NCBI GenBank assembly: GCA_038064015.1
Contig: JBBTUB010000023.1
Location: 369 to 64,368 of the forward strand
Length of the DNA: 64,000 nt
Origin: Patescibacteria group bacterium
GTDB taxonomy: Bacteria; Patescibacteriota; Minisyncoccia; 2-02-FULL-40-12; IGHO2-01-FULL-4-A
Direction of reading: 5' to 3'
In this document: one piece after another, positions 1 through 64,000 of the stretch
Layout of the letters: the number at the start of each line of letters is the position of its first letter
Position numbering within the stretch: the stretch's first letter is position 1
The notes under the pieces: generated by a model
Told to the model about the DNA's origin: nothing
Database searches by the model: none
What the model saw: only the letters and a program-made list of their open reading frames with translations
Made by a program: the position numbers and the translations under genes

Positions 1-425
1 CAGATTTTTCAAAGCATATTTGGCCTGATATCATTTCTGATACGGTCCAAAAAACTCTCAAGGCGCGTTTATTCATCACATTTCCCATCACCCTGAAATC
101 AGGAAAGGTTGCTGGAGTATTTATGTACTCATCGCCGCGCACTGAAATTCCCATGGAGGAACTCAATCTCTTCCAGACGTTTGCTCATCAACTCGGACTT
201 GCGTTCTCCAATGTTTTTGCGTTCGAGCGCCTTATGCAGAAGTACAAAAAAGATAGTGCAACGGATTCGCTCACTAAGCCTGAAACGAATACCCCATCTG
301 TCAAATTTACCCTCCGGATCACACCCAATCAACTCAAGAATCTTGAACGCGTATCGAAAGCGCAACAAAAAAATAAAGCTGACCTGATTCGCGATCTTCT
401 TGACAAGCAAATAATTTCAGAGTAA
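1..425 (+). CDS. 5'-truncated CDS: GAF-like domain C-terminus followed by a ribbon-helix-helix (CopG/Arc-like) tail
   Basis: Frame 3 is open from position 3 to the TAA at 423-425. The ...LRITPNQLKNLERVSKAQQKNKADLIRDLLDK motif is RHH-like. The preceding ...GKVAGVFMYS...ELNLFQTFAHQLGLAF resembles the end of a GAF domain. Confidence 0.45.
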   Translation, partial: DFSKHIWPDIISDTVQKTLKARLFITFPITLKSGKVAGVFMYSSPRTEIPMEELNLFQTFAHQLGLAFSNVFAFERLMQKYKKDSATDSLTKPETNTPSVKFTLRITPNQLKNLERVSKAQQKNKADLIRDLLDKQIISE

Positions 426-489
426 TCTCACGCCGGTCGAGGCACCTCATCTTAACGAGGTGGCGCTAGCGCCACCTTAGCAACATAAC

Positions 490-639
490 ATGAGATATCC
501 TTGGGCGGCTTTTGTCATTCTCGGGATTTGGACGGCAATTACTATTATTGTGGTTGATCGAACAACTACCCAACCGGTGCAGATGTACATGTTCGCTTCT
601 GCGGCCACATTCATCTTGTCGGTCATGGGATTCGTATGA
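490..639 (+). CDS. small 2-TM membrane micro-protein (49 aa), paralog of the 2089..2262 ORF
   Basis: ATG at 490. The product MRYPWAAFVILGIWTAITIIVVDRTTTQPVQMYMFASAATFILSVMGFV is a hydrophobic hairpin. Its stop TGA overlaps the ubiB ATG (ATGA at 636-639). It is about 35% identical, ungapped, to the ORF at 2089. Confidence 0.4.
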   Translation: MRYPWAAFVILGIWTAITIIVVDRTTTQPVQMYMFASAATFILSVMGFV

Positions 640-2108
640 TCCTCCGTATCTTCCTTATTATCGGAGTGATCGCTCGCTGCACAATCATGTATCGAGGGCC
701 TGTGCGGATCCGAATGATGTTCCAGCAATGCGGCGGGGCCATCATCAAGCTCGGTCAGATGCTCGCACTTCGTGCCGATGTGGTGTCGGTGCCGCTTGCG
801 TTTGAGCTCCTCAATCTTCTGGAGCATATGCCCTCAGTGTCGACGGATCAGATTAGGGTAATTATCGCGCATGAGCTCGGCGCTCCGGTTGAGAATCTTT
901 TTCCCTGGTTCGAAGAAATCCCGCTTGCTGTCGCATCGTTTGCGCAGGTACACCGGGCGCAACTTTCTGACGGCAGGATCGTGATCGTCAAAGTCCAAAA
1001 ACCCATGATCGCTCATCAAGTAGCCGAAGACCTTGAGATTCTGGCGATCCTTGCAAAGCTTAGCGACATGTTGATCCCTCGCCTACCCATATCCACAACG
1101 TCGCTCGTCAAAGAATTCAGCGAATGGACGCTTCGCGAGTTGGATTATGAAATGGAGGCGCGAAATGTGGAGTTCTTCCGCCAGCAAAATAACCGTCCGG
1201 AAGTCCATATTCCTGAAGTGATCTGGGACTACACCACCTCGCGAGTCCTCACCGAAGAATATATTGAAGGTTCCAGTATGGCAGAACTCGTCCAGCAACC
1301 ATCTCACCCGACCAAAGCTTTGCTCGCCCAACATCTGATCACCACGAGCATGCGCCAGTATTTCCTCCTCGGATACTTTCATGCCGATCCACATGCCGGC
1401 AATATCCTTGTTGACGACAAGGGCAGGCTAAACTATGTAGACTTTGGAATGGTGGGCTCGTCGGGGCCGGATCATCGAGTCGTTATGGCAAGTTTTATCT
1501 ACCACACGATCAACCGGAATTTTTCCGCGGCAATCAAAGCATTCCTCGCACTTGGCTTTTCGAGGCGTACGAACCACGATTTGCGATATTTTGCCACCGA
1601 TAAAAAATTCTTGGATCGGTTTACAAAAAACATCACGTTCTTCGAACGCGTCCTGACGCAAGAATTCATTAACATTGCAGAGCCATGGTTGGCTGCGATT
1701 GAGGCTCCCGGAGCATCATTCGCCGAAAAAAGCTCCGCAAAGTCATTTCTGACTTTTCTCAACATCGCTAAGCGGCATCGCGTCGTGCTTGATCAAGAAA
1801 TCACGCTGTTTGTGAAGACGCTCGTAGCGGTGGATGCGATCAGCCTCCAGCTTGATCCACACTTCAACCTGATCACGACGCTCAATAATGTTTTTGCTGG
1901 TGAAGAATTCCGATGGTTGCTAGCAGCCCGAAATTTTGAAAATCTTTCGATTGCTACCCTGCCCCTACCGGCAATGCAATTAAAAAATCCCGAGAAAGCT
2001 GTCTTGCTTAAAGACTATTATACAGATTGGCTTGGAGAGCTCTTGAGTACGCAACTTCCTATGTTAACAAAAAATAACCACAATAAATATGAAATACGCT
2101 TCCATTAG
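636..2108 (+). CDS. ubiB: ABC1/UbiB-family atypical protein kinase
   Basis: It carries the KLGQMLALRADVV motif and the LAVASFAQVHRAQLSDGRIVIVKVQKP lysine region, hallmarks of the ABC1/AarF kinase family. The start is supported by an ATGA overlap with the upstream micro-ORF. Confidence 0.8.
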   Translation: MILRIFLIIGVIARCTIMYRGPVRIRMMFQQCGGAIIKLGQMLALRADVVSVPLAFELLNLLEHMPSVSTDQIRVIIAHELGAPVENLFPWFEEIPLAVASFAQVHRAQLSDGRIVIVKVQKPMIAHQVAEDLEILAILAKLSDMLIPRLPISTTSLVKEFSEWTLRELDYEMEARNVEFFRQQNNRPEVHIPEVIWDYTTSRVLTEEYIEGSSMAELVQQPSHPTKALLAQHLITTSMRQYFLLGYFHADPHAGNILVDDKGRLNYVDFGMVGSSGPDHRVVMASFIYHTINRNFSAAIKAFLALGFSRRTNHDLRYFATDKKFLDRFTKNITFFERVLTQEFINIAEPWLAAIEAPGASFAEKSSAKSFLTFLNIAKRHRVVLDQEITLFVKTLVAVDAISLQLDPHFNLITTLNNVFAGEEFRWLLAARNFENLSIATLPLPAMQLKNPEKAVLLKDYYTDWLGELLSTQLPMLTKNNHNKYEIRFH

Positions 2109-2262
2109 TATCACGATCGTTGGTATCTGGATTATTATGACGGTCGCCATTCTTGCGCGCGAGGACGCATCGCCAATAGTGATGATGGTTTTTGCGCTCG
2201 CTAATACCGTCTGGTTGGCGATGCTTGGTTTCCGCGCACCACGGCATCCCGACGCGAAGTAA
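2089..2262 (+). CDS. small 2-TM membrane micro-protein (57 aa), paralog of the 490..639 ORF
   Basis: ATG at 2089 overlaps the last codons of ubiB in another frame. The product is MKYASISITIVGIWIIMTVAILAREDASPIVMMVFALANTVWLAMLGFRAPRHPDAK. It shares the M+Y...GIW...R..P..M.F...T.L..GF register with the 490 ORF. Confidence 0.4.
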   Translation: MKYASISITIVGIWIIMTVAILAREDASPIVMMVFALANTVWLAMLGFRAPRHPDAK

Positions 2263-2267
2263 GATGC

Positions 2268-3521
2268 CTATCGCTTAATCTCGGTAATTCCCATCATCCA
2301 GAGCTTGAGTACATCAGGGATTTTGATGGAGCCATCGGGTTGCTGATAGTTTTCAATGATGGCGGCGATGGTGCGGCCGATGGCGAGGGCCGTAGCGTCG
2401 TTCATGTGGACAAAAGCAGTTTCGCTATCACTTTTACGATACTTAGTACTTAATCGTCGGGCTTGATAATCAGCCATGTAGTCAGCCGTGTGTGTCTCGC
2501 AAAATCTATCTTGCCCTGGCATCCAGGTATTGATATCCACGCCGCGCGCGTTGGGATCGCCGATGTCGGCGGTGCATTTGAGGATGACTTGGTACGGAAG
2601 CCCGAGGCCTTGCAAAAGCTCTTCCTGAATTACAATAAGATTCTTGTGCTCATCTATCGCCTGCTCAGCAGTACTAAAAACCCCCATTTCTACTTTGTGG
2701 AATTCATGAAGGCGGATGATACCTCGCGTGTCTTTGCCTGCCGCTCCAGCCTCTCTTCTCAATGCAGGAGAAAAGGCAACATAGCGAAGCGGCAAGTTTT
2801 TCTCGGGGATGATTTCGTCCATGTGCATCGGCCCGAGCGTATGCTCGGCACTGCCGATCAGATACATATCGTCAGATGGAATATAGTATCGTTCTTCTTT
2901 GGGCTCCAGGCGAGCCATTTTTTGATAGACATCGGGCTTGATAAACATCGGCGGGACAATTGGCACGAAGCCTTTCTTGATGATCACCGAGAGCGCGTAC
3001 TGCACCAACGCGTATTCCATCATCGCCGCTTCGCGCTTGAGATAGGTAAACCGAGCACCTGAGACATTTCCCGCACGCTCGTTGTCGATGATATCCAGCG
3101 TCTCGCCAAGTTCCCAGTGTGGCTTTGGCGTAAAATCAAACGCCGGCTTCTCTCCCCACTCTTTTATTATTTTATTATCCGCTTCACTCGTCCCGATTGG
3201 CGTATCTTCAGTCGGGATATTTGGCACTTTATATAAAAGTTCCTGCAGTTCTTGCTCAACCGTCTTGATCTCGCGATCAAGCTCGGCGGCTTGTTCTTTG
3301 TATTTTTTGCCCTCGGCGATCTGATCCAGAGTCGGTTTGCCCCCTTCGGATGCCTTGGCGATGGCATTTCGAAATGAATTCGCCTGATCCAACTCTCCTT
3401 GCACATGCCTCCGCCGCTCATCGAGCGCAAGAAGTTTATCAACATCAACCGCGACGTTCTTGTTCTTCGCGGCTTGTTTGACGATGTCCGGATTTTGGCG
3501 AATAAACTTGATATCGAGCAT
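2268..3521 (-). CDS. serS: seryl-tRNA synthetase
   Basis: Full-length class II SerRS. It has the N-terminal coiled coil (MLDIKFIRQNPD...) and the catalytic motifs, including RREAGAAGKDTRGIIRLHEFHKVE. Confidence 0.95.
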   Translation of the reverse strand: MLDIKFIRQNPDIVKQAAKNKNVAVDVDKLLALDERRRHVQGELDQANSFRNAIAKASEGGKPTLDQIAEGKKYKEQAAELDREIKTVEQELQELLYKVPNIPTEDTPIGTSEADNKIIKEWGEKPAFDFTPKPHWELGETLDIIDNERAGNVSGARFTYLKREAAMMEYALVQYALSVIIKKGFVPIVPPMFIKPDVYQKMARLEPKEERYYIPSDDMYLIGSAEHTLGPMHMDEIIPEKNLPLRYVAFSPALRREAGAAGKDTRGIIRLHEFHKVEMGVFSTAEQAIDEHKNLIVIQEELLQGLGLPYQVILKCTADIGDPNARGVDINTWMPGQDRFCETHTADYMADYQARRLSTKYRKSDSETAFVHMNDATALAIGRTIAAIIENYQQPDGSIKIPDVLKLWMMGITEIKR

Positions 3522-3651
3522 GGATTAAATATACCAGAAAGCCGCTATAAAATCACCTGTCACAAAAAACACTATGATACGTTATATGCACTAGGTCAAG
3601 AACGCTTGGCCAAAGTTTTCCAAACCCTCCCGTCCAGGAGAAGAAACGAAA

Positions 3652-3915
3652 ATGGCTCCACGGCACGAGTGTCCCGTAAAGGCTCTCCATGATGCTCTGC
3701 AACGCCTCGAAGACGTCAGGCGAGGCAGAAAAGATGTCGCCGCTCCGAGCGACACAACTCTGATTACCTACTTCGATCTGGCGATGAGTAAGCATGAGTT
3801 TGGGCAGCTCGCTCGAACTCGCGCTCTCGATCGCTTGGTCCCCCTCAGACCACACCTTGTCAGAAGTCTTGGTGAGAAGTATAGCCTCACCCCCACGCCC
3901 CGACAGCAGAAATAG
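3652..3915 (+). CDS. GC-rich orphan cassette 1: 87-aa hypothetical protein with its own SD and terminator
   Basis: AGGAG sits 11 nt before the ATG. The ORF is visibly GC3-richer than its neighbours and is followed by an intrinsic terminator. No homolog recognised. Confidence 0.5.
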   Translation: MAPRHECPVKALHDALQRLEDVRRGRKDVAAPSDTTLITYFDLAMSKHEFGQLARTRALDRLVPLRPHLVRSLGEKYSLTPTPRQQK

Positions 3916-3958
3916 CTCCCCAGCGGCTCGATCATTATTTCGATTCGAGTCCGCAACA

Positions 3959-3998
3959 CCCGTCGTCGCCTACGTGCGTCGGCGGGCTGTTCATTTTT
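3959..3998 (+). terminator. intrinsic terminator of cassette 1
   Basis: A GC-rich stem (cccgtcg ... cggcggg) is followed by ctgttcatttttat. Confidence 0.55.
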
Positions 3999-4003
3999 AT
4001 ACT

Positions 4004-4019
4004 ACTGTACTAGTACAGT
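4004..4019. repeat. perfect 16-bp palindrome ACTGTACTAGTACAGT
   Basis: The sequence is its own reverse complement. It sits between the convergent 3' ends of cassette 1 and lysS. Confidence 0.7.
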
Positions 4020-4036
4020 GTCGTAAAAGCAGAATA

Positions 4037-5821
4037 CTAGCTGAAGAGTTTCAAATCCCCGGTCAGTTTTTCTACCAAGGATTTTTTGCCGAAAATGAGC
4101 ACACCGTAGTAATCGATGTCTTCGCGGTTTTTGCCTTTCGTCCACTCGATGACTTTTTTGTCGTCTGTAGTTTCGAGCATTTCTTTGGTAAACTCGGCGA
4201 CATCAAGATCGAGCTCCTTTGCTTGATCAACCAGATTGCATATCGCTTTGTTTGAGTCAGCGACTTTGATCATGATCGCATGCTGGATGTTGAGATTAAT
4301 TTTTTGATAATCCTTTGTAGCGATCGTATCCTGCATAAACAACTCTCTGCCAAGCCGCGCCCCAAACGCGGCATTAAGATGAGCAATTGTGTTCATCTCC
4401 TGCCACGGCTCCATGTCTTGAGCTCTATTGATAATCGCCACGGCAATCTTGCTTTCTTTTGCTTTACCGGGAACGGTTTCTTTGAGGTCTTTCGGCCTCA
4501 TGAACGGAAACGGGATCACGTCGCGAATGGAGTGCTGGTCGGTTAAGAGCATGGTCATGCGGTCAATACTGATGGCAATCCCACAAGTGGGCGGCATACC
4601 GATCTCTAGGGCGTGCAGATAATCTCGATCCATACGTTGGGCTTCTTCGTCGCCTTTTTTGAGTGCTTCTTCCTGCGTCCGCCAGTTTTCTTCCAAAATA
4701 GAGGCGTCGGTCAGTTCAGAATAATTATTCCCCACTTCCATGCCGTTGATATAGTGCTCAAAGCGCTCCACGATTTCCGGGTTATCATGCTTCGGCTTGG
4801 CAAGCGGAGAGGTTGCTTTCGGATAGTCGTACAAAATTGTCGGCTGGATAAAGAACGGCTCACATTCCTCGATGGTCGCCTTGCCGTATTCTTGAAGCGC
4901 TTCAGCATATCGGATCCGGCGCCACGGCGCTTTAAAGTCGATCGTGGTGCCTTGATACGTGACCTTCGTCCCACTAGTTATTTTTTGCACCACATATTCT
5001 GTAATAGCCTCCACCAGCTTCATGCCGGCTTCATAGTCGCTATACGCCGTCATTGCCTCCATGATGGTGAACTCCGGATTGTGGCTCCGATCAATGCCTT
5101 CGTTGCGAAAATCCGTAGAAAATTCAAATACGCGCTCCATGCCGCCAACCACAAGCCGCTTGAGATACATTTCATCTGAAATACGCATATAGACGTCCAT
5201 GCCTAAAGCATTGAGACGTGACTTGAACGGCCGCGCGGATCCGCCTCCATACATCGGCTGGAGAATGGGAGTCTGGACCTCAGCATAGCCGCGCCCAATA
5301 AAAAACTCCCGCATCGCTTCTATTACTTTCCCGCGCGTAACAAAAACATCCTTTACGGACGGATTCATGATCATATCGACATAGCGCTGACGATAGCGCT
5401 CTTCGACATCTTGTAGGCCATGCCACTTCTCGGGAAGCGGAAGGAGCGACTTGGTCAGCATCCGATACTTTTCGACTTCAAGGGTCTTCTCGCCTTTTTG
5501 TGTGGTGAACAGCAGTCCAAAAACTTCCAGAAAATCTCCAATGTCTGTTGTCTCCAGAGGCTGCTGATTTTTAAATAACACTTGGATGGTGCCCGTACCA
5601 TCCAAGAGATCCATAAATGTGATTGCGCCATGTCCCCGCGCGGCCATAACACGGCCAACGAGAACAAGACGGTCTTTGTTCGCCACAAAATCATCAAAAC
5701 CCTCAAGCGCAGCAGCGATCGTATGCGTGCGCCATGACTTGGCCGGATACGGATCAATGCCGGCATTGCGAAGCTTTTCCAGTTTTTCTACGCGAGCAGC
5801 GCGAATGTCATCAAGGGGCAT
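4037..5821 (-). CDS. lysS: lysyl-tRNA synthetase (class II) with an extra ~150-aa C-terminal domain
   Basis: N-terminal OB fold and class II core (motifs up to ...GIAISIDRMTMLLTDQHSIRDVIPFPFMRP). The unassigned extension runs from KESKIAVAIINRAQD to YYGVLIFGKKSLVEKL. Confidence 0.9.
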   Translation of the reverse strand: MPLDDIRAARVEKLEKLRNAGIDPYPAKSWRTHTIAAALEGFDDFVANKDRLVLVGRVMAARGHGAITFMDLLDGTGTIQVLFKNQQPLETTDIGDFLEVFGLLFTTQKGEKTLEVEKYRMLTKSLLPLPEKWHGLQDVEERYRQRYVDMIMNPSVKDVFVTRGKVIEAMREFFIGRGYAEVQTPILQPMYGGGSARPFKSRLNALGMDVYMRISDEMYLKRLVVGGMERVFEFSTDFRNEGIDRSHNPEFTIMEAMTAYSDYEAGMKLVEAITEYVVQKITSGTKVTYQGTTIDFKAPWRRIRYAEALQEYGKATIEECEPFFIQPTILYDYPKATSPLAKPKHDNPEIVERFEHYINGMEVGNNYSELTDASILEENWRTQEEALKKGDEEAQRMDRDYLHALEIGMPPTCGIAISIDRMTMLLTDQHSIRDVIPFPFMRPKDLKETVPGKAKESKIAVAIINRAQDMEPWQEMNTIAHLNAAFGARLGRELFMQDTIATKDYQKINLNIQHAIMIKVADSNKAICNLVDQAKELDLDVAEFTKEMLETTDDKKVIEWTKGKNREDIDYYGVLIFGKKSLVEKLTGDLKLFS

Positions 5822-5824
5822 GAC

Positions 5825-6280
5825 TTATGTTACCTCAAGTATCTTATATTTCACAGTTCCGCTGGGGATATGCGCTTCGACTTCTTCGCCTTTCTCTTTG
5901 CCCATGAAGGCGATGCCGAGCGGAGATTCATTGGAAATAAAGCCTTGGGCGGGATTGGATTCCGCCGGGCCGACAATGGTAAATTGCTTGGTCGTGCCGC
6001 CGAACTTCACGCTGACCGTAGATCCTATGGCCACATTTTTTTGCTTATGATGAGGCGCGATAACCACCGCGTGCTTGAGTAAGTCTTTCAACTCCTCAAT
6101 GCGCCCTTCATTCATTCCCTGCGCCTCTCGCGCTTCAGCATACTCGGCATTTTCGGACAAATCACCAAGCTCCTTGGCTTCAAGAATGCGCTTGGCGATA
6201 TCGGGACGCAAGGTGGTTTCCCGCTCTTCCAGCTCTTTCTTCAATTTTTCCAAACCCTCCTGACTAAGATATTGTGTCAT
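5825..6280 (-). CDS. greA: transcription elongation factor GreA
   Basis: It has the GreA N-terminal coiled coil with ELGDLSENAEYAEAREAQ, plus the C-terminal FKBP-like domain. Confidence 0.93.
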   Translation of the reverse strand: MTQYLSQEGLEKLKKELEERETTLRPDIAKRILEAKELGDLSENAEYAEAREAQGMNEGRIEELKDLLKHAVVIAPHHKQKNVAIGSTVSVKFGGTTKQFTIVGPAESNPAQGFISNESPLGIAFMGKEKGEEVEAHIPSGTVKYKILEVT

Positions 6281-6292
6281 AACAATAATGAA

Positions 6293-8170
6293 TTACTGCT
6301 TAGTAAAGTACCACGAGAAAAATTTCTCTGCAACCATGACACCGAGCGATTGGCTTTGTGGGATATGCTCCACCAGGACGGTAAGCGCGATCTCCGGATT
6401 ATCATAGGGACCATACACGATAAAGAGTGAGTTTAAAGCTTGGCCGCCTACCTGCGCCGTCCCGGTCTTCGCAGCCACCGGCTTGGGCAAACTGTTGAGC
6501 CGCTGGGCAGTCCCATCGGTGATCGTTTGTCGCATGCCCTCGCGCACGATACGATACGTCGCTTCGTCAAACGGCAAGCGCCCGACCTCTCGCGGCTTCA
6601 TCTCCGTAATCTTCCCAGATGCGGTATCTTTGATGCTTTTGGCCACCATCGGCCGGTACAAGGTGCCACCATTGGCAATCGCGCTCACATAGGAACTCAA
6701 CCAGATCGGCGTAAGCTGCAAATCCCCTTGTCCAATCGAAACATTATAGGTATCGCCGATATACCATGGTTCACGCTTCTTTTCTTTTTTGAGTTTTTGC
6801 GAAGGAACAAACCCGATCGCTTCGCCGGGAAGATCAATGCCGGTCTTTTGATCCGCGCGGGCGATCCGCAAGTACTTTTCAAGGCGGTCAATGCCAAGCC
6901 CGCGAAAATCTTTGTATCCCCCGCCCAGTGCGTAAAAATACACATCCACCGACCACGCGATGGCTTTGCGAAGATCCGTCAGGCCATGCACTTTCCAATC
7001 TCGGTAGGTATAAACAACGCTCGGATCATTTTCACTTTGCACGTAAATCGCCCCGTCCGCATAAATAGTCTTGGCCGGATCGACAACTTTTTCCCAGAGG
7101 CCTACGAGCGCGTAGTACGGCTTGATCGTGGAGCCAGGCGCATAGAGCCCGCCGACGGCACGATTGAACAAGGGCTTGGATGAATCGGCAAATAGCTGCG
7201 CAAGCCGCGTTCGAGTACTGTCGTCGGAGCTTTCTTCAAAAAGATTCGGATCAAAGGTCGGCATGCTCACCATACCGAGTACGGCGCCGGTACGGACATC
7301 TTGTACCACGGCCGCACCACGACGCACACCGGCGGACCGGAATACTTCATCAACGGCACGATATAATGTTTGCTGAACATCGGCATCAAGATATAACGTC
7401 ACGTCGTCACCGGCAACCGCGGTCGTTGCTTGCGTCGTCGTAGAGCCTTCAAGCACGATGTATTGCGGCTGACCATGAAGCTCTTCTTCATACTGTGATT
7501 CAACCCCGGCACGGCCAACGCGATCATTGGGTTGATAACGGTCATCCGTATCAAGCGTAGCCTCTTCAGGACTGATGAGTGAGGTATAGCCGAGCACATG
7601 AGCGAGCGCGGGTCCCTGCTCATAATGCCGTCGAGCGAACGGAACGATAAAAACTCCGGGGATCCGCGCAGCTTGCAGGCTGACCGCCTCAGCCTTGGTA
7701 ATGTCACGCGCCACGACGAACACTCCGTTGTTCTTGTTGGCGGCGATGATCTTGGTAATGCCGCCTTCAGGGAGCTTGATCAAGTTATTAAGTTGCAGAT
7801 ATTGATCGCCGCTAGAATTCGCCAACAGCTGTGCTCGCGCCACGACGACGTCAAAGATCGGAATATTTTCTACGAGCGTTTTTCCCTGGCTGTCAAAAAT
7901 ATTGCCACGGAGCGCCGGGATCGGGTACGTATTGAGCCGGCTTCGATCGGCTTGCTGGGTAAGCTTTTTGCCATGAACGACTTGGAGGCGGAATGCTTGA
8001 ATACAAATCACGAGGATCATCGCGCCCACCAGGATATACAATGCTCGAAATACGCCCCTCGTGATGGGTATCTCCACCATAGAGTGGCCGCTCAAACCAT
8101 CCAGAAGAGTTTCTTCAGGCGCCACATCATGATCATCACTTCGATTGACAGTGTATTTATGCGGTCCCAT
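6293..8170 (-). CDS. mrdA: penicillin-binding protein 2 (elongasome transpeptidase)
   Basis: An N-terminal TM anchor and PBP dimerisation domain precede the transpeptidase domain, which carries the STIKP (SxxK) and KTGTA motifs. It follows mreBCD. Confidence 0.85.
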   Translation of the reverse strand: MGPHKYTVNRSDDHDVAPEETLLDGLSGHSMVEIPITRGVFRALYILVGAMILVICIQAFRLQVVHGKKLTQQADRSRLNTYPIPALRGNIFDSQGKTLVENIPIFDVVVARAQLLANSSGDQYLQLNNLIKLPEGGITKIIAANKNNGVFVVARDITKAEAVSLQAARIPGVFIVPFARRHYEQGPALAHVLGYTSLISPEEATLDTDDRYQPNDRVGRAGVESQYEEELHGQPQYIVLEGSTTTQATTAVAGDDVTLYLDADVQQTLYRAVDEVFRSAGVRRGAAVVQDVRTGAVLGMVSMPTFDPNLFEESSDDSTRTRLAQLFADSSKPLFNRAVGGLYAPGSTIKPYYALVGLWEKVVDPAKTIYADGAIYVQSENDPSVVYTYRDWKVHGLTDLRKAIAWSVDVYFYALGGGYKDFRGLGIDRLEKYLRIARADQKTGIDLPGEAIGFVPSQKLKKEKKREPWYIGDTYNVSIGQGDLQLTPIWLSSYVSAIANGGTLYRPMVAKSIKDTASGKITEMKPREVGRLPFDEATYRIVREGMRQTITDGTAQRLNSLPKPVAAKTGTAQVGGQALNSLFIVYGPYDNPEIALTVLVEHIPQSQSLGVMVAEKFFSWYFTKQ

Positions 8171-8624
8171 AGGCCTTGATACGCGGTGGTTGGTTGATCA
8201 CGATTACCATAATTAACGGCGCTAAAGATTGGAGCAGAAAAATCGGCAGGCGATGCGCGACTGAGGACATCCCCAGCGGGTATGATATCATGAAAGCAAA
8301 AATCGCCGTCAGGCACACCGCGTACACCCCAAAAAACAGAACATGCATGTCTCGCGTGCGAACCCAGCGCGCCCCGATAAATACAATTCCTTGAATGGCA
8401 ACGAAGGCCGACGTCACCCACCCAAAGGGAATCCCAGATACAAGGTCAATGATGATTGCGGTAGCCATAAAGATCAGGCTATCGCGGCCGGGTTTTTTTT
8501 GAGCAATCATCGCCGCGATCAATGCCATGGGAGCAAACCAAAACATGCCCGGAGCGAATCGCTGGAATATCCAATCGGCAATCAAAATAAACACCATAAG
8601 AATAGTAAATTGAAAACGCATCAA
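8157..8624 (-). CDS. mreD: rod shape-determining protein MreD
   Basis: A 155-aa polytopic membrane protein immediately after mreC. Its ATG overlaps mreC in an ATGA. Confidence 0.6.
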   Translation of the reverse strand: MMRFQFTILMVFILIADWIFQRFAPGMFWFAPMALIAAMIAQKKPGRDSLIFMATAIIIDLVSGIPFGWVTSAFVAIQGIVFIGARWVRTRDMHVLFFGVYAVCLTAIFAFMISYPLGMSSVAHRLPIFLLQSLAPLIMVIVINQPPRIKAYGTA

Positions 8625-9412
8625 GGTGAGAAGATGAAAAGTATGGAGCTTTGTGCGGGATCAAAAAGCAGTGAAGCTCGCACGTCTTTAAAAAGCGTGT
8701 TCTCCCCGCGGTCAACATGGGCAACCGTGCCGATGGCCAACCCCTCCGGGAACACATCAAGGCCGCTCGTCACAATGGTAGCTCCGACCTCAAGGGTTTC
8801 AGTATGGGCAATGAGATTAATTGCGGCTTCGTTGCGCAACGCTCCTTTGGACTCGGCAAGAATCGACGTCCCAAGAACCCGCGCGCTGATGATGCGCCGC
8901 GGATCATCAGCCAAAATCACTCGGGATGAATGCTCAAATGCCTCTCCGATGGTACCAACCAAAATATTGCCCGGGGCAACCACCACCATACCCGACGCCA
9001 GGCCATCAGCTTTCCCTCGATCGATCATAAGCGTGGAGACCAACGGGGTTCGCTGAAGCGAGAAAATTTTTGCCGCTATCCGCGCCGGCTGCGTCCGGCC
9101 TTCCACGCGAAGTTGCCGCCGGAGCGCTTCGTTCTCGCGCTCAAGCGCTTCGGTTGTTACAATCTTACCGATAAGCTCATTACGCTCTTGCTCGAGCTTT
9201 GCGATTCTTTTGCTTTGCAGTTTGCTTTCAAAAAACGATACCGGCCGAGCGGCAATGCGGTAGAAAAAACCCTGCAACGGATTGCTCAAAAACACGCTGT
9301 TGAGCGCGATGATGACAGCTACCACAATCACAATTTTTAGATATAGGCTTCTTTTGCGCTCCATACGAGAATGGGCTTGAGCTCTTCGATATGTTCGAGA
9401 ACCATACCGCAC
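8621..9412 (-). CDS. mreC: rod shape-determining protein MreC
   Basis: An N-terminal TM segment and coiled coil (KLEQERNELIGKIVTTEALERENEALRRQL) precede a beta-barrel domain. The true start is probably the internal MERKRS. Confidence 0.8.
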   Translation of the reverse strand: MRYGSRTYRRAQAHSRMERKRSLYLKIVIVVAVIIALNSVFLSNPLQGFFYRIAARPVSFFESKLQSKRIAKLEQERNELIGKIVTTEALERENEALRRQLRVEGRTQPARIAAKIFSLQRTPLVSTLMIDRGKADGLASGMVVVAPGNILVGTIGEAFEHSSRVILADDPRRIISARVLGTSILAESKGALRNEAAINLIAHTETLEVGATIVTSGLDVFPEGLAIGTVAHVDRGENTLFKDVRASLLFDPAQSSILFIFSP

Positions 9413-10386
9413 CCGCGCACGACCGAAGTAAGCGGGTCGTCGATGATTTTGACGGGGAGATTGGTCTCGTGATTAATCAGTTCGTCCAGTCCGCGAAGTA
9501 AGCTGCCCCCGCCGGCCAAGATGATGCTTCGATTGATAAGATCCGCGATCAGTTCAGGCGGAGTTTCCTCGATGGTATTTTTGATCGCCACGACGATCGC
9601 GCGGATGGAGCCGTGCATCGCTTTGCGGATCTCTTGAGAATTCACGCTGATTTCTTTGGGAAGTCCCGTCAGCACATCACGCCCCCGCACGCGCATGGTG
9701 AGTTCTTCAGCCAGCGGGTACGCCGAACCGACGGTAAGCTTGATCGTCTCCGCGGTCATTTCACCGATGAGCATATTGTGCTCATCGCGGACAAATTGCG
9801 TGATATCGGTGGTGAGGCGGTCGCCCGCGATTTTCAGTGACCGTGAAGCAACGACGCCTCCCATGGAAATCACCGCCACGTCCGTGGTGCCTCCGCCAAT
9901 GTCCACCACAAAATTCGCTGCCGCTTCTTGGACGGGCAACCGAGCACCCAGGGCGGCGGCCATCGGTTCTTCAATCAGGTAGACCTCTCGCGCGCCGGCA
10001 TTGTACGCGGCGTCTTCGACGGCTTTTTTCTCGACCTCCGTGATACTGGCAGGAATTCCTATTACCACACGAGGACGCGGGACAAGGGTAAAAGATTTTT
10101 GGTGGGCACGATCAATGAAATATTTGAGCATCTGCTCGGTCACTTCAAAGTCCGAGACAACGCCGGCGATCAAAGGCTTGGAGACCTGGATGAACCCGGG
10201 CGTACGGCCAACCATCTTTCGTGCCTCCTGGCCGATTGCCAGTATTTGCCCGGTTTTTTTATTGATCGCGACAATCGACGGCTCATTGATGATGATGCCT
10301 TCATTCTTTACGTATACCAATGTATTGGCAGTACCGAGGTCAATGCCAATGTCTTTTGAAAAAAGCCCGAAAAGCTTGTTGAGCAT
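9337..10386 (-). CDS. mreB: actin-like rod shape-determining protein MreB
   Basis: IGIDLGTANTLVY, DIGGGTTDVAVIS and ILAGGGSLLRGLDELI are canonical MreB/actin-fold motifs. Confidence 0.95.
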   Translation of the reverse strand: MLNKLFGLFSKDIGIDLGTANTLVYVKNEGIIINEPSIVAINKKTGQILAIGQEARKMVGRTPGFIQVSKPLIAGVVSDFEVTEQMLKYFIDRAHQKSFTLVPRPRVVIGIPASITEVEKKAVEDAAYNAGAREVYLIEEPMAAALGARLPVQEAAANFVVDIGGGTTDVAVISMGGVVASRSLKIAGDRLTTDITQFVRDEHNMLIGEMTAETIKLTVGSAYPLAEELTMRVRGRDVLTGLPKEISVNSQEIRKAMHGSIRAIVVAIKNTIEETPPELIADLINRSIILAGGGSLLRGLDELINHETNLPVKIIDDPLTSVVRGCGMVLEHIEELKPILVWSAKEAYI

Positions 10387-10390
10387 GGAG

Positions 10391-11587
10391 CTACTGTAGC
10401 ATAGCTGCCAGCTCCGTCAAAGGCACGATCTTGGACTCTTCAGCGCCACGTTTTTTTACTTCGATACCCTGATGTTCTAAAGTTTTTTTGCTGACCACCA
10501 GCCGTATCGGGCACCCGATCAAATCCGCATCAGCAAATTTCTCTCCGGCAGATTTATCGGGCCTATCGTCATAGAGCATAGAACCTGGATCATAGAGTTT
10601 TTCTGCCTCTTGTTCTCCACCCGGCAAAGCAATGAGATGCGCGCGAAATGGCGCGAGCGTCCGGGGCCAGATCATGCCGCGATCATCATGATGCACCTCG
10701 ACAACCGTCCCTAGCACCCGGCTCAAGCCGATGCCATAGCAACCCATGACGACATGTTTCTTCTCGCCTGCTGCATCAGTGAATTGCAAATTCAGCGCCT
10801 CGCTATACTTCGTGCCAAGCGGGAAAATATTGCCAACTTCGATAGATTTCTCTTCTACTAACTCCTCGCCACATTTTGGACAAGATTTCTCGTCGGCGAT
10901 TTCTGTGTTGATCGCCCACGAGCATTTTGGACACAACAAAATCAAATCTTCGCCGGCTTTGGTGAGTACCTGGAATTCATGCGTATTGCTCGTGGTGAAG
11001 TCTCCGCCGGCCGCGACCGTGTAGTATGCTTTCAGCCCGCAGCGCTCAAAAATCTTTCGATATGCTTCGCCTACTTTGGCATAATAGTCCAAGAAATCGC
11101 CTTCATCAGCGTGAAAGCTGTACATGTCTTTCATGAGAAATTCCCGCCCGCGCAACAGTCCCGACTTGGCACGCGCTTCGTTGCGAAACTTGGTCTGAAA
11201 CTGATACGCGGCAAATGGCAAATCATGATACGAGCTGGTATATCGCCCCGCCATGGCCGTCAAAATCTCTTCATGCGACCATCCGAGAATAAAATTATCG
11301 TCGCCCGTCTTAAACCCCACCTTAATATCAGCCCGCCCCGCGGCTTCGTAGTATTTTTTGTCGATAAGCGCAGGCATGAGCATCTCCGTCCCGCCCACCG
11401 CGTTCATCTCTTCTCTGATAATCGCTTTGATTTTCTCCAGCACCCGAAATCCCAGCGGCATATACGTATAGATCCCCGCGGAATTTTTATACACAAATCC
11501 CCCACGCTCAAGCAATTGCGCATTGACGCTGACTTCATCAGCGGGATTCTCGCGAGTGGTGCGGGTAAAAAGCTTAGAAAGGCGCAT
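10391..11587 (-). CDS. proS: prolyl-tRNA synthetase, minimal form with no editing insertion and a CxxC...CxxC zinc-ribbon insert
   Basis: Class II motifs are present (FRNEARAKSGLLRGREFLMKD; GCYGIGLSRVLG) with an anticodon-binding domain. At only 398 aa there is no INS domain. The CPKCSWAINTEIADEKSCPKCGEEL insert is Zn-ribbon-like. Confidence 0.88.
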   Translation of the reverse strand: MRLSKLFTRTTRENPADEVSVNAQLLERGGFVYKNSAGIYTYMPLGFRVLEKIKAIIREEMNAVGGTEMLMPALIDKKYYEAAGRADIKVGFKTGDDNFILGWSHEEILTAMAGRYTSSYHDLPFAAYQFQTKFRNEARAKSGLLRGREFLMKDMYSFHADEGDFLDYYAKVGEAYRKIFERCGLKAYYTVAAGGDFTTSNTHEFQVLTKAGEDLILLCPKCSWAINTEIADEKSCPKCGEELVEEKSIEVGNIFPLGTKYSEALNLQFTDAAGEKKHVVMGCYGIGLSRVLGTVVEVHHDDRGMIWPRTLAPFRAHLIALPGGEQEAEKLYDPGSMLYDDRPDKSAGEKFADADLIGCPIRLVVSKKTLEHQGIEVKKRGAEESKIVPLTELAAMLQ

Positions 11588-11602
11588 GGGGCTAGTATAT
11601 CA

Positions 11603-12277
11603 CTACTCTTTCTTTTTTATAAGCGTCCGTTCCCAGTCAACGGGCGTCACTGAAATGACTTTTTTATGTTCAAAATCAATTTTTACGATCATGTCCTTGA
11701 GATGCCATGGACGAATAATTCCTTCCTCCTCGAATTTCAAGCTAAGTTCAGCCATCTCCATCGTTGCTTGAGTAACAATTTCGTCAATGTCTTGCAAACT
11801 AAACCCGTGCCGTATGAGATTTTGCTTCGCTTCATCGGCAACTCCTTCTTTTTCCACGAAAAGGCGCTCACCCTCAAGACGCTCCATCACCAGTAAATGC
11901 TGACCATCTTTTTCAATTCGAGCAAGCGGACGCGCGCACGGCAGATGATGCTCTTGAATATGCGTCATGATTTCAAATTCGTGAAGCGGGTTTTGCGTCT
12001 CTCCAATTTGATGCCTTTGTAGATTTACTTTTTTTCCCACAACTCTGACAGGGATATCTGTATCTTTTAATTTCCAATCAGGTAGGTCCCTCACGGCGCG
12101 ATGATTCCGCGCGACAATACCTTCTACGTATCTAACTTTATCTCCAGGCCTTGTATTTTTTCCCTCACGCTCAAAATATCCAAAAGGATCATTTAAGAAT
12201 TCGTCTGGAGCAACGACTTCGGCATCAACGAAGATAATTTCTTTACGTGATTGTAACTCCGCGCTTTCCCTACTCAT
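11603..12277 (-). CDS. hypothetical protein, protein-kinase-like fold (RIO/Kdo-kinase-like)
   Basis: It has the LLVMERLEGERL hinge, an RPWHLKDMIVKIDFEH region (HxD-like plus DF-like) and a VRVVGKKV lysine. Only the fold is assigned. Confidence 0.35.
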   Translation of the reverse strand: MSRESAELQSRKEIIFVDAEVVAPDEFLNDPFGYFEREGKNTRPGDKVRYVEGIVARNHRAVRDLPDWKLKDTDIPVRVVGKKVNLQRHQIGETQNPLHEFEIMTHIQEHHLPCARPLARIEKDGQHLLVMERLEGERLFVEKEGVADEAKQNLIRHGFSLQDIDEIVTQATMEMAELSLKFEEEGIIRPWHLKDMIVKIDFEHKKVISVTPVDWERTLIKKKE

Positions 12278-12278
12278 A

Positions 12279-13316
12279 CTAGAGGAATTTCAAAACATCT
12301 TTTGCCGTGATGAAGAACATCAGCAATAAAAGGAGGACAAAGCCGACTGCATTGAAGCCGTTTTCGACGCGGCGGGGCAGCGGGCTGCCTTTGATTTTTT
12401 CGATGATGAGGAAGAGGAAGCGGCCACCATCAAGCGCCGGGAACGGCACGACGTTGATCACCGCGAGGTTGAGCGAAATAATTGCCATGAATTGGATAAG
12501 ATAGACAAGTCCGAGACGTGCCGCTTCGCCTGCAAAAATCGCAATACCCACCGGCCCGGCGATTTCTACGCCTGCTTTGCCGGTAGTAAAAAGATGCTTC
12601 AATAATCCCGCAAATCCGGCTGCCATCGCCCACGTCCCCTTCACGGCATCCACGGCACCTCGCCACAATGCTTGGTGCCAGGGATATTTTTGGATCTTTT
12701 CCAGTTCTGCGAAGCTGATTCCCACCGCGCCCTCGCCGGGAGGAGGATTGGTGCGCGGTGTCATCGTAAGCGTGAGTACCTCTTTTTTAATAAAAAACTT
12801 TGTTCTTCGAACCGAGATTGAGATAGATTGCCCTTTATGATCGGCAATGAATTTTTGTGCAACGTTGATGTTTTCAAAGCCCAAGAGTTCATCATATTTT
12901 TTCATGCCGGCTTCACTGGCGGGACTTTTGGGAGCAATTTCCCGGATGACAATCTTGGAATCCGCCCCTCGCATGTTAACAATCGCCAAAAGGACTGCCG
13001 CCAGTATGACGTTCATGACTACCCCAGCCAAAATAACGCTCGCCCGCCTCCAAAAACTTTTCGTGCTAAAACTCTTCTGATCGACTCGATCATCGCCATC
13101 CTCACCTTGGATTTTTACGAATCCCCCAAACGGTATCGCGTTGATCGTATAGGTTGTCTCGCTATTCTTGGGTTTATACCCCCAAAGTCTCGGCGGAAAC
13201 CCGAAGCCAAACTCCTCCACCTTCATCCCCGCCCGCTTCGCCATCACAAAATGCCCCAGTTCGTGGACAAAGACGATCACCGACAGGACGATAATAAAAA
13301 TAATCGCGGTAATCAT
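12279..13316 (-). CDS. rseP: site-2 protease, M50 family (RseP-like)
   Basis: It carries the HELGHFVMAK zinc motif, multiple TM segments and a PDZ-like middle region. Confidence 0.85.
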   Translation of the reverse strand: MITAIIFIIVLSVIVFVHELGHFVMAKRAGMKVEEFGFGFPPRLWGYKPKNSETTYTINAIPFGGFVKIQGEDGDDRVDQKSFSTKSFWRRASVILAGVVMNVILAAVLLAIVNMRGADSKIVIREIAPKSPASEAGMKKYDELLGFENINVAQKFIADHKGQSISISVRRTKFFIKKEVLTLTMTPRTNPPPGEGAVGISFAELEKIQKYPWHQALWRGAVDAVKGTWAMAAGFAGLLKHLFTTGKAGVEIAGPVGIAIFAGEAARLGLVYLIQFMAIISLNLAVINVVPFPALDGGRFLFLIIEKIKGSPLPRRVENGFNAVGFVLLLLLMFFITAKDVLKFL

Positions 13317-13633
13317 GCGGTCTTGGGTGCATGACCCTCGAGTTTCCTTTCAACTTTGGTAAGTCTCTCCTCAAAGCCTTTTTGACCAACCTTGATAGCT
13401 GCAACATCATCGATAAGCTTCTCCTGGCCTTTTTTTAAATCTTTAATATCGTCCTGGATTGCAGGAATCACGCTGACAAACTCAAGAATCGTCTTGATAT
13501 TGCTCGCCATATCCTCATGCATGACCTCCCGCTCTTTTTTCTTTGTTATGACAGGCATAGTCCAATTGTAGTCGAGATAATGTAATGGGTCAAACCATGG
13601 CCGCGACAGTTCATTTCTCAAACGCAGAAACAA
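13313..13633 (-). CDS. hypothetical coiled-coil protein (start uncertain; may begin at MPVITKK, 13558)
   Basis: ORF with an ATGA overlap with rseP. The product is charged and helical. No homolog recognised. Confidence 0.4.
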   Translation of the reverse strand: MFLRLRNELSRPWFDPLHYLDYNWTMPVITKKKEREVMHEDMASNIKTILEFVSVIPAIQDDIKDLKKGQEKLIDDVAAIKVGQKGFEERLTKVERKLEGHAPKTA

Positions 13634-14531
13634 GTACTTTCTTAATCGCGCCTGTTCTTAGCCCCTCTAAGTCTCTATAAGTATTCTGCAATATTCGTAA
13701 TCCGGCTTTTTTGCCTGCTTGCCCGATGGAATCTTTAAAAATATCGATAAATGCAGGTTCAGCTCTCAAATATCGAGTTATCCCAGCCAGCGAGGATAGC
13801 TCCTCGATAATCCTCCAGAAACCCTCTTGATCCCCTCCTCCATGTTCAAGTAAAATCAACTGATGGATGTAGGTTGGATCTTCTAGATTCTCTCGTATAT
13901 TCTGAGCGAACTGTGCGCCTTCTTTTCGATTAATATATTCAAATAATTCATTCAGGCGCGATCGGTGGATTGTATAATATCGCATGTTACCTTGGTCGAG
14001 ATAGGGTATAGGAATTTTGCCCATCTTCATAAACTGGTCCAAAATAACAAGGCTATTTGGGCGCAGGTCTAAAAGATGTAAAAACCTTCCTCCTGGTTTT
14101 AAAACCCTCCTCAATTCGGAAAATGCGGTCGCTAAGTCGTCGTCAAAAAGCGTATCAAATGAGGCCAGAGAAAGAACGTTCGCAAGACTTTCATCTCCGA
14201 ATGGCAATTTCAGAGCATCCGCCCGTACCCGATTACCTTCGTACAATCGATTATTAGATCTAAAAATTGCTTCTGAGTTTTCTGTTTCAATAATTCTCGA
14301 ATCCTGTGTTATTGACTTCAACGCACCATCACCAGCACCAAGTTCGATAATGGGCTCCTGATTGTTAAAAAATTGCTCGAAGAGTTTTGCGCAAAGCGAC
14401 TTCATTGACTCGGTCGTTTCTGCTCTTACTTTTCTAAAACGATCAAAATGACGTGGATCTCCCCAACTCGCTTTTGTTAATGTCTTATACTCCTCCGGAA
14501 CTCCAGCATGTTTTCCTGATTCTCGGATCAT
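13611..14531 (-). CDS. class I SAM-dependent methyltransferase
   Basis: IIELGAGDGA is the glycine-rich SAM motif I. LKPGGRFLHL is the post-II motif. Confidence 0.75.
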   Translation of the reverse strand: MIRESGKHAGVPEEYKTLTKASWGDPRHFDRFRKVRAETTESMKSLCAKLFEQFFNNQEPIIELGAGDGALKSITQDSRIIETENSEAIFRSNNRLYEGNRVRADALKLPFGDESLANVLSLASFDTLFDDDLATAFSELRRVLKPGGRFLHLLDLRPNSLVILDQFMKMGKIPIPYLDQGNMRYYTIHRSRLNELFEYINRKEGAQFAQNIRENLEDPTYIHQLILLEHGGGDQEGFWRIIEELSSLAGITRYLRAEPAFIDIFKDSIGQAGKKAGLRILQNTYRDLEGLRTGAIKKVLVSAFEK

Positions 14532-14537
14532 AGGCGA

Positions 14538-15095
14538 TCATGTCATCAATTCCCCTTCTTTTTTCTTCTCAAGCTCTTCAATCTTGCGGTTGTGCTCGTC
14601 GACGATTTTTTGGAGGTCTTCGCGGCCGCGGAACTTTTCGTCTTCGCGGATCTCGCCGTCTTGCGCCATCGTCTGGATTTTTTCCCACATTTCTTCCCGC
14701 AAGCGGCGGATTTTTACTTTTGATTCTTCAGATTTCGCTTTGAGCATTTTGATAAAGTCCTTTCGGCGCTCTTCGGTCAGGGACGGGATCGACAATCGGA
14801 TAATCTCCCCGTCCACGACGGGATTGAGGCCGATGTCCGACTTGCGGATGGCGGCGGAAATCGGCTCCAGCGTGCCTTTGTCCCATGGCTGGATGACCAA
14901 GGTGCGCGGCTCAGGCGTCGCAAGCGATGCGAGCTCTTTGATATGCATCTTTTGCCCATACGCGTCCACGATGATGTCTTCCGCAAGTGCCGGCGTCGCT
15001 CTTCCCGTCCGAATCGAAGCGATGTCGGATTTATAAAAATCAATAATATGGTCAAAATCGCTTTTGTGCTTGGTAAAGATGTCTTTGAGTGTCAT
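14538..15095 (-). CDS. frr: ribosome recycling factor
   Basis: The product begins MTLKDIFTKHKSDFDHIIDFYKSDIASIRTGRA and matches RRF in length and pattern. The ORF-track start at 15227 is an upstream extension. Confidence 0.9.
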   Translation of the reverse strand: MTLKDIFTKHKSDFDHIIDFYKSDIASIRTGRATPALAEDIIVDAYGQKMHIKELASLATPEPRTLVIQPWDKGTLEPISAAIRKSDIGLNPVVDGEIIRLSIPSLTEERRKDFIKMLKAKSEESKVKIRRLREEMWEKIQTMAQDGEIREDEKFRGREDLQKIVDEHNRKIEELEKKKEGELMT

Positions 15096-15097
15096 TG

Positions 15098-15844
15098 CTA
15101 TAATTCTAGCATAAACTGCTCCAAAGCCAATTGCTTGCCGAATTGCGGCTTGGAGATGGTGTTGTAAAGCTCGAGCAACCCTCGAAGCGGCTTGTAAAGC
15201 TTTTTCGTGCGCAGGTAGAGCATCCAAAAAAGAATTTTTTGCGGAAGTGACTCGTCCTCGGCAAGTTGCTGCGCCGCCGTAAATCGCTGGCTGATATCGG
15301 CTTGAGAGAGCTTCGTAAATTCCTCGGCGTATGCTTTAATTTTTTGGTAGTCAAGATTATAGAGCAGGCCGATACTGCCATTCGAAAATTCATACAGAAA
15401 ATCTTGCTGAGCCTTGGAAAGCTTAGTCGTTGCGAAAAATTCATCGTAGACCTTCCTGCCATGTGCCGGGAAAAAAAATTGCTGGCATCGCGAGAGAATC
15501 GTGGGCAAGAGCGAGTCGGGACTCGACGTGACGAGAATGCAGATCGAGCTTCGATTTGGCTCTTCAAGCATTTTCAAAAGAGCATTTTGCGCATCTTCAG
15601 TAAGCTTTTCTGCATGATCGATGATGGCGATTTTTGCCGTGCCGGCAAATGGCGTGAGGGATAAGAATTGCTTCACGTCCCGGATCGCGTCGATCAAAGG
15701 CGAATCAACCAGTACGATATCGGACGCGTCTGCGATATCATGCGCGAGCTCAAGCGCGTACGTTTTTTTGCCAATCATCTCCGGCCCCGCAAAAAGATAC
15801 GAACCGGGAACCAGGGTCATCGATTGAAAACCAAGGGTCTTCAT
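15098..15844 (-). CDS. holB: DNA polymerase III delta-prime subunit
   Basis: AAA+ clamp-loader features: GPEMIGKKTYALELA and LLKMLEEPNRSSICILVTSSPDSLLPTILSRCQ. Confidence 0.8.
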   Translation of the reverse strand: MKTLGFQSMTLVPGSYLFAGPEMIGKKTYALELAHDIADASDIVLVDSPLIDAIRDVKQFLSLTPFAGTAKIAIIDHAEKLTEDAQNALLKMLEEPNRSSICILVTSSPDSLLPTILSRCQQFFFPAHGRKVYDEFFATTKLSKAQQDFLYEFSNGSIGLLYNLDYQKIKAYAEEFTKLSQADISQRFTAAQQLAEDESLPQKILFWMLYLRTKKLYKPLRGLLELYNTISKPQFGKQLALEQFMLEL

Positions 15845-16842
15845 GCGACATCAAGCAATTCTTTTGCGATGATCGCCGCGGCATCGGGCTTGGCAAATGC
15901 TTTTACTTTTTGGCCAAGTTCCAGGCGTTGTTCATAGGCAAGGTTGATTTCGTTCATCAGGATATGCGGCGTGAGATTGTCTTGCTCGACAATGATCGCG
16001 CCATGTTGCGCGAATTCAAGCGCGTTGGTCATCTGGTGGTTCTGGGCGGAACCGTCCAGCGGCACGAGAATCGCCGGCTTCCCCGCCACGGCAATTTCAA
16101 AAATAGCCGATCCCGCGCGGGATACCACGACATCCGCGTCGGCGTACGCCTGCGCCATCTGCTGGACATCCCATGATCCGTCTTTTTGATGGATCACAAA
16201 GAATTTTTTAGAAAGCTCCGCCATCGCAAGATCAACAACTTCATTGATCGCTTGAGCGCCTTGGCTACCACCGGTGATGAAGACAACCGGCTTATCATAG
16301 GCTCGTCGCTCGCGGGGCACGATAAGCTCGGGCCGGATCGGATTGCCGATAACTTCGGTGCGATCGGGCTTAAAATACTGCCGCGCATGATCAAAGGCGA
16401 GGTAGACGCGACGGCAATGTCGCCCCCAAAAAAGATTGACTTTACCCGGCACCGAGTCTGACTCATGGACGATAATGGGCACAAAGAGCAACTTTGCCGC
16501 CAGGGCGGGCAAAAATGAAGCGTAGCCGCCTTTGACCAGCATGACGTCAGGCATATAGGCCCACACGTGGATAAACGCTTGGAGCAGCCCCAGAGGGATT
16601 TTGAAAAGATCAAGAATATTCTTGTAGCTGGCGTAGCGTCGCCACTTGGGTGCGATGACGCGGCGGAAAGGAAGATTGAGGTCCTTGGCCGCCCGCGCCA
16701 TGAGTTCGCCATCGCCGATAAAGCGGATACCAATTTTTTTATTGATTTTTACTTCTTGGACAAGCAGTTCTTCCGCTACGGCAACAAGCGGATACACATG
16801 CCCGCCCGTTCCCCCGCCTGCCAACATAATCCTGAATGACAT
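15841..16842 (-). CDS. murG: UDP-GlcNAc:lipid I N-acetylglucosaminyltransferase MurG
   Basis: It starts MLAGGGTGGHVYPLVAVAEEL (G-loop) and ends in a GT-B C-terminal domain. Confidence 0.9.
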   Translation of the reverse strand: MSFRIMLAGGGTGGHVYPLVAVAEELLVQEVKINKKIGIRFIGDGELMARAAKDLNLPFRRVIAPKWRRYASYKNILDLFKIPLGLLQAFIHVWAYMPDVMLVKGGYASFLPALAAKLLFVPIIVHESDSVPGKVNLFWGRHCRRVYLAFDHARQYFKPDRTEVIGNPIRPELIVPRERRAYDKPVVFITGGSQGAQAINEVVDLAMAELSKKFFVIHQKDGSWDVQQMAQAYADADVVVSRAGSAIFEIAVAGKPAILVPLDGSAQNHQMTNALEFAQHGAIIVEQDNLTPHILMNEINLAYEQRLELGQKVKAFAKPDAAAIIAKELLDVA

Positions 16843-16863
16843 AAATTCTATACTACCATAATT

Positions 16864-17517
16864 CTACTTCACATGCTGGGTCGGCTGGACGGCGTGCTCA
16901 CGCCGATGACGGATGTCGACACGATGAGTTTGCCGAATCGCGCGAAGTTTTTTAAAGTCGCTATAGAGCGGGATGAGCAGTACGGTGGAAACATATCCCA
17001 GGCACGCGAGCAGGATCAGCACGGGAATGAAGCCGAACCGATCCGCGAGCAACGACCCGAGGTACCCGCTGGAGCCCACCGCGAGGCCAATCGCGATATC
17101 TTGAAGCGACCATTCATAACCCGTTGCGCCTTTATCCAGATGATCTGTAAAAAGAATGCGCCAACCGGGAACCGCCATGGAGTTACCGATGCCATGCAAA
17201 AATTGGATGACATATAATTGCCATGGTACATGCGCGAAAATAAGAAGCAGTGGCACGGTTGAAATCATCAAGGTACCAAAAATCGTAAAATAAAATTCAT
17301 CGCGCTCCCCGGCGGTACGATCCATGAAGCGAGAAAGCGGCGTCGTCGAGAGAATGCGCGCAAACCAATAGATACTCGTCGCGGTACCGATGACCCGCAA
17401 TGAGCTGCCTTCGACATTTTGGAGTACGAAAACTGCAAAAACAGGAGCTAATAGCCCGAATGCAAAGTTTAGAACAAGATCATACGCGATGAGATAGCGA
17501 ATGACGCGATTAATCAT
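16864..17517 (-). CDS. 6-TM membrane protein resembling one half of an MFS transporter
   Basis: Six hydrophobic spans with an MFS motif-A-like GSLLADRFG. At 217 aa it is a half-size protein or a fragment. Confidence 0.45.
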   Translation of the reverse strand: MINRVIRYLIAYDLVLNFAFGLLAPVFAVFVLQNVEGSSLRVIGTATSIYWFARILSTTPLSRFMDRTAGERDEFYFTIFGTLMISTVPLLLIFAHVPWQLYVIQFLHGIGNSMAVPGWRILFTDHLDKGATGYEWSLQDIAIGLAVGSSGYLGSLLADRFGFIPVLILLACLGYVSTVLLIPLYSDFKKLRAIRQTHRVDIRHRREHAVQPTQHVK

Positions 17518-18322
17518 GAGCTAAAAGCTTGGCGCTGCGCGCGGTAAAGTATGCGGCAGCTACTGAAGTTCCTGCAATAGTTTTATACTCACCGGTTTCC
17601 CACGCATCAATAGTACCACGAGAACTCCACTCGGCGGGCGTTCCATTTTTGCTAAGCGCCCCGACGGCGGTGACACGGGGATATCGCGCAGGATACTCGA
17701 TACTGTCGGCAAATGGGCCGTTATTGCCCGCGGCTGCGACCAGGAGCACATCGCGATCAGCCGCATACGCAATGGCACCGGCAATCAATGGCGAAGGCTG
17801 TTCCGATCCAAAGCTCATGTTAATAATGCGCGCCTTGGCATCAGTAGCAAGACGAATCGCGGCGGCAATATCATCAGAAAAGCAATTCCCCTGCTTATCA
17901 CAAACTTTATAGCTAACAAGCTTTACATTTCCGACCGAAGTGATGATCTCAGCCATTGAGGTCCCGTGACCATGGTCATCTTCCACTCCAAAGCCGGTAT
18001 CGAGAATCGCCACGATAACGCCGTCCTCATCGGAAGACGATTGAATAATTCGAGATTGAGCAGGAGTCGAAGCAGAAATCACAAACACTCCCGCGCGCTC
18101 AACATCGCCGAACATTCTCGCGACGCGCACCTGAAAAGGTGTGAGATCGGCTGAAAAAGAGTTCCCAAAATCATGCCGGATCATGCCAACCGCCTTTCGA
18201 GCCATACCGCTCGAGGATTTTACCAGGTAGCGGTTGGTTTCTCCGAAGGCATGGGCGGGGCGGGCGAGAAGCAAGAATAAGCAAAAAAAGAGCGCGAATG
18301 CAATATATTTTGCTGTTTTCAT
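17510..18322 (-). CDS. secreted subtilisin-like serine protease (peptidase S8)
   Basis: It has a signal peptide and the S8 catalytic triad motifs: AILDTG (Asp), HGHGTSMAE (His) and GTSVAAAY (Ser). Confidence 0.85.
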   Translation of the reverse strand: MKTAKYIAFALFFCLFLLLARPAHAFGETNRYLVKSSSGMARKAVGMIRHDFGNSFSADLTPFQVRVARMFGDVERAGVFVISASTPAQSRIIQSSSDEDGVIVAILDTGFGVEDDHGHGTSMAEIITSVGNVKLVSYKVCDKQGNCFSDDIAAAIRLATDAKARIINMSFGSEQPSPLIAGAIAYAADRDVLLVAAAGNNGPFADSIEYPARYPRVTAVGALSKNGTPAEWSSRGTIDAWETGEYKTIAGTSVAAAYFTARSAKLLAHD

Positions 18323-18328
18323 GGATGC

Positions 18329-19537
18329 CTATATGATATCAGAATCGAGTATGCCCAGCAATCCCCAGAACACCAATCCTCCTTGCTGGAGCGTCCAGAA
18401 GAAATGATCAAAAACGCCAAGCGCAAGAAACGCGGCCATGCCGACGATCACATACGGATTGGTACGCTGCGCCACGAACCAAACACCCAAAAAAATCAGG
18501 AATGCCAGAAATCCAGGTACTCCCATTTCGTCAACGACCAACAGATACATGCTATGCGCCGGCTGGTAAATAAATGCCGGATAATGGGGCAGTGACTTCA
18601 TCAGATCGGGCACAAATTGCCCGATGCCGATCCCCTGCACGAGGTGCCCTCGGGTGGCCTGGCCGGCAAGCTTTGCATAGAAAACTCGCTGAGCAACCGC
18701 TTCGTCTTCCGCATGAATGGAAAGTCGCGACTGTACCTGCGGCCACAAGACTGACGCAAATGTGATGCCGATCACGACGGTCAAAATCAAGGGCGCCCAA
18801 AAATCTTTGCGTTTCTGCCGGATCCAAAAGATCATCAGCATCACCAGCGTAGCGAGGATCCAAAATACGATGGCGACTCGAGAAAATGTGAGCAAGAAAG
18901 CAATCAGGATAATCGCATACGCGCCGAGAGCAAGTGAACGATGTTTGTTTTGCGTGAAGTAAAGCCACAGGGCGGCCCATAGGCCAATCATAAGAATTGC
19001 CGCAAGCACATTGGGATGTGGCGTCGTGCCATACGCGCGCAAAAAAAGCCGGCCCGCCGCGGGCACGACAGCAACGGCAGTGCCGTACGGATTCAAAACG
19101 CTTTCGCCCAAAATCGAAAAACCAACTTCATGTTGCAAAACATACTGCACAATGCCGATGAGCGCCTGAAATATGCACGATCCCACCCATACTGCGGCAA
19201 TCGCAGGGAGTGAGAGAATTTTTTGCTGCCGGAAAAAGAAAAAAAATGCGCTATACTCAGCGAGCTTGATGAAGCGATAGATCGCCACGGACACAAGATC
19301 GGCTTGCAAGATAGAAATCGCGGCAATGGCAAGAAATAAAATCAGAAACCGGTTTTTTTTGAAAATTGAAAATTGAAAATTGAAAATTAGAAGGATGACG
19401 AATAGTATGTCCGTCGCCCACAAAAATCCGGCCGTCCATTCGTTGAATGGCATGGTCCAACGAAATAAAACAAAACGTGCTTGAAACGGGATAGCGAGAA
19501 CAAACAGCGCGAGGAGAATTTTTTCGAATTTTTTCAC
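18329..19537 (-). CDS. O-antigen ligase-like (Wzy_C) polytopic membrane protein
   Basis: At least ten TM spans with a central periplasmic loop. LTFSRVAIVFWIL is typical of the O-antigen ligase/polymerase family. Confidence 0.55.
   Translation of the reverse strand: MKKFEKILLALFVLAIPFQARFVLFRWTMPFNEWTAGFLWATDILFVILLIFNFQFSIFKKNRFLILFLAIAAISILQADLVSVAIYRFIKLAEYSAFFFFFRQQKILSLPAIAAVWVGSCIFQALIGIVQYVLQHEVGFSILGESVLNPYGTAVAVVPAAGRLFLRAYGTTPHPNVLAAILMIGLWAALWLYFTQNKHRSLALGAYAIILIAFLLTFSRVAIVFWILATLVMLMIFWIRQKRKDFWAPLILTVVIGITFASVLWPQVQSRLSIHAEDEAVAQRVFYAKLAGQATRGHLVQGIGIGQFVPDLMKSLPHYPAFIYQPAHSMYLLVVDEMGVPGFLAFLIFLGVWFVAQRTNPYVIVGMAAFLALGVFDHFFWTLQQGGLVFWGLLGILDSDII
19361..19388. repeat. heptanucleotide tandem repeat (GAAAATT)x4, preceded by T8, inside the O-antigen-ligase-like CDS
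   Basis: Read directly from the sequence. It encodes FNFQFSIF. The unit length is not a multiple of 3. Confidence 0.9.
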
Positions 19538-20679
19538 GTTACGAGCGTGTATACCGCCCCGAGCGCAAACAAGATCATAATGCCGTAAAGAACGACCTTG
19601 GGGATATTGATGGAGTATTCGGGAATACGATTACCGTGGTCTTTGGCCTTCGCGTAGATCAGCAGCAACAAAATCATATCAATACTGACGGCGATGCCAC
19701 CTACTAAGCTTAAGATCTCAATGAAATTACGCACTCCGAGAAGAAACAACGCGAACGGCGGTATCAACGGCAACAAAAAATCCGCCTTGCGCCGAAGCTT
19801 AAAATCTTCGCGCAGTGATGTGCGAAATGCTGTGATGACGCTCAAGAATATCGTACTTGAAGTCAAAAATCCCACGAGGGACCCCACGAAGATCGCGCTA
19901 TCCCCCACGCGCCCCGCCAATCCGAGAATCGCTTGCTGGGAAGTATCGGGTCCCGTCACACCGACGACGACCAGGCTAAAAATCAAATACAACGTGGCGG
20001 GAACCGCGGTGCCAAAGATCAGCGCGCGACGAAGCAAATGCTCCTTGCCGACGAGCATTTCACGCACCAAGGGAACACCCTGCGAACCATTGAGCGCAAA
20101 TAAAATGACGCCAAACGGCAAGAACCAGGACAGATGGCTTGAGAAAAGGAAATTTTCGCGTGCAAGATGCGGAATCCCAAAACCCGCGATGGTCGCTACC
20201 AATGCAATCGCGAGCATCATCACGCCAAGATCCACTCGCGAGACGGTCTTCACGCCCGCGTAGACCAGCACGAGTAAGATGCCGAGTACGATCAAGCTCA
20301 GTACAATCGGTGAAATCCGATACCCGAAAAATTGCAAAACCTGGCTCAAGAACGCGCCGTTGACGATCAAGATGCCGATCACCGCGCCATAGACCGAGAT
20401 CCAAAAATTGAGCAAGTTGACCCGACGCGCCCACGGCCCCAAGTAGGTACGGACGTACCCGACAAATTGGTGCCGCTCATGCGTACGGAGAATAATCTCG
20501 CCGTACAGAAAGTGGTTGATCAGCATGAGGCCGGCGATGACCACCAAAAAAATCACCCCGACGCCGGTCCCGGCCTGGGCGAACGTATAGGGAATGCCAT
20601 AAAATCCGATCCCCACCGTCGACGCGACCAAAAGCGCTACGGCGTACCAAAATGGCTTGAGCGGCTTGATTTGTAACAC
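19534..20679 (-). CDS. amino-acid permease-like transporter (11-12 TM)
   Basis: Polytopic membrane protein with the conserved N-terminal motif GIGFYGIPYTFAQAG of amino-acid/aromatic permease families. Confidence 0.55.
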   Translation of the reverse strand: MLQIKPLKPFWYAVALLVASTVGIGFYGIPYTFAQAGTGVGVIFLVVIAGLMLINHFLYGEIILRTHERHQFVGYVRTYLGPWARRVNLLNFWISVYGAVIGILIVNGAFLSQVLQFFGYRISPIVLSLIVLGILLVLVYAGVKTVSRVDLGVMMLAIALVATIAGFGIPHLARENFLFSSHLSWFLPFGVILFALNGSQGVPLVREMLVGKEHLLRRALIFGTAVPATLYLIFSLVVVGVTGPDTSQQAILGLAGRVGDSAIFVGSLVGFLTSSTIFLSVITAFRTSLREDFKLRRKADFLLPLIPPFALFLLGVRNFIEILSLVGGIAVSIDMILLLLIYAKAKDHGNRIPEYSINIPKVVLYGIMILFALGAVYTLVT

Positions 20680-20703
20680 ACCTTGAGTATAGCAAGGAAA
20701 AGT

Positions 20704-20757
20704 AGAATTTTAAAAGGCCCGGCACGCGTGTTGTTACACATGGTGTGCGCCGGGCCC
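20704..20757 (-). terminator. intrinsic terminator of cassette 2
   Basis: A ggcccggc ... gccgggcc stem with an inner hairpin. On the minus strand it is followed by TTTTAAAATTC. Confidence 0.6.
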
Positions 20758-20788
20758 CTTACTCGCGGTTGCCGCGAGGTACTGGTGG

Positions 20789-21082
20789 TCATACTGGAGG
20801 AGGCGATCTCGAAGTCCATCGGTCTAATCTATAATACATATAGATTAGACCGATGAAGATCACCACTCCTTCGACGTAGAAGATCCAGGGGAAGAACATG
20901 TCGAGCTGCTGACTGGCCAGCTCTAGAGGGGTTTCTCCCCATGGGCCAGTAGAGAGCTGGGCAGCCCTCCACGACACGATCCTGCCACTGTTCAGGGTAA
21001 CCCCAAGTGCGCTCCATATCATGGCGGCCCAACTTATGGCCCCGGACAGGATGACGTGGATAGCCCATAGTGTTCTGCGCAT
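20789..21082 (-). CDS. GC-rich orphan cassette 2: 97-aa two-TM membrane protein
   Basis: GGAGG sits 5 nt before the ATG at 21082. A TTGACT-18-TATAAT promoter lies upstream and a terminator downstream. The composition is atypical for this window. Confidence 0.55.
   Translation of the reverse strand: MRRTLWAIHVILSGAISWAAMIWSALGVTLNSGRIVSWRAAQLSTGPWGETPLELASQQLDMFFPWIFYVEGVVIFIGLIYMYYRLDRWTSRSPPPV
20817..20855. repeat. perfect 17-bp inverted repeat (CATCGGTCTAATCTATA / TATAGATTAGACCGATG, 5-nt loop) inside the cassette 2 CDS
   Basis: Both arms read directly from the sequence. The repeat is exact over 17 bp. Confidence 0.9.
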
Positions 21083-21123
21083 GAATGCCTCCAAAATCGC
21101 CGAGCTGAACCCGACGTGATCAT

Positions 21124-21153
21124 ATTATACCACGCTTTATATTAAAAAGTCAA
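21124..21153 (-). promoter_or_regulatory. sigma70-like promoter of cassette 2 (TTGACT-18 nt-TATAAT)
   Basis: The minus strand reads ttgactttttaatataaagcgtggtataat, ending about 40 nt upstream of the ATG. Confidence 0.55.
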
Positions 21154-21167
21154 ATCAAGGCACCGAG

Positions 21168-23518
21168 TTACGCTTTCGGAAGATGGTTCTTGAGGGCGAT
21201 GGAGAGGACTTCGTCGACGGACTTCACGAATTTAAACGTGAGATCGCGGCGGATTTCTTTGGGAATGTCTTCTTCGATGTCTTTTTTGTTGTCCATCGGT
21301 AAGATGATGGTCTTCAGGCCCGCGCGGTGGGCGGCGAGGATTTTTTCTTTGATGCCGCCGATTTCCAGGACTTTGCCACGAAGCGTCACCTCACCGGTCA
21401 TGCCAACGTCGTGGCGGATCGGCTTTCGTGTCATGAGCGATACGATCGCGGTGGTCATCGCGATGCCGGCCGATGGGCCGTCTTTCTTGACCGCGCCCGA
21501 CGGCACGTGGATGTGGATGTCTTCTTTATAAAAATCTTCTTTGATGCCAAGAGACGCGGCCTTGGTCCGCGCGTAGGAAAGCGCCGCTTGCACGGATTCT
21601 TTCATGACATCGCCAAGATGTCCCGTCAAAATCAGCCGCCCTTTGCCCGGCATGCGCGAAGCTTCGATCGAAAGCACTTCTCCGCCTACTGGTGTCCAGG
21701 CAAGGCCGGTGGCCACGCCGATTTCGTCTTTTTTCTCGGCTTCCTGGTGGGTAAATCGCTTGGGCCCCAGATAGCCGTGGAGCGATTTTGAGGTTATCTG
21801 GTATTTGCCTTTTATTTTTTTTTCTACGGTCTGCCTTGTTACCTTGCGATACACGGTCGCGATCTGGCGCTCGAGGTCGCGCACCCCCGCTTCACGCGTG
21901 TAGTGGCGAATAATCTCCGCGAGCGGGGGCTCGGGAAACGTGACCAGCTCGCCATTGAGGCCATTTTCTTTGAGTTGCTTGGGTACCAGATAGTTGGTCG
22001 CGATCTTGAGCTTTTCGTGCTCGGTGTAGCCGGGAAACTCGATGATCTCAAGACGGTCGCGAAGGGCCGGAGGAATCGTATCTAATTGGTTTGCCGTCGC
22101 GATGAAGAATACATCGGATAGGTCATATGGCACCTCCAGATAGTGATCGGAAAAAGCATTGTTTTGCTCCGGATCAAGCGCCTCCAAAAGCGCCGCCGAG
22201 GGATCGCCACGAAAATCAACGCCGATCTTATCAATCTCATCGAGCATAAAGACAGGATTGGAGGAACCTGCCGTGTTGATGCCCTGGATAATACGACCTG
22301 GCAAGGCGCCAACGTAGGTACGGCGATGGCCGCGAATTTCTGCCTCGTCGCGAAGCCCACCCAGCGAGACACGCACGAACTTGCGGCCAAGCGCCCTCGC
22401 CACAGATTTCCCGATCGAGGTCTTCCCTACTCCGGGAGGACCGAAAAGGCACAGAATAGGCCCCTTGATCTTGCCGACTTGTTTTTGGACCGCCAGATAT
22501 TCCAAAATGCGCTCTTTGGCTTTCTTAAGACCATAGTGATCCGCATCGAGGATTTTTTCGGCTTCAGTCATCTCAATAGTACCTCCGGTTTTTTTGGACC
22601 AGGGCAAGTCAACCAACCAATCTAAATACGTACGTAAATAAGAAATTTCAGGACTAAACGGCGGCATCTTCTCAAATCGCGCCAACTCTTTGAGCGCCTT
22701 TGCTTTGGCCTCTTCCGGCATGCCGGCAGCCTCGATCTTCGCTCTGATCGCATCAATGTCGCTTTTTTCGCCATCCATGCCGAGCTCTTTCTCGATACTC
22801 TTCATCTGCTCGCGCAAAAACATTTCTTTCTGCATTTTGCCAAGCGACTTGCGGGTCTCGCGGACGACGCGCTTCTCCGCATCGATGATCTCAAGCTCGC
22901 GCCCGATGAAAAAGTTCATTTTTTTGAGCGCCTCGACTGCGTCACTGGTTTCAAGCACTTCCTGCTGATCCTGGAGCTCCAAATTGAGATTGATCGCGAT
23001 CAGGTACACGATCTGGAATGGGTCTTTGATCTGATTGAGAATATTCATCAGGTCCGGCAAGAGGGCGGGCATGTTACGAACTTCCAAAAGCTGCTTGAAG
23101 AGCTCCACGGTCGCGCGGATCAAGGCCTCGGTTTCAACACTTTTGGGAAACTCGCTGGAAATCGGCTTGACGGTAGCCCGGAAGAAAGGCTCAATCTGCG
23201 TAAAATTGGAAATATAGACGCGCGCGATGCCCTCGACGTCAATCTTGGAGGGCCGTCCGGGAGTTTGTGCACCTCAAAAATCTTGCCGACGGTACCTACG
23301 GTAAAAAGGTCTTTGTGGTCAACATCATCGAAGATGTTTTTTTGAGCGACAAAAATCGCCAACTTATCGGTTTCCATCGCCTCATCAAGACTATTCACCG
23401 ACTTTGGACGCTGGACGAGCAACGGAATCGCGACGCGGGGAAACAGTACCACGTTCTTAAGTGGAATAACCGGCAAATTCGTGGGAATGGAAAGATTTTT
23501 GTTATCTGATTCAGCCAT
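21168..23518 (-). CDS. lon: ATP-dependent Lon protease, interrupted by a 1-nt frameshift near 23250-23252
   Basis: The ORF 23120-23518 is the Lon N-domain (LPVIPLKNVVLFP ... EVHKLPDG). The ORF 21168-23123 carries the AAA+ module (GPPGVGKTS) and protease (PSAGIAMTTAIVS). In the other frame the N-domain continues SKIDVEGIARVYISNF..., so one base is missing in a GGG run. Confidence 0.9.
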
Positions 23519-23538
23519 GATGAAAGCAGTTTAGGTGA

Positions 23539-23565
23539 TTAGCACTCTCGTGTCAAGAGTGCTAG
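23539..23565. promoter_or_regulatory. CIRCE element (HrcA operator), 20 nt upstream of the lon ATG
   Basis: TTAGCACTC-tcgtgtcaa-GAGTGCTAG matches the consensus TTAGCACTC-N9-GAGTGCTAA at 17 of 18 positions. A TTATAA -10-like hexamer lies immediately upstream. Confidence 0.8.
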
Positions 23566-23566
23566 T

Positions 23567-24934
23567 TTATAATTCTTCGCTTTGCCCCGGGATGGGCACG
23601 ATTGCCTCGATGCCAAGCCGTTCGTGAGCCACCGTGGCGAGTGTTTTCGCAACCCGCTCTTCGCCCTGCACGATAAAAACACGCTTAAGATGCTTCTTGC
23701 TATTAGCCTCGGCAAGCCAGTGCAGAAGCGTCGGCTGGTCCGCATGGGCGGAATAGCTTTGCAGCGTCAGGACGCGGCATCGAACCGGAATATTTTCACC
23801 AAATATATTCACGTACGAGTCCCCCTGCATGATTTTACGACCACGACTACCCATGACCTGATAACCAACCATCAAAATCGCAGAATTCGGATCAGGTAAA
23901 TAGCGTATCTCGTGATGCAAAATACGCCCGCCTTGGCTCATGCCGGATCCGGCGATAATAATTTTTGGCTGCGGCACGTCATTGATCGCTTTGGACTCCT
24001 GGACGCTCGCCGTCATACGAAGGCCGGGGAACGCGAACACATCATCTCCCGAATTAATGAGATATGACGCTTGCCGGTTAAAATACTCGTGATGCTTCTG
24101 GTATACCGCGGTCATCTTGATCGCCAAGGGGCTGTCAACGAAAATAGGAACCTGGGGAATTATCTTTTTCTCGTGAAGTTCGTTGAGCTCGTAGAGCAAC
24201 TCTTGCGTGCGCTCCAGTGAAAAGCTCGGGATCATGAGCACGCCGCCCCTACGAATAGACTCGATTACAATTTCAGCCAGCTTCCCCCGCCGCTCTGTCC
24301 GATCCTCGTGCGCGCGGTCGCCATAGGCGGACTCGATGACGATATAGTCGGCATCATGGATGAATTCAGTGGGCCGCAATAATGGCGTAGGCGGATTACC
24401 CAGGTCGCCGGAAAAAATAAGCTTTTTGGGCGCGCCGCCGTCACTCCAGCGAAACTCGATAAACGCCGACCCCAAGATATGGCCTGCGTCATGGAGCATC
24501 GCCGAGATCCCATCGCCAAGATCAAGCATCTGCCGATACTCCACGCCTTTGATCAAAGCAATCAGGCCGGCAACATCTTCTTTTTCATACAGCGGCTCGT
24601 GGCCGTTTTCTTTCGCTTCTCGCGTGATATGCTCGAGATTATCGGGAAGGGCGACTTCAATAAGATCACGCGTCGCGCTCGTCGCGTAGACGACGCCACT
24701 AAAGCCTTCTTTGAAAAGCTTTGGCAAGCGCCCGATGTGATCAATATGGCTATGGGTTACAAAGACAAAATCAATCGTCTTTGGGTCATAGCCGAATGGC
24801 TGATAATTTAAGTCGTCAGCGTATTTGGAACCCTGAAAAAGACCGCAGTCAACAAGGATGCGCTTTTCATTTCCCTCAAGCAAATAATTCGCTCCCGTCA
24901 CCCACCCCGCCCCGCCGTAAAATGTAATTTTCAT
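23567..24934 (-). CDS. MBL-fold beta-CASP ribonuclease (RNase J / CPSF-like)
   Basis: HSHIDHIG is the metallo-beta-lactamase motif II. The D, H and H motifs follow, and a C-terminal RMMBL-like region ends in ...SYSAHAD. Confidence 0.75.
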   Translation of the reverse strand: MKITFYGGAGWVTGANYLLEGNEKRILVDCGLFQGSKYADDLNYQPFGYDPKTIDFVFVTHSHIDHIGRLPKLFKEGFSGVVYATSATRDLIEVALPDNLEHITREAKENGHEPLYEKEDVAGLIALIKGVEYRQMLDLGDGISAMLHDAGHILGSAFIEFRWSDGGAPKKLIFSGDLGNPPTPLLRPTEFIHDADYIVIESAYGDRAHEDRTERRGKLAEIVIESIRRGGVLMIPSFSLERTQELLYELNELHEKKIIPQVPIFVDSPLAIKMTAVYQKHHEYFNRQASYLINSGDDVFAFPGLRMTASVQESKAINDVPQPKIIIAGSGMSQGGRILHHEIRYLPDPNSAILMVGYQVMGSRGRKIMQGDSYVNIFGENIPVRCRVLTLQSYSAHADQPTLLHWLAEANSKKHLKRVFIVQGEERVAKTLATVAHERLGIEAIVPIPGQSEEL

Positions 24935-25323
24935 GGTCGTACGGTAATCGTTCCCCGCTCATTTTTATTATTAACATTGTAATAGTCGTACGTCCCCGCT
25001 TCGGTGAATACGTGCGTATACACCGCGGAAGATACTAAGTCTCCCGATGGGCCAAATGATCCGTCGATGCTCATCGTTACCTCGCTTTCATTGCGGAACG
25101 CCACCGAATCTTTCGTTCGTATCTGAAGATTCGTCGGACTGAATATGCCATGGTTATAGGATACGCTATACTGTCGCGGCGGCCTGACCGTTTGCGCCGC
25201 GTGCGGCTCGGGCAACGGATTATTTTTGGTAAAAATCAAAATCGCCGCGACAAACAATACGGTGATCCCCATAATCGCCAGCCACATCCCTCCATGGTTT
25301 TTGGGGTCTAGCTGGTCGCCCAT
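24931..25323 (-). CDS. membrane-anchored hypothetical protein with a cupredoxin-like beta domain (no Cu ligands seen)
   Basis: An N-terminal TM helix precedes a beta-rich domain ending VYTHVFTEAGTYDYYN. There is no Cys, His or Met copper site. Confidence 0.35.
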   Translation of the reverse strand: MGDQLDPKNHGGMWLAIMGITVLFVAAILIFTKNNPLPEPHAAQTVRPPRQYSVSYNHGIFSPTNLQIRTKDSVAFRNESEVTMSIDGSFGPSGDLVSSAVYTHVFTEAGTYDYYNVNNKNERGTITVRP

Positions 25324-25919
25324 AGGGTAAGCTGTTCTTTAATCCTATCTCCCGGTGTCTCGAACCCCGGCATATAGACAACCTTGTCACTATAGTTCAT
25401 AAAATGAAAATATTGAAGCTGCGCACGCATATCGGTCTCATTAACTTCATTGCCAAACAACTCTCGAGAGCGAGCTATAAGTTCAGGAATTGAGTGATAG
25501 TCCTTAATGATGAAATACAGATCGACGTAATCTTTCCATTTCGCCCGGCGGCCCAAGGCGTGGAGTTTCATCGCGCCCAGCGTCACCAGATCCGGCATTT
25601 TGATAATATCCCGCAATGCGCGATCGTACGGAATCTTGAATCGGTACTTCATGAACGTGAATTGCACGCCGTTTATGTAGAGTGTGTATTGTCCTTCTTG
25701 GTCGGTCTGGACTTTTTCGATCGGAGCAACTTTATTGATCTGATCTGCAATCATCCCGTTGTCAAAATCCTTTTCAGTAAACAAGTCGAAATCAACCGAG
25801 AGCCGATGGCCGATCTGCAGGGCAACTGCAGTTCCTCCGACCAAGCTAAAATCCTTCGAAAAATACTTGACCAGCGGCAAGAGCTTGCGTTGTTCGTCAG
25901 TGAATATTTCTTCGTGCAT
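25308..25919 (-). CDS. AbiEii/AbiGii-family nucleotidyltransferase (type IV toxin-like, DUF1814)
   Basis: LVGGTAVALQIGHRLSVDFDLF matches the NTase fold of the AbiEii family. The start is probably MHEEIF. The ORF-track extension to 26063 looks like non-coding read-through. Confidence 0.55.
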   Translation of the reverse strand: MHEEIFTDEQRKLLPLVKYFSKDFSLVGGTAVALQIGHRLSVDFDLFTEKDFDNGMIADQINKVAPIEKVQTDQEGQYTLYINGVQFTFMKYRFKIPYDRALRDIIKMPDLVTLGAMKLHALGRRAKWKDYVDLYFIIKDYHSIPELIARSRELFGNEVNETDMRAQLQYFHFMNYSDKVVYMPGFETPGDRIKEQLTLWATS

Positions 25920-26166
25920 CGTGGGCGAAATATGTTTTAAAGAAGTCAGCCCGCTTAGGCGAATAATTGCACCGCTGATGGCTTGTTTGCTCGAAAAATA
26001 TCTCGGCGACTTTTTCTCGCCCGAGCGCTTTGATGAGATCTTGCAATTCTTCCCAATCTCCACAATTCAGCACCGCCTCAACGACAGCTTCCTCATTGAG
26101 CCCATTGTAGTCCCTGGTATACCAGATTAGATAGGGCTTGTGTCGTATGATATCGCGGAAATCCAT
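25897..26166 (-). CDS. 89-aa putative cognate partner (antitoxin-like) of the AbiEii-like NTase
   Basis: Small ORF immediately upstream on the same strand, with a small overlap. No domain recognised. Confidence 0.3.
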   Translation of the reverse strand: MDFRDIIRHKPYLIWYTRDYNGLNEEAVVEAVLNCGDWEELQDLIKALGREKVAEIFFEQTSHQRCNYSPKRADFFKTYFAHDARRNIH

Positions 26167-26178
26167 AGGCTTATTATA

Positions 26179-27033
26179 TCACATTCGAAGCTTTTGCGTC
26201 AGATCATAGGCGAGTTTCCAGGGCTTTGAAATGACCAAATCAAACGCCCCCGGATACTCGATCGTGCGACCACCCCAGCCGAGCTTAAAACGCGTTACGC
26301 CGGGCCATTTGTTCGCATCAATCCCCCACAAATCGTAGAGCGTAGAACCTAGAACTTGGAGCTTTTTTATAATTTCCCAGTGCAATGCATAGGGTGCCAT
26401 GAGAGCACGGTGCTCATGATCGGAGGCACCGTGGAGATAGTAGGCTTGATCGCCATGCATCGCGACGAGCGCGGCGGCCACGGGGGTTTCTTGATGATAT
26501 GCAATCCAAAGTTCTGTGTAATTCATGAGTTTCTCGTAATAACTTTTTGGATATGAAGAAAATTTATCGCGCGCGCTTGTCTTTTGCATGAGCTCCCAGA
26601 ATATTTCATGTTTCATGCTACGTGCTACATGAATTCCGTGTTTCTCGGCGACTCGGATATTATACCGCGTCTTGTGATGCATCGCGTCGAGCAGCTCATC
26701 TTCGGTCTTCGTCAGATCTATTACGACCGTTTTCTGCGGCTGGATGTTCTTGTTTGATTTCTGAAAGCCGGTCGCGACCAGCTGCTGTGCGACGTCGTCT
26801 TGCATTGGTTCGGCTTTTACGAAGATCGAGCCTTGTTCCCGTGCCAGTTGCCGAAGCTCTCCCGCAAACTGATGCGAGACTAATTCGGGTCCGTAGGGAA
26901 TATATAAATAGTTCTTGCCCAGAGGCAAATCGTGTTGGATAACTTTTGCGCCTGCTACCTCAAAAACTTTCCGCCCCAGCGATTTCTGAAAATCCATCCA
27001 GTCTTGCGATTGCAAAAAAGAATTCATATTCAT
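26179..27033 (-). CDS. FemAB-family peptidoglycan-bridge aminoacyltransferase-like protein
   Basis: TRYNIRVAEKHGIHV and YYLHGASDHEHRALMAPYALHWEII are characteristic of the FemABX/GNAT-fold family. Confidence 0.6.
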   Translation of the reverse strand: MNMNSFLQSQDWMDFQKSLGRKVFEVAGAKVIQHDLPLGKNYLYIPYGPELVSHQFAGELRQLAREQGSIFVKAEPMQDDVAQQLVATGFQKSNKNIQPQKTVVIDLTKTEDELLDAMHHKTRYNIRVAEKHGIHVARSMKHEIFWELMQKTSARDKFSSYPKSYYEKLMNYTELWIAYHQETPVAAALVAMHGDQAYYLHGASDHEHRALMAPYALHWEIIKKLQVLGSTLYDLWGIDANKWPGVTRFKLGWGGRTIEYPGAFDLVISKPWKLAYDLTQKLRM

Positions 27034-27764
27034 CTAACGTGAAGTGCTATTTTCGTAAATGGTTTCTTAAATATAAGTGCCCAGAGAAAATTCATACTAT
27101 AGCGAAAGTTTGTCAATAAAAAACCTTCCTTATTAAATCTCCTTGCTGAAGTGTTCATAACCAATTTAAAAGTAAATATGACCTTACCAACTTCATGCAA
27201 ACGTCTAGAAATATCTGTATCGTCTCCAAAAAATGTAAAACCAGCATCATATCCGCCTATTTTTTCTAGGGCAGTTCTTTTTATGACCATATTTCCAGCA
27301 CTTGCTAAAGAACCTGTATCAAAAAAATATTTACAACTAACATAGGCAAGATAGGAAAAGATATAAAATATTTTTAAAAGCGCCTTATGATACCCTGGCA
27401 AATCAAAAAATACACATGGTCCGGTTATTGAGATTAGGTTTGAGTCGGCATCAAATAGTTCTCTGACAATTATTGACCAGTTATCAGGGATAATAGTATC
27501 AGCGTCAATATTAGCAACTAACTCTCCATTACTATGCAAAAATCCCGCATGGCGAGCCTGTGAAGACCCCAGCTTTGGTTCTTCGATAACACGTACCCCA
27601 AGGAATGCGAGAGCAACTTCTCTTGTATGATCAGTGCTCGCATTATTCACGACAATAATTTCTGCATCATGCGGAAATTTTTCAATATGCTGAGTCAACG
27701 CTTCGAGACAGCGTGGCAAATACGCCTCTTCATTATGCGCGGGGATAATATAGCTGATTTTCAT
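27030..27764 (-). CDS. family-2 glycosyltransferase
   Basis: ISYIIPAHNEEAYL, IIVVNNASTD and DADT (DxD) are GT-A/GT2 hallmarks. Confidence 0.8.
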   Translation of the reverse strand: MKISYIIPAHNEEAYLPRCLEALTQHIEKFPHDAEIIVVNNASTDHTREVALAFLGVRVIEEPKLGSSQARHAGFLHSNGELVANIDADTIIPDNWSIIVRELFDADSNLISITGPCVFFDLPGYHKALLKIFYIFSYLAYVSCKYFFDTGSLASAGNMVIKRTALEKIGGYDAGFTFFGDDTDISRRLHEVGKVIFTFKLVMNTSARRFNKEGFLLTNFRYSMNFLWALIFKKPFTKIALHVR

Positions 27765-28582
27765 AATTGAAATTTTTGCTTCATCGCTTCGAATTGATTT
27801 TGATATGCCTGGTTATCTTTTTTATTCTTATATTCCAATAATACTGCATAATCCGCTATCTCGGCATCCAAACGATCGGCCATCAATTGCTTCTTGGCTA
27901 GGATCCGAGACTCGATTGAGGGGAAATAATGCGTAGGCGTGGTGTCCGCTTTGACATACAGACGCACGGCGAGCCGGGCTTGTTTGAGATAGTAGCTCGT
28001 GATCGGGCGGTCGAGCAAAAACTTCTTTTCCAATAACGTGATGCGTTCATCGCTCGTATGATCAATTTCGTCAATCGCTTTAACGATTTTCGCCTCGAGC
28101 GTCTTGAGCGGAACGATGACGAGATGCGTGTGCTTCATGATGCAGTACGAAACCTTCTTGGAGAGAACCGGATCGATCGCATATTTTTTCGCAAGCTTAC
28201 GAAAGTCCGACGGCCCGCCAAAATGCTCCAGAAACATATATTGCATCATTTGGAACGCCGTATGGGCGTCTTTTTTTGATCGCCACAAATCATGGCAGAT
28301 AATTGCAAGAAAAATAATTTTGAGATCGACGATATTTTTTATATTTTGAAAGTCAGGGGTCGCGATAAATTCATCAAGATATCCTAGTAACCGAAAAACA
28401 TGCGTATGATCATGATGCACATCGGTAGCACGTTTCATGATCTCGATTGCTTCACCGCACAGCCGCCGCTCATTGTCGGTCAGCGAGATGGGGTGTTTAG
28501 TGAGAAACTCATTGAGTAACAAGAATTTGAGTGCTATCGCTTTACCGAGTATGCCCCGTAGCATCCGCCGGGAACATTCCAT
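27761..28582 (-). CDS. HD-domain phosphohydrolase
   Basis: It has the H...HD...H...D pattern (VHHDHTHVFRLL, ICHDLWR, KAIDEIDH). Confidence 0.65.
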   Translation of the reverse strand: MECSRRMLRGILGKAIALKFLLLNEFLTKHPISLTDNERRLCGEAIEIMKRATDVHHDHTHVFRLLGYLDEFIATPDFQNIKNIVDLKIIFLAIICHDLWRSKKDAHTAFQMMQYMFLEHFGGPSDFRKLAKKYAIDPVLSKKVSYCIMKHTHLVIVPLKTLEAKIVKAIDEIDHTSDERITLLEKKFLLDRPITSYYLKQARLAVRLYVKADTTPTHYFPSIESRILAKKQLMADRLDAEIADYAVLLEYKNKKDNQAYQNQFEAMKQKFQL

Positions 28583-29628
28583 GTTCCGGAGCCACTGCCT
28601 GATGCTAGAAGTTTGCCGGAAAGATTAATTGTGCCTTGCATGACAGACCCGGAGCCGGACAAAGACCAGCCCCCGCTCATCGTACCGGCATTATTCACTG
28701 ATCCGCCGCCATAGAATGCCGTGCCAACCCCATCAATGTTGACGGGGCCTTGAAAGGTACCGTCGGCTTTGACGGTGAACGACACGGTCCCGCCGGGACA
28801 TCCCGCCTGCGCGGCGAGAGAGTTGGGGGTAAATCTTCCGCTCCAAAAACCAATGAACGATGCAATCGTCGTGCCGGATTGAGCCGTTGGAGTTGCGGTA
28901 CCCGCAGGAGCGGGAGTTTGGGTCGCGGAAGGAACTTGTGCTTGAGTTGCCAAGGTCGAACTTACGATCGTGATGACCTGAGCGGAATTGCCTGCCGCCA
29001 TGGTAGCATTACTTCCGGTGCCTGTTCCGATGATATCTACCTGCAAGGTTCCATTCGTAGCTCCGGCTTGCAACTGGGTTTCGATGGCCTTACGAACCGC
29101 CCCCGCATTTTTTCGAAAGAGAAACCCATACCACGGCAAATCTATTTCAACATTCCCGCCACTCATGACCACCACCGTCCCATTGAGCGTGGAGCTGAAC
29201 AAGCCGAGAAACTTTGCCGGCTGGCGATACTCAATGCGAATCTCGTTGCTCTTGATTTCAATGTCGGTAATAGCTGCCTGCTCTTGGATTACGAGTGAGG
29301 CATATGCATCAAGGTCTTGATTGTTGGTAACGCTGATAATCCTGCCGTTCGCATCATTGATTTGCACCGAGCCGTCGGTCTGCGTCGTAATCGTCCGCGC
29401 ACCGCCACCGATCTCTACGGTCGTACTACCCGAATTATTGGTCGTGATGTCCATCCCGGGCCGATTCACCGTCGTATTGCCACTCGCATCAGTCCCCGTC
29501 TTGATGTCGGGACGACTTGGTATAGTAACTGCTTGCGCAGCACTTGCGACCACACCAAACGCAATGCTCAAAAAAATCCCTACTACGAGTACTTGTTTAT
29601 AAAGTATATTCATAGTTTCAGTATACAA
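28534..29628 (-). CDS. secreted low-complexity Gly/Thr/Ser-rich hypothetical protein
   Basis: A signal peptide is followed by T/S/G/N-rich beta-repeat-like sequence. No catalytic motif is seen. Confidence 0.55.
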   Translation of the reverse strand: MYTETMNILYKQVLVVGIFLSIAFGVVASAAQAVTIPSRPDIKTGTDASGNTTVNRPGMDITTNNSGSTTVEIGGGARTITTQTDGSVQINDANGRIISVTNNQDLDAYASLVIQEQAAITDIEIKSNEIRIEYRQPAKFLGLFSSTLNGTVVVMSGGNVEIDLPWYGFLFRKNAGAVRKAIETQLQAGATNGTLQVDIIGTGTGSNATMAAGNSAQVITIVSSTLATQAQVPSATQTPAPAGTATPTAQSGTTIASFIGFWSGRFTPNSLAAQAGCPGGTVSFTVKADGTFQGPVNIDGVGTAFYGGGSVNNAGTMSGGWSLSGSGSVMQGTINLSGKLLASGSGSGTWNVPGGCYGAYSVKR

Positions 29629-29633
29629 GCTGG

Positions 29634-30224
29634 TTACTTTTTGGCAAGCAGCTTCAGCGCCGCGGTGATTTTGTCTTCGGATTTTGCGAGCTTGGCGTCA
29701 ACTTGCTTCATCGCGTCGCGGGCTTGGTACTGGGTGTAGCCAAGCGCCATGAGCGCTTCGATCGCGTCGGACTCGGAGGAGAGATTTGCTCGTGCGCCAT
29801 CGCCGAGATTCACTCCCGCAATCTTTTCTTTGAGCTCCAAGATCAGCCGCTGGGCGGTTTTGGGACCAAGGCCCGCGACTTTATGGAGGTATGTCTCATC
29901 ACCTTGGATAATTGCAAGTTGTAACGGCTGCAGGTCCGCTTTCGTCAGTATCGCTTGGGCGCTCTTTGGGCCAATCCCGGAGATGCTGGTAAGTAATTCA
30001 AAGAATGCGAGCTCCTCCGGCGTGCCAAAGCCAAAAAGCTCCACCGCGCCGTCTCGCGGATTCATCGTGAAGTGCGTATAGAGCTTGATTTCCGAGCCGA
30101 TTGATGCTAGACTAGAGTGCATTTTTTCCGGGATGACCACGCGATAGCCTACGCCGTTGACGTCCAAAATCATATATTTTGCAGTCACCGCTTGGATTTT
30201 CCCAGATAGGTAACCAATCATCAC
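29634..30224 (-). CDS. ruvA: Holliday junction DNA helicase RuvA
   Basis: An OB-fold N-terminus (MIGYLSGKI...GVGYRV) is followed by a tandem HhH (ISGIGPKSAQAIL; VAGLGPKTAQRLILEL) and a C-terminal domain. Confidence 0.9.
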   Translation of the reverse strand: MMIGYLSGKIQAVTAKYMILDVNGVGYRVVIPEKMHSSLASIGSEIKLYTHFTMNPRDGAVELFGFGTPEELAFFELLTSISGIGPKSAQAILTKADLQPLQLAIIQGDETYLHKVAGLGPKTAQRLILELKEKIAGVNLGDGARANLSSESDAIEALMALGYTQYQARDAMKQVDAKLAKSEDKITAALKLLAKK

Positions 30225-30230
30225 TTAAGT

Positions 30231-32225
30231 ATGTTTCAATTAGCTTCCAAATTCAAGGTGGCAGGAGACCAGCCTCAAGCAATTGAGAAGCTTTCGCGCG
30301 AGCTCGACAAGGGCCGCAAGAACCAGACGCTGGTCGGCGTGACCGGCTCCGGGAAGACCTTTACGCTTGCCAATGTCATCGCTCATCACCAAAAGCCTAC
30401 GTTGGTGATCTCACACAACAAGACGCTCGCCGCGCAGCTCTACCAAGAGTTCAAGGATTTTTTCCCGCACAATGCGGTACACTACTTTGTTTCGTACTAC
30501 GACTACTACCAGCCTGAGGCATACATCCCCCACTCCGACACCTATATCGAAAAAGATGCTAAGATCAACGAGGAAATCGACCGCCTTCGCCACGCCGCAA
30601 CGCAGGCATTACTCACGCGCGACGACGTCATTATTGTGGCGTCAGTATCATGCATCTATAACCTGGGCGACCCGGCGAACTATGAAAAAATCTCGCTTCA
30701 AATCCATGAAGGACAGAAGATCTCCCCCGCCGCGATTACTACCTCGCTCAAGCGATTGCAATACACCCAGGATATCGAACTGAAGCGCGGCACCTTTCGC
30801 AAGACTCGCAACGAGATCGAAATCGTGCCAGCAACCGGAGATCAAGTTATCAAGATCAGTTTTCCGGGAACGCACATTGCCATGGCCAGCAATGTCGACC
30901 TTGAAAAAATTATGTACCATGAGCCAAAATTTGAGCCGATTTCGGAAATAAAAATCTTTCCAGCCAAGTATTGGATCGCCGCTGACGAGAAGATCCATGT
31001 TGCGATCGCCAATATCAAAGCCGAACTTGATCAGCATATTAAGAAACTTAAAAAACAAGGCCTCTATCTCGAAGCCGATCGGCTCAAAGAACGCACGGAG
31101 CGAGACATGCAAATGCTCAAGGAAACCGGATTTTGCTACGGGATTGAGAACTACTCCAGCCACTTGGATTTTCGCGAGCCCGGCGATCCGCCGTATACGC
31201 TACTCGATTTTTTCAAGATCAAAGGCGAATTCTTGACGATCATCGACGAGTCCCATCTTACGATTCCTCAGCTCAACGGCATGCATGCCGGGGATTTTTC
31301 TCGAAAATCAACGCTTGTGGAGCACGGATTTCGCCTGCCCTCGGCGCTGGACAATCGCCCGCTTCGCTTTGACGAATTCACCAAACGCATCCAGCAGACA
31401 ATCTACATGTCGGCCACACCCAAAGAATACGAACTCAAAAAATCAGGCAAGGCCGGCATCGTCGAGCAACTCGTTCGTCCCACGGGGCTTTTGGATCCCA
31501 CGATCGAAATCCGTCCGACGAAAGATCAGATCCCTCATCTCCTTAAAGAAATTAAAAAACGCGTCGTAAACAAGCAGCGCATATTAGTCACGACGCTGAC
31601 GAAGCGCATGGCGGAAGACCTGACTGATTTTCTGGCGGAGGCCGGCATCAAGGTCAACTATATCCACTCTGATATCAAAACACTGCAACGCCTGGAAATT
31701 TTGCACGACTTGCGCCTGGGCAACTATGATGTGATCGTGGGCGTGAATTTACTCCGCGAAGGATTAGACTTGCCGGAAGTGTCGTTGGTAGCGATTCTTG
31801 ATGCCGATAAAGAAGGCTTCTTGCGCAACGCCACCACGCTCATCCAGACCATGGGACGCGCCGCCCGCCACCTCAACGGCCACGTGATCATGTACGCCGA
31901 CAAGCTTACCCGCTCCATGGACAACGCCATGAAAGAAACGGATCGCCGCCGCAAAGTCCAAGTAACCCACAACACGAAGCACGGCATCACACCCGAATCA
32001 ATCGTCAAAGAAGTAAAGCGATCCAGCCTGCCAGCAGCCAAAAAAGAAAAGATTTCGAAATGGTATTCGTATCAGCCCGGGGATGCGATTGATGAATCCA
32101 AGCTCACCCCATCCCAGCGCATCGACCGTCTCCAAAAAGAAATGGAGCGGGCGGTACATGATTTGCAATTTGAGAAAGCACTCTGGCTCCGTGAGCAAAT
32201 GCTTCAGTTACGAAAAGAATTATAA
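30231..32225 (+). CDS. uvrB: excinuclease ABC subunit B
   Basis: The N-terminus FKVAGDQPQAIEKL is followed by Walker A GVTGSGKT, a beta-hairpin, helicase motifs and the C-terminal UvrC-interaction coiled coil. Confidence 0.97.
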   Translation: MFQLASKFKVAGDQPQAIEKLSRELDKGRKNQTLVGVTGSGKTFTLANVIAHHQKPTLVISHNKTLAAQLYQEFKDFFPHNAVHYFVSYYDYYQPEAYIPHSDTYIEKDAKINEEIDRLRHAATQALLTRDDVIIVASVSCIYNLGDPANYEKISLQIHEGQKISPAAITTSLKRLQYTQDIELKRGTFRKTRNEIEIVPATGDQVIKISFPGTHIAMASNVDLEKIMYHEPKFEPISEIKIFPAKYWIAADEKIHVAIANIKAELDQHIKKLKKQGLYLEADRLKERTERDMQMLKETGFCYGIENYSSHLDFREPGDPPYTLLDFFKIKGEFLTIIDESHLTIPQLNGMHAGDFSRKSTLVEHGFRLPSALDNRPLRFDEFTKRIQQTIYMSATPKEYELKKSGKAGIVEQLVRPTGLLDPTIEIRPTKDQIPHLLKEIKKRVVNKQRILVTTLTKRMAEDLTDFLAEAGIKVNYIHSDIKTLQRLEILHDLRLGNYDVIVGVNLLREGLDLPEVSLVAILDADKEGFLRNATTLIQTMGRAARHLNGHVIMYADKLTRSMDNAMKETDRRRKVQVTHNTKHGITPESIVKEVKRSSLPAAKKEKISKWYSYQPGDAIDESKLTPSQRIDRLQKEMERAVHDLQFEKALWLREQMLQLRKEL

Positions 32226-32280
32226 ATTTTCTCATTGCAGTCTTTTGCAAAATGCTGCAATGAATGCTCAAAACGAATAA

Positions 32281-32314
32281 CAGCCCGACTTTTTCCGAAG
32301 AAAAAGCAGGGCTG
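32281..32314. terminator. bidirectional hairpin terminator between uvrB (+) and cassette 3 (-)
   Basis: CAGCCCgaCTTTTTCcgaaGAAAAAGcaGGGCTG is a double hairpin with T-runs on both strands. Confidence 0.65.
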
Positions 32315-32360
32315 CAGAAACTAAGCGACCACGGTAGTAAGGACCCGAGGTCCGAAGAGG

Positions 32361-32780
32361 CTACTTGCGAAGACGGACGGAGACGCTGTTGCGATTGAAG
32401 TTGTGGCCGAGGTAGTAGCAAAAGAACAGCGTGCGCTTCTTGCCACGCCGTGGGCTGAGACATGGCACAACCCAGCAGCCGCTCGGACCCCGCCCAACCG
32501 TCCCTAGCGCGAGCAGGTACTTGTCGTCCAGCTCGCGCGGGATTTTGGTGACCATGCCCCGCAGGCACTCGAGGTGCTTCAGGCCTGCGGCGACCTCCCT
32601 TTCCTTGACCCAGAGTATCTTGCCCTTGATCACGTCCCCGTCTCCCTCCTGAAGGACGGGGACGAACTCCAGAGTTTCGCCCCCGATGAAGGGAACGTCT
32701 TCTATAAGCTCCCAGCCGTCATTGGAGCCTGACGGAGGCTTCAACTGCATTTGTGGGATAGGCCATATGTGCGTTGCCAT
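32361..32780 (-). CDS. GC-rich orphan cassette 3: 139-aa hypothetical protein
   Basis: AAGGAGG sits 8 nt before the ATG at 32780 (MATHIWPIPQ...). The composition is atypical, with a terminator downstream. The ORF-track start at 32840 is an extension. Confidence 0.5.
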   Translation of the reverse strand: MATHIWPIPQMQLKPPSGSNDGWELIEDVPFIGGETLEFVPVLQEGDGDVIKGKILWVKEREVAAGLKHLECLRGMVTKIPRELDDKYLLALGTVGRGPSGCWVVPCLSPRRGKKRTLFFCYYLGHNFNRNSVSVRLRK

Positions 32781-32810
32781 GAGTTTTTTCCTCCTTTCAT
32801 GGCTTCGGAT

Positions 32811-32850
32811 ACAGCACTGAATACATGAATCTTCACACACTCAATGCTGT
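32811..32850. promoter_or_regulatory. inverted repeat ACAGCACTGA-N20-TCAATGCTGT in the divergent cassette 3 / rpsT promoter region
   Basis: Nine of ten positions pair. It overlaps the TTGAGT / TATTCA promoter-like hexamers of cassette 3, so an operator is plausible. Confidence 0.4.
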
Positions 32851-32978
32851 ACCCGATCTTCGCAAAGTAGCTTCAAATCAAAGAACAAATATGTCTCGTA
32901 TCAAACCACAAATCGGTTATTTACGCAAGATCGCGAAAACGCTTGTTTTTTTACAAGAAGTATAGTATTATTTCCTTC

Positions 32979-33245
32979 ATGCCTATTACTACATCAGCCA
33001 AGAAAGCGCTTCGACAGTCAAAGCGCAAGAAATCATTCAATGACCGCCGCAAGCGGCTCTATCGTGATGCCGTCAAAGAGTTCAAAAAAGCAGTCGCCGC
33101 CAAGGAATTTGACAAAGCAAAATCGCTGCTCCCCCAGGTCTATAAGCGACTGGACAAAGCAGCGAAGTCTCATACCATTGCCAAAAACAAAGCGAGCCGA
33201 ACCAAGTCTCGTCTTACTGCACTGATGAAGTCGCCGAAGGCGTAG
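32979..33245 (+). CDS. rpsT: 30S ribosomal protein S20
   Basis: MPITTSAKKALRQSKRKKSFNDRRKRLYRDAVKEF is the bS20 pattern. A TATTAT -10 lies about 7 nt upstream, so the transcript is leaderless or has no SD. Confidence 0.9.
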   Translation: MPITTSAKKALRQSKRKKSFNDRRKRLYRDAVKEFKKAVAAKEFDKAKSLLPQVYKRLDKAAKSHTIAKNKASRTKSRLTALMKSPKA

Positions 33246-33561
33246 GCTTGAGAGTTTCTCTCGAACGCTTTTCTTTCTTTGCCTCAGTTTGTGCTTGCTT
33301 GAGGCAAGCATTTTTGACGCGCACGGCCATCTCATGCTTCTTCTTCGCTTCCTTCATGGCAACTTTGTACGCTTCCTCCGCACGGCGAAATCCGACTTTA
33401 CATGCGTCTGCCGAAGTTCCCTCAGGGACACTGATAGCCGCCGTCGTATCATCCGAAGAACCGGAAAAGCCAACGGTTTCTATGGCATTCAGATTCGCGG
33501 CATCGCCAATCGCGAACCCACCAACGAACAGGAGTCCTGCTGCAAGAATGAGTTTATTCAT
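33214..33561 (-). CDS. small secreted hypothetical protein (signal peptide plus Lys-rich tail)
   Basis: It starts MNKLILAAGLLFVGGFAIGDAANL. A TATAAT -10 lies 6 nt before the ATG. The composition is host-like. Confidence 0.5.
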   Translation of the reverse strand: MNKLILAAGLLFVGGFAIGDAANLNAIETVGFSGSSDDTTAAISVPEGTSADACKVGFRRAEEAYKVAMKEAKKKHEMAVRVKNACLKQAQTEAKKEKRSRETLKPTPSATSSVQ

Positions 33562-33600
33562 GGCTTTATTATAGTCTTTTTGGAAATAAAGTTATGCACA

Positions 33601-33668
33601 CCCAGTAAGACAACATCGCGTAGCTCCGCTTTTGCGGCTACGCCGCAGCGCGATGTTGCTCTACTGGG
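33601..33668. repeat. nested inverted-repeat structured element (about 68 nt) between ftsW and the downstream gene
   Basis: The outer arms are cccagtaagacaacatcgcg and cgcgatgttgctctactggg. The inner arms are gcgtagc and gctacgc, enclosing a ccgcttttgcgg hairpin. Confidence 0.6.
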
Positions 33669-33674
33669 CACACC

Positions 33675-34772
33675 TCAGCTCCGCGCCACGCTTCGTACTA
33701 CTCCCATCGCCGCCATCAGTGATACAAGCGATGAGCTGCCGTAGCTGATCAATGGCAGGGGTACGCCGGTCAGCGGCACTAATCCACTAATTGCGGCGAT
33801 ATTTATAAAAGCTTGGCCACCAATCCAAGTCGCAACACCCAACACGAAGAGGCGCCCGAAAGGATCCGTGGTGTGTTTCGCCAGCCTGATCATAGCAAAC
33901 AAGAAAGCGACATATAACGCGATCAGCGCGACGCCCCCGACGAATCCCAGTTCTTCAACCGTAATGGCAAAAATCGAGTCCCCCAGCGGCTCGGGCAGAT
34001 AATTGAGTTTTTGCCGGCTCTGCCCGTACCCAAGGCCAAACATACCGCCCGATCCGATACTGATCTTCGCTTGATTGATATGATACGAGGTTCCCTGTTT
34101 GTCCGAGTGCGGATCAAGGAATGTCTTGATCCGATCAAAACGATACGGCGCAGCCAGCGCCAGCCCTCCCAAGATGACCAGAGAGACGATGATTAAAGCC
34201 GCGATATGCTTGAACTTTGCTCCGGAGAAAAAAAACATCGCCATGCCGATCAAGATCACGATGCCGAGCGTACCAAAGTCCGGCTGAAGCACCAGGAGCG
34301 CCGCGACACATCCAAGAACTAAAAAAAACGGAATATGAGCAAAGACGCCATGGCCGCTCTTTTCTCGTCTCCCAAACCACGCCGCCAGATACACGATCAA
34401 CGCGAACTTGAGAAATTCAGCCGGTTGCACCGTTGCGATTTTTATATCCAGCCAACGCTGGGCGCCTTTCACTGGCGTACTCATACCTGGCACAAATATT
34501 AGAATCAGCGACACGATGGATAAAAGCAGAATTGGAAGAGCGAATCTGCGCCAACGATCATATTTAATTTTTGAAAATAACCAAAAAATTATGATACCCG
34601 GCAAAACACCAAATTCAATTTGATGCCAGAGAAAGCAATACGCGGAGCCGCACCTTTTCTGCCCTTCCGCCACGCCTGCCGAGGCGAGCATGACCAAGCC
34701 AAAAATAATAAGCGCGAAAAATAAAAACGTAACAACTTTAGTATTGGGCGAGTTTTTCTGCAAGGCCGACAT
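33675..34772 (-). CDS. SEDS-family peptidoglycan glycosyltransferase (FtsW/RodA)
   Basis: Ten TM segments and a large periplasmic loop, with the conserved FLPEPLGDSIFA-like motif. Confidence 0.85.
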   Translation of the reverse strand: MSALQKNSPNTKVVTFLFFALIIFGLVMLASAGVAEGQKRCGSAYCFLWHQIEFGVLPGIIIFWLFSKIKYDRWRRFALPILLLSIVSLILIFVPGMSTPVKGAQRWLDIKIATVQPAEFLKFALIVYLAAWFGRREKSGHGVFAHIPFFLVLGCVAALLVLQPDFGTLGIVILIGMAMFFFSGAKFKHIAALIIVSLVILGGLALAAPYRFDRIKTFLDPHSDKQGTSYHINQAKISIGSGGMFGLGYGQSRQKLNYLPEPLGDSIFAITVEELGFVGGVALIALYVAFLFAMIRLAKHTTDPFGRLFVLGVATWIGGQAFINIAAISGLVPLTGVPLPLISYGSSSLVSLMAAMGVVRSVARS

Positions 34773-36075
34773 AGGTTTCAGGAGTGAGGGTGAGGAGTTC
34801 TTCTTTTATTTTTTGATCAATTTCCAAATTTTCAATAAACTTTCTCAAATCTTCAAGCGTCAGCTGCTTGCCGCGTGTCAGTTCCTTGAGCTTCTCATAC
34901 GGCATAGGCACGCCTTCGCGGCGCAAGATGGTCTGGATTGCCTCGGCAAGGACTTCAGGATGAGCCACCAGCGCTTCCCGCATGGCTGTTTCATTGATGG
35001 CAATTCTACTCAAACCATTCTGGAGTGAGTGATACGCAATCATAGAATACGCGAATGCAGAACCGATACTTCGCAACACCGTAGAATCCGACAAATCTCG
35101 TTGCAGTCGTGAGATAGGAAGTTTTTGGGAAAAATGATTCAACAAAGCATTCGCAAGCCCGAGATTCCCTTCACTATTTTCAAATTGGATGGGATTGATT
35201 TTGTGGGGCATCGTCGAAGAGCCAACTTCACCAGCGATGGCTTTTTGGATAATCCATTCGTCGCTAATATAGCGCCACATATCTTGATTAAAATCGATGA
35301 GGATCGAATTGATCCGGCGGAGCGTATCAAAGAGCTCGGCGAAGTTATCATAAGGTTCGATTTGTGTAGTGACGAGATTCGGCTCCAATCCAAGTGAGCG
35401 TATGAATTTTTTTGAAAATGCGATCCAGTCAATCTTGGGATACGCCGCAACCAGTGCGTTGTAGTTCCCAGTCGCGCCGTTGAGTTTTGCAAGCGCTTTC
35501 CACTGTTTGAGTTGTTCGAGTTGCCGCTGAAGACGATTTCTGAATACGGCCATCTCTTTTCCAAAGGTCGTAGGGCTTGCCGGCTGGCCATGCGTTCGCG
35601 CCAACATGGGAACGTTTTTAAATTTCAAGCTTGCGGCGATTTTCTCAAGCTCGGGAATCAGGACTTCTTGCAAGGCATCCTGAAGCATCAATGCATAGGG
35701 AATATTGGTCGCATCCCACGTCGTCAGTCCAAAATGAATCCACTCGATCGCATTTGCAAGCGTCGTTTCTTTGAGCTTTGACTTCATCCAGTACTCGATC
35801 GCCTTAAGATCGTGATTGGTTGTCGCCTCAATCTCTTTGATCGCTTCGGCGTCTTTGGCGCTAAACTGCTTCGCCAATTCTCGAATGCCGACAATTTCAG
35901 TTTTGGTTAATTTGCGTAGACCAATCCCTTGCACCTGCGAAAGCGCAATCAAGTACTCGCCCTCCATGTGCACCCGATACTTCATAAACGCTTCCTCGCT
36001 AAAAAACTTCACCAGCGGCTCGGTGTAGTTGCGGTAGCGACCGTCAATAGGAGAAATGGCGTCAAGCATGATCAT
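34738..36075 (-). CDS. purB: adenylosuccinate lyase
   Basis: Fumarate-lyase superfamily, PurB subfamily: SPIDGRYRN N-terminus, the GSSTMPHKINP signature and a C-terminal ADSL domain. Confidence 0.93.
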   Translation of the reverse strand: MIMLDAISPIDGRYRNYTEPLVKFFSEEAFMKYRVHMEGEYLIALSQVQGIGLRKLTKTEIVGIRELAKQFSAKDAEAIKEIEATTNHDLKAIEYWMKSKLKETTLANAIEWIHFGLTTWDATNIPYALMLQDALQEVLIPELEKIAASLKFKNVPMLARTHGQPASPTTFGKEMAVFRNRLQRQLEQLKQWKALAKLNGATGNYNALVAAYPKIDWIAFSKKFIRSLGLEPNLVTTQIEPYDNFAELFDTLRRINSILIDFNQDMWRYISDEWIIQKAIAGEVGSSTMPHKINPIQFENSEGNLGLANALLNHFSQKLPISRLQRDLSDSTVLRSIGSAFAYSMIAYHSLQNGLSRIAINETAMREALVAHPEVLAEAIQTILRREGVPMPYEKLKELTRGKQLTLEDLRKFIENLEIDQKIKEELLTLTPETYVGLAEKLAQY

Positions 36076-37586
36076 AGAAACTCAATCGTAGCAGGGGGCT
36101 TCTGGGTTATATCATACAGCACGCGGGTCACTCCTGCCACTTCATTGACAATGCGGCTGGCGGTGTGGGAGAGAAAGTCATGCGGGAACGGGTACCAGTC
36201 AGCGGTCATAAAGTCCGGCGTGGTGATGGCGCGCAGGAGAATCATATAGCCATACTCGCGCTCGTCGCCTTTTACGCCGACGGCGCGGCTCGTGTCGAGC
36301 GCGGCAAGGGCTTGTGAAATATGCCGGTAGTGACCGGCTTTTTTAATTTCTTCGATAAATATTGCGTCTGCTTTTCGCAAGATCTCCAGTCGCTCTGGCG
36401 TGATCTCGCCAAGGATGCGAATGCCAAGCCCCGGCCCCGGAAACGGATGGCGCCAGATGCTGTCCTCGGGAAGGCCAAGCTCCTTGCCCAGCGCGCGCAC
36501 TTCGTCTTTAAAAAGCTCTTTGAGCGGCTCGATGACGCGTCCTTGCTTGATGAGCTCCAGGACTTCCGGCGCGCGATTGTGATGCGTCTTAATCGTATCC
36601 GACGGCCCATGGACACTGACGCTTTCGATGACGTCCGGATACAGCGTCCCCTGGCTCAAGAAGTCTTTGGGGCCAACATGCGCCATCAAGACTTCAATAA
36701 ACACTCTTCCAATTATTTTTCTCTTCTGCTCGGGATCAGTTATCCCCTGTAATTCTTTCAAAAATTTCTCTGATGCATCGATAAACTGCACTTGCAACTT
36801 TAAACTCTTAAACTTTGAACGTACTTCTTTGGCTTCTTCCAGACGCAAGAGGCCATTGTCAATAAAAATATTTTTTGTTTTTACGCCGGATTTTTTTAAG
36901 AGCAGCGCTAATACCGTGGAATCTACCCCTCCGGAGAGCGCATGCACCACAGTGTTTATTCCACTATTCGCGCGAATTAGAGATAGGATGTCGCCCAGGA
37001 GATGCTTCGGGGTCCACTCCGGCTTCATCTCGCAAATTTTGGCGAAGTTCTCAAGAATCTTTGTCCCGTATTCCGTGTGTGCGACTTCGAGATGAAATTG
37101 CACACCATAGAAATTGCGCTTAGGATCGGCAATCGCCGCATGCGGCGACGTTGATGAATGTCCGATCGTCTTGAAGCCTTTAGGAAGCTTAGTAACGATA
37201 TCGAAGTGGGACATCCAGACGATTTGCTCTTTTGGTGTACCGGCAAAAAAAGCGTCTGAAACTTTTATTTTAGTTTTACCGTACTCTCGCTCCGTGCCGC
37301 TTTTTACCGTGCCACCGAGCATATGGGATAAAACTTGGATGCCGTAGCAAATGCCAAGAACCGGCTTGCCAAGGCTAAAGATGCCCGGATCCGGTAGTGC
37401 GCCGTCTTTGGCATAGACACTCGATGGACCACCGGAAAGTATAAAACCTCGAATGTTAGGATTTTGCAGTCTCGAAAGCGGAACATTATAAGCCACGATT
37501 TCCGCATGATACCGCATCGCCCGCAGTCTGCGGGCGATGAGTTGAGTTACTTGTGATCCGAAATCGAGGATTACTATCGTGTCCAT
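36072..37586 (-). CDS. guaA: GMP synthase (glutamine-hydrolysing)
   Basis: The N-terminal class I GATase (GICYGIQ) is followed by the ATP-PPase SGGVDSTV P-loop and a C-terminal dimerisation domain ending ...PPATIEFL. Confidence 0.95.
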   Translation of the reverse strand: MDTIVILDFGSQVTQLIARRLRAMRYHAEIVAYNVPLSRLQNPNIRGFILSGGPSSVYAKDGALPDPGIFSLGKPVLGICYGIQVLSHMLGGTVKSGTEREYGKTKIKVSDAFFAGTPKEQIVWMSHFDIVTKLPKGFKTIGHSSTSPHAAIADPKRNFYGVQFHLEVAHTEYGTKILENFAKICEMKPEWTPKHLLGDILSLIRANSGINTVVHALSGGVDSTVLALLLKKSGVKTKNIFIDNGLLRLEEAKEVRSKFKSLKLQVQFIDASEKFLKELQGITDPEQKRKIIGRVFIEVLMAHVGPKDFLSQGTLYPDVIESVSVHGPSDTIKTHHNRAPEVLELIKQGRVIEPLKELFKDEVRALGKELGLPEDSIWRHPFPGPGLGIRILGEITPERLEILRKADAIFIEEIKKAGHYRHISQALAALDTSRAVGVKGDEREYGYMILLRAITTPDFMTADWYPFPHDFLSHTASRIVNEVAGVTRVLYDITQKPPATIEFL

Positions 37587-39211
37587 CTATCTCGTACGAT
37601 ACCACCCCATTCAACAACGGTAAAGCCTCGTCGCTCGGTCTTCGGAATCGTAAGCGGTTCGACCGACATCGGCTTCATAAGTGGCTGGTAATCCATCAAA
37701 ACGCGTATCACGGTATCAGGCTTCGGCTCTATGGACATGGGCGCCGTGCGATCAATTTCCGATGTAGAAATAAAGGTAATAAAGTAGTACGGGGTTCGCG
37801 ATAATTTTGGCACCCAGAATTCCAGAAAATCAGCACGCTCATTTTCATTCAGTCCAAATTGCGTAAGCTTATCCCCAAGTAGCGAAGCGACCTGATGCCT
37901 GGCGACTACAAATCCTTGTTTCGGCGTCACGACACTTCCGTCTTCGGCACTTTCCCAGAAAAGATAAGGATACTGCATACCGTCTTGTCTGTTCGTAATA
38001 CGGCCGCTTGGGTCAGCTTCCACAATCCAGCCGTTCCCATATTCCGGATCAGTTTTTATAAAACTACGCGAAGGAAATACTTTGACACTCACGATTTCTT
38101 TTTGTTCGGGATAGAGATAGATAACCGGCTTTGCGCGCTCCGCGGGGGGAGCAAAATATTTATTCTTCAGGATTACCCAGCGATCAAGCGGGTCGTGGTA
38201 GATAATCAATCCGTGCCGTGCGCCATACTGTTCGGGAGATATCGCGGCACCGGTCACCGGATCGCGCATTTGAGCCAGGATCGAAAGGATCAAAGGATGA
38301 CGAAGATCTTTGAACTGGTACACCGTTTCGTTGGTACTCGTTGTCCCGGCGATTATTAATGCCTGGGTGTCAGGTGTCGCCAAGATTTCTACTGTTTCTT
38401 CGTAGAGCGTATCACTGAACCCATCTTTATTGGGCGTACCATCGGACCACGTGATAGCTGGGATTTGATCATCAGTTAAGAAAGCAGGATGGTAGTTATA
38501 TGGCCCGTATAGTCCGCTGGGAAGCATGAGCTCATAGGCGATCTTTGCGATACCGTCATATTCGGATCGAACAACCGCTAAGGTGCCGTATTCCGTATCC
38601 GCAATTTTTGATGGTCGATCTGGCTGATTACGTTCTTGTCCACGTGATAGCGAAAAACTTCCCATAAAATATGTGGACTTGGTAAGCTTCACCCCCCGAT
38701 ACTCCAGTGTCTCGGGGAATTCCAACGATGCATAGCGAGTCGTAGCATCGCTTGAGACGCCTACCAGCTGATAATACGATGCCTCAGCAGAATAGCGAGT
38801 TAATAATGCGTAGCCGTTATTCTTTTTCACAAAGAAGAACCAAGAAGAACCCATTTCGGCTATTTCCGCAAGAATAATGTCTTTACCGTGATCATTCCCA
38901 AGTAGATAATATGTTGCTTGTATGCCTGTATCTTTGAAGAGCTTCAGATCTTCATTGATTTTTCGGGTACCGGCATACCAGATGACTCCGTCCTTATCAG
39001 TCATCGGCCATGAATTTGGCAACGGAGAATTTGATGGCGACTCGCTCACCGACACTGAAGGTGTTGGGGTGCTGTCAATATTTTTGGTTAGATAGTATCC
39101 CCCGCCAGCCAGGATAACGAGCGCGATGATGCCAACCACGGGACCCAAGGGAAATTTCTTCGGAACAACTGGCACTGGTGACACCGACGGGGTCGATAAT
39201 AGTTCGTCCAT
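37574..39211 (-). CDS. 545-aa membrane-anchored extracellular hypothetical protein
   Basis: An N-terminal TM anchor and S/P-rich linker precede a large domain with no recognisable motif. It is inserted in the purine cluster. Confidence 0.5.
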   Translation of the reverse strand: MDELLSTPSVSPVPVVPKKFPLGPVVGIIALVILAGGGYYLTKNIDSTPTPSVSVSESPSNSPLPNSWPMTDKDGVIWYAGTRKINEDLKLFKDTGIQATYYLLGNDHGKDIILAEIAEMGSSWFFFVKKNNGYALLTRYSAEASYYQLVGVSSDATTRYASLEFPETLEYRGVKLTKSTYFMGSFSLSRGQERNQPDRPSKIADTEYGTLAVVRSEYDGIAKIAYELMLPSGLYGPYNYHPAFLTDDQIPAITWSDGTPNKDGFSDTLYEETVEILATPDTQALIIAGTTSTNETVYQFKDLRHPLILSILAQMRDPVTGAAISPEQYGARHGLIIYHDPLDRWVILKNKYFAPPAERAKPVIYLYPEQKEIVSVKVFPSRSFIKTDPEYGNGWIVEADPSGRITNRQDGMQYPYLFWESAEDGSVVTPKQGFVVARHQVASLLGDKLTQFGLNENERADFLEFWVPKLSRTPYYFITFISTSEIDRTAPMSIEPKPDTVIRVLMDYQPLMKPMSVEPLTIPKTERRGFTVVEWGGIVRDRWTR

Positions 39212-39222
39212 AAATAGAGATG

Positions 39223-42584
<3,362 letters not shown>

Positions 42585-42587
42585 GAT

Positions 42588-44051
42588 CTATCTCGGATAA
42601 TTAGGAGATTGTTCGGTAATTTCAATATCGTGGGGGTGCGATTCGACGACGCCGGAGTGGGTAATCTGGACAAACTTTGCTTTCTTTTGGAGGTCGGGGA
42701 TATTCTTGGCGCCGCAATAGCCCATACCGGCACGGAGGCCGCCCATGATCTGGTGAATCGTTTCGGACACACTGCCGCGAAACGGCACGCGCCCCTCGAT
42801 GCCTTCGGGCACGAGCTTGGCAAGATTCTCTTCCATATCCTGAAAATACCGATCGCGCGTCCCCTCGCGCATCGCCGCTTGCGATCCCATGCCACGATAC
42901 ATTTTGTATTTGCGGCCTTGGAAGAGCACCGTCTTGCCCGGCGCTTCTTCGTGTCCCGCGAGCATATTGCCGAGCATGACCGAGTCGGCACCGGCGGCAA
43001 GGGCTTTGGGTACATCACCGGTATACTTGATGCCGCCATCAGCGATGACGGGAATCCCTTGCTTGGAGCACACAGCGGCCACATCCATGACCGCGGTGAG
43101 CTGGGGTACGCCGACGCCGGCGATCACGCGCGTCGTACAAATCGAGCCGGGACCGACGCCCACTTTGACGGCATCCACACCGGCTTTGATGGAAGCCAGC
43201 GCGGCTTCAGCCGTGACGAGGTTGCCGCTGATCATCTGGAGATCCGGATATGAGGCACGGATCTCGCGGATACGGTCGAGGACTTTTTTGGCGTGGCCAT
43301 GCGCCGTGTCGACGGTGATAACATCCACGCCAGCTTTGACGAGGGCTTCGACGCGCTCAAGCGTATCTGTAGCGACGCCGACCGCCGCACCAACACGAAG
43401 TCGGCCGTGTTCATCCTTGCAGGCATGGGGATGGCTTTTCTTTTTCTCAATGTCTTTAAACGTGATCAGACCTTTTAATATTTTTTGTTTATCTACGATG
43501 AGAAGCTTCTCGATTTTATTTTTTTGCAAAATTACTTCAGCATCTTTGAGCGTCGTGCCGACGGGCGCCGTGATGAGCTTTTCCGTCATAATCTCGTGGA
43601 GCTTCGTACTGCCGGCAACTTCAAAGCGCAGGTCGCGATTTGTCACGATGCCGACGAGCTTGCCCGTCTTCTCAATAATCGGAATTCCGCTGATCCGATT
43701 TTTGCGCATGAGCTCGAGTGCCTGCTTGACGGTGTCGCGTGGGCCGAGCGTGACCGGATCCATGATCATGCCTGACTCGGAGCGCTTCACCTTATCTACC
43801 ATCTCGGCTTGTAGTTGGATGGAGAGATTTTTATGAAGGATGCCGATACCGCCTTCGCGGGCCAAGGCGATGGCCATTTCCGACTCCGTGATGGTGTCCA
43901 TGGCCGCGCCCACGATCGGGATATTGAGCTCGATGCCACGCGTCAGCCGCGTCCGGACATCCACATCCCGCGGCGACACATCCGACGCATCGGGGATCAA
44001 CAACACATCGTCGTACGTGAGTCCAAGCTGAGTGATTTTGGAGGTTGCCAT
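42588..44051 (-). CDS. guaB: IMP dehydrogenase
   Basis: A TIM barrel with a tandem CBS insert. It has the catalytic Cys loop [11 protein letters not shown] and [24 protein letters not shown] -10 lies 9 nt before the ATG, so it looks leaderless. Confidence 0.95.
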
Positions 44052-44100
44052 TGAGTTTTTACTATATCAATGGTAGCTTGTTTTCGCAAGGAGGTCGGCA

Positions 44101-44226
44101 TGAATTGCACAGAAGCTCTCCTCGCGCTCGAGTTTCCGATCGCATACGGTCTCGAGGCGGAAAAAAGAGCAGTTGAACACTGGCGCTCGTGCAAGGAGTG
44201 CCAGAAATCGGTAACGCCGAAATGAA
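44101..44226 (+). CDS. GC-rich orphan cassette 4: 41-aa Cys-containing micro-protein (C-X27-CxxC with His)
   Basis: AAGGAGG sits 5 nt before the ATG. The product is MNCTEALLALEFPIAYGLEAEKRAVEHWRSCKECQKSVTPK. An intrinsic terminator follows. A structured-RNA alternative is not excluded. Confidence 0.35.
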
Positions 44227-44262
44227 AGGAGACAGGTCATGCCACGTGCCCCCTAGTACCCG

Positions 44263-44297
44263 ACCGCCGGCCCCCGCCGACGGTCAACTCTTTTTAT
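44263..44297 (+). terminator. intrinsic terminator after cassette 4
   Basis: gaccgccggc-cccc-gccgacggtc pairs at 9 of 10 positions and is followed by aactcttttta. Confidence 0.5.
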
Positions 44298-44427
44298 AGG
44301 ATCCCTAGCGAGCAACAGTGAGCTTTCAAGCAAAACCTTATCACAGCGCGACTGGCGCGAGATAGGAGGGAGCGATTTCAGCAGAAATCGACGACTGGTT
44401 TTGCGGAAGGCTCACGGTCGCGAGCGT

Positions 44428-45531
44428 CTAGTATTCCCCCGGAGGAGGCAAGGTTATGCCCCCGGGAGTAAAAATTGTCTGCCGCTTGCCGGACTCTACG
44501 ACGCCAAGATCATGAAGCGTGTAGCCGGTAGCTTTTCCGATATCCATCACGCGATTCACTTCTTTTGCCGGCACAAAAATATAATACCCGATCCCCCAGT
44601 TAAATGTCTTCAGGCAATCGGCCAGCGAGACGCCAAGTTCTTCGTGAAAATATCTGAAAAATTCCGGCACGTCTGGCCACGTGTTAATACGATACGTAAA
44701 CGGCCGCTTATCAAAGGCGATCTTGCCCACCCCATCCCCTGTCCCCGGTAACAGCGTATGGATATCGACGTCTTCTTCGAGGAGCTTCTCGATGAGCTTC
44801 ACGTATGATCGCGTGGGCGTGAGCGCAAGCTCTCCGAATGTAGAGTTATTTATTTTTGTTAAAAATTGATCTTTAAGCTCAAGACCTTTTTTGATGACGA
44901 GCGACACGCCATTTGCGTGGAGCCCCGATGACGTAACGCCGATAATATGATCGCCGGCCTTTAATTTTTTGCCGGTGATAAGTCGCGATCGCGGGGCAAT
45001 GATGCCCGTCACTGATCCGGAAAGGCTTGGCGCTTCGGGTTTAATAATATATTTCAATGTCGCGCTCTCACCAGCCGGCAGCGCCATACCAACTTCTTTG
45101 CAAATCTTCACAAAGCCATCCGCGAAGTCTTGCGCGCGTTTCTTGTCGCCGTACCAGCTCGCATCCCCCGACTCCACCTGATCAGTAAAAATCACCGGCA
45201 TCGCCCCTTGCGCGATCACGTCATTGACGACGATCAATGCCACATCAATGGCAATATTTTCATAAAAACTTCGGCCTGTCTTCATATACATCCACTCAGC
45301 AATCCAGTTCTTCGTCCCCAGATCCTCTTGTGTCTTGCAGTATATTGGATGCTTTTCTGGGCCTTTATATTCATACACCGCCCCATGCGCATGGATTGCC
45401 TCTTTCACCACATACACCCCCCGTTTATTCGGAAACGCGAGCGTCTTTTTCCCCGCCTCAATCATCGCCATCTTAAACGGCTCCATGAGGCTGTAATCTA
45501 CGCCGGATTTTGCGTATTCAGAGGTTTTCAT
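44428..45531 (-). CDS. purM: phosphoribosylformylglycinamidine cyclo-ligase (AIR synthetase)
   Basis: It has the PurM N- and C-domains, GVDYSLMEPF and the DxxG...GESA pattern. The length is 367 aa. Confidence 0.92.
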   Translation of the reverse strand: MKTSEYAKSGVDYSLMEPFKMAMIEAGKKTLAFPNKRGVYVVKEAIHAHGAVYEYKGPEKHPIYCKTQEDLGTKNWIAEWMYMKTGRSFYENIAIDVALIVVNDVIAQGAMPVIFTDQVESGDASWYGDKKRAQDFADGFVKICKEVGMALPAGESATLKYIIKPEAPSLSGSVTGIIAPRSRLITGKKLKAGDHIIGVTSSGLHANGVSLVIKKGLELKDQFLTKINNSTFGELALTPTRSYVKLIEKLLEEDVDIHTLLPGTGDGVGKIAFDKRPFTYRINTWPDVPEFFRYFHEELGVSLADCLKTFNWGIGYYIFVPAKEVNRVMDIGKATGYTLHDLGVVESGKRQTIFTPGGITLPPPGEY

Positions 45532-45893
45532 CGGAATAAATCGTCGTCTGAAGCTCCATATGATCGCATCGTGACATATGCATCATACAAAAGCGATTCA
45601 AACGGCTCGAGATACTGAGCGGGGCTTCCAGTTTTTGGTATCACTTGAAGGCTACTGTATAAGAAATTTGCTAATTTGGAATTTTCGGTGGCAAATCTTT
45701 GGTAGTATGGTTGGTCTCGATAGATGGCAGGGTAGCTGTCCGGCGGCGCGGCAAAAAGAAGATAGAAGTTATGATATCGAGGCACACCACGGGCATCCCT
45801 TCTTTTAAATTCCGCAAGGCTAAGTACATCCCGATTCGCTTCATCGAGCGTTGGCGGCATGGACGGCTTTGTTGGATCTCCTGGTTCAGACAT
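45528..45893 (-). CDS. hypothetical protein (121 aa)
   Basis: ORF with an ATGA overlap with purM. The composition is host-like. No motif recognised. Confidence 0.4.
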   Translation of the reverse strand: MSEPGDPTKPSMPPTLDEANRDVLSLAEFKRRDARGVPRYHNFYLLFAAPPDSYPAIYRDQPYYQRFATENSKLANFLYSSLQVIPKTGSPAQYLEPFESLLYDAYVTMRSYGASDDDLFR

Positions 45894-45942
45894 AGAATAA
45901 TATTTTACACGATATTCTCATATTCTTAAGAATACCAGAATG

Positions 45943-46710
45943 TCAGTTTAAACTCTTAATCCATGCATCAAAAATCATTTTCATTTCTTGTATATGCGCA
46001 GGATCGCGAAGAGTATGTGGAGCACCCTTAATGACATGCAATTCTTTTTTGCCCGGTAATAAATCATAGAGCATCGTTTGATGCTCTATGGGCGAAGTTT
46101 CTCGATCCTGATCTCCCACGATCATGAGTACGGGCATGGTAAGTTTATGAGCATCAGGCAAGAGATCATGAGTAATCCGATCTTCCATATGTGACCATGG
46201 TAGACGCTTAATAAACCCGGGCTTAGTATTGCTTACTTCGACCCGCCAACCCGAAGCCTTCCATTCCTCGCTTCTTTTTGGATCCGCTTTAATGCTCAAC
46301 GTGCCGGAAATCGTTGTGGCTTTTGGCGCAAGTCCCTTTATTTTTTCGGGAAATTTTTCAGCATATCGAGCCGTAGCATATCCCCCTAAACTGCTTCCCG
46401 CCAAACAAAACGGCTCCTGATACCACGATTGAGATGTGGACCACGCAATCACGTCCTCCAAGTCTTCGAGAAAATTAGTTGCGGTGGAATTTTCAAACGC
46501 TCCATCACTTTCTCCAAGAGAATTGGTACAATCAAATCGGACCACCGTATATCCATTTTCAAAAAAAGCTTCTGCGATCGCTTTGATCTGCGGCTGATCT
46601 TTGTTCGATCCTAATCCATGCATCGCAAACGCGAGACCCTTTTGATGCTCCGCTTCTTCGACGAGCACCATGATCTTCTGCCCTTTGCGATTTTTAATGG
46701 CGAGTTTCAA
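45943..46710 (-). CDS. alpha/beta-hydrolase (dienelactone-hydrolase / S9-like)
   Basis: A GSSLGG nucleophile elbow is followed by downstream Asp and His (GAPHTL). Confidence 0.7.
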   Translation of the reverse strand: MKLAIKNRKGQKIMVLVEEAEHQKGLAFAMHGLGSNKDQPQIKAIAEAFFENGYTVVRFDCTNSLGESDGAFENSTATNFLEDLEDVIAWSTSQSWYQEPFCLAGSSLGGYATARYAEKFPEKIKGLAPKATTISGTLSIKADPKRSEEWKASGWRVEVSNTKPGFIKRLPWSHMEDRITHDLLPDAHKLTMPVLMIVGDQDRETSPIEHQTMLYDLLPGKKELHVIKGAPHTLRDPAHIQEMKMIFDAWIKSLN

Positions 46711-47642
46711 ACTTGATATTTCTTTAAATTCTTCTCAATCCGCTTTGCGATCGGAGTGGCGCCGGGCTTGAATTTTTTGCCGGTGAGTTGCTCGTAGATT
46801 TGGATGTAGCGGCGGGAGAGCTCGACGATCATCGCGGGCGGAGCGGCGGGGAGAATTTTGTCTTTATAGGGATCGCAATGATCTTTAAACCACAACCGCA
46901 AAAATTCTTTGTCAAAAAACTCCGGATCCAGGCCGGCTTTGAAGCGCTTGGCATACGTCTTGGCCATCCACCAGCGGCTGGAGTCCGGCGTGTGGATCTC
47001 GTCGATCAAAGTTAATTTGCCCTTATCATCTAAACCAAATTCATACTTCGTGTCCACGAGAATTAAACCATGCTTGAGGGCGATTTTTTGTCCGCGCAGG
47101 AAAAGCTTCATGGCGACGGATTGGATTTTTTTCCAAAGCTTCGCGTCCACGATGCCTTGAGCGACGATTTCTTTGGAGGTGATCGGCCGGTCGTGCTCAT
47201 CCGACTTGGTCGTCGGGGTCAGCACGGGTTTTTTGAGCTTTTGATTCTTCTTCATGCCGTCGGGAAGCTTAAAATCCCCAAAATCGCGCTCACCAGCAGC
47301 GTAGATCGTCCACAGTGACGTATTGGTCGTGCCGGTGATGTAGCCGCGCATGACGACCTCGATGGGAATGACGGTGCATTTACGACCAACGACGACGTTG
47401 GGGTCGGGATTGCTGATGACGTGGTTGGGGACGATATCTTTAGTACGATCGAACCAAAAGAGGCTGGACTGTGTCAGCACCTGGCCTTTATGCGGAATGT
47501 GCGCGATGATGCGGTCAAACGACGAGTGACGATCGGTGGAGACGAGGATGATTTTATCCTCCTGGACGTAGATATCCCGTACCTTGCCGATTTTCTTCGT
47601 GCCGAGATGTTTGAGGTTAGTTGCTGGTAAGATATTTTTCAT
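46707..47642 (-). CDS. purC: SAICAR synthetase
   Basis: A long-form PurC (GKVRDIY...[11 protein letters not shown]...LVDTKYEFG) starting at MKNILPATN. The ORF-track extension to 47900 is spurious. Confidence 0.9.
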
Positions 47643-48120
47643 AGCCGAGTTTTTGTAATTTATCTGCTTTTTTTGCGACGCCGTCAGCGAGAGATTTTTT
47701 AAAGTCAGAAAACTTCTTGGCGAGCCCTGTGTCGGATGTTGCCAGGATCTGAATCGCAAGAAGTCCGGCATTGCGGGCGGAATTGATACCGACCGTAGCA
47801 ACTGGGATACCCGGGGGCATTTGGACAGTCGAGAATAGCGCGTCCTGGCCGTTGATCGGGACACCGATGACCGGCAAAGTTGTAAGCGCCGCCGTAACAC
47901 CCGCTAAGTGCGCTGATCCGCCAGCTCCGGCAATGATAACTTTCAATCCACGGCTGATTGCAGTCGTCGCGTATTCATGCGCACGCTCCGGGCTGCGATG
48001 GGCCGAGCAAACCGTGATTTCAAACTCCACACCAAATTCTTCGCAGACTTTGGCCGCTTCCTGCATGACTGGCAAATCCGAATCCGATCCCATAATGATA
48101 CCGACGAGTGGTTTAGTCAT
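47617..48120 (-). CDS. purE: N5-carboxyaminoimidazole ribonucleotide mutase
   Basis: It has [13 protein letters not shown] and [10 protein letters not shown], the class I PurE motifs. Confidence 0.93.
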
Positions 48121-48132
48121 GGTGATAATGTA

Positions 48133-49254
48133 TCATGACAATGCCTTCGCGCCAATATCCTTACGAAACTGCTTTCCCTGAAAATCAATCTTCGCCACGC
48201 CAGCATAGGCGCGATCGATGGCTTCTTGGAGCGTGTCGCCGGTCGCACTTACACCTAGCACTCTTCCCCCTGAAGTTTTGCCATCAACCATTCCTGCCGA
48301 AAATACAACAACCCCCGGCAGGCTTTCCGCTTCTTCGATGCCCGTAATCGGAAAGCCTTTTTCATATGAGCCCGGATAGCCAGCCGAGGCCATGATGACG
48401 GTCGCCGCAAAGCCGGGATGCCATTCAATATTTATTTTATCCAGTGTGCCGTCAATGCAATGCTCGATAATTTCAACCAGATCAGTCTTGAGCAATCGCA
48501 TGTAGCTCTGCGTCTCCGGATCACCAAAGCGCGCGTTAAACTCCAAAACTTTTGGACCGTCCTTCGTAATCATGAGTCCTGGATACAATATGCCTTTGTA
48601 ATGTAATTTTTTTACGATTTTACTGACGATGTCTCCTGCCACGTCCCCCAGTACCACGTTGGGTACTGGGGCTATGACGCCCATTCCACCCGTATTTGGT
48701 CCTTTATCGCCATCAAAAATTGTCTTGTGATCCTGCGCCGTCGGAAACATTTTGAATGTTTTCCCATCGCAAAACGCGTGCGTCGAAATTTCAATGCCCT
48801 CGAGATACTCTTCGATCACGACTTCGTCGTCAGTGATTGCCGCGAGAGCCTGCTCTGCTTCTTCCATCGTCCAGGCCACCGTCACGCCTTTGCCAAGCGC
48901 CAGGCCGCTTTTTTTGATGACGATCGGCACGTGCGGAATATGATCGTACTGCTTGGCTGTCGGGATGCCGAGCTCACGCATGAGTTCTTTCGCAAAAGCT
49001 TTTGACGCTTCGATCTGTGCCATGGCTTTGGTGGGGCCAAAGATCTCCAATCCTGCTTCCTGGAATGCATCTACGATGCCATCCGCAAGATATTGGTCAG
49101 GACCGACGATGGTCAGATCAAAATTGCGCCCGTACTCGACGAGCTCGGGAATCGTGCCGACTTTCATTTCGGCGGTGTGGCCGTCAGATCGCACTTTCCA
49201 CGCTATCGCGTGTTCTCTGCCGCCGTTGCCAATGATGAGAATACGTTTTGCCAT
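48133..49254 (-). CDS. purD: phosphoribosylamine-glycine ligase (GAR synthetase)
   Basis: It starts ILIIGNGGREHAIAWK and has an ATP-grasp core. The C-terminal 51 nt overlap the next ORF. Confidence 0.92.
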   Translation of the reverse strand: MAKRILIIGNGGREHAIAWKVRSDGHTAEMKVGTIPELVEYGRNFDLTIVGPDQYLADGIVDAFQEAGLEIFGPTKAMAQIEASKAFAKELMRELGIPTAKQYDHIPHVPIVIKKSGLALGKGVTVAWTMEEAEQALAAITDDEVVIEEYLEGIEISTHAFCDGKTFKMFPTAQDHKTIFDGDKGPNTGGMGVIAPVPNVVLGDVAGDIVSKIVKKLHYKGILYPGLMITKDGPKVLEFNARFGDPETQSYMRLLKTDLVEIIEHCIDGTLDKINIEWHPGFAATVIMASAGYPGSYEKGFPITGIEEAESLPGVVVFSAGMVDGKTSGGRVLGVSATGDTLQEAIDRAYAGVAKIDFQGKQFRKDIGAKALS

Positions 49255-49718
49255 AGCTTATTTTCTTTTATTTTTAATCGTGTGTAAAGGCTGTCCACGG
49301 TGTCATCGGGCTGTATTTTTTCAAAACACCGAGCCAGTACCGGGCCAAAATCGAACTCGTGAGTCAAACGATGAATACTGGAGCCGGCATAGGTCGCTTT
49401 CTTGTCTAAAAAATTCTTAATCGCCTTTTCTTTGTATTTGCCTTTATTCCAAAGGCCATCCGTGCCGTCAGGGCATATCACGTGGCCGTCTTTCGTATCG
49501 GGAATAAGTCCCGGGTGTATATTGAGAATTTTATAATTCTCGATTACTTCATCCGGTATGATTTGCTTCCAACCCGTGAGACACACATAGTCCGGGGCAA
49601 GCGACTTCAGGTCATCGAGATTTTGCGTAAGGATACCGACAACATCAACACCCGTGGCACGAATAGCCGCTAAATTGGTGCCTGCGCCGTCTGGTGGCAT
49701 GAGAACAACGACTCTCAT
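49203..49718 (-). CDS. purN: phosphoribosylglycinamide formyltransferase (short form)
   Basis: NIHPGLIP is the formyl-transferase motif. SIHRLTHEFDFGPVLAR is the catalytic Asp region. At 171 aa it is shorter than typical PurN. Confidence 0.7.
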   Translation of the reverse strand: MRVVVLMPPDGAGTNLAAIRATGVDVVGILTQNLDDLKSLAPDYVCLTGWKQIIPDEVIENYKILNIHPGLIPDTKDGHVICPDGTDGLWNKGKYKEKAIKNFLDKKATYAGSSIHRLTHEFDFGPVLARCFEKIQPDDTVDSLYTRLKIKENKLWQNVFSSLATAAENTR

Positions 49719-51160
49719 GACAACGGCAGGGTCGGGGTGAGTTTTTCGGGAGGCGAGCTGGGAGCACTTACTTCACGGGTACGTTCACGCAGATCGATCG
49801 GATACTCACCAGTAAAGCAATGCGTGCTGAATTTAAGTGGATCAATTCCGGTCGCGGTGAGCATGCCCTGGAGCGAAAGATAGTGCAGCGAAGCAGCGCC
49901 GATATATTGCCGGATTTCTTCGTTGTTCTTCGTAGCGGCGATCAAGTTGCGCTGATTGGGCGTATCAATGCCATAAAAATCGGGAAACTTGATCGGTGGC
50001 GAGCTGACCAGAAAATGGACTTCTTTGGCTCCTGCATCCAAAATACTACGAACGATTTGTCCCGACGTGGTACCGCGCACAATCGAGTCATCTACGAGTA
50101 CTACTCGTTTGCCTCGGAGAACGTTGGGAAGTGGCGTGAGCTTGAGCTTGACCCCAAGATCGCGCGAGTGCGGATCCGGCTCGATGAACGTGCGGTGAAT
50201 ATAGCGATTTTTGACTAGTGCCATTTCAAGCGGCATGCCGGTCGCCTGCGAATAGCCAAGCGCCACGGGAATCGCCGTCTCCGGCACGGGGACGACAAGA
50301 TCAGCCGTAATTGCTGTCTCACGGGCAAGCTGGGTACCAAAATTGTGCCGGACGTCGTAGACCGACTTGCCCAGCAGTTCGCTATCAGGACGCGCGAAGT
50401 AGACGAACTCAAAAACATCAAACTTGGGGGTCCCCGGCTGGATCTGGACCGACTCGATCGAGCCCTCCGTCACGATCACCATCTCGCCCGGCTCGATCTC
50501 GCGGACAAAGTCGGCGCCAATGGTCGCGAATGCGCAGGTTTCGGATGCAAAGACGATGCCGCCATTGAGCTTCGCCATCGCCAGCGGCCGCATGCCATAG
50601 CTGTCGCGGATCGCCGCCACGCTGTCCTTGGTCATCACCACAAGTGAAAACGCTCCGGTGAAGAGCGGATAGGCGGTCGTGATCGCTTCTTTGAGGGTGC
50701 AGCCGTTTTTAAAAAAATAACTGATGGCGTGTGCCATCAGTTCGGAGTCATTCAAGTCAGCAACGGGAATATTTTTTGACTTGAGAAAATTTTCCAGAGC
50801 AATCGTGCTGGGAAGATTGCCATTATGAGCCAGCGCGAGCTCGGGTCCCGAGTCTGTCGAGCGGTGGCCAATGACCACCGGCTGCGCGTGGGCAATGCCG
50901 GTCGCCTTGGACGTCGAGTAGCGATTATGCCCGATCGCCAGGTGCCCGCTCAATCGATGGATATCACTTTCGGAATACACATGCGTTACCAGGCCGGTGT
51001 TCTTGTAGCATTGAATGGCGGTGCCATCGCTTGTCGCGATGCCGGAGCTTTCTTGACCGCGATGCTGCAAGGCAAAAAGCCCATAAAAGGTAAGTCGACT
51101 GACATCCATGCCCTTGCCATAAATGCCAAACACGCCGCATTTTTCATTCAGCTCGCTCAT
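49715..51160 (-). CDS. purF: amidophosphoribosyltransferase
   Basis: An Ntn Cys2 (MSELNEKCGVFGI) is followed by a GATase II domain and the PRTase motif VVLVDDSIVRGTT. Confidence 0.95.
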   Translation of the reverse strand: MSELNEKCGVFGIYGKGMDVSRLTFYGLFALQHRGQESSGIATSDGTAIQCYKNTGLVTHVYSESDIHRLSGHLAIGHNRYSTSKATGIAHAQPVVIGHRSTDSGPELALAHNGNLPSTIALENFLKSKNIPVADLNDSELMAHAISYFFKNGCTLKEAITTAYPLFTGAFSLVVMTKDSVAAIRDSYGMRPLAMAKLNGGIVFASETCAFATIGADFVREIEPGEMVIVTEGSIESVQIQPGTPKFDVFEFVYFARPDSELLGKSVYDVRHNFGTQLARETAITADLVVPVPETAIPVALGYSQATGMPLEMALVKNRYIHRTFIEPDPHSRDLGVKLKLTPLPNVLRGKRVVLVDDSIVRGTTSGQIVRSILDAGAKEVHFLVSSPPIKFPDFYGIDTPNQRNLIAATKNNEEIRQYIGAASLHYLSLQGMLTATGIDPLKFSTHCFTGEYPIDLRERTREVSAPSSPPEKLTPTLPLS

Positions 51161-51813
51161 GTGAAATACTTAATTGCGTTTTTAAAAATTTGGATGCCGT
51201 GTCCTCCGCGTTGCCAGGGGAACTGCGCCCGCTCCGGGTGCGGCATCATGCCCAGCACTCTCCCATCATATCCCAAAACCCCCGCGATGTCATCTGTCGA
51301 GCCATTGGGGTTTTGGACATAGCGAAACGCCACCTCAATCTTGCCGTTTTTGATATATTTGCCTTCTCCATGCGCAATCGGCACTTCCAGTTTGTTGATT
51401 CCTTCGAGCCATGGGCTCTCGCCGATTTTTTCAATTTCTACCCACGTCGAGATATAGCGCTTGCTGTCATTGTGTGTGAGCGCCCCAGGAAGAAGTCCCA
51501 TGTTGGTCATGATTTGAAAGCCGTTACAGATACCGATGGCCAGCGTGTCGCGCGCAATAAATTTTTGGATCTCATCGCCAAGCTTCGCTTTGAGCTTATT
51601 CGCAAAGGCTTTGCCTGATCCTGTATCATCGCCAAATGAAAAGCCTCCCGGAATGACGAAAATCTGATAATTTTTTAAGCTTTGTAAATCATTCACATGC
51701 ACAATCTCCGCCTTCGCCCCGGCCGTCTCAAACGCAAACGCCGTCTCGTCTTCGCAGTTGAGGCCATAGCCAGAAAGGACTAGGACCTTAGGTTTTAGCT
51801 TCGTTAGCTTCAT
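51157..51813 (-). CDS. purQ: FGAM synthase glutaminase subunit PurQ
   Basis: Class I GATase with GICNGFQ (Cys) and HPER. It begins with a tandem 9-mer repeat encoding KLTKLKPK. Confidence 0.9.
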   Translation of the reverse strand: MKLTKLKPKVLVLSGYGLNCEDETAFAFETAGAKAEIVHVNDLQSLKNYQIFVIPGGFSFGDDTGSGKAFANKLKAKLGDEIQKFIARDTLAIGICNGFQIMTNMGLLPGALTHNDSKRYISTWVEIEKIGESPWLEGINKLEVPIAHGEGKYIKNGKIEVAFRYVQNPNGSTDDIAGVLGYDGRVLGMMPHPERAQFPWQRGGHGIQIFKNAIKYFT

Positions 51814-51828
51814 TAGCTTAAATTAGGC

Positions 51829-51860
51829 TTGACATGATGATGATGATGATGATGTAAAAT
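51829..51860 (+). promoter_or_regulatory. promoter of cassette 5: TTGACA-(ATG)7 spacer (20 nt)-TAAAAT
   Basis: Consensus -35 at 51829-34. The microsatellite (ATG)7 runs 51834-51854. The -10-like TAAAAT is at 51855-60, about 25 nt before the ATG. Confidence 0.5.
51834..51854. repeat. trinucleotide microsatellite (ATG)7
   Basis: Exact 7 units, read directly. On the other strand it creates a spurious His7-encoding ORF. Confidence 0.95.
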
Positions 51861-51884
51861 CATACTCGAAAGTGAGGTGGCCAC

Positions 51885-52112
51885 ATGGCTACATTGACCG
51901 ATTCTTCGAAGAGGAAACTCGATTCGCTCGAACGCGGAGAGGGATTCGTCAGCATCCGCATGGACCAGGGGACGCTGGCAAACCAACTCGCCGAGATGAG
52001 CGAGGCCGAACTGAGGGGTGTCCTGAGGAAGCTTCGGAACACGACCGACGGCTTCAAGGGGTTCCACGGCAAGCTCAACACCTCGCTCACCAAGCTCCTC
52101 GAGCACGAGTAA
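51885..52112 (+). CDS. GC-rich orphan cassette 5: 75-aa hypothetical protein
   Basis: GAGGTGG SD 4-5 nt before the ATG. MATLTDSSKRKLDSLERGEGFVSIRMDQGTLANQLAEMSEAELRGVLRKL may be HTH-like. A terminator follows. Confidence 0.5.
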   Translation: MATLTDSSKRKLDSLERGEGFVSIRMDQGTLANQLAEMSEAELRGVLRKLRNTTDGFKGFHGKLNTSLTKLLEHE

Positions 52113-52138
52113 CCTCTCCTCGTTCTCTTCCTCCCGCG

Positions 52139-52167
52139 CCGGACCCCCTGTGGTCCGGCTTTTTTTA
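52139..52167 (+). terminator. intrinsic terminator of cassette 5
   Basis: ccggaccccctgtggtccgg is followed by ctttttttat. Confidence 0.65.
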
Positions 52168-52220
52168 TTCCTACACGACATTCCAACATTCTTGAGAATG
52201 TGAGAATGTCGCTCGTATGG

Positions 52221-54806
52221 TTAATAATTTTTGAATGTTTCATGGTAGGCATCGGTGGCTGCTTTGATTGATAGGGTAACGGCGTGAGTGTCCTTTTGGA
52301 TTACGATCGTAGATGAAAGGGACACGGTGCCAATCTGCTTGGCATCCGGTAGCGCCTTTTCAAATGCTTTTTGATTTTCGGGCGAAATTGAAACAATTAT
52401 TCCTGACATTGATTCGTCATTCTTCATTCGTAATTCGACATTCATACCCAGCTGCCCCCCAATCGCGGATTTTGCCAGCGCCACATAAACTCCACCACGC
52501 CCGATACTGATTCCTGAATTGATGAGATTTTTCTGGACGGCTTTGAAGTAAGCTTTTAGGTTGTAGGTGTTAGCTTTTAGGAGATAGATTAAATCGCCGG
52601 GGGTTTTGAGATCTTCAGTCACCGTCTTCGTGACATCGGGAATCACACCAAGCGCAGAGATCAGTAGTGTAGGCAGGATCGAAATCTTGATCGGCTTGCC
52701 AGCGGCATCATAGCCTTTGAAGTCATTGAACATGCTGTCTTTGCCGGAAATAAACGGCGTACCGTAGGCGACCGCGGTATCGTACGCGCCGCGGCAGGCT
52801 TCTTTGAGTTGCCAGAGCCGCTCGGGATCGTTGGAACTGCACCAGCAAAAATTATCGAGCAAAGCGATATAGTCCGGATCGGCGCCGATCGCAACGGCAT
52901 CTTGGATTGCCTGTTCGATCACATACTTCGCCATTTCATAGGGGTTTTCTTCGGTCATCTCGGGCGCTAACGCATGACTCATGACAATGCCGCGTTTTGA
53001 TCCCAGCACGGGTGCCAGCACCGATGAGTTGCCATTAATCATCCCCTTCCCCTGGAGCGGACCAATGACTGCGGTACCTTGGACGGTGTGGTCGTACTGG
53101 CGAGAGACAAATTCGTAGCTTGTGATATTTGGACTCGCCAGTAGTTCTAAGAGTTTTTGATTTGATATTTTAGAATTTGAAATTTGTTTGTGATTTGGTG
53201 CTTGTGGCTTGGTGCTTTTTTGTATCTTCACCGGACGTCCGTCATGCAAAAACTTCATATCAAGATCCAGTACCGTCTTACCATGATACTTCACGACGCA
53301 TTTTTTTGATTTTGTAAATTTCCCGATCACCGTCGCCTCAACACCGCGACGAGCCATCAGGTCGCTAAATTTCTTCCATTTTGAGGGTGGCACAGCCAGC
53401 GTCATGCGCTCCTGTGACTCCGAGATCCAGATTTGCCATGGCTCCAGGCCCGGATATTTGAGCGGAACTTTATCGAGCTCGACTTCACAGCCGCCTGATT
53501 CTTTTGCCATTTCTCCGACGGAGCATGACAAACCTCCTGCGCCGTTGTCTGTAATACTGTGATAGAGGCCAAGGTCGCGTACTTCTCTAATAAGGACGTC
53601 ACTGAATTTTTTTTGAGTAATCGGATCACCGATCTGGACAGCAGAGGCGGGACTAAGCGGATTTAAGGATTCTGATGAAAATGTCGCTCCATGAATGCCA
53701 TCAGCACCCACGCGTCCACCCAACATGACAATGTAATCGCCGGGCAAAGCTTTTTTGATATGCGATTGTTTGCCGTGAACTTTTCTAGGGATCAGGCCCA
53801 CCGTCCCCGCAAATACCAAGGGCTTCCCTCGGTAGCGATCATCGAAATACAAGAATCCTTGCGGCGTCGGAATGCCCGATTGATTACCACCGGCATTGAT
53901 GCCCTCGATGACGCCGTCCATAATTTGACGCGTAGAAAGCATCGGTTGGGTGAGCCTCACATCACGATATAGTTTTTGAATATTATTCAATGGAGCCAGA
54001 CAAAATCCATACACATTTGCGATCGGCTTCGCCCCAAGTCCAAATCCGAGAGTATCGCGATTGACTGCGACAATTCCGGTAATCGCTCCTCCGAACGGAT
54101 CAATTGCCGAAGGCGCATTATGCGTCTCGACTTTGTGAGTGATGAGATAGTTATCGTCAAATGCAATCGCCCCTGAATTATCACTAAAAACTGAAACGCA
54201 GAATTTTTTGTTTATTTTCTTCGTCGCGGCTTTTATATAGTGCCGGTACAGCCCATCTTTGATCTCATCGAGCGGATCGGCAAAAATCGTATGCTTGCAA
54301 TGCTCTGACCAAGTCTGCGCCAACGCTTCAAGCTCGACATCAGTCACCACGTTTCGGTAATCTCTGATCGCTCGCATCGAAGCAAGGTCAAGCGCAAGCG
54401 TGCGCTCTTGGCTTATTTGCATCAGCTCTTCGTCGCTGACATTGAGATCGATTTTTTGGGCCTGGTGCGGTGGTGGGAGCACGACTCGAGGAACAGGCAA
54501 AAATTTATTTCTCGACGCACGCTGGATTAAGGGATTAAAAGCAGGCGGGTTTTTGAAATAAATACTCGAGGAATACGTGCGGTGGCCGAGCATTTCGGTT
54601 GCCGTATTGCCGACGTTATCAGTCACCCCCGGCAAAAACCCAATCTCAATAAACGGCGGCTTTGCCGTGATCACTTCCTCAATGAGCGGGTTAAGCAAAA
54701 GCGCTGTACAGCGCTTGATTTCTTTCGCAGAGAGACGGGCATCGATCGTATACACCGAGGCCTTTGAGTTGTCGAGTCTTGAGATAATCGTGATCCAGAC
54801 TGCCAT
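52221..54806 (-). CDS. purL: FGAM synthase subunit PurL (small-PurL type) with a ~110-aa N-terminal extension that may be PurS-like
   Basis: WSEHCKHTIF is the PurL linker motif. Tandem AIRS-like domains (DNGAGG..., GKDSMFND...) follow. The extension has an LPGVTDNVGNTATEMLG segment loosely like the PurS V.DPQG.A....L..LG motif. Confidence 0.9.
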   Translation of the reverse strand: MAVWITIISRLDNSKASVYTIDARLSAKEIKRCTALLLNPLIEEVITAKPPFIEIGFLPGVTDNVGNTATEMLGHRTYSSSIYFKNPPAFNPLIQRASRNKFLPVPRVVLPPPHQAQKIDLNVSDEELMQISQERTLALDLASMRAIRDYRNVVTDVELEALAQTWSEHCKHTIFADPLDEIKDGLYRHYIKAATKKINKKFCVSVFSDNSGAIAFDDNYLITHKVETHNAPSAIDPFGGAITGIVAVNRDTLGFGLGAKPIANVYGFCLAPLNNIQKLYRDVRLTQPMLSTRQIMDGVIEGINAGGNQSGIPTPQGFLYFDDRYRGKPLVFAGTVGLIPRKVHGKQSHIKKALPGDYIVMLGGRVGADGIHGATFSSESLNPLSPASAVQIGDPITQKKFSDVLIREVRDLGLYHSITDNGAGGLSCSVGEMAKESGGCEVELDKVPLKYPGLEPWQIWISESQERMTLAVPPSKWKKFSDLMARRGVEATVIGKFTKSKKCVVKYHGKTVLDLDMKFLHDGRPVKIQKSTKPQAPNHKQISNSKISNQKLLELLASPNITSYEFVSRQYDHTVQGTAVIGPLQGKGMINGNSSVLAPVLGSKRGIVMSHALAPEMTEENPYEMAKYVIEQAIQDAVAIGADPDYIALLDNFCWCSSNDPERLWQLKEACRGAYDTAVAYGTPFISGKDSMFNDFKGYDAAGKPIKISILPTLLISALGVIPDVTKTVTEDLKTPGDLIYLLKANTYNLKAYFKAVQKNLINSGISIGRGGVYVALAKSAIGGQLGMNVELRMKNDESMSGIIVSISPENQKAFEKALPDAKQIGTVSLSSTIVIQKDTHAVTLSIKAATDAYHETFKNY

Positions 54807-54809
54807 ATG

Positions 54810-55874
54810 CTAGTGTAGCAGAGGCGGAATCTTTGAGTCAATCAGGAAGATAATAATGCCGATGATCGCCCCAATGGCGGAGACCATCCAAAAACGCATG
54901 GTGACTTTGGTCTCATGCCAGCCTTTTGCCTCAAAATGATGATGAATGGGCGTGGAGAGAAATATTTTTTTGCCACGGAATTTTTTGGAAATCATTTGCA
55001 CAATTACCGAGAGCGATTCAAAGACAAAAATGCAGCCAATAGGAATCAGCAACAGCGGAGTATTCGTCAACATCGCGATCACCCCCAGCACCACACCCAG
55101 CGACATAGATCCCGTGTCCCCCATGAAAAACCGTGCCGGAAAAATATTGAACCACAAAAACGCCACGAGCGATCCCATGATCGCGCCGATAAACGCGACG
55201 AGATCAAGCCGCCCCTGGTCAAAGGCGATGACACCGTAGGCGCCGAGGCTCGTCAAAAAAATCCCCGCGGCCAGGCCATCGAGGCCGTCAGTTTCGTTGG
55301 CCGAAAACGCCGTCGAGACAATCACCACAATAAAAAACAATAGATACCAGCCTCCAATTACCACATCGCCAAGAAATGGGACATTGATCGAGTTAAATTC
55401 CAGCTTGTAATAAAACCACCACGCACCAATCGTCGCGATGATGAGATACAGTAAAATACGAAGCTTCATCTGGAGTCCACCGCCGTTGGGACCTTTTTTG
55501 AAAACGCCAAAAAGATCATCGAAGCCTCCTAGAACTCCGGCAAATACCATGACCGCCAAGGGTAACCAGGTTTGGGGTCGCGAGAAAAAATTTACCCGAT
55601 CCCAAAAGGTTGAGAATAGCGTCAAGAATGCCACGGTCCCCCACACGAGCACGCCTCCCATCGTGGGAGTTCCCTCCTTGGCTTTGTGAAGCTCATGAAA
55701 CACCGGCGCCGAATCCGATGAGCGAAGCTGCTTGCCCAAGCGATATTTAAAAAGGATCCGTGTCCAGAGCGGCGTGAGCGCCAGGGTAAGAAAAAACGAA
55801 ATCGCCACGACCGCGAAAATTCGGACGACGTTGAATACATTAAAAATCTCTGCGACGTCTACGGTTGTTCCCAT
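54810..55874 (-). CDS. mraY: phospho-N-acetylmuramoyl-pentapeptide transferase
   Basis: Ten TM segments with the DDLFG, NETDGLDGLA and HHHFE motifs. Confidence 0.93.
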   Translation of the reverse strand: MGTTVDVAEIFNVFNVVRIFAVVAISFFLTLALTPLWTRILFKYRLGKQLRSSDSAPVFHELHKAKEGTPTMGGVLVWGTVAFLTLFSTFWDRVNFFSRPQTWLPLAVMVFAGVLGGFDDLFGVFKKGPNGGGLQMKLRILLYLIIATIGAWWFYYKLEFNSINVPFLGDVVIGGWYLLFFIVVIVSTAFSANETDGLDGLAAGIFLTSLGAYGVIAFDQGRLDLVAFIGAIMGSLVAFLWFNIFPARFFMGDTGSMSLGVVLGVIAMLTNTPLLLIPIGCIFVFESLSVIVQMISKKFRGKKIFLSTPIHHHFEAKGWHETKVTMRFWMVSAIGAIIGIIIFLIDSKIPPLLH

Positions 55875-56788
55875 GAATGTGCTTTTTTACCCCACGCGAT
55901 TAAGTTCGCCATCTCGACAAATCGTTGATCCGACCCCAGCACGACGGCAAGAAGCGTATCTTCACGATCCCCGACACGCACCGCCAACGTGAGCGTGCCC
56001 TTAGCTCCCGTGGTATTACCAGTCTTCCCGAGAATAATACCGCTCAGCGTCGAAAGCAACTGGTCAGTATTGATCGCACGATAGCCTTTCCCTGCCTCAG
56101 ACGTGATCGAGATTTCTTTGGATCGCAAGGCTTCGCCAATGAGCGGATAGGCCTCCGCGGCTCGCAGCATCGTGATCACATCGGTCGCGGTGGAGTACGT
56201 GTCGGCATCGCTCAATCCCGCCGGATCATCGAAGTGAGTATTGGCCATGCCAAGCGCCTTTGCTTTTTCATTCATGAGCCCGACAAAATTAAGTCCCTGG
56301 CGATACGCGGTCGTCGCGAAGACCGACACGGCATCGTTGGAGGATTTGACGAGCATGATTTTAAAAAGATCGGCCCCCAGAAACTTCTCGCCTCGCGCAA
56401 AATCCGCTCCCATGCCATCAAGATTACGGTCCTCGGCGGAAACTTCATACATCGCGCCAAGATCAAGATGATCAAGAATCACCATGGCGCTCATAAGCTT
56501 GGTGATAGACGCAATCGGAAGACGAGCCTCGGCGTTTTTGGCATAGAGCACGCGATTGCTTTTGGCATCGATAAGCAGTACCGCGCGCGCTTTCATATCC
56601 GGCTCGGCAATATTGAAATCGCGAACCGGCGAATAGGATGCCTGGGAAACGGGGAGGATAAAAGCCTGGACGTTTTCGATAATGGCAGGGGGGAGCGGCT
56701 CGCCCGGCTGCCCGGCAGGGTGCCATAGCAAAAAACCTCCGATTCCCAGTACCATGCCGATCAATAACGTAAACGCGGTTTTTTTCAT
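55859..56788 (-). CDS. D-alanyl-D-alanine carboxypeptidase (peptidase S11, PBP5-like)
   Basis: A signal peptide is followed by SITKLM (SxxK), SSND (SxN) and KTGNT (KTG). Confidence 0.8.
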   Translation of the reverse strand: MKKTAFTLLIGMVLGIGGFLLWHPAGQPGEPLPPAIIENVQAFILPVSQASYSPVRDFNIAEPDMKARAVLLIDAKSNRVLYAKNAEARLPIASITKLMSAMVILDHLDLGAMYEVSAEDRNLDGMGADFARGEKFLGADLFKIMLVKSSNDAVSVFATTAYRQGLNFVGLMNEKAKALGMANTHFDDPAGLSDADTYSTATDVITMLRAAEAYPLIGEALRSKEISITSEAGKGYRAINTDQLLSTLSGIILGKTGNTTGAKGTLTLAVRVGDREDTLLAVVLGSDQRFVEMANLIAWGKKAHSWEQP

Positions 56789-56961
56789 AGACTCTGAATT
56801 CCTCCGATAATGCTCACGATAATCAAAAACGTAAATATGCCGATGCCGACATAGTACATCAGAATCGCGAACTTCGTCGCCATCGGGTTGTGCATGTTCG
56901 AGTCACGAATGACAATCCCCACTCCATAAAAAATTATCGCGATAATTCCCAGCCAGATCAT
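56785..56961 (-). CDS. 58-aa two-TM micro-protein, translationally coupled between aspS and dacA
   Basis: The product is MIWLGIIAIIFYGVGIVIRDSNMHNPMATKFAILMYYVGIGIFTFLIIVSIIGGIQSL. Its ATG overlaps the aspS TGA (ATGA), and its TGA overlaps the dacA ATG (ATGA). Confidence 0.45.
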   Translation of the reverse strand: MIWLGIIAIIFYGVGIVIRDSNMHNPMATKFAILMYYVGIGIFTFLIIVSIIGGIQSL

Positions 56962-58340
56962 TTTTTGATTTGCAAATGCAATTCTTTTAATTGTTTCTCC
57001 TCAAGTTCCGACGGCGAATGCATCATGAGGTCACGAGCATCGCCGGTTTTCGGAAATGGGATGATCTCGCGGATATTCGGCTCCCCCGCCAAGAGCATAA
57101 TAAATCGATCAAAACCCCAGGCGATCCCTCCGTGCGGCGGCGCGCCATACGAAAAAGCCTCAAACATGTGCTTAAAATCGCTTTGGATCTTCTCCTCGCT
57201 CAATCCGATGATATCAAGCACCGCTCGAAGCGCCTCCGGCTTGTGGTTGCGAATACTCCCGCCGCCGATTTCGTTGCCATTCAACACAATATCATATTGG
57301 GAAGTAAGAATATGCTCGATGTTTTTGGCACCCATAAGATCCTCCTTGTGTTCCGGCTTCGGAGCAGAAAAAGGATTGTGGGTGAATGTCCATCCGCCTG
57401 TTTCTGTTTTCTCGAAAAACGGGAAATCAACCACCCAGCAAAACGCCAAGAGATTCGGATCGTTTTTGTCTTCACGAACATCCGGCCGGTCGGTTTGGTA
57501 TGTTTCCATCGCCTCTTGATACCTCAAGCGTGGAAATGGAATCTGCTGAATTTTTTTTTCGGGAGTAAGTTTTTGGACAATTTCAATCAGCAACGCTTCG
57601 GTCAACGCCATGACATCTTCGCGCTCGACAAACGACATCTCAAGGTCAAGCTGGGTAAATTCAGGCTGTCGATCCCCTCGTGTGTCTTCATCGCGAAAAC
57701 AGCGTGCGATCTGGAAATATTTTTCCACACCCGCAACCATGAGGAGTTGCTTATACTGCTGGGGAGACTGTGGCAAGCCGTAGAATTTCCCGGAATAAAG
57801 CCGAGATGGCACGACATACGTCCGGGCGCCGGTATCGACGGTTGCCTTGGTCAGGATTGGCGTCTCGATCTCATAAAAACCCTGGCCATCCAAATAATCC
57901 CGAATAAGCTTGGTCACGTGGTGGCGAAGTTTGAGATTCTTTTGCATACGCTCCCGGCGTAAGTCCAAGTAGCGATACTGCATCCGAATTTCTTCATCGA
58001 TTTCTTTCCCATCAGTATCGAGCGGGAAGGGCGCAGTCTGCGCGCTGGAAAGCACCTCAAGCGTCTCAGGCTGGAGCTCCACCTTGCCGGTCGGAATCTC
58101 GGGGTTGATCATTTTCTCCGGGCGGGCGGCAACCGTGCCGGTAATTTTGACGACATACTCGGACCGAAGCTGATTTGCCTGCTCATAGAGCGCGCCCGTA
58201 AAGACAACCTGAACCACGCCGGATCGGTCGCGCAGGTCGATAAAAATCAGCTTGCCGTGATCTCGCCTGGTATGCACCCACCCAAAAACCTCCACCTGCT
58301 CTCCGACCTTGTCTTTGGTATCTAAAATATGCGTCCGCAT
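56958..58340 (-). CDS. aspS: aspartyl-tRNA synthetase, bacterial-type catalytic core with no GAD insertion
   Basis: An N-terminal OB anticodon domain (VEVFGWVHTRRDHGKLIFIDLRD) is followed by motif 2 FRDEDTRGDRQPEFTQLDLEMSF and motif 3 GGIAWGFDRFIMLL. At 460 aa, ...DRPDVREDKNDPNLLAFCWVVDFPFFE runs straight through where the GAD domain would be. Confidence 0.9.
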   Translation of the reverse strand: MRTHILDTKDKVGEQVEVFGWVHTRRDHGKLIFIDLRDRSGVVQVVFTGALYEQANQLRSEYVVKITGTVAARPEKMINPEIPTGKVELQPETLEVLSSAQTAPFPLDTDGKEIDEEIRMQYRYLDLRRERMQKNLKLRHHVTKLIRDYLDGQGFYEIETPILTKATVDTGARTYVVPSRLYSGKFYGLPQSPQQYKQLLMVAGVEKYFQIARCFRDEDTRGDRQPEFTQLDLEMSFVEREDVMALTEALLIEIVQKLTPEKKIQQIPFPRLRYQEAMETYQTDRPDVREDKNDPNLLAFCWVVDFPFFEKTETGGWTFTHNPFSAPKPEHKEDLMGAKNIEHILTSQYDIVLNGNEIGGGSIRNHKPEALRAVLDIIGLSEEKIQSDFKHMFEAFSYGAPPHGGIAWGFDRFIMLLAGEPNIREIIPFPKTGDARDLMMHSPSELEEKQLKELHLQIKK

Positions 58341-58395
58341 ATGAGTATCCTACTATGAAATGGGAAAATAACAAAGCCCCTCGGAATCATATCAC

Positions 58396-58425
58396 TTGAC
58401 TCATTGATATAATATATGCTATACT
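58396..58425 (+). promoter_or_regulatory. sigma70-like promoter of cassette 6 (TTGACT-18 nt-TATACT)
   Basis: It reads ttgactcattgatataatatatgctatact. The spacer carries ATATAA at the same offset as the cassette 2 promoter. Confidence 0.5.
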
Positions 58426-58473
58426 ATTATCACGCTGGTAACAGGGCCAGCAAGATCAAGGAGTGGTATCATT

Positions 58474-58914
58474 ATGAGTCAGTTGGAAGTCGTTTGCATC
58501 GGCGTCATCATCGGCATCGTTTTCCTGATCGTCGGCTGGTACGCCGGCAAGAAGTCAGGGAAGAATGTGGGATTCGACTGGGGGGTTGGGCAGTTCAAGA
58601 AGCGCCTCCTCCCTGGAGACAAGCTGGTCGCCATCGGGGGGCCCTTCGACTTCGTCCGCATACTGCAGGATCGGGGACTCTTCAACAACTACCAGCCGGT
58701 GACCCATGTCATGGCCGCGATCATCCGCAAAGAAGCTGGCGGCGAGGTCCTCCTCAGGACCGAACTCGCCGAAGAGAACTTCGCGGACGGGGCGACCCTA
58801 CACAACGTTACCCACGGCGACAACATGTACGTCAACACCGGAGGCAAGGTCGAGAGAGGCGACATGCCCGACGTGATCCTACGCGTTGTCAACAGCAATC
58901 GCAGGGTCGTCTGA
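58474..58914 (+). CDS. GC-rich orphan cassette 6: 146-aa N-terminally membrane-anchored hypothetical protein
   Basis: AAGGAG sits 10 nt before the ATG. The TM helix LEVVCIGVIIGIVFLIVGWYAG precedes a soluble domain. A terminator follows. Confidence 0.55.
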   Translation: MSQLEVVCIGVIIGIVFLIVGWYAGKKSGKNVGFDWGVGQFKKRLLPGDKLVAIGGPFDFVRILQDRGLFNNYQPVTHVMAAIIRKEAGGEVLLRTELAEENFADGATLHNVTHGDNMYVNTGGKVERGDMPDVILRVVNSNRRVV

Positions 58915-58960
58915 CCGACGACTAACCCAGTTCCGACGTCCGTCTCGTCAACGGCAATCC

Positions 58961-59001
58961 CCCGGAGCTCGACCTAGTCGGCTCCGGGGTGTTCTAATTT
59001 T
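58961..59001 (+). terminator. intrinsic terminator of cassette 6
   Basis: cccggagc-tcgacctagtcg-gctccggg is followed by gtgttctaatttt. Confidence 0.55.
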
Positions 59002-59008
59002 ACTCACT

Positions 59009-60004
59009 TCATGTCTGTAATTCAGAGAACCAATAATTGACATCGTTGGTTATTTCCCGCATCGCAAACGCAATCCCCTCTTGGTCTTTTTCTTGATAGG
59101 TATGCGCAAGTTTACCAATTCCCACATAGATTCTCCAAAGATTGAAATTGAAATCAAAATTTCTAGAAAAAATCTCTCGGTCGGTGTATCCGGCCATGAG
59201 GTCATTCACCTCATAGCTATCTTTATGAGAGAAGTGCCAGCGCGCAAAATCAAGTATCGGATCCCCTCCCTCTGCCATTTCAAAATCTAGGATGCCGACT
59301 ACTTTTTGATCTTCGACTAAAATATGCTTCGGCTCAAAATCATTATGTACCAGGTGTGGTTTAATACTCGGATATGACACAGCCCCCCGCTCCATGATTT
59401 CAAAAGCTCGCAAAAGTACCGCCTCATCAAATCCGGTGGCCTTTGCGATTTCAAGCATTTTTGCTTTCCCGATATACAGGTCGGTGAAAACTTCTTGAAC
59501 TGACGAATACCTGCCTTTGCCATATTCATCAAATAACCCAAAGCCCTCCACCGGTATTGAGTGTATTCTTGCAAGAATTCCACCAGCTTGAGTCAATAAA
59601 GATCTTTTCTCTTCATTGGTCAACGTACCTACCTCATCAAAGGGAGTCCCGGGCAGCTCAGACTCTATCGATGCATTATAGGCAACGCCTCCAATATGCA
59701 TCGTGTCAATTAGTAAAACTTTTGGGACAGAAATACCTGCTTGTAAACATTGCTCAAGAACCCACTGCTCTTCTCGTAATCTACTGTACCCTGTGTCACG
59801 AGAAATCCGTACGACGAACTTTTCTCCTGATGTAACCGTGACAGTATACACTTCATTACTCTTCCCTTTGACCATTCTTTCCATTTTCTGTATGGGAGAA
59901 GATGCGATTCTTTGAACGAGTGCTTCAATGGCTTGAACCGGAGCAGTCTCGGTTTCTGCTCTGCGTCGAGCAGGAGCGCCCAGATATATTGGATTTCTAT
60001 CCAT
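59009..60004 (-). CDS. APH/choline-kinase-family phosphotransferase (protein-kinase-like)
   Basis: HNDFEPKHILV is the catalytic loop and ILDFEMAEGGDPILDF is the DFG-equivalent region, of Pfam APH type. Confidence 0.7.
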   Translation of the reverse strand: MDRNPIYLGAPARRRAETETAPVQAIEALVQRIASSPIQKMERMVKGKSNEVYTVTVTSGEKFVVRISRDTGYSRLREEQWVLEQCLQAGISVPKVLLIDTMHIGGVAYNASIESELPGTPFDEVGTLTNEEKRSLLTQAGGILARIHSIPVEGFGLFDEYGKGRYSSVQEVFTDLYIGKAKMLEIAKATGFDEAVLLRAFEIMERGAVSYPSIKPHLVHNDFEPKHILVEDQKVVGILDFEMAEGGDPILDFARWHFSHKDSYEVNDLMAGYTDREIFSRNFDFNFNLWRIYVGIGKLAHTYQEKDQEGIAFAMREITNDVNYWFSELQT

Positions 60005-60014
60005 GAGATAACGA

Positions 60015-63000
60015 TCAGAATCTTCTTCTTAAGAGTTTTTCCCGAGTGATGACAGCTCTCCGCTTATCATCCGCACCAGCTACCTCGCTGGTAATCTCAA
60101 ATCCAAATTTTTTGAACAATCCCGGATTACTGCCAACAATCCACGAGGTCGCGGAAACTTCTTTGATGTCCGGATTAGCAGCCACAATTTCCTTTAATTT
60201 TTTGAATCCACCTTTTAGCAATTTTAGCTTCTCAAACATACCGAGATCTGAAGCAGGAGCCAAATGAATATGCATATCGCCCCTATTGATTCCATAGAAA
60301 AAGATTTTATTTACTGCGAAAAGGCCGAATAACTCACCGAATAATTCTCGTTGCATTGGAACGAATACTCCAGGATGTTTTTCGAGCGCAACCGCAATAG
60401 GCCGCAGAATGCTATTGACGCGGGAATTAAACTCGTCCTTTCCGCTTATGGTCTTACATGCTTCCAGTTGACGTGTTAACTCTCTTGAGGTTGTACCCAA
60501 TCCTAAATTACGCAATACACGATCGTTGAGTCCTTTACCCAATAATTTGTTTAAGGAATCAATTCTTTCCGGATTCGAAGAGAACTTATTCATGTAGTTC
60601 TGCAGCTGAGTTTCCATGACTCCTGGGTTCAGATTTATCTCTTCTTTTTTAGATCGATCTCGAATGTATTTTTCTGTCGGAAGCGGGGAACTTTGCCGAC
60701 GGTATCCAAGCTTCCATCTTTTTTCAGTCCTATATACTCGTATGAGATCTGTGATTCGCTGCATGCCTTCAGGTTTCAATTCCAATAAATCCCTCGTAAA
60801 AACATAGTCCTTATCTTTCTTTAGTCCCATAAAGGTCATCGTCCGCTTCATGACCTCCTGAGGGATCGTACTTCCTGAAGGATACAGGTTTTTTAGAAAG
60901 CCGTACAAAATCTCCATCTGTTTCTGGTATTTCTCGAGGAGTTCCGGTTTCGGATCCGCGAATTCGCTGATGCCCACGAGCAATTCATCCAATGATTTAT
61001 TTTTGAGGGCTTGATTCTCAAAATCCGAATATGGGTCAATGTCCCGTGCCACTCCATCGATGAAGCGTCGCGGACTAGAACTCGCACGCAAGCCAGATGG
61101 CTTTGCGGTAAGCGTATTGGGTATCACCACTCCAGGCTCAGGACGCGAAGCGCGCAAAATAGATATCTTTTGTCCGATATCCATATCCTCTCCAATAACT
61201 TTCCCTGCATCGTATCCGCCAATCTTTGCATATACCTCGGCAGTATAAGCGGTATTCCATCCGCCGCTAATGACACGATTCCACACAAAATTTGATTCGG
61301 GATTGATCTCTGGCCGATATCGCATATCCCGCAATAATATCTCCGCCATGTCCCATGCACGTCTGGCAAAAAACATAAGCGCGTTTTTTTGTAAAACCTC
61401 AGGTTGACGGTCTTGGAGACCTCTCAGAACATCAACTGATGGGTCCGCATCAAAATCAGCGATCAATTTTGATACCGTCCGCTTATCAACGCCAAACATA
61501 TCAGCATCTTCGGACTCGATATAGAGCGGACCATCAGCTCTTGTACGTGAGGTAGAGCGCAAAAGCACAGCATCAGTGACATATTTTCTTGCCAAGCCAA
61601 CCCTGGCTTTATCATCCTCAAATGCAATATCAATGACATTGACATGAATGTTGGGATGAGCCGCTTTCCATGCGTTAATGACTTCTACCGTGTCGTCGGG
61701 CGTTTCTGATTGCTTCCGATTGACAATAACGTTGACCTCATAGAGATCGGGATCCACTGCCGCACCACCTTTGCCAACCTGCTTTGAATATTGATCGAGT
61801 AGATTCCCGATACTCTTGGATTCAAAGCGGGCAGGAATATTGATGGCAAGCCGGCACTTCTCATGCATCGGAGCAAGTTTACTGACTATTTCCTGCAATT
61901 CAGTTTTGTATTCTGGTTTTTCTTTGTCCAAATAGCTTGATATAGCTGATCGCTCATCTTCTACGCTTCGAGTGATCTCTGATCCATCCGCATGCCGCAT
62001 CTCAACTTTGCCGTCGCGATCAGATGCTACATACGGTTCTGGCACGATTCCACGAGCCTCAAAATATTTATCGATCTCGCTAGGAGAACCGCCACCATAG
62101 TACAAAAATCCGGTAAGGTCCGGCTTACGTTTTTTTGTCGGCTCTAATGGTGTTCGGGGAATAAGTGGGATAGATACCGGAAGATCAACCTGAGACTCGG
62201 GAGGCGGCGGGTAAAATCCAACATCAACCTCGTCAATGATTTTTGTCTCCGGCACCATGCAAGGAATGCTCGTAATGCCTTCGCCTTCGTAGGTTGCGAG
62301 AATACGCACATGCTCAACGCCATTTCTCTCTCCCATCGACTGGGCGATTTCTGCAAATCGGCCATTATACACGGCCTGACCATTGGCATCTACGGAGAAA
62401 AGTCCCGCTTTCATTGCCTCAGCGCCATCTCCGGAATTTGGATCAATGATCACGTCGCCGTGCGTATCGACGGGAAATTCAAACACTTGATTTTGTGTCT
62501 CGCGGCTCAAAGAAAATAGTGCTTTGAGTGTTCCACCTTCATTAATGAGCTGCGGCGTATCCACCGATTCCGCACCGTGGAATGATCCTCCGGATGTCAT
62601 GCGAGAAACATTGAAAACAAACTTATGATCCGCGGTGAGTCCAGTGTGATTTTCCCCACCCCAAAGCAAACTGCGTTCGTTAAACTTCTCAAAAATGGGC
62701 GCCGGTGTGTCATCGTCGTACCAGAGACGACGTTTGATCGTATGCGTTCCCGCAGGGTTATCGTGCAGATACTCTTCGGGAGATTGGGGCTTTTGAACGT
62801 TCTCAGTAATAATATGCGGGGTATGAGTTGTGTTGACCAAAATTCCCGCATCGGCCAGCGCCTTATCAGTTTCCGGCGGAAGAGAACCGTCAGGATTGAG
62901 TTTGAAATGCGAAGCTATCGCATGACCTCCATCATTTTGAACAAGATTATACGTCCCGTCGGGATTTTGCGTAAATCCGTATCCTTCCGGCACACGGAAT

Positions 63001-64000
63001 TCCACCTGGTGGTTATTGAAATCGAGCGCTTCGTGCATGACGTTATGGACGCCATGCGTGGGTTCGCCATTCCACCATCCTCGCAATGATTTCGCAACCC
63101 ACCCGAGAGGAGTATAGTGCCGTGACCCGTCCGGCCATACTTGCTCGGGCCCCATGATATTCGAACGCACGTGTCCAACGATCGCCGCACCCTCATGAAA
63201 TACTTCCCCTGCAATAAGGCCCGTGATGACCCCGCGCAAAGCCGATCTCCAAGCTTTGCTGTTTTTCATTTTCCTAAATCCTTGGTTCTTTCGTTCCATG
63301 TCGCCATCCCCGGCAATCAGCAAAGCTCGCTCCTGAAATGTAGCATTTTGGATTTCATGGGGAGTACGACCTAAGTTCTGCAATTTTATTTTTGCTTTGG
63401 CAATCGCCTCATCAAGTAATCGCCGCTCTTTATCAACAACTTTCTTATCGGAATACGCAATGAGGTCAATGCTTCTTTGGTCTGAAAGCTGTACCCGAGC
63501 CTCCGCAATGCCGAGTGATCCAAGTATCCGATCAGCATCATCGCCTTCAAGGGCGGCAGAAATCGAGTTCGTAAGTTCAGCAGCGGATTCGGTATGATAT
63601 CGATACTCCTCCATTTCCTTACGAACGGGGGCATTATCAGCATCGAATGTCTTGCCTTGTGCCATTTCACGGGCATGCTGGCGACGTAAGTCTTCAAGAC
63701 GAAGCCGCTCACGCTCCGCCGCTATCGCCCCGGTTACCAGCGCCGATCCCCCAACGGTCAGTGCCATCGTTGCTTTGTTTCGAGCCAATGCCTGGGCTGA
63801 TTTTGTAATGAGTGAGTATGCGGTCGCCACCCCGAGCGCTACCGTACTTTCGTTGACGAGACCAAATGTTTTCTTGTGAATCCAATTGGAAATTTTATCT
63901 ACGGTATTATATTGCGCTTCGGTACGGACACCGCTTTTTGCCTTTCCGACAACGACGTCAAAGTCAAAATCGAGTTCGTCTATGCTCTTGCCTTGATCAA
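60015..64000 (-). CDS. giant multidomain protein (>1328 aa), with its N-terminus beyond the window end: unknown N-region, central GT2-like domain, C-terminal GNAT-like domain
   Basis: The reading frame stays open from 63830 to 64000 with no stop. IESEDADMF (DxD) and GGWNTAYTAEVYAKIGGYDAGKVIGEDMDIGQKI are the GT2 signature. The C-terminal SATSWIVGSNPGLFKKFGFEIT is an acyl-CoA N-acyltransferase-like motif. Confidence 0.6.
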   Translation of the reverse strand, partial: DQGKSIDELDFDFDVVVGKAKSGVRTEAQYNTVDKISNWIHKKTFGLVNESTVALGVATAYSLITKSAQALARNKATMALTVGGSALVTGAIAAERERLRLEDLRRQHAREMAQGKTFDADNAPVRKEMEEYRYHTESAAELTNSISAALEGDDADRILGSLGIAEARVQLSDQRSIDLIAYSDKKVVDKERRLLDEAIAKAKIKLQNLGRTPHEIQNATFQERALLIAGDGDMERKNQGFRKMKNSKAWRSALRGVITGLIAGEVFHEGAAIVGHVRSNIMGPEQVWPDGSRHYTPLGWVAKSLRGWWNGEPTHGVHNVMHEALDFNNHQVEFRVPEGYGFTQNPDGTYNLVQNDGGHAIASHFKLNPDGSLPPETDKALADAGILVNTTHTPHIITENVQKPQSPEEYLHDNPAGTHTIKRRLWYDDDTPAPIFEKFNERSLLWGGENHTGLTADHKFVFNVSRMTSGGSFHGAESVDTPQLINEGGTLKALFSLSRETQNQVFEFPVDTHGDVIIDPNSGDGAEAMKAGLFSVDANGQAVYNGRFAEIAQSMGERNGVEHVRILATYEGEGITSIPCMVPETKIIDEVDVGFYPPPPESQVDLPVSIPLIPRTPLEPTKKRKPDLTGFLYYGGGSPSEIDKYFEARGIVPEPYVASDRDGKVEMRHADGSEITRSVEDERSAISSYLDKEKPEYKTELQEIVSKLAPMHEKCRLAINIPARFESKSIGNLLDQYSKQVGKGGAAVDPDLYEVNVIVNRKQSETPDDTVEVINAWKAAHPNIHVNVIDIAFEDDKARVGLARKYVTDAVLLRSTSRTRADGPLYIESEDADMFGVDKRTVSKLIADFDADPSVDVLRGLQDRQPEVLQKNALMFFARRAWDMAEILLRDMRYRPEINPESNFVWNRVISGGWNTAYTAEVYAKIGGYDAGKVIGEDMDIGQKISILRASRPEPGVVIPNTLTAKPSGLRASSSPRRFIDGVARDIDPYSDFENQALKNKSLDELLVGISEFADPKPELLEKYQKQMEILYGFLKNLYPSGSTIPQEVMKRTMTFMGLKKDKDYVFTRDLLELKPEGMQRITDLIRVYRTEKRWKLGYRRQSSPLPTEKYIRDRSKKEEINLNPGVMETQLQNYMNKFSSNPERIDSLNKLLGKGLNDRVLRNLGLGTTSRELTRQLEACKTISGKDEFNSRVNSILRPIAVALEKHPGVFVPMQRELFGELFGLFAVNKIFFYGINRGDMHIHLAPASDLGMFEKLKLLKGGFKKLKEIVAANPDIKEVSATSWIVGSNPGLFKKFGFEITSEVAGADDKRRAVITREKLLRRRF

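Follow-up and report, generated by a model that had tools for sequence, protein, structure and literature searches.

Proteins of the UbiB/ABC1/COQ8 family are ancient and widespread, their function is still debated, and two of the human representatives, COQ8A and COQ8B, are disease genes. The current lipid-extraction model of these proteins hinges on how they engage the membrane: COQ8 is membrane-associated and extracts polyprenyl lipid intermediates using ATP, and in its full-length form it carries two hydrophobic N-terminal helices (PMC13418538). The ABC1-type gene in the window, i.e., the whole 64-kb stretch of patescibacterial DNA analyzed here, is bracketed by two open reading frames for hydrophobic peptides of some 50 residues, which raises the question whether these micro-proteins are genuine gene products and, if so, whether they have anything to do with the enzyme encoded between them.

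The locus is compact, and all three genes lie on the forward strand. The upstream micro-protein (UP, encoded by ORF1 at positions 490–639) is a 49-aa two-transmembrane (TM) hairpin of the form MRYPW...GIW...GFV, and the downstream micro-protein (DOWN, ORF2 at 2089–2262) is a 57-aa two-TM hairpin of the form MKYAS...GIW...GFRAPRHPDAK. Between them, at 636–2108, lies the gene for an ABC1/UbiB-family atypical kinase-like ATPase of 490 aa without a C-terminal membrane hairpin, here called ubiB. Both small ORFs are present just as the initial annotation of this DNA had described them, but its remark that they are unannotated does not hold for the GenBank record, which lists them as AAB483_02510 and AAB483_02520, each as a “hypothetical protein”. 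The downstream copy does begin within the 3′ end of ubiB, as had been claimed, with an overlap of 20 nt up to the end of the ubiB stop codon at 2108. The proposed coupling of ORF1 and ubiB through an ATGA overlap (636–639, forward strand; ubiB ATG at 636–638, ORF1 TGA at 637–639) is real in the window and in the loci L059, L063, and L094, but it is not general: the overlap is confined to the window's own clade and L094, while other clades have gaps of 0–33 nt. In GenBank the ubiB start is placed 26 codons further downstream (464 aa), which would abolish the overlap; the ATGA start is the better call because L059 and L063 share the 26 additional N-terminal residues in conserved form and because L063 offers no alternative start codon. 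On the 3′ side, a convergent seryl-tRNA synthetase gene (2268–3521, reverse strand; Seryl_tRNA_N and tRNA-synt_2b according to precomputed Pfam matches in the identical locus L066) ends 5 nt past ORF2 and sets the limit of the operon, inside which a consensus scan found no convincing promoter or terminator. The region is best explained as a three-gene operon, consisting of the UP micro-protein, the ABC1/UbiB-type ATPase, and the DOWN micro-protein, that is conserved across Patescibacteria.

The central protein scores 224 bits (E=2e-66) with the Pfam family ABC1 (PF03109), for which the cut-off is 22.9. In an alignment of 44 sequences the catalytic motifs are invariant (KxGQ, the A-rich loop, the beta-3 Lys, HxDxHxxN, and DFG), with K38, Q41, A100, S101, Q104, K119, D251, H253, N256, D269, and G271 as the invariant residues. 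Its AlphaFold2 model (pLDDT 90.3) has the COQ8A entries 7udq, 4ped, and 5i35 as top Foldseek matches (E about 5e-17, target-normalised TM-score 0.73–0.80), and by sequence its matches in the PDB are Rv3197 (the best, E=5.6e-27) and COQ8A/B. The scores against the UbiB equivalog models TIGR01982 and PRK04750 are 281 versus a cut-off of 487.55 and 190.8 versus 667, respectively, so the protein is a member of the family and not a demonstrated UbiB orthologue. No hydrophobic segment is found in its last 75 residues, i.e., C-terminal TM domains are absent. The seven closest ABC1 homologues likewise have no C-terminal hydrophobic segment, and of the next 113 homologues 103 have at least one, most of them two. 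The short-form proteins flanked by micro-proteins are monophyletic (bootstrap 93/100) and nested among the long forms, and on this phylogeny the flanked clade has lost the two C-terminal TM helices that are typical of its nearest relatives.

UP and DOWN align without gaps over their full length at about 35% identity, as had been noted before (17/48 identical, 29/48 positives; BLASTP E=6e-10). Their Smith-Waterman score of 91 was reached in none of 10,000 shuffles, the maxima being 55 among 5000 global shuffles and 65 among 5000 that kept the TM1/loop/TM2 layout, and the suspected paralogy is thus borne out by both BLASTP and the shuffle tests. At residue 2, R is found in 12 of 14 UP copies whereas 13 of 14 DOWN copies have K, and the UP and DOWN proteins of the same locus are never sister sequences; judged from these comparisons, the two are ancient paralogues. 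AlphaFold2 modelled the ORF2 product as a helical hairpin (helices 2–23 and 29–47, pLDDT 88), in agreement with the hairpin peptides proposed by the initial annotation, and each micro-protein is predicted to fold as a two-helix membrane hairpin. In nearly all copies, the termini have a net charge of +1 to +3 and the loop one of 0 to −3, and the most conserved columns of the family alignment are concentrated at both termini.

Both micro-proteins match the family HMM (UP E=2e-21, DOWN E=2e-23). Clustering of the family leaves 34 representatives at the 50% identity level and 78 clusters at the 90% level, with lengths of 49–93 aa; its 85- and 93-aa entries, inspected as candidate fusions, contain an internal MRY start and result from over-extended gene calls, and no fused form occurs among the 34 representatives and 78 clusters. 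All sources with a named lineage are Patescibacteria, namely Parcubacteria, Sung-, Vogel-, Terry-, and Levybacteria. The micro-proteins had no Pfam match at E≤1 and only chance-level matches in NCBIfam, and neither the best PDB sequence match (E=0.098) nor the best Foldseek match (E=8.9) was significant. They define an undescribed protein family that is specific to Patescibacteria and for which the trio is a compact marker. A metagenome scan keyed solely on the N-terminus of the small proteins yielded 16 loci, and nine more loci were reached via family members; 16 distinct complete loci have the order small-ABC1-small. Conservation and linkage had been named beforehand as the point on which the initial annotation could fail, and the small ORFs proved to be conserved beside ABC1 in all 16 scanned loci as well as in the nine further ones: a family member adjoins the ABC1 gene on the same strand in 25/25 recovered loci. 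Intergenic distances within the trio range from −20 to +33 nt, the exception being 80 nt in L090, a value that depends on the start codon chosen. The trio is retained between ABC1 proteins of only 27–33% identity, and the 64-kb window holds just these two family copies. Beyond the trio, the gene neighbors are unrelated housekeeping genes that differ from locus to locus; no wider conserved neighborhood that might hint at a function was found among the loci, with Wzy_C recurring in three of them only. Family ORFs were absent from 60 control ABC1 loci, of which two were long-form Patescibacteria and 58 came from other phyla, the latter being distant relatives, mostly Actinoplanes and other actinobacteria, from a contig scan with the ABC1 protein.

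Short ORFs invite skepticism, and these lack Shine-Dalgarno sequences and, in L059, L085, and L093, escaped the gene callers or were assigned to the wrong strand, as might be expected of chance frames or of short coupling ORFs whose peptide is irrelevant. This explanation is already refuted and has virtually no standing left. The UP orthologues in L059 and L063 gave pN 0.12–0.19 versus pS 0.65–0.76, and four diverged DOWN orthologues gave pN 0.10–0.24 versus pS 0.58–0.89, i.e., synonymous sites approach saturation with little change in the amino acids; the alignment of 57 family sequences is almost gapless with M1, W14, and G47 invariant; and the AlphaFold2 hairpin is confident. Both small ORFs are even better conserved than the ABC1 enzyme (pN 0.30–0.41), and their substitution pattern is that of translated-type genes on which strong purifying selection acts. 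Small hydrophobic peptides resembling type I toxins were also considered and were ruled out by the fixed same-strand ABC1 neighbor. Another reading gives the micro-proteins an independent role in the membrane, with co-transcription as their only tie to the ABC1 gene. In one lineage (L060–62, L069, and L070), an IS element deleted UP and most of the ABC1 gene and left DOWN intact, which fits an ATPase-independent function of DOWN or simply a recent event. However, no family member lies apart from ABC1 in any of the 25 loci despite fully reshuffled neighbors, the trio persists across strongly diverged ABC1 proteins, and the family is absent at long-form and soluble ABC1 loci, and we therefore consider an independent function very improbable.

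The conserved flanking of an anchorless ABC1 protein in every Patescibacteria locus examined suggests that the micro-proteins are probably its detached membrane subunits, a partnership that we infer from gene linkage. We consider it reasonably likely that the two hairpins together anchor the cytoplasmic ATPase to the membrane, or act as its adaptor there, in place of the lost covalent hairpin. Each hairpin would be embedded in the membrane with its N- and C-terminus on the cytoplasmic side, and UP and DOWN would pair as a four-helix heterodimer that docks the otherwise soluble ATPase on the membrane, with the conserved cytoplasmic ends M-K/R-Y-P-W and G-F-R as the presumed docking surface. They would thereby assume the anchoring, and perhaps the lipid-access, role of the lost hairpin, and the ATPase could then act on a membrane lipid in the way that COQ8 extracts polyprenyl intermediates. 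Besides the intact DOWN copy left after the IS event and the absence of detectable homology between the hairpins and the long-form C-terminal hairpin, two points count against the anchor model. E. coli UbiB, which has predicted C-terminal TM domains, is still functional in vivo without them (bioRxiv 10.64898/2026.03.05.709815), so anchoring may not be essential to the family, and the N-terminal hydrophobic helix found in some of the flanked ABC1 proteins could itself contribute membrane contact.

The proposed arrangement resembles several known systems in part. In long-form bacterial UbiB/ABC1 proteins, e.g., in the last 47 residues of E. coli UbiB, the kinase-like domain is likewise followed on its 3′ side by a two-helix hairpin, in which a basic residue comes after the second helix and whose ends both lie on the same side as the catalytic domain, whereas here the hairpin is a separate polypeptide that is encoded twice, by paralogues flanking the enzyme gene, and has no detectable sequence homology with the long-form hairpin. 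COQ8A and COQ8B (ADCK3/4), which are mitochondrial UbiB-family ATPases, have the fold and the catalytic motifs in common with the ABC1 protein of the window, but COQ8 has hydrophobic N-terminal helices of its own as a tether and separate micro-protein subunits have not been described for it. The substrate must differ as well: to our knowledge, quinones are generally absent from Patescibacteria, as is much of lipid synthesis, so that the substrate would be another lipid. The soluble mycobacterial proteins Rv3197/MABP-1 and MSMEG_1954 also have an ABC1 fold without a covalent TM domain, but the 58 control loci from other phyla, most of which encode actinobacterial ABC1 proteins without a hydrophobic segment, lack flanking hairpin ORFs. 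The SdhC/SdhD and FrdC/FrdD anchors as well as CydX, KdpF, and AcrZ are short membrane polypeptides that bind an enzyme from their own operon, and Sdh and Frd each have two related anchor subunits per soluble catalytic part. We know of none among these that partners a UbiB-family protein, and the likeness is one of logic only, with no sequence or fold relationship to the micro-proteins.

Two further explanations were considered. According to the one, which concerns origin only and is compatible with an anchor role, an ancestral long-form ABC1 protein gave rise to DOWN by detachment of its C-terminal hairpin, and UP is a later duplicate of DOWN. DOWN sits exactly at the hairpin-coding position of the long forms, often overlapping the ABC1 stop codon, it agrees with their hairpin in its two-helix topology and in the basic residue that follows TM2, and the short-form clade is nested within the long forms. 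Against such a gene fission, a profile-profile comparison with the long-form hairpin (103 sequences) scored 14.0, an earlier hhalign comparison gave 43% probability at 4% identity, and there is no intermediate or fused form in the family. Homology to the lost hairpin was rejected as not demonstrable because the score is hardly above the 12.2 of a reversed decoy, and fission is a possible but doubtful origin. According to the other explanation, the micro-proteins are not anchors but regulators, i.e., small membrane modulators that switch the ATPase on or off as MgrB does with PhoQ, or substrates that it phosphorylates at their cytoplasmic G-F-R-S/T-P tails. Strict linkage and strong conservation would suit a regulatory partner equally well, alignment position 52 is S or T in 34/57 sequences, often with P next, and kinase activity is reported for some plant ABC1 proteins (PMC8956952). 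The S/T-P motif is not universal, however, as the UP protein of the window ends at GFV, and the loss of the covalent hairpin together with the gain of micro-proteins is directly explained by anchoring and not by regulation. The retention of two distinct paralogues throughout the history of the clade also suggests a structural heterodimer, and a regulator or substrate role appears unlikely to us.

Extending the anchor model, the trio could be a Patescibacteria-specific lipid machine in which the ATPase and a heterodimeric membrane portal extract, insert, or hand over a non-quinone lipid, such as undecaprenyl phosphate or host-scavenged lipids. We hold this to be decidedly unlikely at present, but if true, the UbiB family would gain a core function that does not depend on quinones and, for the first time, dedicated subunits in the membrane. 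The presence of the trio in organisms generally without quinones in itself points to a non-quinone role for the family. The initial annotation knew of no dedicated micro-protein partners of UbiB, and none were found in the literature that we searched on UbiB in combination with Patescibacteria/CPR or with micro-/small proteins, nor was a split hairpin-subunit arrangement around UbiB/ABC1 found described there. A clade with its membrane part split into two conserved micro-proteins would be a natural separation of the anchor from the engine, and the trio can be directly tested as a three-protein complex. It is also a clear case of functional genes below 60 aa that are overlooked or placed on the wrong strand by gene callers.

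The operon is preceded by the 3′ part of another gene (1–425, forward strand), for which the fragment in the window gave a weak RHH_1 match. Its full-length orthologues encode proteins of 245–250 aa that combine a GAF-like domain with a ribbon-helix-helix at the C-terminus (L059:2067-2801 and L085:1918-2667; GAF_2 1e-4 and 8e-5, RHH_1 5e-4 and 2e-3, respectively, all slightly below the Pfam cut-offs). The product is a possible regulator, and the gene is tied to the operon only in the window's clade. Overlapping the stop codon of this gene is a promoter-like element (400–428, forward strand; TTGACA at 400–405, a 17-nt spacer, and TAATCT at 423–428), which was missed by the consensus scan because its −10 hexamer matches at 3/6 positions only. 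CTTGACA is unchanged in 5/5 aligned upstream regions (the window, L059, L063, and two in L085), and its flanks are variable. The leader itself had no match in Rfam and contains a palindrome or hairpin (457–478, forward strand) of the type AGGTGGCGC-TAGC-GCGCCACCT, located 12 nt 5′ of the ORF1 ATG. This palindrome occurs once in the 64-kb window versus 0 expected occurrences and has a predicted fold of −23.4 kcal/mol (z=−2.9), and its core GGTGGC-N6-GCCACC is identical in 5/5 aligned leaders.

An ABC1/UbiB-family ATPase gene (ABC1; window 636-2108, forward strand, 490 aa; Pfam PF03109, E=2e-66) is bracketed on the same strand by two small ORFs, one upstream (UP, 490-639, 49 aa) and one downstream (DOWN, 2089-2262, 57 aa), as the initial annotation had claimed. 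The tight coupling described there is likewise present, with an ATGA junction between UP and ABC1 at 636-639 and a DOWN start codon inside the end of ABC1 that gives a 20-nt overlap (2089-2108). Both small ORFs had been taken as unannotated, but GenBank lists them as hypothetical proteins (AAB483_02510 and AAB483_02520, "Patescibacteria group bacterium"). For ABC1, GenBank uses codon 27 as the start, 26 codons later (464 aa), which leaves out positions 636-713. Since these 26 residues are conserved among orthologues and include a conserved helix (residues 2-18, pLDDT about 96 in the AlphaFold2 model), and since the orthologue on contig L063 has no alternative start codon (L labels denote other contigs or loci compared with the window), the ATG overlapping the UP stop codon is the better call.

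Hydrophobic peptides can resemble each other through composition alone, and the proposed paralogy of the two micro-proteins (gapless, about 35% identity) was therefore set against shuffle controls. UP and DOWN align end to end without gaps (identities 17/48, positives 29/48; BLASTP E=6e-10), and their Smith-Waterman score of 91 exceeds the maxima of both 5000 global shuffles (55) and 5000 shuffles preserving the helix-loop-helix arrangement (65), so that the claim stands. UP and DOWN copies from the same locus share 33–45% identity and are never sister sequences in the tree, and residue 2 is R in 12/14 UP copies and K in 13/14 DOWN copies; the duplication thus occurred before the sampled lineages diverged and both paralogues have persisted since, the pattern expected of a heteromer.

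HMMER, run in full against 1.84 billion representatives, recovered 34 family members, all of 49–70 aa, each matched end to end and none embedded in a larger protein. Searching again with a 46-sequence profile gave 78 clusters at 90% identity (49–93 aa), the two longest being over-extended gene calls. All lineage-named sources are Patescibacteria (Parcubacteria, Sungbacteria, Vogelbacteria, Terrybacteria, and Levybacteria). The family alignment is nearly gap-free, with M1, W14, and G47 invariant and K/R2, Y3, W5, I10, I13, T40, L43, F48, and R49 strongly conserved (numbering of the first sequence). No match was found in Pfam, NCBIfam, PDB sequences, or PDB folds, and the 64-kb window contains exactly the two members that flank ABC1.

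Both small ORFs are real genes. Orthologues of DOWN, obtained by profile search, lie on diverged contigs (64–74% nucleotide identity to the window), and direct reading of these contigs revealed UP orthologues that gene callers had missed or replaced by an opposite-strand ORF. Nonsynonymous changes among the micro-protein orthologues are few (pN 0.10–0.24) while synonymous sites are near saturation (pS 0.58–0.89), and ABC1 itself, with pN 0.30–0.41, is less conserved than the micro-proteins flanking it. An explanation as chance ORFs is refuted. Automatic calls of 46–53 aa on the reverse strand lie opposite the conserved forward-strand micro-protein in L059 (2874-3014), L085 (2740-2886), and L093 (2234-2395); hence, public protein sets conceal part of the family or give it on the wrong strand.

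AlphaFold2, run on a 74-sequence family alignment, returned the helical hairpin that had been read from the sequence (helices 2-23 and 29-47, mean pLDDT 88). The net charge is +1 to +3 at the termini in nearly all copies and 0 to -3 in the loop. By the positive-inside rule used for membrane topology, both ends of the hairpin would be cytoplasmic, and the best-conserved residues would then adjoin one another on the cytoplasmic face. DOWN copies of the window clade (window 2233-2259; L059, L060, L063, L065, and L085) also end in a conserved polar tail (R-A/S-x-R/K-H-P-D/E) that UP copies and other clades lack.

To avoid circularity, metagenomes were scanned with a pattern covering only the small-protein N-terminus; an ABC1 homologue was adjacent at 16/16 loci. 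Nine more loci found via family members, a set that takes in a Levybacteria genome and both of the most divergent members, also adjoin ABC1, and the conservation and linkage that the initial annotation had left to be checked are thereby borne out. Complete UP-ABC1-DOWN trios on one strand occur at 16 distinct loci (window, L059, L063, L085, L071, L072/73, L074/76, L075, L077, L081, L082/83, L089, L090, L091/92, L093, and L094), and incomplete contigs agree with this order. Intergenic gaps range from -20 to +33 nt, except in L090 (80 nt, depending on start codon choice). ABC1 proteins at the other trio loci are 27–55% identical to that of the window, and outside the trio the neighbours vary by locus and are unrelated housekeeping genes (SMC, TruB, ThrRS, GyrB, DnaE, and malic enzyme).

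The flanked ABC1 proteins are short (448–523 aa) with a polar C-terminal end, and none of the seven closest database homologues has a hydrophobic segment within its last 75 residues. The next 113 homologues, typically 536–594 aa, have at least one C-terminal hydrophobic segment in 103 cases and two in most; E. coli UbiB is predicted to have the same C-terminal membrane arrangement as these long forms (bioRxiv 10.64898/2026.03.05.709815). Neighbour-joining places the flanked short forms in a single clade (bootstrap 93/100) that is nested among long forms. Family members are absent at 58 control ABC1 loci from other phyla and at two loci of a long-form patescibacterial ABC1 gene, so that loss of the covalent hairpin coincides with the presence of two free ones. 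The KxGQ motif, A-rich loop, beta-3 Lys, HxDxHxxN motif, and DFG motif are invariant, and the AlphaFold2 model (pLDDT 90.3) best matches COQ8A, MSMEG_1954, and Rv3197. Because the window protein scores under the NCBIfam UbiB equivalog cut-offs, it is filed as an ABC1/UbiB-family member, not as UbiB of the ubiquinone pathway.

The UP and DOWN hairpins probably assemble into a four-helix membrane module that would anchor or adapt the cytoplasmic ATPase at the membrane, through a contact that we infer, and so stand in for the lost covalent hairpin. Linkage, complementary distribution, topology, and conservation are the demonstrated parts of this picture. By analogy with COQ8, for which ATP-gated extraction of polyprenyl intermediates is described and hydrophobic N-terminal helices are noted in the full-length protein (PMC13418538), the enzyme activity is likely lipid handling at the membrane. 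Against anchoring, E. coli UbiB is functional without its TM domains (bioRxiv 10.64898/2026.03.05.709815), and in one lineage an IS630-like element (HTH and DDE_3 transposase ORFs; L060 3464-5198, and likewise in L061, L062, L069, and L070) removed UP together with ABC1 except for its final ~90 codons, leaving DOWN intact, with the same allele in assemblies from several samples. That the micro-proteins are instead regulators or substrates of ABC1 seems unlikely, and that they function independently and are merely co-transcribed with it is very improbable.

As to origin, DOWN is encoded exactly where long forms have their hairpin, which suggests gene fission; however, its profile-profile score against the 103 long-form hairpins (14.0) is no better than that of a reversed decoy (12.2), and descent from the long-form hairpin is thus not demonstrable. 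The ABC1/UbiB enzyme family is already known, as is the principle of small anchor subunits encoded in an operon. The novelty lies in the family of micro-proteins and in the obligate association of its members with an ABC1 clade that lacks the hairpin; a full-text literature search for small-protein operon partners of UbiB, or for UbiB in Patescibacteria/Candidate Phyla Radiation, found nothing relevant, in line with the initial annotation.

A promoter-like CTTGACA-17 nt-TAATCT and, behind it, a leader with a palindrome are conserved (window 400-478; L059 2780-2858; L063 994-1075; L085 2730-2815 and 4830-4915), the second copy of this cassette in L085 preceding an unrelated gene. The palindrome, an invariant GGTGGC-N6-GCCACC just upstream of UP, has no Rfam match and no covariation, and may serve as an operator or form an RNA hairpin common to a regulon. 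Upstream of the trio, in the window clade only, lies a gene for a 245–250-aa protein (window 1-425, cut; L059 2067-2804; L063 276-1013; L085 1918-2670) that combines a GAF-like domain with a ribbon-helix-helix at its C terminus (Pfam scores just under cut-offs); it is a candidate regulator, and the leader palindrome might be its binding site. The other clades have a perfect TATAAT 6–9 nt ahead of the UP start codon and no Shine-Dalgarno sequence (L071 ~190-206, L072/73 ~2240-2258, L074 ~2310-2325, and L090 ~2455-2474; also L077, L078, L081, L082, and L083), a placement that suggests leaderless trio transcripts. Three separate lineages (L085 431-1921, L089 1-1989, and L091 1-1245) have a gene for Wzy_C (O-antigen ligase/polymerase-like) directly upstream of the trio, with SecA directly downstream in L089 and L091. 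The Wzy_C family acts on undecaprenyl-linked substrates, and its proximity could be due to chance or give a clue to the lipid concerned.

What the first reader, a model, noticed from the sequence alone, without database searches (positions are those of the whole stretch)
3652..59001. Six compositionally foreign, self-contained mini-gene cassettes (promoter, strong SD, short ORF, intrinsic terminator) scattered through compact host operons
Six loci each carry a short ORF of 41-146 aa: 3652-3998 (+), 20704-21153 (-), 32281-32850 (-), 44052-44297 (+), 51829-52167 (+), 58396-59001 (+).

Each ORF is visibly richer in G+C and GC3 than the flanking genes. By eye this is high-50s% against mid/high-40s%. 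This was not computed.

Each has a canonical AGGAG/GGAGG Shine-Dalgarno 4-11 nt before the ATG, whereas the surrounding host genes mostly have none. Each has its own sigma70-like promoter and a hairpin plus U-tract terminator.

Four cassettes lie on the strand opposite to the surrounding operon: serS/lysS, purL/purQ, guaB/purM and aspS/APH. Host genes overlap by 1-4 nt and lack terminators.

This architecture is that of phage 'morons', or of independently regulated small effector or toxin genes. It is not expected inside a purine operon.

The proteins are unrelated to each other and to anything I recognise. They include a 2-TM membrane protein, a TM-anchored protein, a CxxC micro-protein and two possible HTH-like small proteins.
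Basis: partly seen in the sequence, partly recalled or inferred. Interest (0 to 1): 0.85.

Follow-up and report, generated by a model that had tools for sequence, protein, structure and literature searches.

The report
Mixed small genes, one DGR target
The six "foreign mini-gene cassettes" in this groundwater Patescibacteria contig are real, self-contained small genes, but they are not one kind of thing: two are inherited genes shared with relatives, three or four are recent single-gene insertions, and one of those encodes the hypervariable lectin-fold protein of a diversity-generating retroelement.

Summary
The window is a Patescibacteria MAG contig (Yanofskybacteria-like, Hainich groundwater).

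**Confirmed for all six ORFs**
- Each has a strong Shine-Dalgarno (anti-SD duplex -7.4 to -12.1 kcal/mol). Only 2 of 43 host genes reach -7 (Fisher p = 2e-6).
- Each has a stable GC-rich hairpin plus T-tract after the stop codon.
- Host genes look leaderless: 17 of 43 carry a -10 box 4-10 nt before the start codon.

**Only partly confirmed**
- Only c3, c5 and c6 are compositional outliers (GC3 0.77-0.82; host 0.55 ± 0.09, maximum 0.675).
- Only c2 and c6 have clear sigma-70 promoters. c5 has good hexamers but a 20-nt spacer.

**Synteny with relatives**
- c1 (54% identical homologue) and c4 (conserved SD and an H-x3-C-x2-C motif) sit at the same sites in relatives, so they are inherited.
- c2 is a clean ~467-bp insertion.
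- c3 and c5 are absent from every relative whose junction could be read.
- c6 sits where gene order breaks down.

**What c3 is**
- It has 31 homologues.
- One homologue lies beside a template repeat (24 of 25 mismatches at adenines) and a reverse transcriptase.
- Its model (pLDDT 88.8) has a C-type-lectin fold.
- It is a solitary DGR variable-protein gene; no TR or RT lies in the window.

c2, c5 and c6 stay unidentified, with no phage or plasmid match. "Moron-like" fits their architecture, but a phage origin is unsupported.

The parts
3652..3915 (+). c1: 87-aa small gene between lysS and serS, antisense to both. A conserved, lineage-specific gene of unknown function.
   Evidence: - SD strength -7.4 kcal/mol.
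- An 87-aa homologue with 54% identity and no gaps lies at the same site and in the same orientation in L024, whose serS is 87% identical.
- Mismatches by codon position are 33/26/59, with 31 synonymous codon changes, which indicates a protein-coding gene.
- GC3 of 0.58 is not an outlier.
3955..3995 (+). c1 terminator hairpin plus T-tract.
   Evidence: Folding energy -20.9 kcal/mol, z = -3.1. The hairpin is conserved in L024.
20789..21082 (-). c2: 97-aa ORF predicted to encode a protein with 2-3 transmembrane helices. No homologue was found with the searches that could be run.
   Evidence: - SD strength -9.3 kcal/mol.
- No significant Pfam, PHROG, NCBIfam or PADLOC hit.
- The codon-position GC pattern supports coding only weakly (GC1/GC2/GC3 = 0.49/0.51/0.62).
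20697..21167 (-). The whole c2 cassette: a clean ~467-bp insertion between the lon stop codon and the start of the amino-acid permease gene.
   Evidence: - Alignment with L014 and L015 (neighbouring genes 84-86% identical) shows lon and the permease 21 bp apart there. The window carries this block instead.
- Promoter TTGACT-18-TATAAT with an upstream TG at 21153-21124 scores 11/12, the best site in the 20-40 kb segment.
- Terminator hairpin at 20711-20761: -35.2 kcal/mol, z = -4.3.
20817..20855 (.). 17-bp perfect palindrome with a 5-nt loop, inside the 3' part of the c2 ORF. Unexplained.
   Evidence: - Found, and unique in the window and in all fetched loci.
- It accounts for all the excess folding energy of the c2 RNA: z = -4.66 with it and -0.23 without it.
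32361..32780 (-). c3: 139-aa C-type-lectin-fold protein, a member of a DGR variable-protein family. It is a solitary copy, with no TR or RT in the window.
   Evidence: - 31 homologues with E <= 1e-3 in an exhaustive search; the best is P0250 at 53% identity.
- The P0250 locus (L023) has a VR/TR pair in which 24 of 25 mismatches fall on TR adenines, plus an RVT_1 reverse transcriptase.
- AF2 model pLDDT 88.8.
- GC3 0.77.
32363..32468 (-). VR-like 3' segment of c3, ending in an IMH-like GTCTCCGTCCGTCTTCGCAAG.
   Evidence: - 77% identical to the L023 TR.
- It still carries AAC/AAT codons (N-F-N-R-N-S) where the L023 TR has AAC.
- Across the family, alignment columns opposite TR codons with an A at position 1 or 2 are more variable (2.47 vs 1.60 bits, p = 7e-4).
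32226..32945 (-). The whole c3 cassette between uvrB and rpsT: 5'UTR, SD, ORF and 3' hairpin.
   Evidence: - Absent from L017/L018 (uvrB 88% identical; uvrB-rpsT gap 37 bp) and from L021/L022 (gap 5 bp).
- A 5'UTR block is conserved with L023.
- SD strength -11.6 kcal/mol.
- Hairpin -23 kcal/mol, z = -4.5.
- 100% identical in four independent assemblies.
44100..44225 (+). c4: 41-aa Cys/His mini-protein (C3, H27, C31, C34), divergent from guaB. A small gene with a conserved position.
   Evidence: - L006 (60 aa) and L007/L021 (86 aa) have an antisense ORF at the same purM|guaB site. All share an invariant GCAAGGAGGT SD and invariant H-x3-C-x2-C.
- SD strength -12.1 kcal/mol.
- Not a compositional outlier.
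44262..44297 (+). c4 terminator hairpin plus T-tract, convergent with the end of purM.
   Evidence: Folding energy -15.9 kcal/mol, z = -3.9. Relatives have an equivalent hairpin.
51885..52112 (+). c5: 75-aa, GC3-rich ORF with no homologue found, inserted between purL and purQ and antisense to both.
   Evidence: - GC3 0.80 with a coding-type pattern (GC1/GC2/GC3 = 0.55/0.39/0.80).
- SD strength -9.1 kcal/mol.
- purL and purQ overlap or abut in L007 and L006 (purQ 78% and 73% identical), so the 407-bp gap is specific to this genome.
- No hit in Pfam, PHROGs, phage records, plasmids, IMG/VR or PDB.
51829..51860 (+). c5 promoter-like site TTGACA-20 nt-TAAAAT, whose spacer is an (ATG)7 microsatellite.
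   Evidence: - Sequence read.
- It is the only trinucleotide repeat of 5 or more units in the 64 kb.
- The repeat count is the same in an independent assembly, L001.
52138..52168 (+). c5 terminator.
   Evidence: Best-scoring terminator in the 40-60 kb segment: 8 base pairs, 7 of them G-C, followed by T7. Folding z = -4.7.
58474..58914 (+). c6: 146-aa, GC3-rich ORF with no homologue found, carrying an N-terminal transmembrane helix. It lies between aspS and a low-GC APH gene.
   Evidence: - GC3 0.82 (GC1/GC2/GC3 = 0.61/0.35/0.82).
- SD strength -8.1 kcal/mol.
- L007 has a different gene upstream of aspS and no c6.
- c6 is present in every assembly that carries the identical aspS.
- No database hit.
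- Single-sequence AF2 was uninformative (pLDDT 36).
58396..58425 (+). c6 promoter, TTGACT-18-TATACT with an upstream TG.
   Evidence: Scores 10/12.
58959..59003 (+). c6 terminator hairpin plus T-tract.
   Evidence: Folding energy -26.7 kcal/mol, z = -4.7.

Best explanation
The six loci are genuine small protein-coding transcription units, but they have different histories. What they share is SD-dependent translation with a private terminator, in a Patescibacteria genome whose core genes are SD-less and mostly leaderless.

**Two are inherited lineage genes.**
- c1 is an 87-aa protein of unknown function.
- c4 is a fast-evolving Zn-ribbon-like mini-protein with a (C/H)-x23-H-x3-C-x2-C motif, transcribed divergently from guaB.

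**Four are accessory genes gained at junctions between core genes (c2, c3, c5 and probably c6).**
- c3 is the variable-protein gene of a diversity-generating retroelement. It is a minimal C-type-lectin-fold ligand-binding protein whose C-terminal 40 or so residues correspond to a variable repeat.
- Here c3 stands alone. Either it is served in trans by an RT and template repeat elsewhere in the genome, or it is a fossil of a DGR that lost them.
- Its GC-rich composition travels with the gene family rather than pointing to a particular donor.
- c5 and c6 share that composition, and c2 is a clean insertion. Their products (a 75-aa soluble protein and two small membrane proteins) remain unidentified.

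**Shown**
- The anatomy of the loci.
- The contrast in SD strength with host genes.
- Presence or absence of each locus in relatives.
- The c3 family, its predicted fold, and the DGR in a homologue's locus.

**Inferred**
- Leaderless expression of the host genes.
- That the cassettes are expressed at all.
- That insertion rather than loss explains the pattern.
- Every statement about protein function other than the fold of c3.
For: **Anatomy**
- SD contrast: 6 of 6 cassettes versus 2 of 43 host genes.
- The same contrast appears in five relatives' loci. There, SD energies of -7 or lower fall on 5 Pfam-less, mostly GC-richer genes and on only one core gene, M50 in L015.
- Hairpin terminators at all six.
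- Leaderless-type -10 boxes upstream of 17 of 43 host genes; background 7%.

**Inherited genes**
- c1: homologue in L024 at the same site, with a coding-type substitution pattern.
- c4: positional homologues with invariant SD and invariant H/C ligands.

**Insertions**
- c2: clean ~467-bp insertion relative to L014 and L015.
- c3: absent in L017/L018 and L021/L022.
- c5: absent in L006 and L007.
- These junctions are variable in relatives too. L021 has MgtC plus an RT remnant at the lon junction. L019 has a 62-aa SD-led ORF at uvrB|rpsT. L014 has its own GC3-0.78 cassette.

**c3 as a DGR target**
- Homologue family of 31.
- L023 VR/TR pair with 24 of 25 mismatches at TR adenines, plus an RT.
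- C-type-lectin fold.
- Family variability concentrated at TR-adenine codons.
- 5'UTR and VR 3' end homologous to L023.
- Family members GC-rich in three other hosts.
- A Patescibacteria-restricted, cell-encoded DGR clade, and DGRs acting on remote targets, are both documented (PMC8144416, read).
Against: **On c3**
- No TR and no RT lies in the 64-kb window.
- The c3 cassette is 100% identical across four assemblies, so active diversification of c3 is not shown.

**On insertion versus loss**
- The call rests on 2-4 relatives per site, without a phylogeny.
- c6's status rests on one informative relative.

**On c2, c5 and c6**
- No sensitive homology search was possible for them.
- 'No homologue found' is therefore weak. 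c4 shows that such proteins diverge beyond recognition between genomes that are 75-80% identical in flanking proteins.
- c2's codon-position GC pattern is not clearly coding.

**On function and expression**
- c4's resemblance to the zinc-binding anti-sigma (ZAS) motif is at motif level only, with no Pfam hit.
- No expression data exist.
- The organism's 16S 3' end was not seen.
Confidence: 0.72

Rival explanations
1. All six are one class of horizontally acquired, phage-derived 'morons', or small toxin/effector genes, dropped into host operons.
For: - Shared architecture: own SD, own terminator, usually antisense to the flanks.
- c2, c3 and c5 are insertions.
- c3, c5 and c6 share a GC3 of about 0.8.
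- Similar cassettes occur at other junctions in relatives.
Against: - c1 and c4 are conserved in place and compositionally ordinary.
- No phage, IMG/VR, PHROG, plasmid or PADLOC match for any of them.
- No integrase, att site, target-site duplication or shared ends.
- c3 belongs to a cell-encoded DGR family.
Confidence: 0.12
2. The GC-rich islands are structured non-coding RNA genes or regulatory leaders, and the ORFs are chance open frames in GC-rich DNA.
For: - GC-rich DNA carries overlapping ORFs on both strands.
- c2 RNA folds with z = -4.66.
- c2's codon-position GC pattern is weak.
- c4 is only 41 aa.
Against: - No Rfam hit, even at E <= 0.5, and no tRNA or tmRNA.
- Strong period-3 GC signal in c3, c5 and c6.
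- c1 shows third-position-biased substitutions.
- c3 has a protein family and a confident fold.
- Folding z-scores of the coding parts are unremarkable: +0.26 to -2.5 for c1, c3, c5 and c6, and -0.23 for c2 once the palindrome is left out.
Confidence: 0.05
3. The cassettes are ancestral genes that were lost from the relatives examined, not insertions in this genome.
For: - Only 2-4 relatives per site were compared and no tree was made.
- c1 and c4 show that such small genes can be old yet barely recognisable.
- The junctions are generally unstable.
Against: - Relatives from different sub-lineages share identical tight junctions: lon|permease 21 bp in both L014 and L015, uvrB|rpsT 5-37 bp, and purL/purQ overlapping.
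- The GC3 of c3, c5 and c6 has not been brought towards the host value.
- c3-family genes sit in unrelated genomic contexts elsewhere.
Confidence: 0.1

Closest known systems
Diversity-generating retroelement (DGR) variable proteins with a C-type-lectin fold (Bordetella phage Mtd, Treponema TvpA). The Patescibacteria-restricted, cell-encoded DGR clade 2 of Roux et al. 2021 (PMC8144416) is the nearest group.
   Same: - c3 has a predicted C-type-lectin fold that matches TvpA and Mtd.
- Its C-terminal segment is homologous to a verified VR/TR pair in a 53%-identical homologue that sits next to an RT.
- Across the family, variability falls on codons that contain adenine in the template repeat.
- The host phylum is known to be rich in DGRs.
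   Different: - No TR and no RT lies within 64 kb, so c3 is a solitary or remote target, or a relic.
- At 139 aa it is close to a bare lectin domain.
- The family has no Pfam model.
- No sequence variation was seen among four assemblies.
Phage 'morons': independent promoter-gene-terminator units of deviant composition, inserted between genes of prophages (from my own knowledge: Juhala et al. 2000; Hendrix et al. 2000).
   Same: - c2, c5 and c6, and c3 in its architecture, are single-gene units with their own signals and terminator.
- They lie between two genes that are adjacent in relatives.
- Three of them have deviant composition.
   Different: - They sit in a cellular chromosome among housekeeping genes, not in a prophage.
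- No phage homologues were found.
- c1 and c4 do not qualify, because they are conserved and compositionally ordinary.
Zinc-binding anti-sigma (ZAS) domain, also called the zf-HC2 motif: H/C-x23-26-H-x3-C-x2-C, as in RsrA and ChrR (from my own knowledge).
   Same: c4 and its two positional homologues keep exactly this ligand spacing: C/H3, H27, C31, C34.
   Different: - No Pfam or NCBIfam match.
- At 41 aa it is too short for a full anti-sigma domain.
- No sigma-factor gene is adjacent.
- The resemblance is a lead, not a membership.
Genomes that mix leaderless and SD-led genes, such as mycobacteria (PMC4633059, PMC3898074; titles and abstracts seen). PMC6028130 from the same listing models leaderless transcription and 'atypical' genes for gene prediction.
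   Same: The core genes have a -10 box directly before the start codon and no SD, while a minority of genes use a strong SD.
   Different: - Here the SD-led minority coincides with small accessory genes or genes without detectable homologues.
- Whether this holds across the whole genome was not tested.

Membership tests
DGR variable (target) protein | Variable repeat (VR) at the 3' end of the gene, paired with a template repeat (TR) that differs from it almost only at TR adenines | tested here: not met
   - No second copy of the c3 3' segment exists anywhere in the 64-kb window.
- The feature is met in the 53%-identical homologue: L023 VR 4522-4652 and TR 5034-5164, with 24 of 25 mismatches at adenines.
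- The rest of the genome could not be searched.
DGR variable (target) protein | A DGR-type reverse transcriptase in the same genome, usually within a few kb | tested here: not met
   - tblastn with the L023 RT finds nothing in the window (best E = 1.9).
- The Pfam tables of the contig list no RVT_1 over window ~22-42 kb and ~54-62 kb; tblastn is the only test that covers the whole window.
- Remote targets are known to exist (PMC8144416).
- The rest of the MAG was not available.
DGR variable (target) protein | C-type-lectin (or Ig-like) fold that displays the VR residues on a binding surface | tested here: met
   - AF2 model from a 32-sequence alignment: pLDDT 88.8, pTM 0.82.
- The scores are moderate.
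DGR variable (target) protein | Homology to proteins shown to be DGR targets | tested here: met
   - phmmer E = 1.6e-26 to P0250.
- P0250's gene carries the A-biased VR and sits next to a TR and an RT.
- c3's VR-like segment is 77% identical to that TR.
DGR variable (target) protein | Ongoing diversification, seen as VR heterogeneity within or between populations | tested here: not met
   The c3 cassette is 100% identical over 720 nt in four independent assemblies. Consensus assemblies can hide minority variants, so read-level data are needed.
Phage moron | Located in a phage or prophage genome, between genes that are adjacent in related phages | tested here: not met
   - The flanking genes are lon, uvrB, rpsT, purL, purQ, aspS and the like.
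- No phage match was found.
Phage moron | Autonomous unit with its own promoter and terminator and a deviant nucleotide composition | tested here: inconclusive
   - Terminators are present at all six.
- Clear promoters exist only for c2 and c6.
- Deviant composition holds only for c3, c5 and c6.
ZAS / zf-HC2 anti-sigma zinc finger (for c4) | H/C-x23-26-H-x3-C-x2-C zinc ligands | tested here: met
   C3 (H in L006), H27, C31 and C34 are kept in all three positional homologues.
ZAS / zf-HC2 anti-sigma zinc finger (for c4) | Significant match to the family profile, plus a partner ECF sigma factor | tested here: not met
   - No Pfam or NCBIfam hit for c4 or its homologues.
- The neighbours are guaB and purM.
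Structured ncRNA (any Rfam family) | Match to a covariance model | tested here: not met
   No hit at gathering thresholds, and none at E <= 0.5, over the whole window.

The most novel reading that the evidence does not exclude
In this Yanofskybacteria-like clade the chromosome may be split into two parts. One is a highly syntenic, SD-less and leaderless core. The other is a floating population of self-contained, GC-rich, SD-led single-gene cassettes that land in junctions between core genes. That would be a cellular counterpart of phage morons.

DGR target genes such as c3 would be one recognisable member of this population. c5, c6, c2 and the cassettes seen in L014, L017 and L019 would be others. 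The two modes of translation initiation would then separate accessory, possibly surface or host-interaction, proteins from housekeeping genes.

A sub-case: c3 is a remote DGR target diversified in trans by an RT elsewhere in the genome.
Probability: 0.25. Interest if true: 0.65.

Novelty: new member of a known kind. Interest (0 to 1): 0.42.

Why it matters
The only part that can be named, c3, is a new and very small member of a known kind: DGR variable proteins, which are already known to be abundant in Patescibacteria.

Three things would be worth a specialist's attention:
1. A compact, roughly 140-aa C-type-lectin-fold target family has no Pfam model, and it occurs both next to an RT and alone.
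2. SD strength separates small accessory genes from a leaderless core almost perfectly, both in this window and in five relatives' loci. If that holds genome-wide, it offers a simple sequence criterion for finding recently gained genes in Patescibacteria (candidate phyla radiation, CPR) genomes. It also hints at separate translational control of the two sets.
3. Junctions between housekeeping genes act as recurrent landing sites for single genes.

None of this overturns current understanding. The main value of the result is to correct an attractive but over-unified reading.

Tried and rejected
1. **Concatenated six-protein query in the word-indexed protein search.** It returned nothing, not even the six proteins themselves, which are in the collection. 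I treat it as a technical failure, not as evidence of absence. It cost one of the three searches.
2. **ncRNA reading.** Rfam at gathering thresholds and at E <= 0.5, and ARAGORN, all found nothing. Folding z-scores of the coding parts are unremarkable. The one exception, c2, is explained entirely by its palindrome.
3. **Mobile-element signatures.**
   - No shared ends, no inverted terminal repeats, no target-site duplication, and no similarity among the cassettes.
   - An IS200/IS605-type or MITE origin for c2 was considered, because of the hairpin near one end. It was dropped because there is no matching structure at the other end.
4. **c2 as a decayed MgtC or decayed DGR part.** The lon junction in L021 carries both MgtC and an RT remnant, but c2 shows no similarity to either.
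5. **c6 and the L014 cassette as distant members of the c3 family.** hhalign probability is 0.2% or less.
6. **Database searches for the six proteins.** Pfam, PHROGs, NCBIfam and PADLOC, and tblastn against phage and plasmid records, were run on all six. PDB sequence searches covered c1, c5, c6 and the c3-family profile. IMG/VR scans covered c5 and c6. Nothing was significant.
7. **Single-sequence AF2 of c6.** pLDDT 36, unusable.
8. **Foldseek of the c3 model against viral structures.** Nothing significant. The afdb50 library was unavailable.
9. **Strain polymorphism.** Every contig that carries the identical aspS or purQ also carries c6 or c5.

Full report
**Source and assembly.** Exact look-up of the encoded proteins places the window on a roughly 73-kb contig of a 'Patescibacteria group bacterium' MAG (NCBI proteins MEK7583xxx). 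It was assembled independently from several Hainich groundwater samples from well H51. UvrB and the beta-CASP nuclease are closest to Candidatus Yanofskybacteria and Paceibacteria proteins. The cassette regions that could be compared (c3, c5, c6) are identical across these assemblies, so they are not chimeric artefacts.

**Checking the observation.** I label them c1 to c6:

| Label | Coordinates | Length |
|---|---|---|
| c1 | 3652-3915 (+) | 87 aa |
| c2 | 21082-20789 (-) | 97 aa |
| c3 | 32780-32361 (-) | 139 aa |
| c4 | 44100-44225 (+) | 41 aa |
| c5 | 51885-52112 (+) | 75 aa |
| c6 | 58474-58914 (+) | 146 aa |

*Composition.*
- 43 confident host genes have GC 0.493 ± 0.041 and GC3 0.548 ± 0.09, with a maximum GC3 of 0.675.
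- c3, c5 and c6 have GC3 of 0.77, 0.80 and 0.82, with a coding-type pattern (GC2 0.35-0.41). At most 0.3% of host pieces of the same length reach these values.
- c1, c2 and c4 (GC3 0.58-0.62) are unremarkable.
- A blind scan for GC3-rich ORFs returns c3, c5 and c6, plus one 39-aa ORF inside a host gene.

*Shine-Dalgarno.*
- Duplex energies with ACCUCCUUA are -7.4 to -12.1 kcal/mol for the six.
- The host median is -1.8, and 2 of 43 host genes reach -7 (Fisher p = 2e-6).
- Instead of an SD, 17 of 43 host genes have a TANNNT box 4-10 nt before the start codon. The background rate is 7% (p = 3e-9). This is the signature of leaderless mRNAs, which I infer rather than show.

*Terminators.* All six have a stable hairpin followed by a T-rich tract (z = -3.1 to -4.7). 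The c5 terminator is the best-scoring one in its 20-kb segment.

*Promoters.*
- Only c2 (11/12 with TG) and c6 (10/12 with TG) have strong consensus sites.
- c5 has TTGACA and TAAAAT separated by 20 nt.
- c1, c3 and c4 have no good site on their strand.

**Synteny.** Relatives were fetched through flanking host proteins.

- **c1.** L024 (serS 87% identical) has an 87-aa ORF at the same place and in the same orientation, 54% identical without gaps. Mismatches by codon position are 33/26/59. c1 is an inherited protein-coding gene.
- **c4.**
  - L006 and L007/L021 have an antisense small ORF of 60 and 86 aa in the same purM|guaB gap.
  - All share an invariant GCAAGGAGGT, a hairpin terminator and invariant H27, C31 and C34, plus C or H at position 3.
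  - The ligand spacing is that of zinc-binding anti-sigma (ZAS) / zf-HC2 zinc sites, but no profile matches.
  - The same conserved block also holds a guaB promoter (TTGCGA-17-TATAGT) ending 9 nt before the guaB ATG.
- **c2.** In L014 and L015 the lon stop codon and the permease start are 21 bp apart. The window has a clean ~467-bp block there, containing promoter, SD, ORF and terminator. L021 carries MgtC and two fragments of a DGR-type RT at that junction.
- **c3.** uvrB and rpsT are 37 bp apart in L017/L018 (uvrB 88% identical) and 5 bp apart in L021/L022. L019/L020 have an unrelated SD-led 62-aa ORF there.
- **c5.** purL and purQ overlap or abut in L007 and L006.
- **c6.** L007 has a different gene upstream of aspS. 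The neighbouring APH gene (GC 0.435) and the large protein beyond it have no counterpart in any fetched locus. c6 therefore sits at a break in gene order.
- **The contrast in relatives.** SD energies of -7 or lower fall on 5 Pfam-less, mostly GC-richer genes and on only one core gene. L014 has its own antisense cassette with GC3 0.78, a TTGACA-17-TAATAT promoter and a terminator, and this cassette is absent from L015.

**What c3 is.**
- *Homologues.* The one exhaustive protein search found 31 cluster representatives with E <= 1e-3. The best is P0250 at 53% identity. They align over the whole protein with conserved motifs: GWELxEDV, GQxHAExLL, IPxEWR, FPGTVWR, VPCL and RLVR. No member matches a relevant Pfam family; two members give isolated weak hits to unrelated DUFs.
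- *A verified DGR next to a homologue.*
  - In its contig (L023), P0250 is followed by a 131-nt direct repeat of its own 3' end, and then by a 336-aa RVT_1 protein.
  - Of the 25 mismatches between the two repeat copies, 24 lie at adenines of the downstream copy. This is the hallmark of mutagenic retrohoming by a diversity-generating retroelement.
- *The c3 3' end.* Its last 106 nt are 77% identical to that template repeat and end in the same GTCTCCGT(C/T)CGTCT(T/C)CGCAAG. Its 5'UTR shares a conserved block of about 50 nt with L023.
- *Family variability.* Alignment columns opposite template codons with an A at position 1 or 2 are more variable than the others (2.47 vs 1.60 bits, p = 7e-4).
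- *Composition.* Family members are GC-rich relative to their hosts everywhere examined: 0.655 vs 0.417, 0.589 vs 0.500 and 0.613 vs 0.429. The 'foreign' composition of c3 is therefore a trait of the family.
- *Caveat.*
  - The window holds no template repeat and no RT.
  - The cassette shows no variation among four assemblies.
  - Two other family members are also solitary.
  - c3 is thus either a remote target or a relic.
- *Literature.* Roux et al. 2021 describe a DGR clade that is cell-encoded and restricted to Patescibacteria, and note that remote targets exist (PMC8144416).

**The remaining cassettes.**
- c2, c5 and c6 have no significant match in Pfam, PHROGs, NCBIfam or PADLOC, or in phage and plasmid records; c5 and c6 were also searched against IMG/VR and PDB sequences.
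- They are unrelated to each other. c6 is also unrelated to the c3 family.
- Their RNAs are not unusually structured, apart from a 17-bp perfect palindrome inside c2.
- I could not run sensitive profile searches for them. c4 shows how fast such proteins diverge. 'No homologue found' is therefore a provisional label.

**Interpretation.** The best-supported picture has four parts:
1. The core genome is leaderless and SD-poor, with tightly packed genes that mostly carry their own -10 boxes.
2. Two old small SD-led genes, c1 and c4, sit in conserved intergenic gaps.
3. Several recent single-gene acquisitions (c2, c3, c5 and probably c6) have landed in junctions that are also variable in relatives.
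4. One of these acquisitions is a solitary DGR variable-protein gene.

'Moron-like' describes the architecture of the acquired ones. A phage origin, a toxin or effector role, and a common origin are all unsupported.

**Scoring.**
- The nameable element is a new, minimal member of a known kind.
- The near-perfect separation of accessory from core genes by SD strength, and the recurrent use of junctions between housekeeping genes, are mildly surprising and cheap to test genome-wide.
- Interest is moderate (0.42).

Noticed in passing
window 51829-51860: The spacer of the c5 promoter-like site (TTGACA ... TAAAAT) is an (ATG)7 microsatellite, which gives a 20-nt spacer. One repeat unit fewer would give the optimal 17 nt. 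It is the only trinucleotide repeat of 5 or more units in the 64 kb, so it is a candidate phase-variable promoter. An independent assembly (L001) has the same count.
   Followed up: partly
window 20817-20855: A 17-bp perfect palindrome with a 5-nt loop lies inside the c2 ORF. It is unique in the window and in all 109 fetched loci. It accounts for all the excess folding energy of the c2 RNA. Its function is unknown; an operator, a recombination site or an RNA hairpin are possibilities.
   Followed up: partly
window 51790-51820: A 9-bp unit, AAGCTAAnn, is repeated three times in tandem across the purQ start codon, exactly at the boundary of the c5 insertion. It gives purQ an N-terminal extension (MKLTKLKPK) that relatives lack.
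   Followed up: no
whole window (for example 3522-3545, 20680-20700, 44052-44090, 54807-54830): Host genes almost never have a Shine-Dalgarno. 17 of 43 have a TANNNT box 4-10 nt before the start codon, which suggests a largely leaderless transcriptome in which many genes carry their own promoter.
   Followed up: partly
L021 and L022, 1725-1881: Two fragments about 80% identical to the L023 DGR reverse transcriptase lie between lon and mgtC in a related genome from the same well. This is a decayed DGR at the very junction where the window carries c2.
   Followed up: partly
L014 10591-10986 (-), with promoter near 11130 and terminator near 10520: A related genome has its own antisense, GC-rich (GC3 0.78) 131-aa cassette encoding a transmembrane protein. 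It has a TTGACA-17-TAATAT promoter and a strong terminator, lies between the MFS and GT28 genes, and is absent from L015.
   Followed up: partly
L019 12076-12264 and 9717-9953; L017 866-1366 and 1940-2953: Further Pfam-less genes with strong SDs (-7.4 to -12.3 kcal/mol) and raised GC occur in relatives. One of them lies in the uvrB|rpsT junction, which suggests that this junction is used repeatedly.
   Followed up: partly
window 27030-27764, 42006-42584, 13611-14531, 59009-60004: Several host-strand genes are compositional outliers on the low side: a GT2 glycosyltransferase (GC 0.367), a His_Phos_1 phosphatase (0.382), a 306-aa ORF (0.417) and APH (0.435).
   Followed up: no
window about 25308-26166: An AbiEii-family nucleotidyltransferase toxin gene sits next to a small upstream ORF. 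This is likely an AbiE-type toxin-antitoxin or abortive-infection pair, and relatives (L017, L021) have one at the equivalent position.
   Followed up: no
window 4037-5821; L024 3700-5467: The lysyl-tRNA synthetase gene encodes 594 aa, with a C-terminal extension of about 130 aa. In L024 the same region is split into two ORFs of 459 and 128 aa.
   Followed up: no
L106 4077-4751 and L107 803-1477: An IS200-like Y1 transposase gene lies immediately upstream of a solitary c3-family gene in another genome. This may be a route by which such genes move.
   Followed up: no

What the first reader, a model, noticed from the sequence alone, without database searches (positions are those of the whole stretch)
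23539..23565. Near-perfect CIRCE (HrcA) operator directly upstream of lon
TTAGCACTC-N9-GAGTGCTAG matches the CIRCE consensus at 17 of 18 positions. It sits 20 nt upstream of the lon ATG, immediately downstream of a TTATAA -10-like hexamer that overlaps the stop codon of the preceding gene.

This predicts HrcA-dependent heat-shock control of Lon in this organism. CIRCE-controlled lon or clp genes are known in Mycoplasma and some other monoderm lineages.

The CIRCE loop itself contains TTGACA.
Basis: partly seen in the sequence, partly recalled or inferred. Interest (0 to 1): 0.6.

Follow-up and report, generated by a model that had tools for sequence, protein, structure and literature searches.

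The report
HrcA heat-shock operator fused to lon promoter
A 27-bp CIRCE palindrome, the binding site of the heat-shock repressor HrcA, is built into the promoter of the Lon protease gene of an uncultured groundwater Patescibacteria (CPR) bacterium; this is an ordinary kind of switch on a less usual target gene, in a group whose gene regulation is almost unstudied.

Summary
Window 23539-23565 holds TTAGCACTC-N9-GAGTGCTAG, which matches CIRCE at 17 of 18 positions. It is the only such site in the window and lies 20 nt upstream of the lon ATG. All the genes involved are on the minus strand.

The HrcA reading is strongly supported by comparison:
- Seven relatives with Lon 78-93% identical keep the same element at the same place. 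Arm identity is 0.94 and loop identity 0.92, against about 0.25-0.35 in the flanks.
- The same cassette in 120 metagenome contigs sits mostly in front of hrcA, dnaK, groES/EL, clpB/C, clpP and hsp20.

It is TTGACA inside the CIRCE loop, 17 nt, then TAAACT, ending 9 nt before the ATG. Bound HrcA would therefore cover the -35 box and spacer of an almost leaderless lon mRNA.

Not shown: hrcA was not found on the 72.7-kb contig, and I could not reach the rest of the MAG (locus tag prefix AAB483). Patescibacteria, including other contigs from the same aquifer, encode a short HrcA of about 230 aa behind the same cassette.

CIRCE-controlled lon is already known in Mollicutes, so this is a new member of a known kind.

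The parts
23539..23565 (-). CIRCE operator (HrcA binding site). On the minus strand it reads CTAGCACTC (23565-23557), loop TTGACACGA (23556-23548), GAGTGCTAA (23547-23539). It matches the consensus at 17 of 18 positions.
   Evidence: It is conserved in 7 relatives, with arm identity 0.94 against flank identity 0.25-0.35.
23551..23556 (-). Predicted -35 hexamer TTGACA, lying in the CIRCE loop.
   Evidence: Promoter scan scores 10 of 12. TTGACA is invariant in all 8 lon loci of the clade. In the first 80 cassette loci, 53 of 79 cassettes have TTGACA.
23528..23533 (-). Predicted -10 hexamer TAAACT, 17 nt after the -35, 5 nt after the CIRCE right arm and 9 nt before the ATG.
   Evidence: The same TAAACT is present in L208, L209 and L211; L210, L212, L213 and L214 have TATCAT, TAAAAT or TAACCT. 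65 of 79 cassettes have a -10 with at least 4 of 6 matches at 16-18 nt.
23516..23518 (-). lon start codon ATG. There is no Shine-Dalgarno motif, so the mRNA is predicted to be leaderless or to have a 2-3 nt leader.
   Evidence: The Lon N-terminus is conserved in relatives.
21168..23518 (-). lon (LonA: N domain, AAA+, lid, S16 protease). Here it is split into two ORFs, 23120-23518 and 21168-23123, because a T is missing between 23252 and 23251.
   Evidence: Pfam. Alignment to L001-L003, where the gene is an intact 783 aa. NCBI annotates a 686-aa product.
23567..24934 (-). Upstream gene for a beta-CASP / MBL-fold RNA-metabolising hydrolase. Its TAA stop (23569-23567) lies 1 nt before the CIRCE.
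   Evidence: The MBL-then-lon gene order is kept in L004 and L208-L214.
23567..23572 (-). It is not supported.
   Evidence: It has no -35 partner in the promoter scan. It lies in upstream flank that is only 0.25 identical between relatives and is absent from them.

Best explanation
The element is a functional CIRCE operator fused with the sigma-70-type promoter of lon.

On the minus strand the -35 box TTGACA occupies the first six bases of the 9-nt CIRCE loop. The right arm fills most of the 17-nt spacer. The -10 box TAAACT follows 5 nt after the arm, and the lon ATG lies 9 nt further on. Transcription should therefore start at or 2-3 nt before the ATG, giving a leaderless mRNA with no Shine-Dalgarno motif.

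A dimer of the repressor HrcA bound to the palindrome would cover roughly -45 to -19 and keep RNA polymerase off the -35 box and spacer. This is inferred. By analogy with Bacillus subtilis (Mogk et al. 1997, as cited in PMC7737663), HrcA needs GroEL/ES to stay active. When unfolded proteins titrate GroEL, HrcA falls off and Lon, the protease for misfolded proteins, is induced together with the chaperones.

Shown here: the sequence, its geometry, its conservation, and the association of the cassette with heat-shock genes.
Inferred: HrcA binding, the transcription start site, and heat induction.
For: - Match to consensus: 17 of 18 positions, unique in 64 kb, chance expectation 0.04.
- Promoter scan: TTGACA-N17-TAAACT scores 10 of 12 on the lon strand and overlaps the element.
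- Footprint in close relatives: seven populations with Lon 78-93% identical keep the MBL-then-lon gene order and the whole cassette (L208-L214). Mean pairwise identity is 0.94 for the arms, 0.92 for the loop and 0.65 for the -10. It is 0.25 for the upstream 40 nt and 0.34-0.35 for the neighbouring downstream sequence.
- Variants seen in relatives: TTGGCACTC..GAGTGCTAA and the symmetric CTGGCACTC..GAGTGCCAA. Both are listed as groESL CIRCE sites in delta-proteobacteria (PMC545781).
- Gene association: the pattern TAGCACTC-TTGAC-N4-GAGTGCTA hit at least 120 metagenome contigs. Pfam on the 74 downstream ORFs from the first 80 contigs found HrcA 22, Hsp70 16, Clp_N 7, ClpP 3, Cpn10 3, Hsp20 2, Cpn60 1 and DnaJ 1. 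By N-terminal motifs, the other 40 contigs carry hrcA, dnaK, clpP, clpB/C, hsp20 and groES.
- Geometry across cassettes: 65 of 79 have a good -10 at 16-18 nt after the loop -35.
- Distant CPR genomes: six Microgenomates-like genomes carry TTAGCA-N15-TGCTAA directly upstream of lon. There are 7 such hits in 970 kb of lon loci, and 6 are at lon.
- Leaderless organisation: only 6 of 42 genes have an SD-like motif, and TAnnnT hexamers peak 6 nt before start codons.
- Precedent: CIRCE-controlled lon is documented in M. pneumoniae and S. melliferum.
Against: - No hrcA gene was found in the window, in the remaining 8.4 kb of the 72.7-kb contig, or in any lon locus. The rest of the MAG could not be searched.
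- No second CIRCE is available from this genome.
- L004, a relative whose Lon is 75% identical, and three further Patescibacteria relatives (Lon 60-63% identical) have no CIRCE at lon. Lon membership in the regulon is therefore clade-specific.
- None of the 120 cassette contigs sampled has lon downstream.
- The -10 TAAACT matches TATAAT at only 4 of 6 positions. It lies 9 nt from the ATG, whereas the commonest distance in this organism is 6 nt.
- There are no expression or binding data.
Confidence: 0.85

Rival explanations
1. Transcription starts from a promoter whose -10 is TTATAA (23572-23567). The CIRCE then lies downstream of the start site, as at B. subtilis groESL and dnaK. It would act as a roadblock operator and as an element in the 5' untranslated region of the mRNA.
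For: TTATAA is present and abuts the element. CIRCE downstream of the -10 is the classical arrangement (my own knowledge of B. subtilis). Read-through from the upstream gene is possible, as for M. pneumoniae lon, which is driven from the upstream tig promoter with a CIRCE in between.
Against: The promoter scan finds no -35 partner for TTATAA. TTATAA is part of the codons ...GAA TTA TAA and is absent in all seven relatives, whose upstream flanks are only 25% identical. In contrast, TTGACA in the loop and a -10 at N16-17 are conserved there and in 65 of 79 cassettes elsewhere.
Confidence: 0.06
2. The palindrome acts mainly at the RNA level. It would be a 3' hairpin that terminates or stabilises the mRNA of the upstream beta-CASP gene, and its resemblance to CIRCE would be incidental or secondary.
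For: It begins 1 nt after the stop codon. As RNA it folds into an 11-bp hairpin. The 91-nt region folds at -26 kcal/mol with z = -2.6.
Against: - No U-tract follows it on the minus strand. The only terminator-like call is on the plus strand, where no gene ends.
- A hairpin needs pairing, not sequence, yet the arms are 94% identical and the unpaired loop is 92% identical across relatives.
- The same 27-mer stands in front of hrcA, dnaK and groES in 120 contigs regardless of what lies upstream.
Confidence: 0.04
3. The site is a relic. It is a true CIRCE by descent, but the organism has lost hrcA, so lon is expressed constitutively from the embedded promoter.
For: hrcA was not found on the 72.7 kb available. 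CPR genomes are reduced. S. melliferum shows gradual decay of CIRCE sites.
Against: Without a binding protein the 18 arm positions should drift like the flanks. Instead they are 94% identical across eight populations whose flanks are randomised. The one population with arm changes changed both arms symmetrically. Short HrcA genes are very common in Patescibacteria, with more than 8000 clusters including MAGs from the same aquifer.
Confidence: 0.04
4. The palindrome arose by chance and has no function.
For: None beyond the fact that it is a single site.
Against: The chance expectation is 0.04 even at up to 3 mismatches. The site is also conserved in relatives and the cassette is associated with heat-shock genes.
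Confidence: 0.01

Closest known systems
CIRCE-controlled lon of Mollicutes (M. pneumoniae MPN332; S. melliferum lon; PMC7737663, PMC5138195)
   Same: A consensus CIRCE sits directly upstream of lon, between lon and the preceding gene. Lon is co-regulated by HrcA with dnaK, clpB and groESL. The host is a small-genome bacterium with few transcription factors.
   Different: The host is an unrelated lineage (Patescibacteria/CPR, nearest named Lon relatives Paceibacterota and Yanofskybacteria). The operator here encloses the -35 box of a dedicated promoter, and the mRNA is predicted to be leaderless. In M. pneumoniae lon is driven from the upstream tig promoter with the CIRCE in between. The likely repressor is a short HrcA lacking about 97 residues.
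Classical B. subtilis HrcA/CIRCE regulon (groESL, hrcA-grpE-dnaK-dnaJ), with GroEL titration (Mogk et al. 1997, cited in PMC7737663)
   Same: Same 9-N9-9 palindrome. The same repressor family is inferred. The same logic applies: negative control relieved by unfolded proteins.
   Different: In B. subtilis the regulon is limited to the two chaperone operons, the CIRCE lies downstream of the -10 around the start site, and lonA is not a member (my own knowledge). Here the CIRCE covers the -35 box and spacer, and the target is lon.
Sigma-32-dependent lon heat-shock promoters of Proteobacteria (e.g. clpP-clpX-lon in delta-proteobacteria, PMC545781)
   Same: Lon is induced together with chaperones under heat stress.
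   Different: That control is positive, through an alternative sigma factor. Here control is negative, through a repressor at a housekeeping-type promoter. None of the roughly 68 non-CPR lon loci fetched has a CIRCE at lon within 3 mismatches. The single perfect CIRCE found (L015) lies 4.4 kb upstream of lon.
Microgenomates-type lon promoters found here (L012, L014, L026, L028, L034, L039)
   Same: A CIRCE-like palindrome (TTAGCA-N15-TGCTAA, left arm often the full TTAGCACTC) is fused to the lon promoter in CPR bacteria.
   Different: The geometry differs. The -35 lies just upstream of the left arm, and the -10 sits inside the loop and right arm, so the inner three bases of the right arm are lost. 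Function is less certain.

Membership tests
CIRCE / HrcA operator | 9-bp inverted repeat with a 9-bp spacer matching TTAGCACTC-N9-GAGTGCTAA | tested here: met
   17 of 18 positions match and it is the only site in the window. Four relatives have 18 of 18; the others carry variants published as CIRCE sites.
CIRCE / HrcA operator | Located in the promoter or 5' region of a heat-shock or protein-quality-control gene | tested here: met
   It lies 20 nt upstream of the lon ATG and overlaps the predicted -35 box and spacer.
CIRCE / HrcA operator | Conserved at the orthologous position in related genomes beyond neutral expectation | tested here: met
   Present in 7 of 7 relatives with Lon 78-93% identical. 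Arm identity is 0.94 against flank identity 0.25-0.35. It is absent at 75% Lon identity and below within Patescibacteria relatives L004-L007.
CIRCE / HrcA operator | hrcA gene present in the same genome | not testable with these tools
   hrcA is not on the 72.7-kb contig. Indirect support: short HrcA occurs in more than 8000 clusters, and the named hits among the 120 listed are Patescibacteria MAGs. Contigs L134 and L186 from the same aquifer also carry it.
CIRCE / HrcA operator | Further CIRCE copies at groES/EL and/or the hrcA-grpE-dnaK operon in the same genome | not testable with these tools
   None in the window or in L084. In other organisms the identical cassette precedes hrcA, dnaK, groES, groEL, clpB/C, clpP and hsp20.
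CIRCE / HrcA operator | HrcA binding and stress-dependent derepression | not testable with these tools
   Requires gel-shift or footprinting assays and transcript measurements.
Sigma-70-type promoter | -35 and -10 hexamers at 16-18 bp spacing, correctly placed before the gene | tested here: met
   TTGACA-N17-TAAACT scores 10 of 12. The same layout occurs in 65 of 79 cassettes and in all 8 lon loci of the clade. The start site itself is not mapped.
LonA protease | LON N-terminal domain, AAA+ module, lid and S16 protease domain in one polypeptide | tested here: met
   Pfam families LON_substr_bdg, AAA, Lon_lid and Lon_C. The protein is an intact 783 aa in L001. It is frameshifted only in the window's assembly.
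Intrinsic (rho-independent) terminator | GC-rich hairpin followed by a U-tract on the transcribed strand | tested here: not met
   The hairpin is present, but no T-run follows it on the minus strand. The only terminator-like call is on the plus strand, where no gene ends.

The most novel reading that the evidence does not exclude
Patescibacteria (CPR) may run their heat-shock regulon with a compact, portable operator-promoter cassette. In it the CIRCE encloses the -35 box in its loop, the -10 follows 5 nt after the right arm, and the coding sequence often starts a few nucleotides later, giving a leaderless mRNA. The cassette would be read by a truncated HrcA of about 230 aa that lacks the inserted dimerisation domain and that NCBI annotates as 'hypothetical protein'. 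One Paceibacteria-type clade, including this organism, would have recruited lon into that regulon by acquiring the cassette. A second CPR lineage (Microgenomates-like) would have fused a CIRCE to its lon promoter independently, in a different geometry. If so, this would be the first defined transcription-factor regulon and promoter architecture for CPR bacteria.
Probability: 0.5. Interest if true: 0.55.

Novelty: new member of a known kind. Interest (0 to 1): 0.4.

Why it matters
HrcA/CIRCE is one of the best-known bacterial stress switches, and lon is already a known target in Mollicutes, so the site itself is not surprising.

Its value lies in the context. The full-text library I searched holds no paper on HrcA/CIRCE in Patescibacteria or the CPR: one paper mentions both HrcA and Patescibacteria, and it is an unrelated oral-microbiota study, and none mentions HrcA with 'candidate phyla radiation'.

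The site leads to several testable statements about uncultured, reduced-genome bacteria:
- a recurring operator-promoter cassette that defines sigma-70-type -35 and -10 boxes;
- leaderless starts, which current gene callers mis-annotate by placing start codons inside the CIRCE loop or too far downstream;
- a short, unannotated HrcA.

The clade-specific gain of lon also shows how regulon membership turns over.

Tried and rejected
It was useless for CPR and cost one of three searches.
- tblastn with B. subtilis HrcA and with 25 CPR HrcAs found nothing in the window, the contig remainder or any lon locus. The gap at 8171-9336, where some CPR genomes place hrcA, holds mreC and mreD.
- A profile search with short HrcAs (A2) returned more than 8000 clusters but lists only 120. 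All 120 were 56-100% identical to the first query HrcA, and Candidatus Falkowbacteria was the only candidate phylum named among them. The AAB483 protein was not among them.
- The exact look-up of the 1271-aa ORF failed because my start codon was wrong. Walking the ENA contig with the next gene showed no heat-shock gene in the extra 8.4 kb.
Those came later from the Lon protein search followed by contig look-ups.
- The label 'Candidatus Saccharibacteria' on L004 misled me for a while. The nearest named Lon relatives are instead labelled Paceibacterota, Yanofskybacteria, Minisyncoccia or Parcubacteria.
- An Rfam gathering-threshold scan of the whole window found nothing.
- Literature searches for HrcA with Patescibacteria or CPR found nothing relevant. 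The three papers returned by a search for CIRCE overlapping a -35 region were not opened, and none appears from its title to describe this architecture.
- I rejected three readings, for the reasons given under rival explanations: terminator, TTATAA as the -10, and chance palindrome.

Full report
OBSERVATION. Window 23539-23565 reads TTAGCACTC-TCGTGTCAA-GAGTGCTAG on the plus strand. It matches the CIRCE consensus TTAGCACTC-N9-GAGTGCTAA (consensus as quoted in PMC545781) with one mismatch. It is the only match in the 64-kb window even at up to 3 mismatches. Dinucleotide-preserving shuffles give 0.04 such matches on average.

ANATOMY. The genes here are on the minus strand.
- A beta-CASP/MBL-fold hydrolase (23567-24934; Pfam Lactamase_B, Beta-Casp, RMMBL) ends with TAA at 23569-23567.
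- One base later the palindrome starts. On the coding strand it reads CTAGCACTC (23565-23557), TTGACACGA (23556-23548), GAGTGCTAA (23547-23539).
- Twenty nucleotides further on is the ATG of lon (23518-23516). lon carries the LON N domain, AAA+ module, lid and S16 protease domain.
- The promoter scan finds TTGACA (23556-23551), 17 nt, TAAACT (23533-23528) on the lon strand, scoring 10 of 12.

So the -35 box is the first six bases of the CIRCE loop, the right arm is most of the spacer, and the -10 ends 9 nt before the ATG. There is no Shine-Dalgarno motif.

This fits the organism as a whole. Of 42 genes called on the parent contig, only 6 have an SD-like motif. TAnnnT hexamers pile up exactly 6 nt before start codons, in 8 genes against a background of about 1 per offset. 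I therefore infer a leaderless or 2-3-nt-leader lon mRNA starting near 23519-23522. The CIRCE would then span about -45 to -19.

SOURCE. The window is a contig of an NCBI MAG named 'Patescibacteria group bacterium', with locus tags AAB483_. It comes from the 0.1-um fraction of Hainich groundwater well H51. Independent ENA and Logan assemblies of the same population are identical apart from one base. The window lacks a T between 23252 and 23251, which splits lon into two ORFs. The other assemblies encode an intact 783-aa Lon, and NCBI annotates a 686-aa remnant. The nearest named Lon relatives are Paceibacterota, Yanofskybacteria, Minisyncoccia and Parcubacteria, at 66-74% identity.

COMPARATIVE EVIDENCE 1: CLOSE RELATIVES. 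I fetched the lon loci of seven populations whose Lon is 93, 92, 85, 82, 82, 79 and 78% identical (L208, L209, L210, L211, L214, L212, L213).
- All keep the MBL-then-lon gene order, and all carry the cassette immediately upstream of lon.
- Mean pairwise identity is 0.94 for the 18 arm positions and 0.92 for the loop, with TTGACA invariant. It is 0.65 for the -10 hexamer.
- By contrast it is 0.25 for the 40 nt upstream, 0.34 for the 5 nt between arm and -10, and 0.35 for the next 19 nt. This is a clean phylogenetic footprint of both operator and promoter.
- Two relatives carry arm variants: TTGGCACTC..GAGTGCTAA (L212) and the symmetric CTGGCACTC..GAGTGCCAA (L214). Both are listed as groESL CIRCE sites of Desulfovibrio species (PMC545781). 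The symmetric double change is what a dimer-bound palindrome predicts.
- The -10-to-ATG distance is 6-10 nt in six of the eight loci and 21-31 nt in two.
- A relative at 75% Lon identity (L004) with the same gene order has an ordinary promoter and no CIRCE. The same is true of L005-L007. The cassette at lon is therefore specific to one clade.

COMPARATIVE EVIDENCE 2: THE CASSETTE ELSEWHERE.
- In 65 of 79 cassettes a -10 with at least 4 of 6 matches follows at 16-18 nt. TAAACT itself occurs four times.
- Pfam on the 74 downstream ORFs of the first 80 contigs gives HrcA 22, Hsp70 16, Clp_N 7, ClpP 3, Cpn10 3, Hsp20 2, Cpn60 1 and DnaJ 1. There are also 4 zinc-ribbon proteins, on high-GC contigs.
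- The other 40 contigs show the same gene set.
- Many hrcA genes start 10-22 nt after the palindrome, so they are leaderless. Many dnaK genes have a second CIRCE after the -10.
- Two contigs are from the same aquifer. L134 (well H43) carries an hrcA fragment. L186 (well H41) has the order mreBCD, PBP2, greA, cassette, hrcA, grpE, dnaK.

The window's element is therefore one instance of a widespread heat-shock operator-promoter design. None of the 120 sampled contigs has lon as the target.

COMPARATIVE EVIDENCE 3: DISTANT LON LOCI. Among 80 lon loci from GTDB genomes (970 kb), TTAGCA-N15-TGCTAA occurs 7 times. Six of these lie directly upstream of lon in Microgenomates-like CPR genomes (Daviesbacteria, Levyibacteriota and others). 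There the -35 lies just before the left arm and the -10 inside the palindrome. No non-CPR lon locus has a CIRCE at lon. A CIRCE-like operator at lon has thus arisen, or been retained, in at least two CPR lineages with different geometries.

THE REPRESSOR. hrcA is not in the window, not in the remaining 8.4 kb of the contig, and not in any lon locus.

What can be said:
- The HrcA proteins behind the cassette are a short form of 217-245 aa.
- In a profile comparison they align to B. subtilis HrcA residues 1-124 and 222-338 at 100% probability, and so lack about 97 residues.
- An AlphaFold model (mean pLDDT 90.8) has T. maritima HrcA 1STZ as its best structural match. The TM-score is 0.77 normalised to the model but only 0.55 normalised to 1STZ.
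- The missing piece corresponds in position to the inserted dimerising domain described for 1STZ. That assignment is from my own recollection of the structure paper and was not tested residue by residue.
- More than 8000 sequence clusters match the short-HrcA profile. Those with NCBI names are Patescibacteria MAGs and are called 'hypothetical protein'. They include two entries whose AAB-series locus tags (AAB653_01300, AAB530_01405) resemble those of this MAG.

MECHANISM. Most likely (confidence about 0.85), HrcA binds the palindrome and occludes the -35 box and spacer, repressing lon. Proteotoxic stress would inactivate HrcA through GroEL titration, the B. subtilis model as cited in PMC7737663, and derepress lon. 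The sequence features, their conservation and their gene association are shown. Binding, the start site and induction are inferred.

RIVALS.
- TTATAA as the -10, with the CIRCE downstream of the start site: not conserved and no -35 partner.
- RNA terminator or stabiliser of the upstream gene: a hairpin exists, but there is no U-tract, and both arm sequence and loop sequence are conserved, which a terminator does not require.
- Relic site in a genome that has lost hrcA: hard to reconcile with 94% arm identity against randomised flanks.
- Chance: excluded.

COMPARISON WITH WHAT IS KNOWN. CIRCE-controlled lon is established in M. pneumoniae, where a CIRCE lies upstream of lon and Lon belongs to the HrcA regulon (PMC7737663). 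[quoted passage not shown] In Proteobacteria lon is usually under sigma-32 (PMC545781).

The present case works like the Mollicutes case. It meets every membership feature that could be tested here: the motif, the position and the conservation. It differs in host lineage, in the -35-in-loop promoter fusion, in the predicted leaderless start, and in the short HrcA. The library holds no paper on HrcA in Patescibacteria or the CPR; the single paper mentioning both words is an unrelated oral-microbiota study.

Verdict: a real feature and a new member of a known kind, of moderate interest, mainly as an entry point into CPR transcription control.

Noticed in passing
window 23251-23252 (lon, minus strand): lon is frameshifted in this assembly. 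One T is missing (GACGGC^CCTCC) relative to three independent ENA and Logan assemblies, which encode an intact 783-aa Lon. NCBI consequently annotates a truncated 686-aa 'endopeptidase La' (MEK7583270.1). This is probably a MAG consensus error rather than a pseudogene.
   Followed up: yes
whole window; L001 and L084 gene starts: The organism hardly uses Shine-Dalgarno sites: only 6 of 42 genes have one. It appears largely leaderless, because -10-like TAnnnT hexamers end exactly 6 nt before the start codon in 8 of 42 genes, against a background of about 1 per offset.
   Followed up: partly
L090-L166 and L168-L205 hrcA genes; P0126-P0245: Patescibacterial HrcA is a short form (217-245 aa) lacking about 97 residues (B. 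subtilis 125-221). That is the position of the inserted dimerisation domain of T. maritima HrcA (1STZ). The AF2 model has mean pLDDT 90.8, and its TM-score to 1stz is 0.77 normalised to the model and 0.55 normalised to 1STZ. More than 8000 clusters match the profile, and NCBI calls them 'hypothetical protein'. How such a protein dimerises on a palindrome is open.
   Followed up: partly
L088, L108, L109, L111, L113, L115, L123, L125, L130, L137, L145, L162 (dnaK loci): These loci carry tandem CIRCEs. One encloses the -35 box and a second (TTGGCACTC-N9-GAGTGCTAA or a close variant) lies just after the -10, ahead of dnaK.
   Followed up: no
L012:5938-5964, L014:5919-5945, L026:5934-5960, L028:275-301, L034:5941-5967, L039:5974-6000: Microgenomates-like CPR genomes have a second way of fusing a CIRCE-like palindrome to the lon promoter: TTGAC(A/T), 1-4 nt, TTAGCA-N15-TGCTAA, with the -10 inside the palindrome.
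   Followed up: partly
L212:8552, L213:7988, L214:10001: The gene calls on record mis-start lon in relatives. In L212 the start is the ATG inside the CIRCE loop (TTGACATGA). In L213 it is the ATG formed by the last two bases of the -10 (TAAAAT) and the following G. In L214 it is 160 nt too far downstream. This is a systematic risk for leaderless CPR genes.
   Followed up: partly
L092, L106, L128, L160 (high-GC contigs): The same CIRCE cassette precedes small FmdB-type zinc-ribbon proteins (Pfam Zn_ribbon_8) on contigs of 62-69% GC, which are probably not CPR. This may be an unrecognised HrcA regulon member.
   Followed up: no
window 34738-54806 (minus strand): The window holds a long run of purine and GMP/AMP biosynthesis genes. 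Pfam supports purB, purL, purQ, purF, purN and purD. guaA, guaB, purA and purM are inferred from their N-terminal motifs only. CPR bacteria are usually described as lacking de novo nucleotide synthesis.
   Followed up: no
window 25308-26063 (minus strand): An AbiEii-type nucleotidyltransferase toxin gene (type IV toxin-antitoxin / abortive infection) lies two genes upstream of the MBL hydrolase gene. It is present in some relatives (L208, L214) and absent in others (L209, L211).
   Followed up: no
L004 (CAYHMZ010000008.1): The TPA label 'uncultured Candidatus Saccharibacteria' sits oddly with its Lon relatives. The nearest named Lon homologues of the window, to which L004's Lon is 75% identical, are labelled Paceibacterota, Yanofskybacteria or Parcubacteria.
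   Followed up: partly

Follow-up and report, generated by a model that had tools for sequence, protein, structure and literature searches.

The perfect (ATG)7 microsatellite described here, (CAT)7 on the opposite strand, is best explained as the spacer of a real promoter, made by slippage, tunable in length and now detuned, with the anatomy of a promoter-spacer switch. We hold this reading tentatively, at a probability of about 0.45. The tract belongs to a Patescibacteria MAG, probably related to Saccharibacteria, that was obtained from groundwater of Hainich well H51; the whole stretch of DNA that was analysed, 64,000 nucleotides, is referred to as the window. In the proposed mechanism, slipped-strand expansion would have made the tract, which would now form the whole spacer of a sigma-70-type promoter. 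This promoter would serve a foreign and self-contained mini-gene, consisting of the promoter, a Shine-Dalgarno sequence, a 75-aa ORFan and a terminator, which would have been inserted antisense between purL and purQ. Because the 20-nt spacing at seven copies exceeds that of the native promoters by 2-4 nt, the sequenced state is most likely low or off. Six copies (17 nt) would give a near-consensus, strong promoter, and eight copies (23 nt) or five copies (14 nt) would be off as well. Competition with purQ could be the reason that the allele seen is the detuned one with 7 copies. The sequence features thus make the locus a plausible candidate, of a known kind, for promoter-spacer switching.

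The stretch around the tract reads aaattaggcTTGACATGATGATGATGATGATGATGTAAAATcatactcgaaagtGAGGTGGccacATGgct. Direct reading of the plus strand gives a -35-like hexamer TTGACA at 51829-51834 and a -10-like hexamer TAAAAT at 51855-51860; the last A of the former is the first base of the repeat. The spacer between them (51835-51854) is 20 nt long, and all 20 of its bases belong to the tract (51834-51854), for which Tandem Repeats Finder reports a period of 3, 7.0 copies and 100% matches. The initial annotation had placed (ATG)7 between these two hexamers with a 20-nt spacing and had stated that the loss of one repeat would lead to a spacing of 17 nt. Both statements hold. For n copies the spacer is 3n-1 nt, which amounts to 14, 17, 20 and 23 nt at 5, 6, 7 and 8 copies. 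TTGACA occurs 23 times on the two strands of the window, and only the hexamer at 51829 pairs with TAnAAT at a distance of 15-21 nt; neither strand has a TTGACA-N15-21-TAnAAT pair other than the cassette promoter. By a rough, post hoc estimate, a given tract would have TTGAC and TAnAAT on its two sides, at a distance of 0-2 nt, with a probability of 1.5e-5. At the motif level, therefore, the tract lies between -35 and -10, the position that defines promoter-spacer phase variation.

A number of alternative elements within the tract were considered and rejected. No other -10 or -35 boxes inside the repeat lie at 16-18 nt, and with the GATGAT boxes the spacer would be no longer than 13 nt. An extended -10 (TGnTAnnnT) is ruled out, as the TG directly abuts TAAAAT and is one base too close. 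A plus-strand M7 mini-ORF, (ATG)7TAA, has no Shine-Dalgarno sequence, and the TAnnnT box nearest to it (TAAATT, 51819-24) is 9 nt away. As single-stranded DNA, (ATG)7 has no hairpin or inverted-repeat potential; the spacer is a pure direct repeat.

The tract is also the only one of its kind in its surroundings. Period-3 runs with two copies number 1077 in the 64-kb window and those with three copies 21; there are none with four to six copies and one with seven. (ATG)7 is the sole trinucleotide tract of more than 3 copies in these 64 kb and the sole tract of at least 15 bp among unit sizes of 1-6. In 40 order-2 Markov simulations, the longest period-3 run was 9-16 nt, compared with the 21 nt observed. 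Trinucleotide tracts of at least 5 copies were absent from the 311 kb of other loci examined. With seven perfect units against a maximum of three elsewhere in the window, the tract has the properties of a hypermutable tract as known from SSR phase variation.

The native genes of the window give an indication of the promoter geometry that the host uses. Shine-Dalgarno sequences are almost never present at these genes. A TAnnnT box is found 5-7 nt 5' of the start codon in 13 of 53 native genes, compared with 3.6% of all ATGs (binomial p=3.6e-8), which suggests that leaderless mRNAs are widespread in this Patescibacteria lineage. The genes with such a box include those at 52221-54806 (purL), 9337-10386, 33214-33561 and 56958-58340, and TTGnnn is often located 16-18 nt upstream of the box; examples are TTGACT-18-TACACT at purL and TTGACG-16-TACAGT at the gene at 9337-10386. 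Among the 13 native leaderless-type promoters, 7 of the 8 -35 matches of at least 4/6 are located at 16, 17 or 18 nt and none at 19-21 nt, a preference that comes from a small sample of motif-level examples and not from mapped transcription starts. The spacing of 20 nt, already described as off-optimum, is thus off-optimum in the host too. Because the native motifs indicate canonical sigma-70 geometry, the promoter with seven copies is probably weak or off and that with six copies would be near-optimal.

Downstream of the two hexamers, the signals of a complete gene follow on the plus strand at the right distances, in agreement with the earlier proposal that the promoter belongs to the cassette gene. 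From the usual 7-nt distance to the -10, transcription would be expected to start near 51867. A Shine-Dalgarno sequence, GAGGTGG (51874-51880), is located 4 nt before the ATG of a 75-aa ORFan (51885-52112; MEK7583302.1, hypothetical protein AAB483_02780). The tract lies upstream of this ATG at 51885 and is thus outside the coding frame of the cassette, as had been claimed. An intrinsic terminator (52138-52166), 26 nt past the stop codon of the ORF, has a stem of 8 bp, of which 7 are GC pairs, and a T7 run behind it, and its hairpin has a predicted energy of -17.1 kcal/mol (z -4.6). It should stop the cassette transcript and yet let purL transcription read through, because no U-tract follows the hairpin on the minus strand. 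The cassette mRNA has a predicted 5' UTR (51867-51900, plus strand) that can fold (-10.7 kcal/mol, z -2.0), with the Shine-Dalgarno sequence paired to the first codons. This fold might damp cassette translation.

Codon-position GC content identifies the coding strand. The GC contents at positions 1, 2 and 3 of the plus-strand ORF are 0.55, 0.39 and 0.80, a coding pattern, compared with 0.56, 0.39 and 0.56 in native genes. A 122-aa ORF on the minus strand (51813-52181) contains the His7 run, and its stop codon overlaps the purQ ATG (TAATG). It is called as a gene in the ENA assembly. However, its GC contents are 0.68, 0.41 and 0.54, the first of which mirrors the third-position value of the plus-strand ORF, a mark of an in-register antisense frame. 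It is a database singleton and has no Shine-Dalgarno sequence. Codon-position GC, the missing Shine-Dalgarno sequence and the orientation of the terminator rule it out as a real gene; the His7 ORF had been called spurious, and it is indeed a shadow frame.

The product of the 75-aa ORF has no relatives among the sequences searched, being a singleton in 5.8 billion clusters (word-indexed) and in 1.84 billion representatives (full HMMER). Searches of Pfam, NCBIfam, PHROGs and PADLOC gave no family above cut-off and no defence-system match; a sub-threshold hit to DUF5837 (17 bits against a cut-off of 25) was not used. An AF2 model consists of three helices (pLDDT 75, pTM 0.37), and a Foldseek search of the PDB with this model gave no fold match. 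The protein is predicted to be helical and charged and looks cytoplasmic.

The cassette lies in DNA that was added to a purine biosynthesis gene cluster. Nearly all genes in the window are on the minus strand. In the order of transcription, purL (FGAM synthase II; 52221-54806, minus strand, with AIRS, AIRS_C and FGAR-AT linker domains) is followed by a 407-bp gap, purQ (FGAM synthase glutaminase subunit; 51157-51813, minus strand, PF13507, E 3e-62), purF and purN. Two relatives drawn from species-representative genomes were compared at this junction. In L006, the closest relative found, which comes from the same well and has a 78% identical PurQ, purL and purQ overlap by 23 nt and there is no insert. 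In L005 (~75% identity), the junction holds an unrelated, co-directional 115-aa ORF. As these two genomes show, the 407-bp gap is therefore an insertion. It is lineage-specific and spans 51814-52220, from the purQ start codon to the purL stop codon. The first codons of purQ were rebuilt (MKLTKL-KPKV, compared with MRLSKAIKPRV in L006). The best match in a metagenome scan for closer relatives with a PurQ alignment was 56% identical, too distant for the junction. No DNA match of the insert was found in phage and plasmid collections, and Rfam gave no match at the gathering threshold in the window; in 51700-52330, relaxing the E value to 5 brought up nothing but noise.

Several other observations concern inserts and purine genes in this lineage. 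The 115-aa ORF of L005, a related Saccharibacteria MAG, is AT-rich (L005:3655-4002), and its end, ...CAT CAT GAA TAA, overlaps the purQ ATG. Small genes may have inserted at the purL/purQ junction more than once. Small GC-rich inserts between native genes are found in the window at 20680-21167 (minus strand), 32280-32860 (minus strand), 44052-44300 (plus strand) and 51814-52220 (plus strand), and possibly at 3522-4036. Each of them has a strong Shine-Dalgarno sequence and a GC-rich hairpin terminator, unlike native genes. They share no sequence with one another; with the missing phage and plasmid matches of the 51814-52220 insert, this led us to reject a mobile-element or integron-like family. 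A 139-aa ORF at 32361-32780 has a GC3 of 0.77 and is a database singleton. The plus-strand ORF at 44100-44225 (41 aa, Shine-Dalgarno sequence AGGAGG) is preceded by TTGAGT-17 nt-TAGCTT (44051-44100), and the spacer between these two hexamers contains a TATAGT box (minus strand, 44066-44061) that belongs to the divergent guaB gene. At the motif level only, this is a second insert promoter that overlaps the start region of a purine-pathway gene. In PurL itself (861 aa), the FGAR-AT linker is preceded by an N-terminal extension of ~120 aa, and no separate purS adjoins purQ or purL. The purL gene may be a purS-purL fusion.

The position of the tract within the insertion supports a serious rival to the spacer reading, in which replication slippage or repair at the edge nearest to purQ left (ATG)7 behind as a neutral scar, the promoter is dead or coincidental and the copy number is inconsequential. 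We consider this doubtful but well worth weighing. The insertion boundary lies at a distance of 20 bp from the tract, and a 9-bp tandem repeat, GAAGCTAAN (minus strand, 2.8 copies, 51795-51819), which spans the purQ start codon and rebuilt it, lies at 15 bp. The presence of this second repeat suggests general slippage at the junction rather than selection and is a point against the spacer reading. The initial annotation had missed the insertion edge, this adjoining repeat and the overlap of the tract with the upstream half of the probable purQ promoter, all of which open other explanations. In L005, the homologous purQ start context has CATCATG (2 units), and purL ends in ...TAC CAT GAA, so a CAT seed was on hand. 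However, the CAT-seed homology is without statistical support, and the origin of the seed from a duplicated purL tail, which rests on an ambiguous alignment, was set aside as speculation. Seven copies are fixed in all assemblies. The ORFan, having no homologue, shows no sign of selection. On the other hand, a perfect 7-copy tract, in a window that otherwise does not go beyond 3 copies, has either formed recently or been maintained, and exact, consensus-grade -35 and -10 flanks together with a properly spaced Shine-Dalgarno sequence, ATG and terminator are very unlikely to have arisen by chance.

The GAAGCTAAN unit (minus strand) is also repeated 4.6 times at 41970-42013, in a 40-nt gap just upstream of the purA ATG. 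The identity of one pair of 25-mers is 92%, and the pattern matches 7 times compared with 0.5 expected. The arrays may represent a cis-element that purine genes share, or they may be a product of gene conversion or slippage.

A second rival shares the anatomy of the spacer reading and goes further. It holds that the tract is a true high-frequency contingency locus, in which alleles of 6, 7 and 8 copies are carried by different sub-populations at the same time and the ORFan is reversibly switched on and off. We regard this as unlikely. The tract is above the cut-off of at least 5 units that PhasomeIt applies to longer repeat units, though that study left out trinucleotides, which cannot cause a frameshift of a coding region (PMC6321876). 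The copy-number data argue weakly against frequent switching. Exactly seven copies with 100% identical flanks are present in the NCBI MAG, in the ENA assembly ERZ1292627 (72,767 nt) and in the Logan contigs of runs ERR3858113 and ERR3858114, and an ENA contig of 73,181 nt encodes the exact His7 ORF, hence also seven copies. Exact-protein and cluster look-ups of the His7 ORF, the 75-aa ORF and PurQ returned only singletons and no allele with another copy number; among 15 billion proteins there were no His6 or His8 variants of the antisense ORF and no PurQ variants of at least 90% identity. In both runs, the Logan contigs pass through the tract unbroken; their break, at 52180-52206, comes after the terminator. 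As a test of variation these data are weak, for they cover one well, at the ~6.8x coverage stated in the contig name, and consensus assemblies that report the majority allele. The earlier proposal of a phase-variation switch driven by slippage thus stands as far as the anatomy is concerned, and the assemblies (one well, ~6.8x) show none of the variation in repeat number that it calls for.

The ends of the Logan contigs at 52180-52206 lie in a TGAGAATG repeat of 2.1 copies, with an overlap of ~26 nt. They may reflect low coverage or a branch in the graph.

Other evidence also counts against a contingency locus. With (ATG)7 as the single such tract in 64 kb, nothing points to a lifestyle based on contingency loci. 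The literature searched contained no account of SSR phase variation in Patescibacteria or Saccharibacteria; in a Gracilibacterium, repeat hypervariation within a coding gene has been described (PMC6851277). Several of these points bear on the spacer reading as well. No assembly contains a variant repeat number, and the databases searched hold no other strain or homologue of the locus in which conservation or variability could be compared. Seven trinucleotide units make a modest tract, and the rate of slippage may be too low for useful switching. In addition, the comparison with contingency genes made earlier does not seem to suit the gene that would be controlled: the ORFan is cytoplasmic-looking, without relatives and apparently not a gene of the surface or contingency type.

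On its other side, the tract reaches into the start region of purQ. A TAATTT hexamer (51820-51825, minus strand), 6 nt before the purQ ATG at 51813, is the probable -10 of a leaderless purQ promoter, and purQ is among the 13 native genes with a TAnnnT box. The (CAT)7 strand occupies positions -22 to -42 of this putative promoter. The position of its -35 falls inside the repeat, where the best match is 3/6 and stays the same at any copy number. Judged from these motifs, the cassette and purQ promoters overlap back to back. Since the insertion separated purQ from purL and ended the translational coupling of the two, purQ plausibly depends on its own leaderless promoter. With only 3 bp between the cassette -35 and the probable purQ -10, a strong promoter on the cassette side would be expected to compete with the transcription of purQ.

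This arrangement allows a more ambitious and improbable scenario, in which the locus would be the first contingency locus of the CPR. Six copies would turn on the horizontally acquired ORFan and at the same time turn down leaderless purQ through competition for RNA polymerase. Some cells, by chance, would thereby trade purine synthesis de novo for expression of the foreign gene.

The peptide of enterobacterial hisL has 7 His residues among its 16 amino acids, and a minus-strand ORF of 16 codons, MILHHHHHHHVKPNLS (MILH7VKPNLS), likewise contains 7 consecutive His codons and ends in TAATG directly before a biosynthetic gene. We nevertheless consider it very improbable that the tract acts on the minus strand for purQ, either as the -35 or upstream region of the leaderless promoter, where TAATTT-N6-ATG does fit the native pattern and the repeat is suitably placed at -22 to -42 but offers the same 3/6 match whatever its length, or as a hisL-like mini-ORF that couples purQ translation to histidine supply, since both hallmarks of such an attenuator are missing: the mini-ORF has neither a Shine-Dalgarno sequence nor a TAnnnT box (leaderless -10) before its ATG, its stop codon overlaps the purQ start and leaves no room for alternative terminator and antiterminator hairpins, purQ is not a histidine gene, and there is no Rfam leader or riboswitch match.

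The spacer reading can be compared with a number of known systems. The opa-type loci cited by the initial annotation are the wrong analogy, as the CTCTT repeat of opa is located in the coding region and not in the promoter. In the porA and opc genes of Neisseria meningitidis and the vlp genes of Mycoplasma hyorhinis, the length of a homopolymer in the spacer sets the promoter spacing and the expression level. The (ATG)7 repeat would set promoter spacing in the same way; the known systems differ in their homopolymers, 1-bp steps, rheostat behaviour, surface antigens and documented variation. Promoters of the MerR family have spacers of 19-20 bp between good -35 and -10 boxes. The cassette promoter similarly has an over-long spacer between good boxes, but this spacer is a direct repeat that lacks the dyad operator, and the adjacent genes, purL, purQ and purF, include none that resembles merR.

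The right analogy is hifA/hifB of Haemophilus influenzae, in which (TA)9-11 occupies the shared spacer of divergent, overlapping promoters (van Ham 1993, summarised in PMC2651432). In both cases, a perfect short repeat fills the -35/-10 spacer in a region common to two divergently transcribed genes, and a change in unit number shifts the spacing across the 16-18 bp optimum. There are clear differences. The cassette repeat is a trinucleotide that changes in 3-bp steps and has one ON length only, and it lies in the spacer of just one of the two promoters. It precedes an ORFan instead of a fimbrial operon, no length polymorphism is seen, and its host lives in groundwater, either free or as an episymbiont. 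Trinucleotide SSRs of H. influenzae have shown no link to phase variation (PMC2651432). A trinucleotide does control transcription at the vlhA genes of Mycoplasma gallisepticum, where (GAA)n is located ~40 nt upstream of the promoter core (PMC6258824). That repeat is outside the -35/-10 spacer and belongs to a large paralogous family, whereas (ATG)7 is found at a single locus.

To our knowledge, almost all known promoter switches driven by repeats are those of pathogens adapted to a host. If the cassette switch is real, it would be a known mechanism in a new phylum-level setting. A working switch would extend slippage bet-hedging to the Candidate Phyla Radiation, in ultra-small Patescibacteria of groundwater, and would provide a handle on how reduced genomes tame newly acquired genes.
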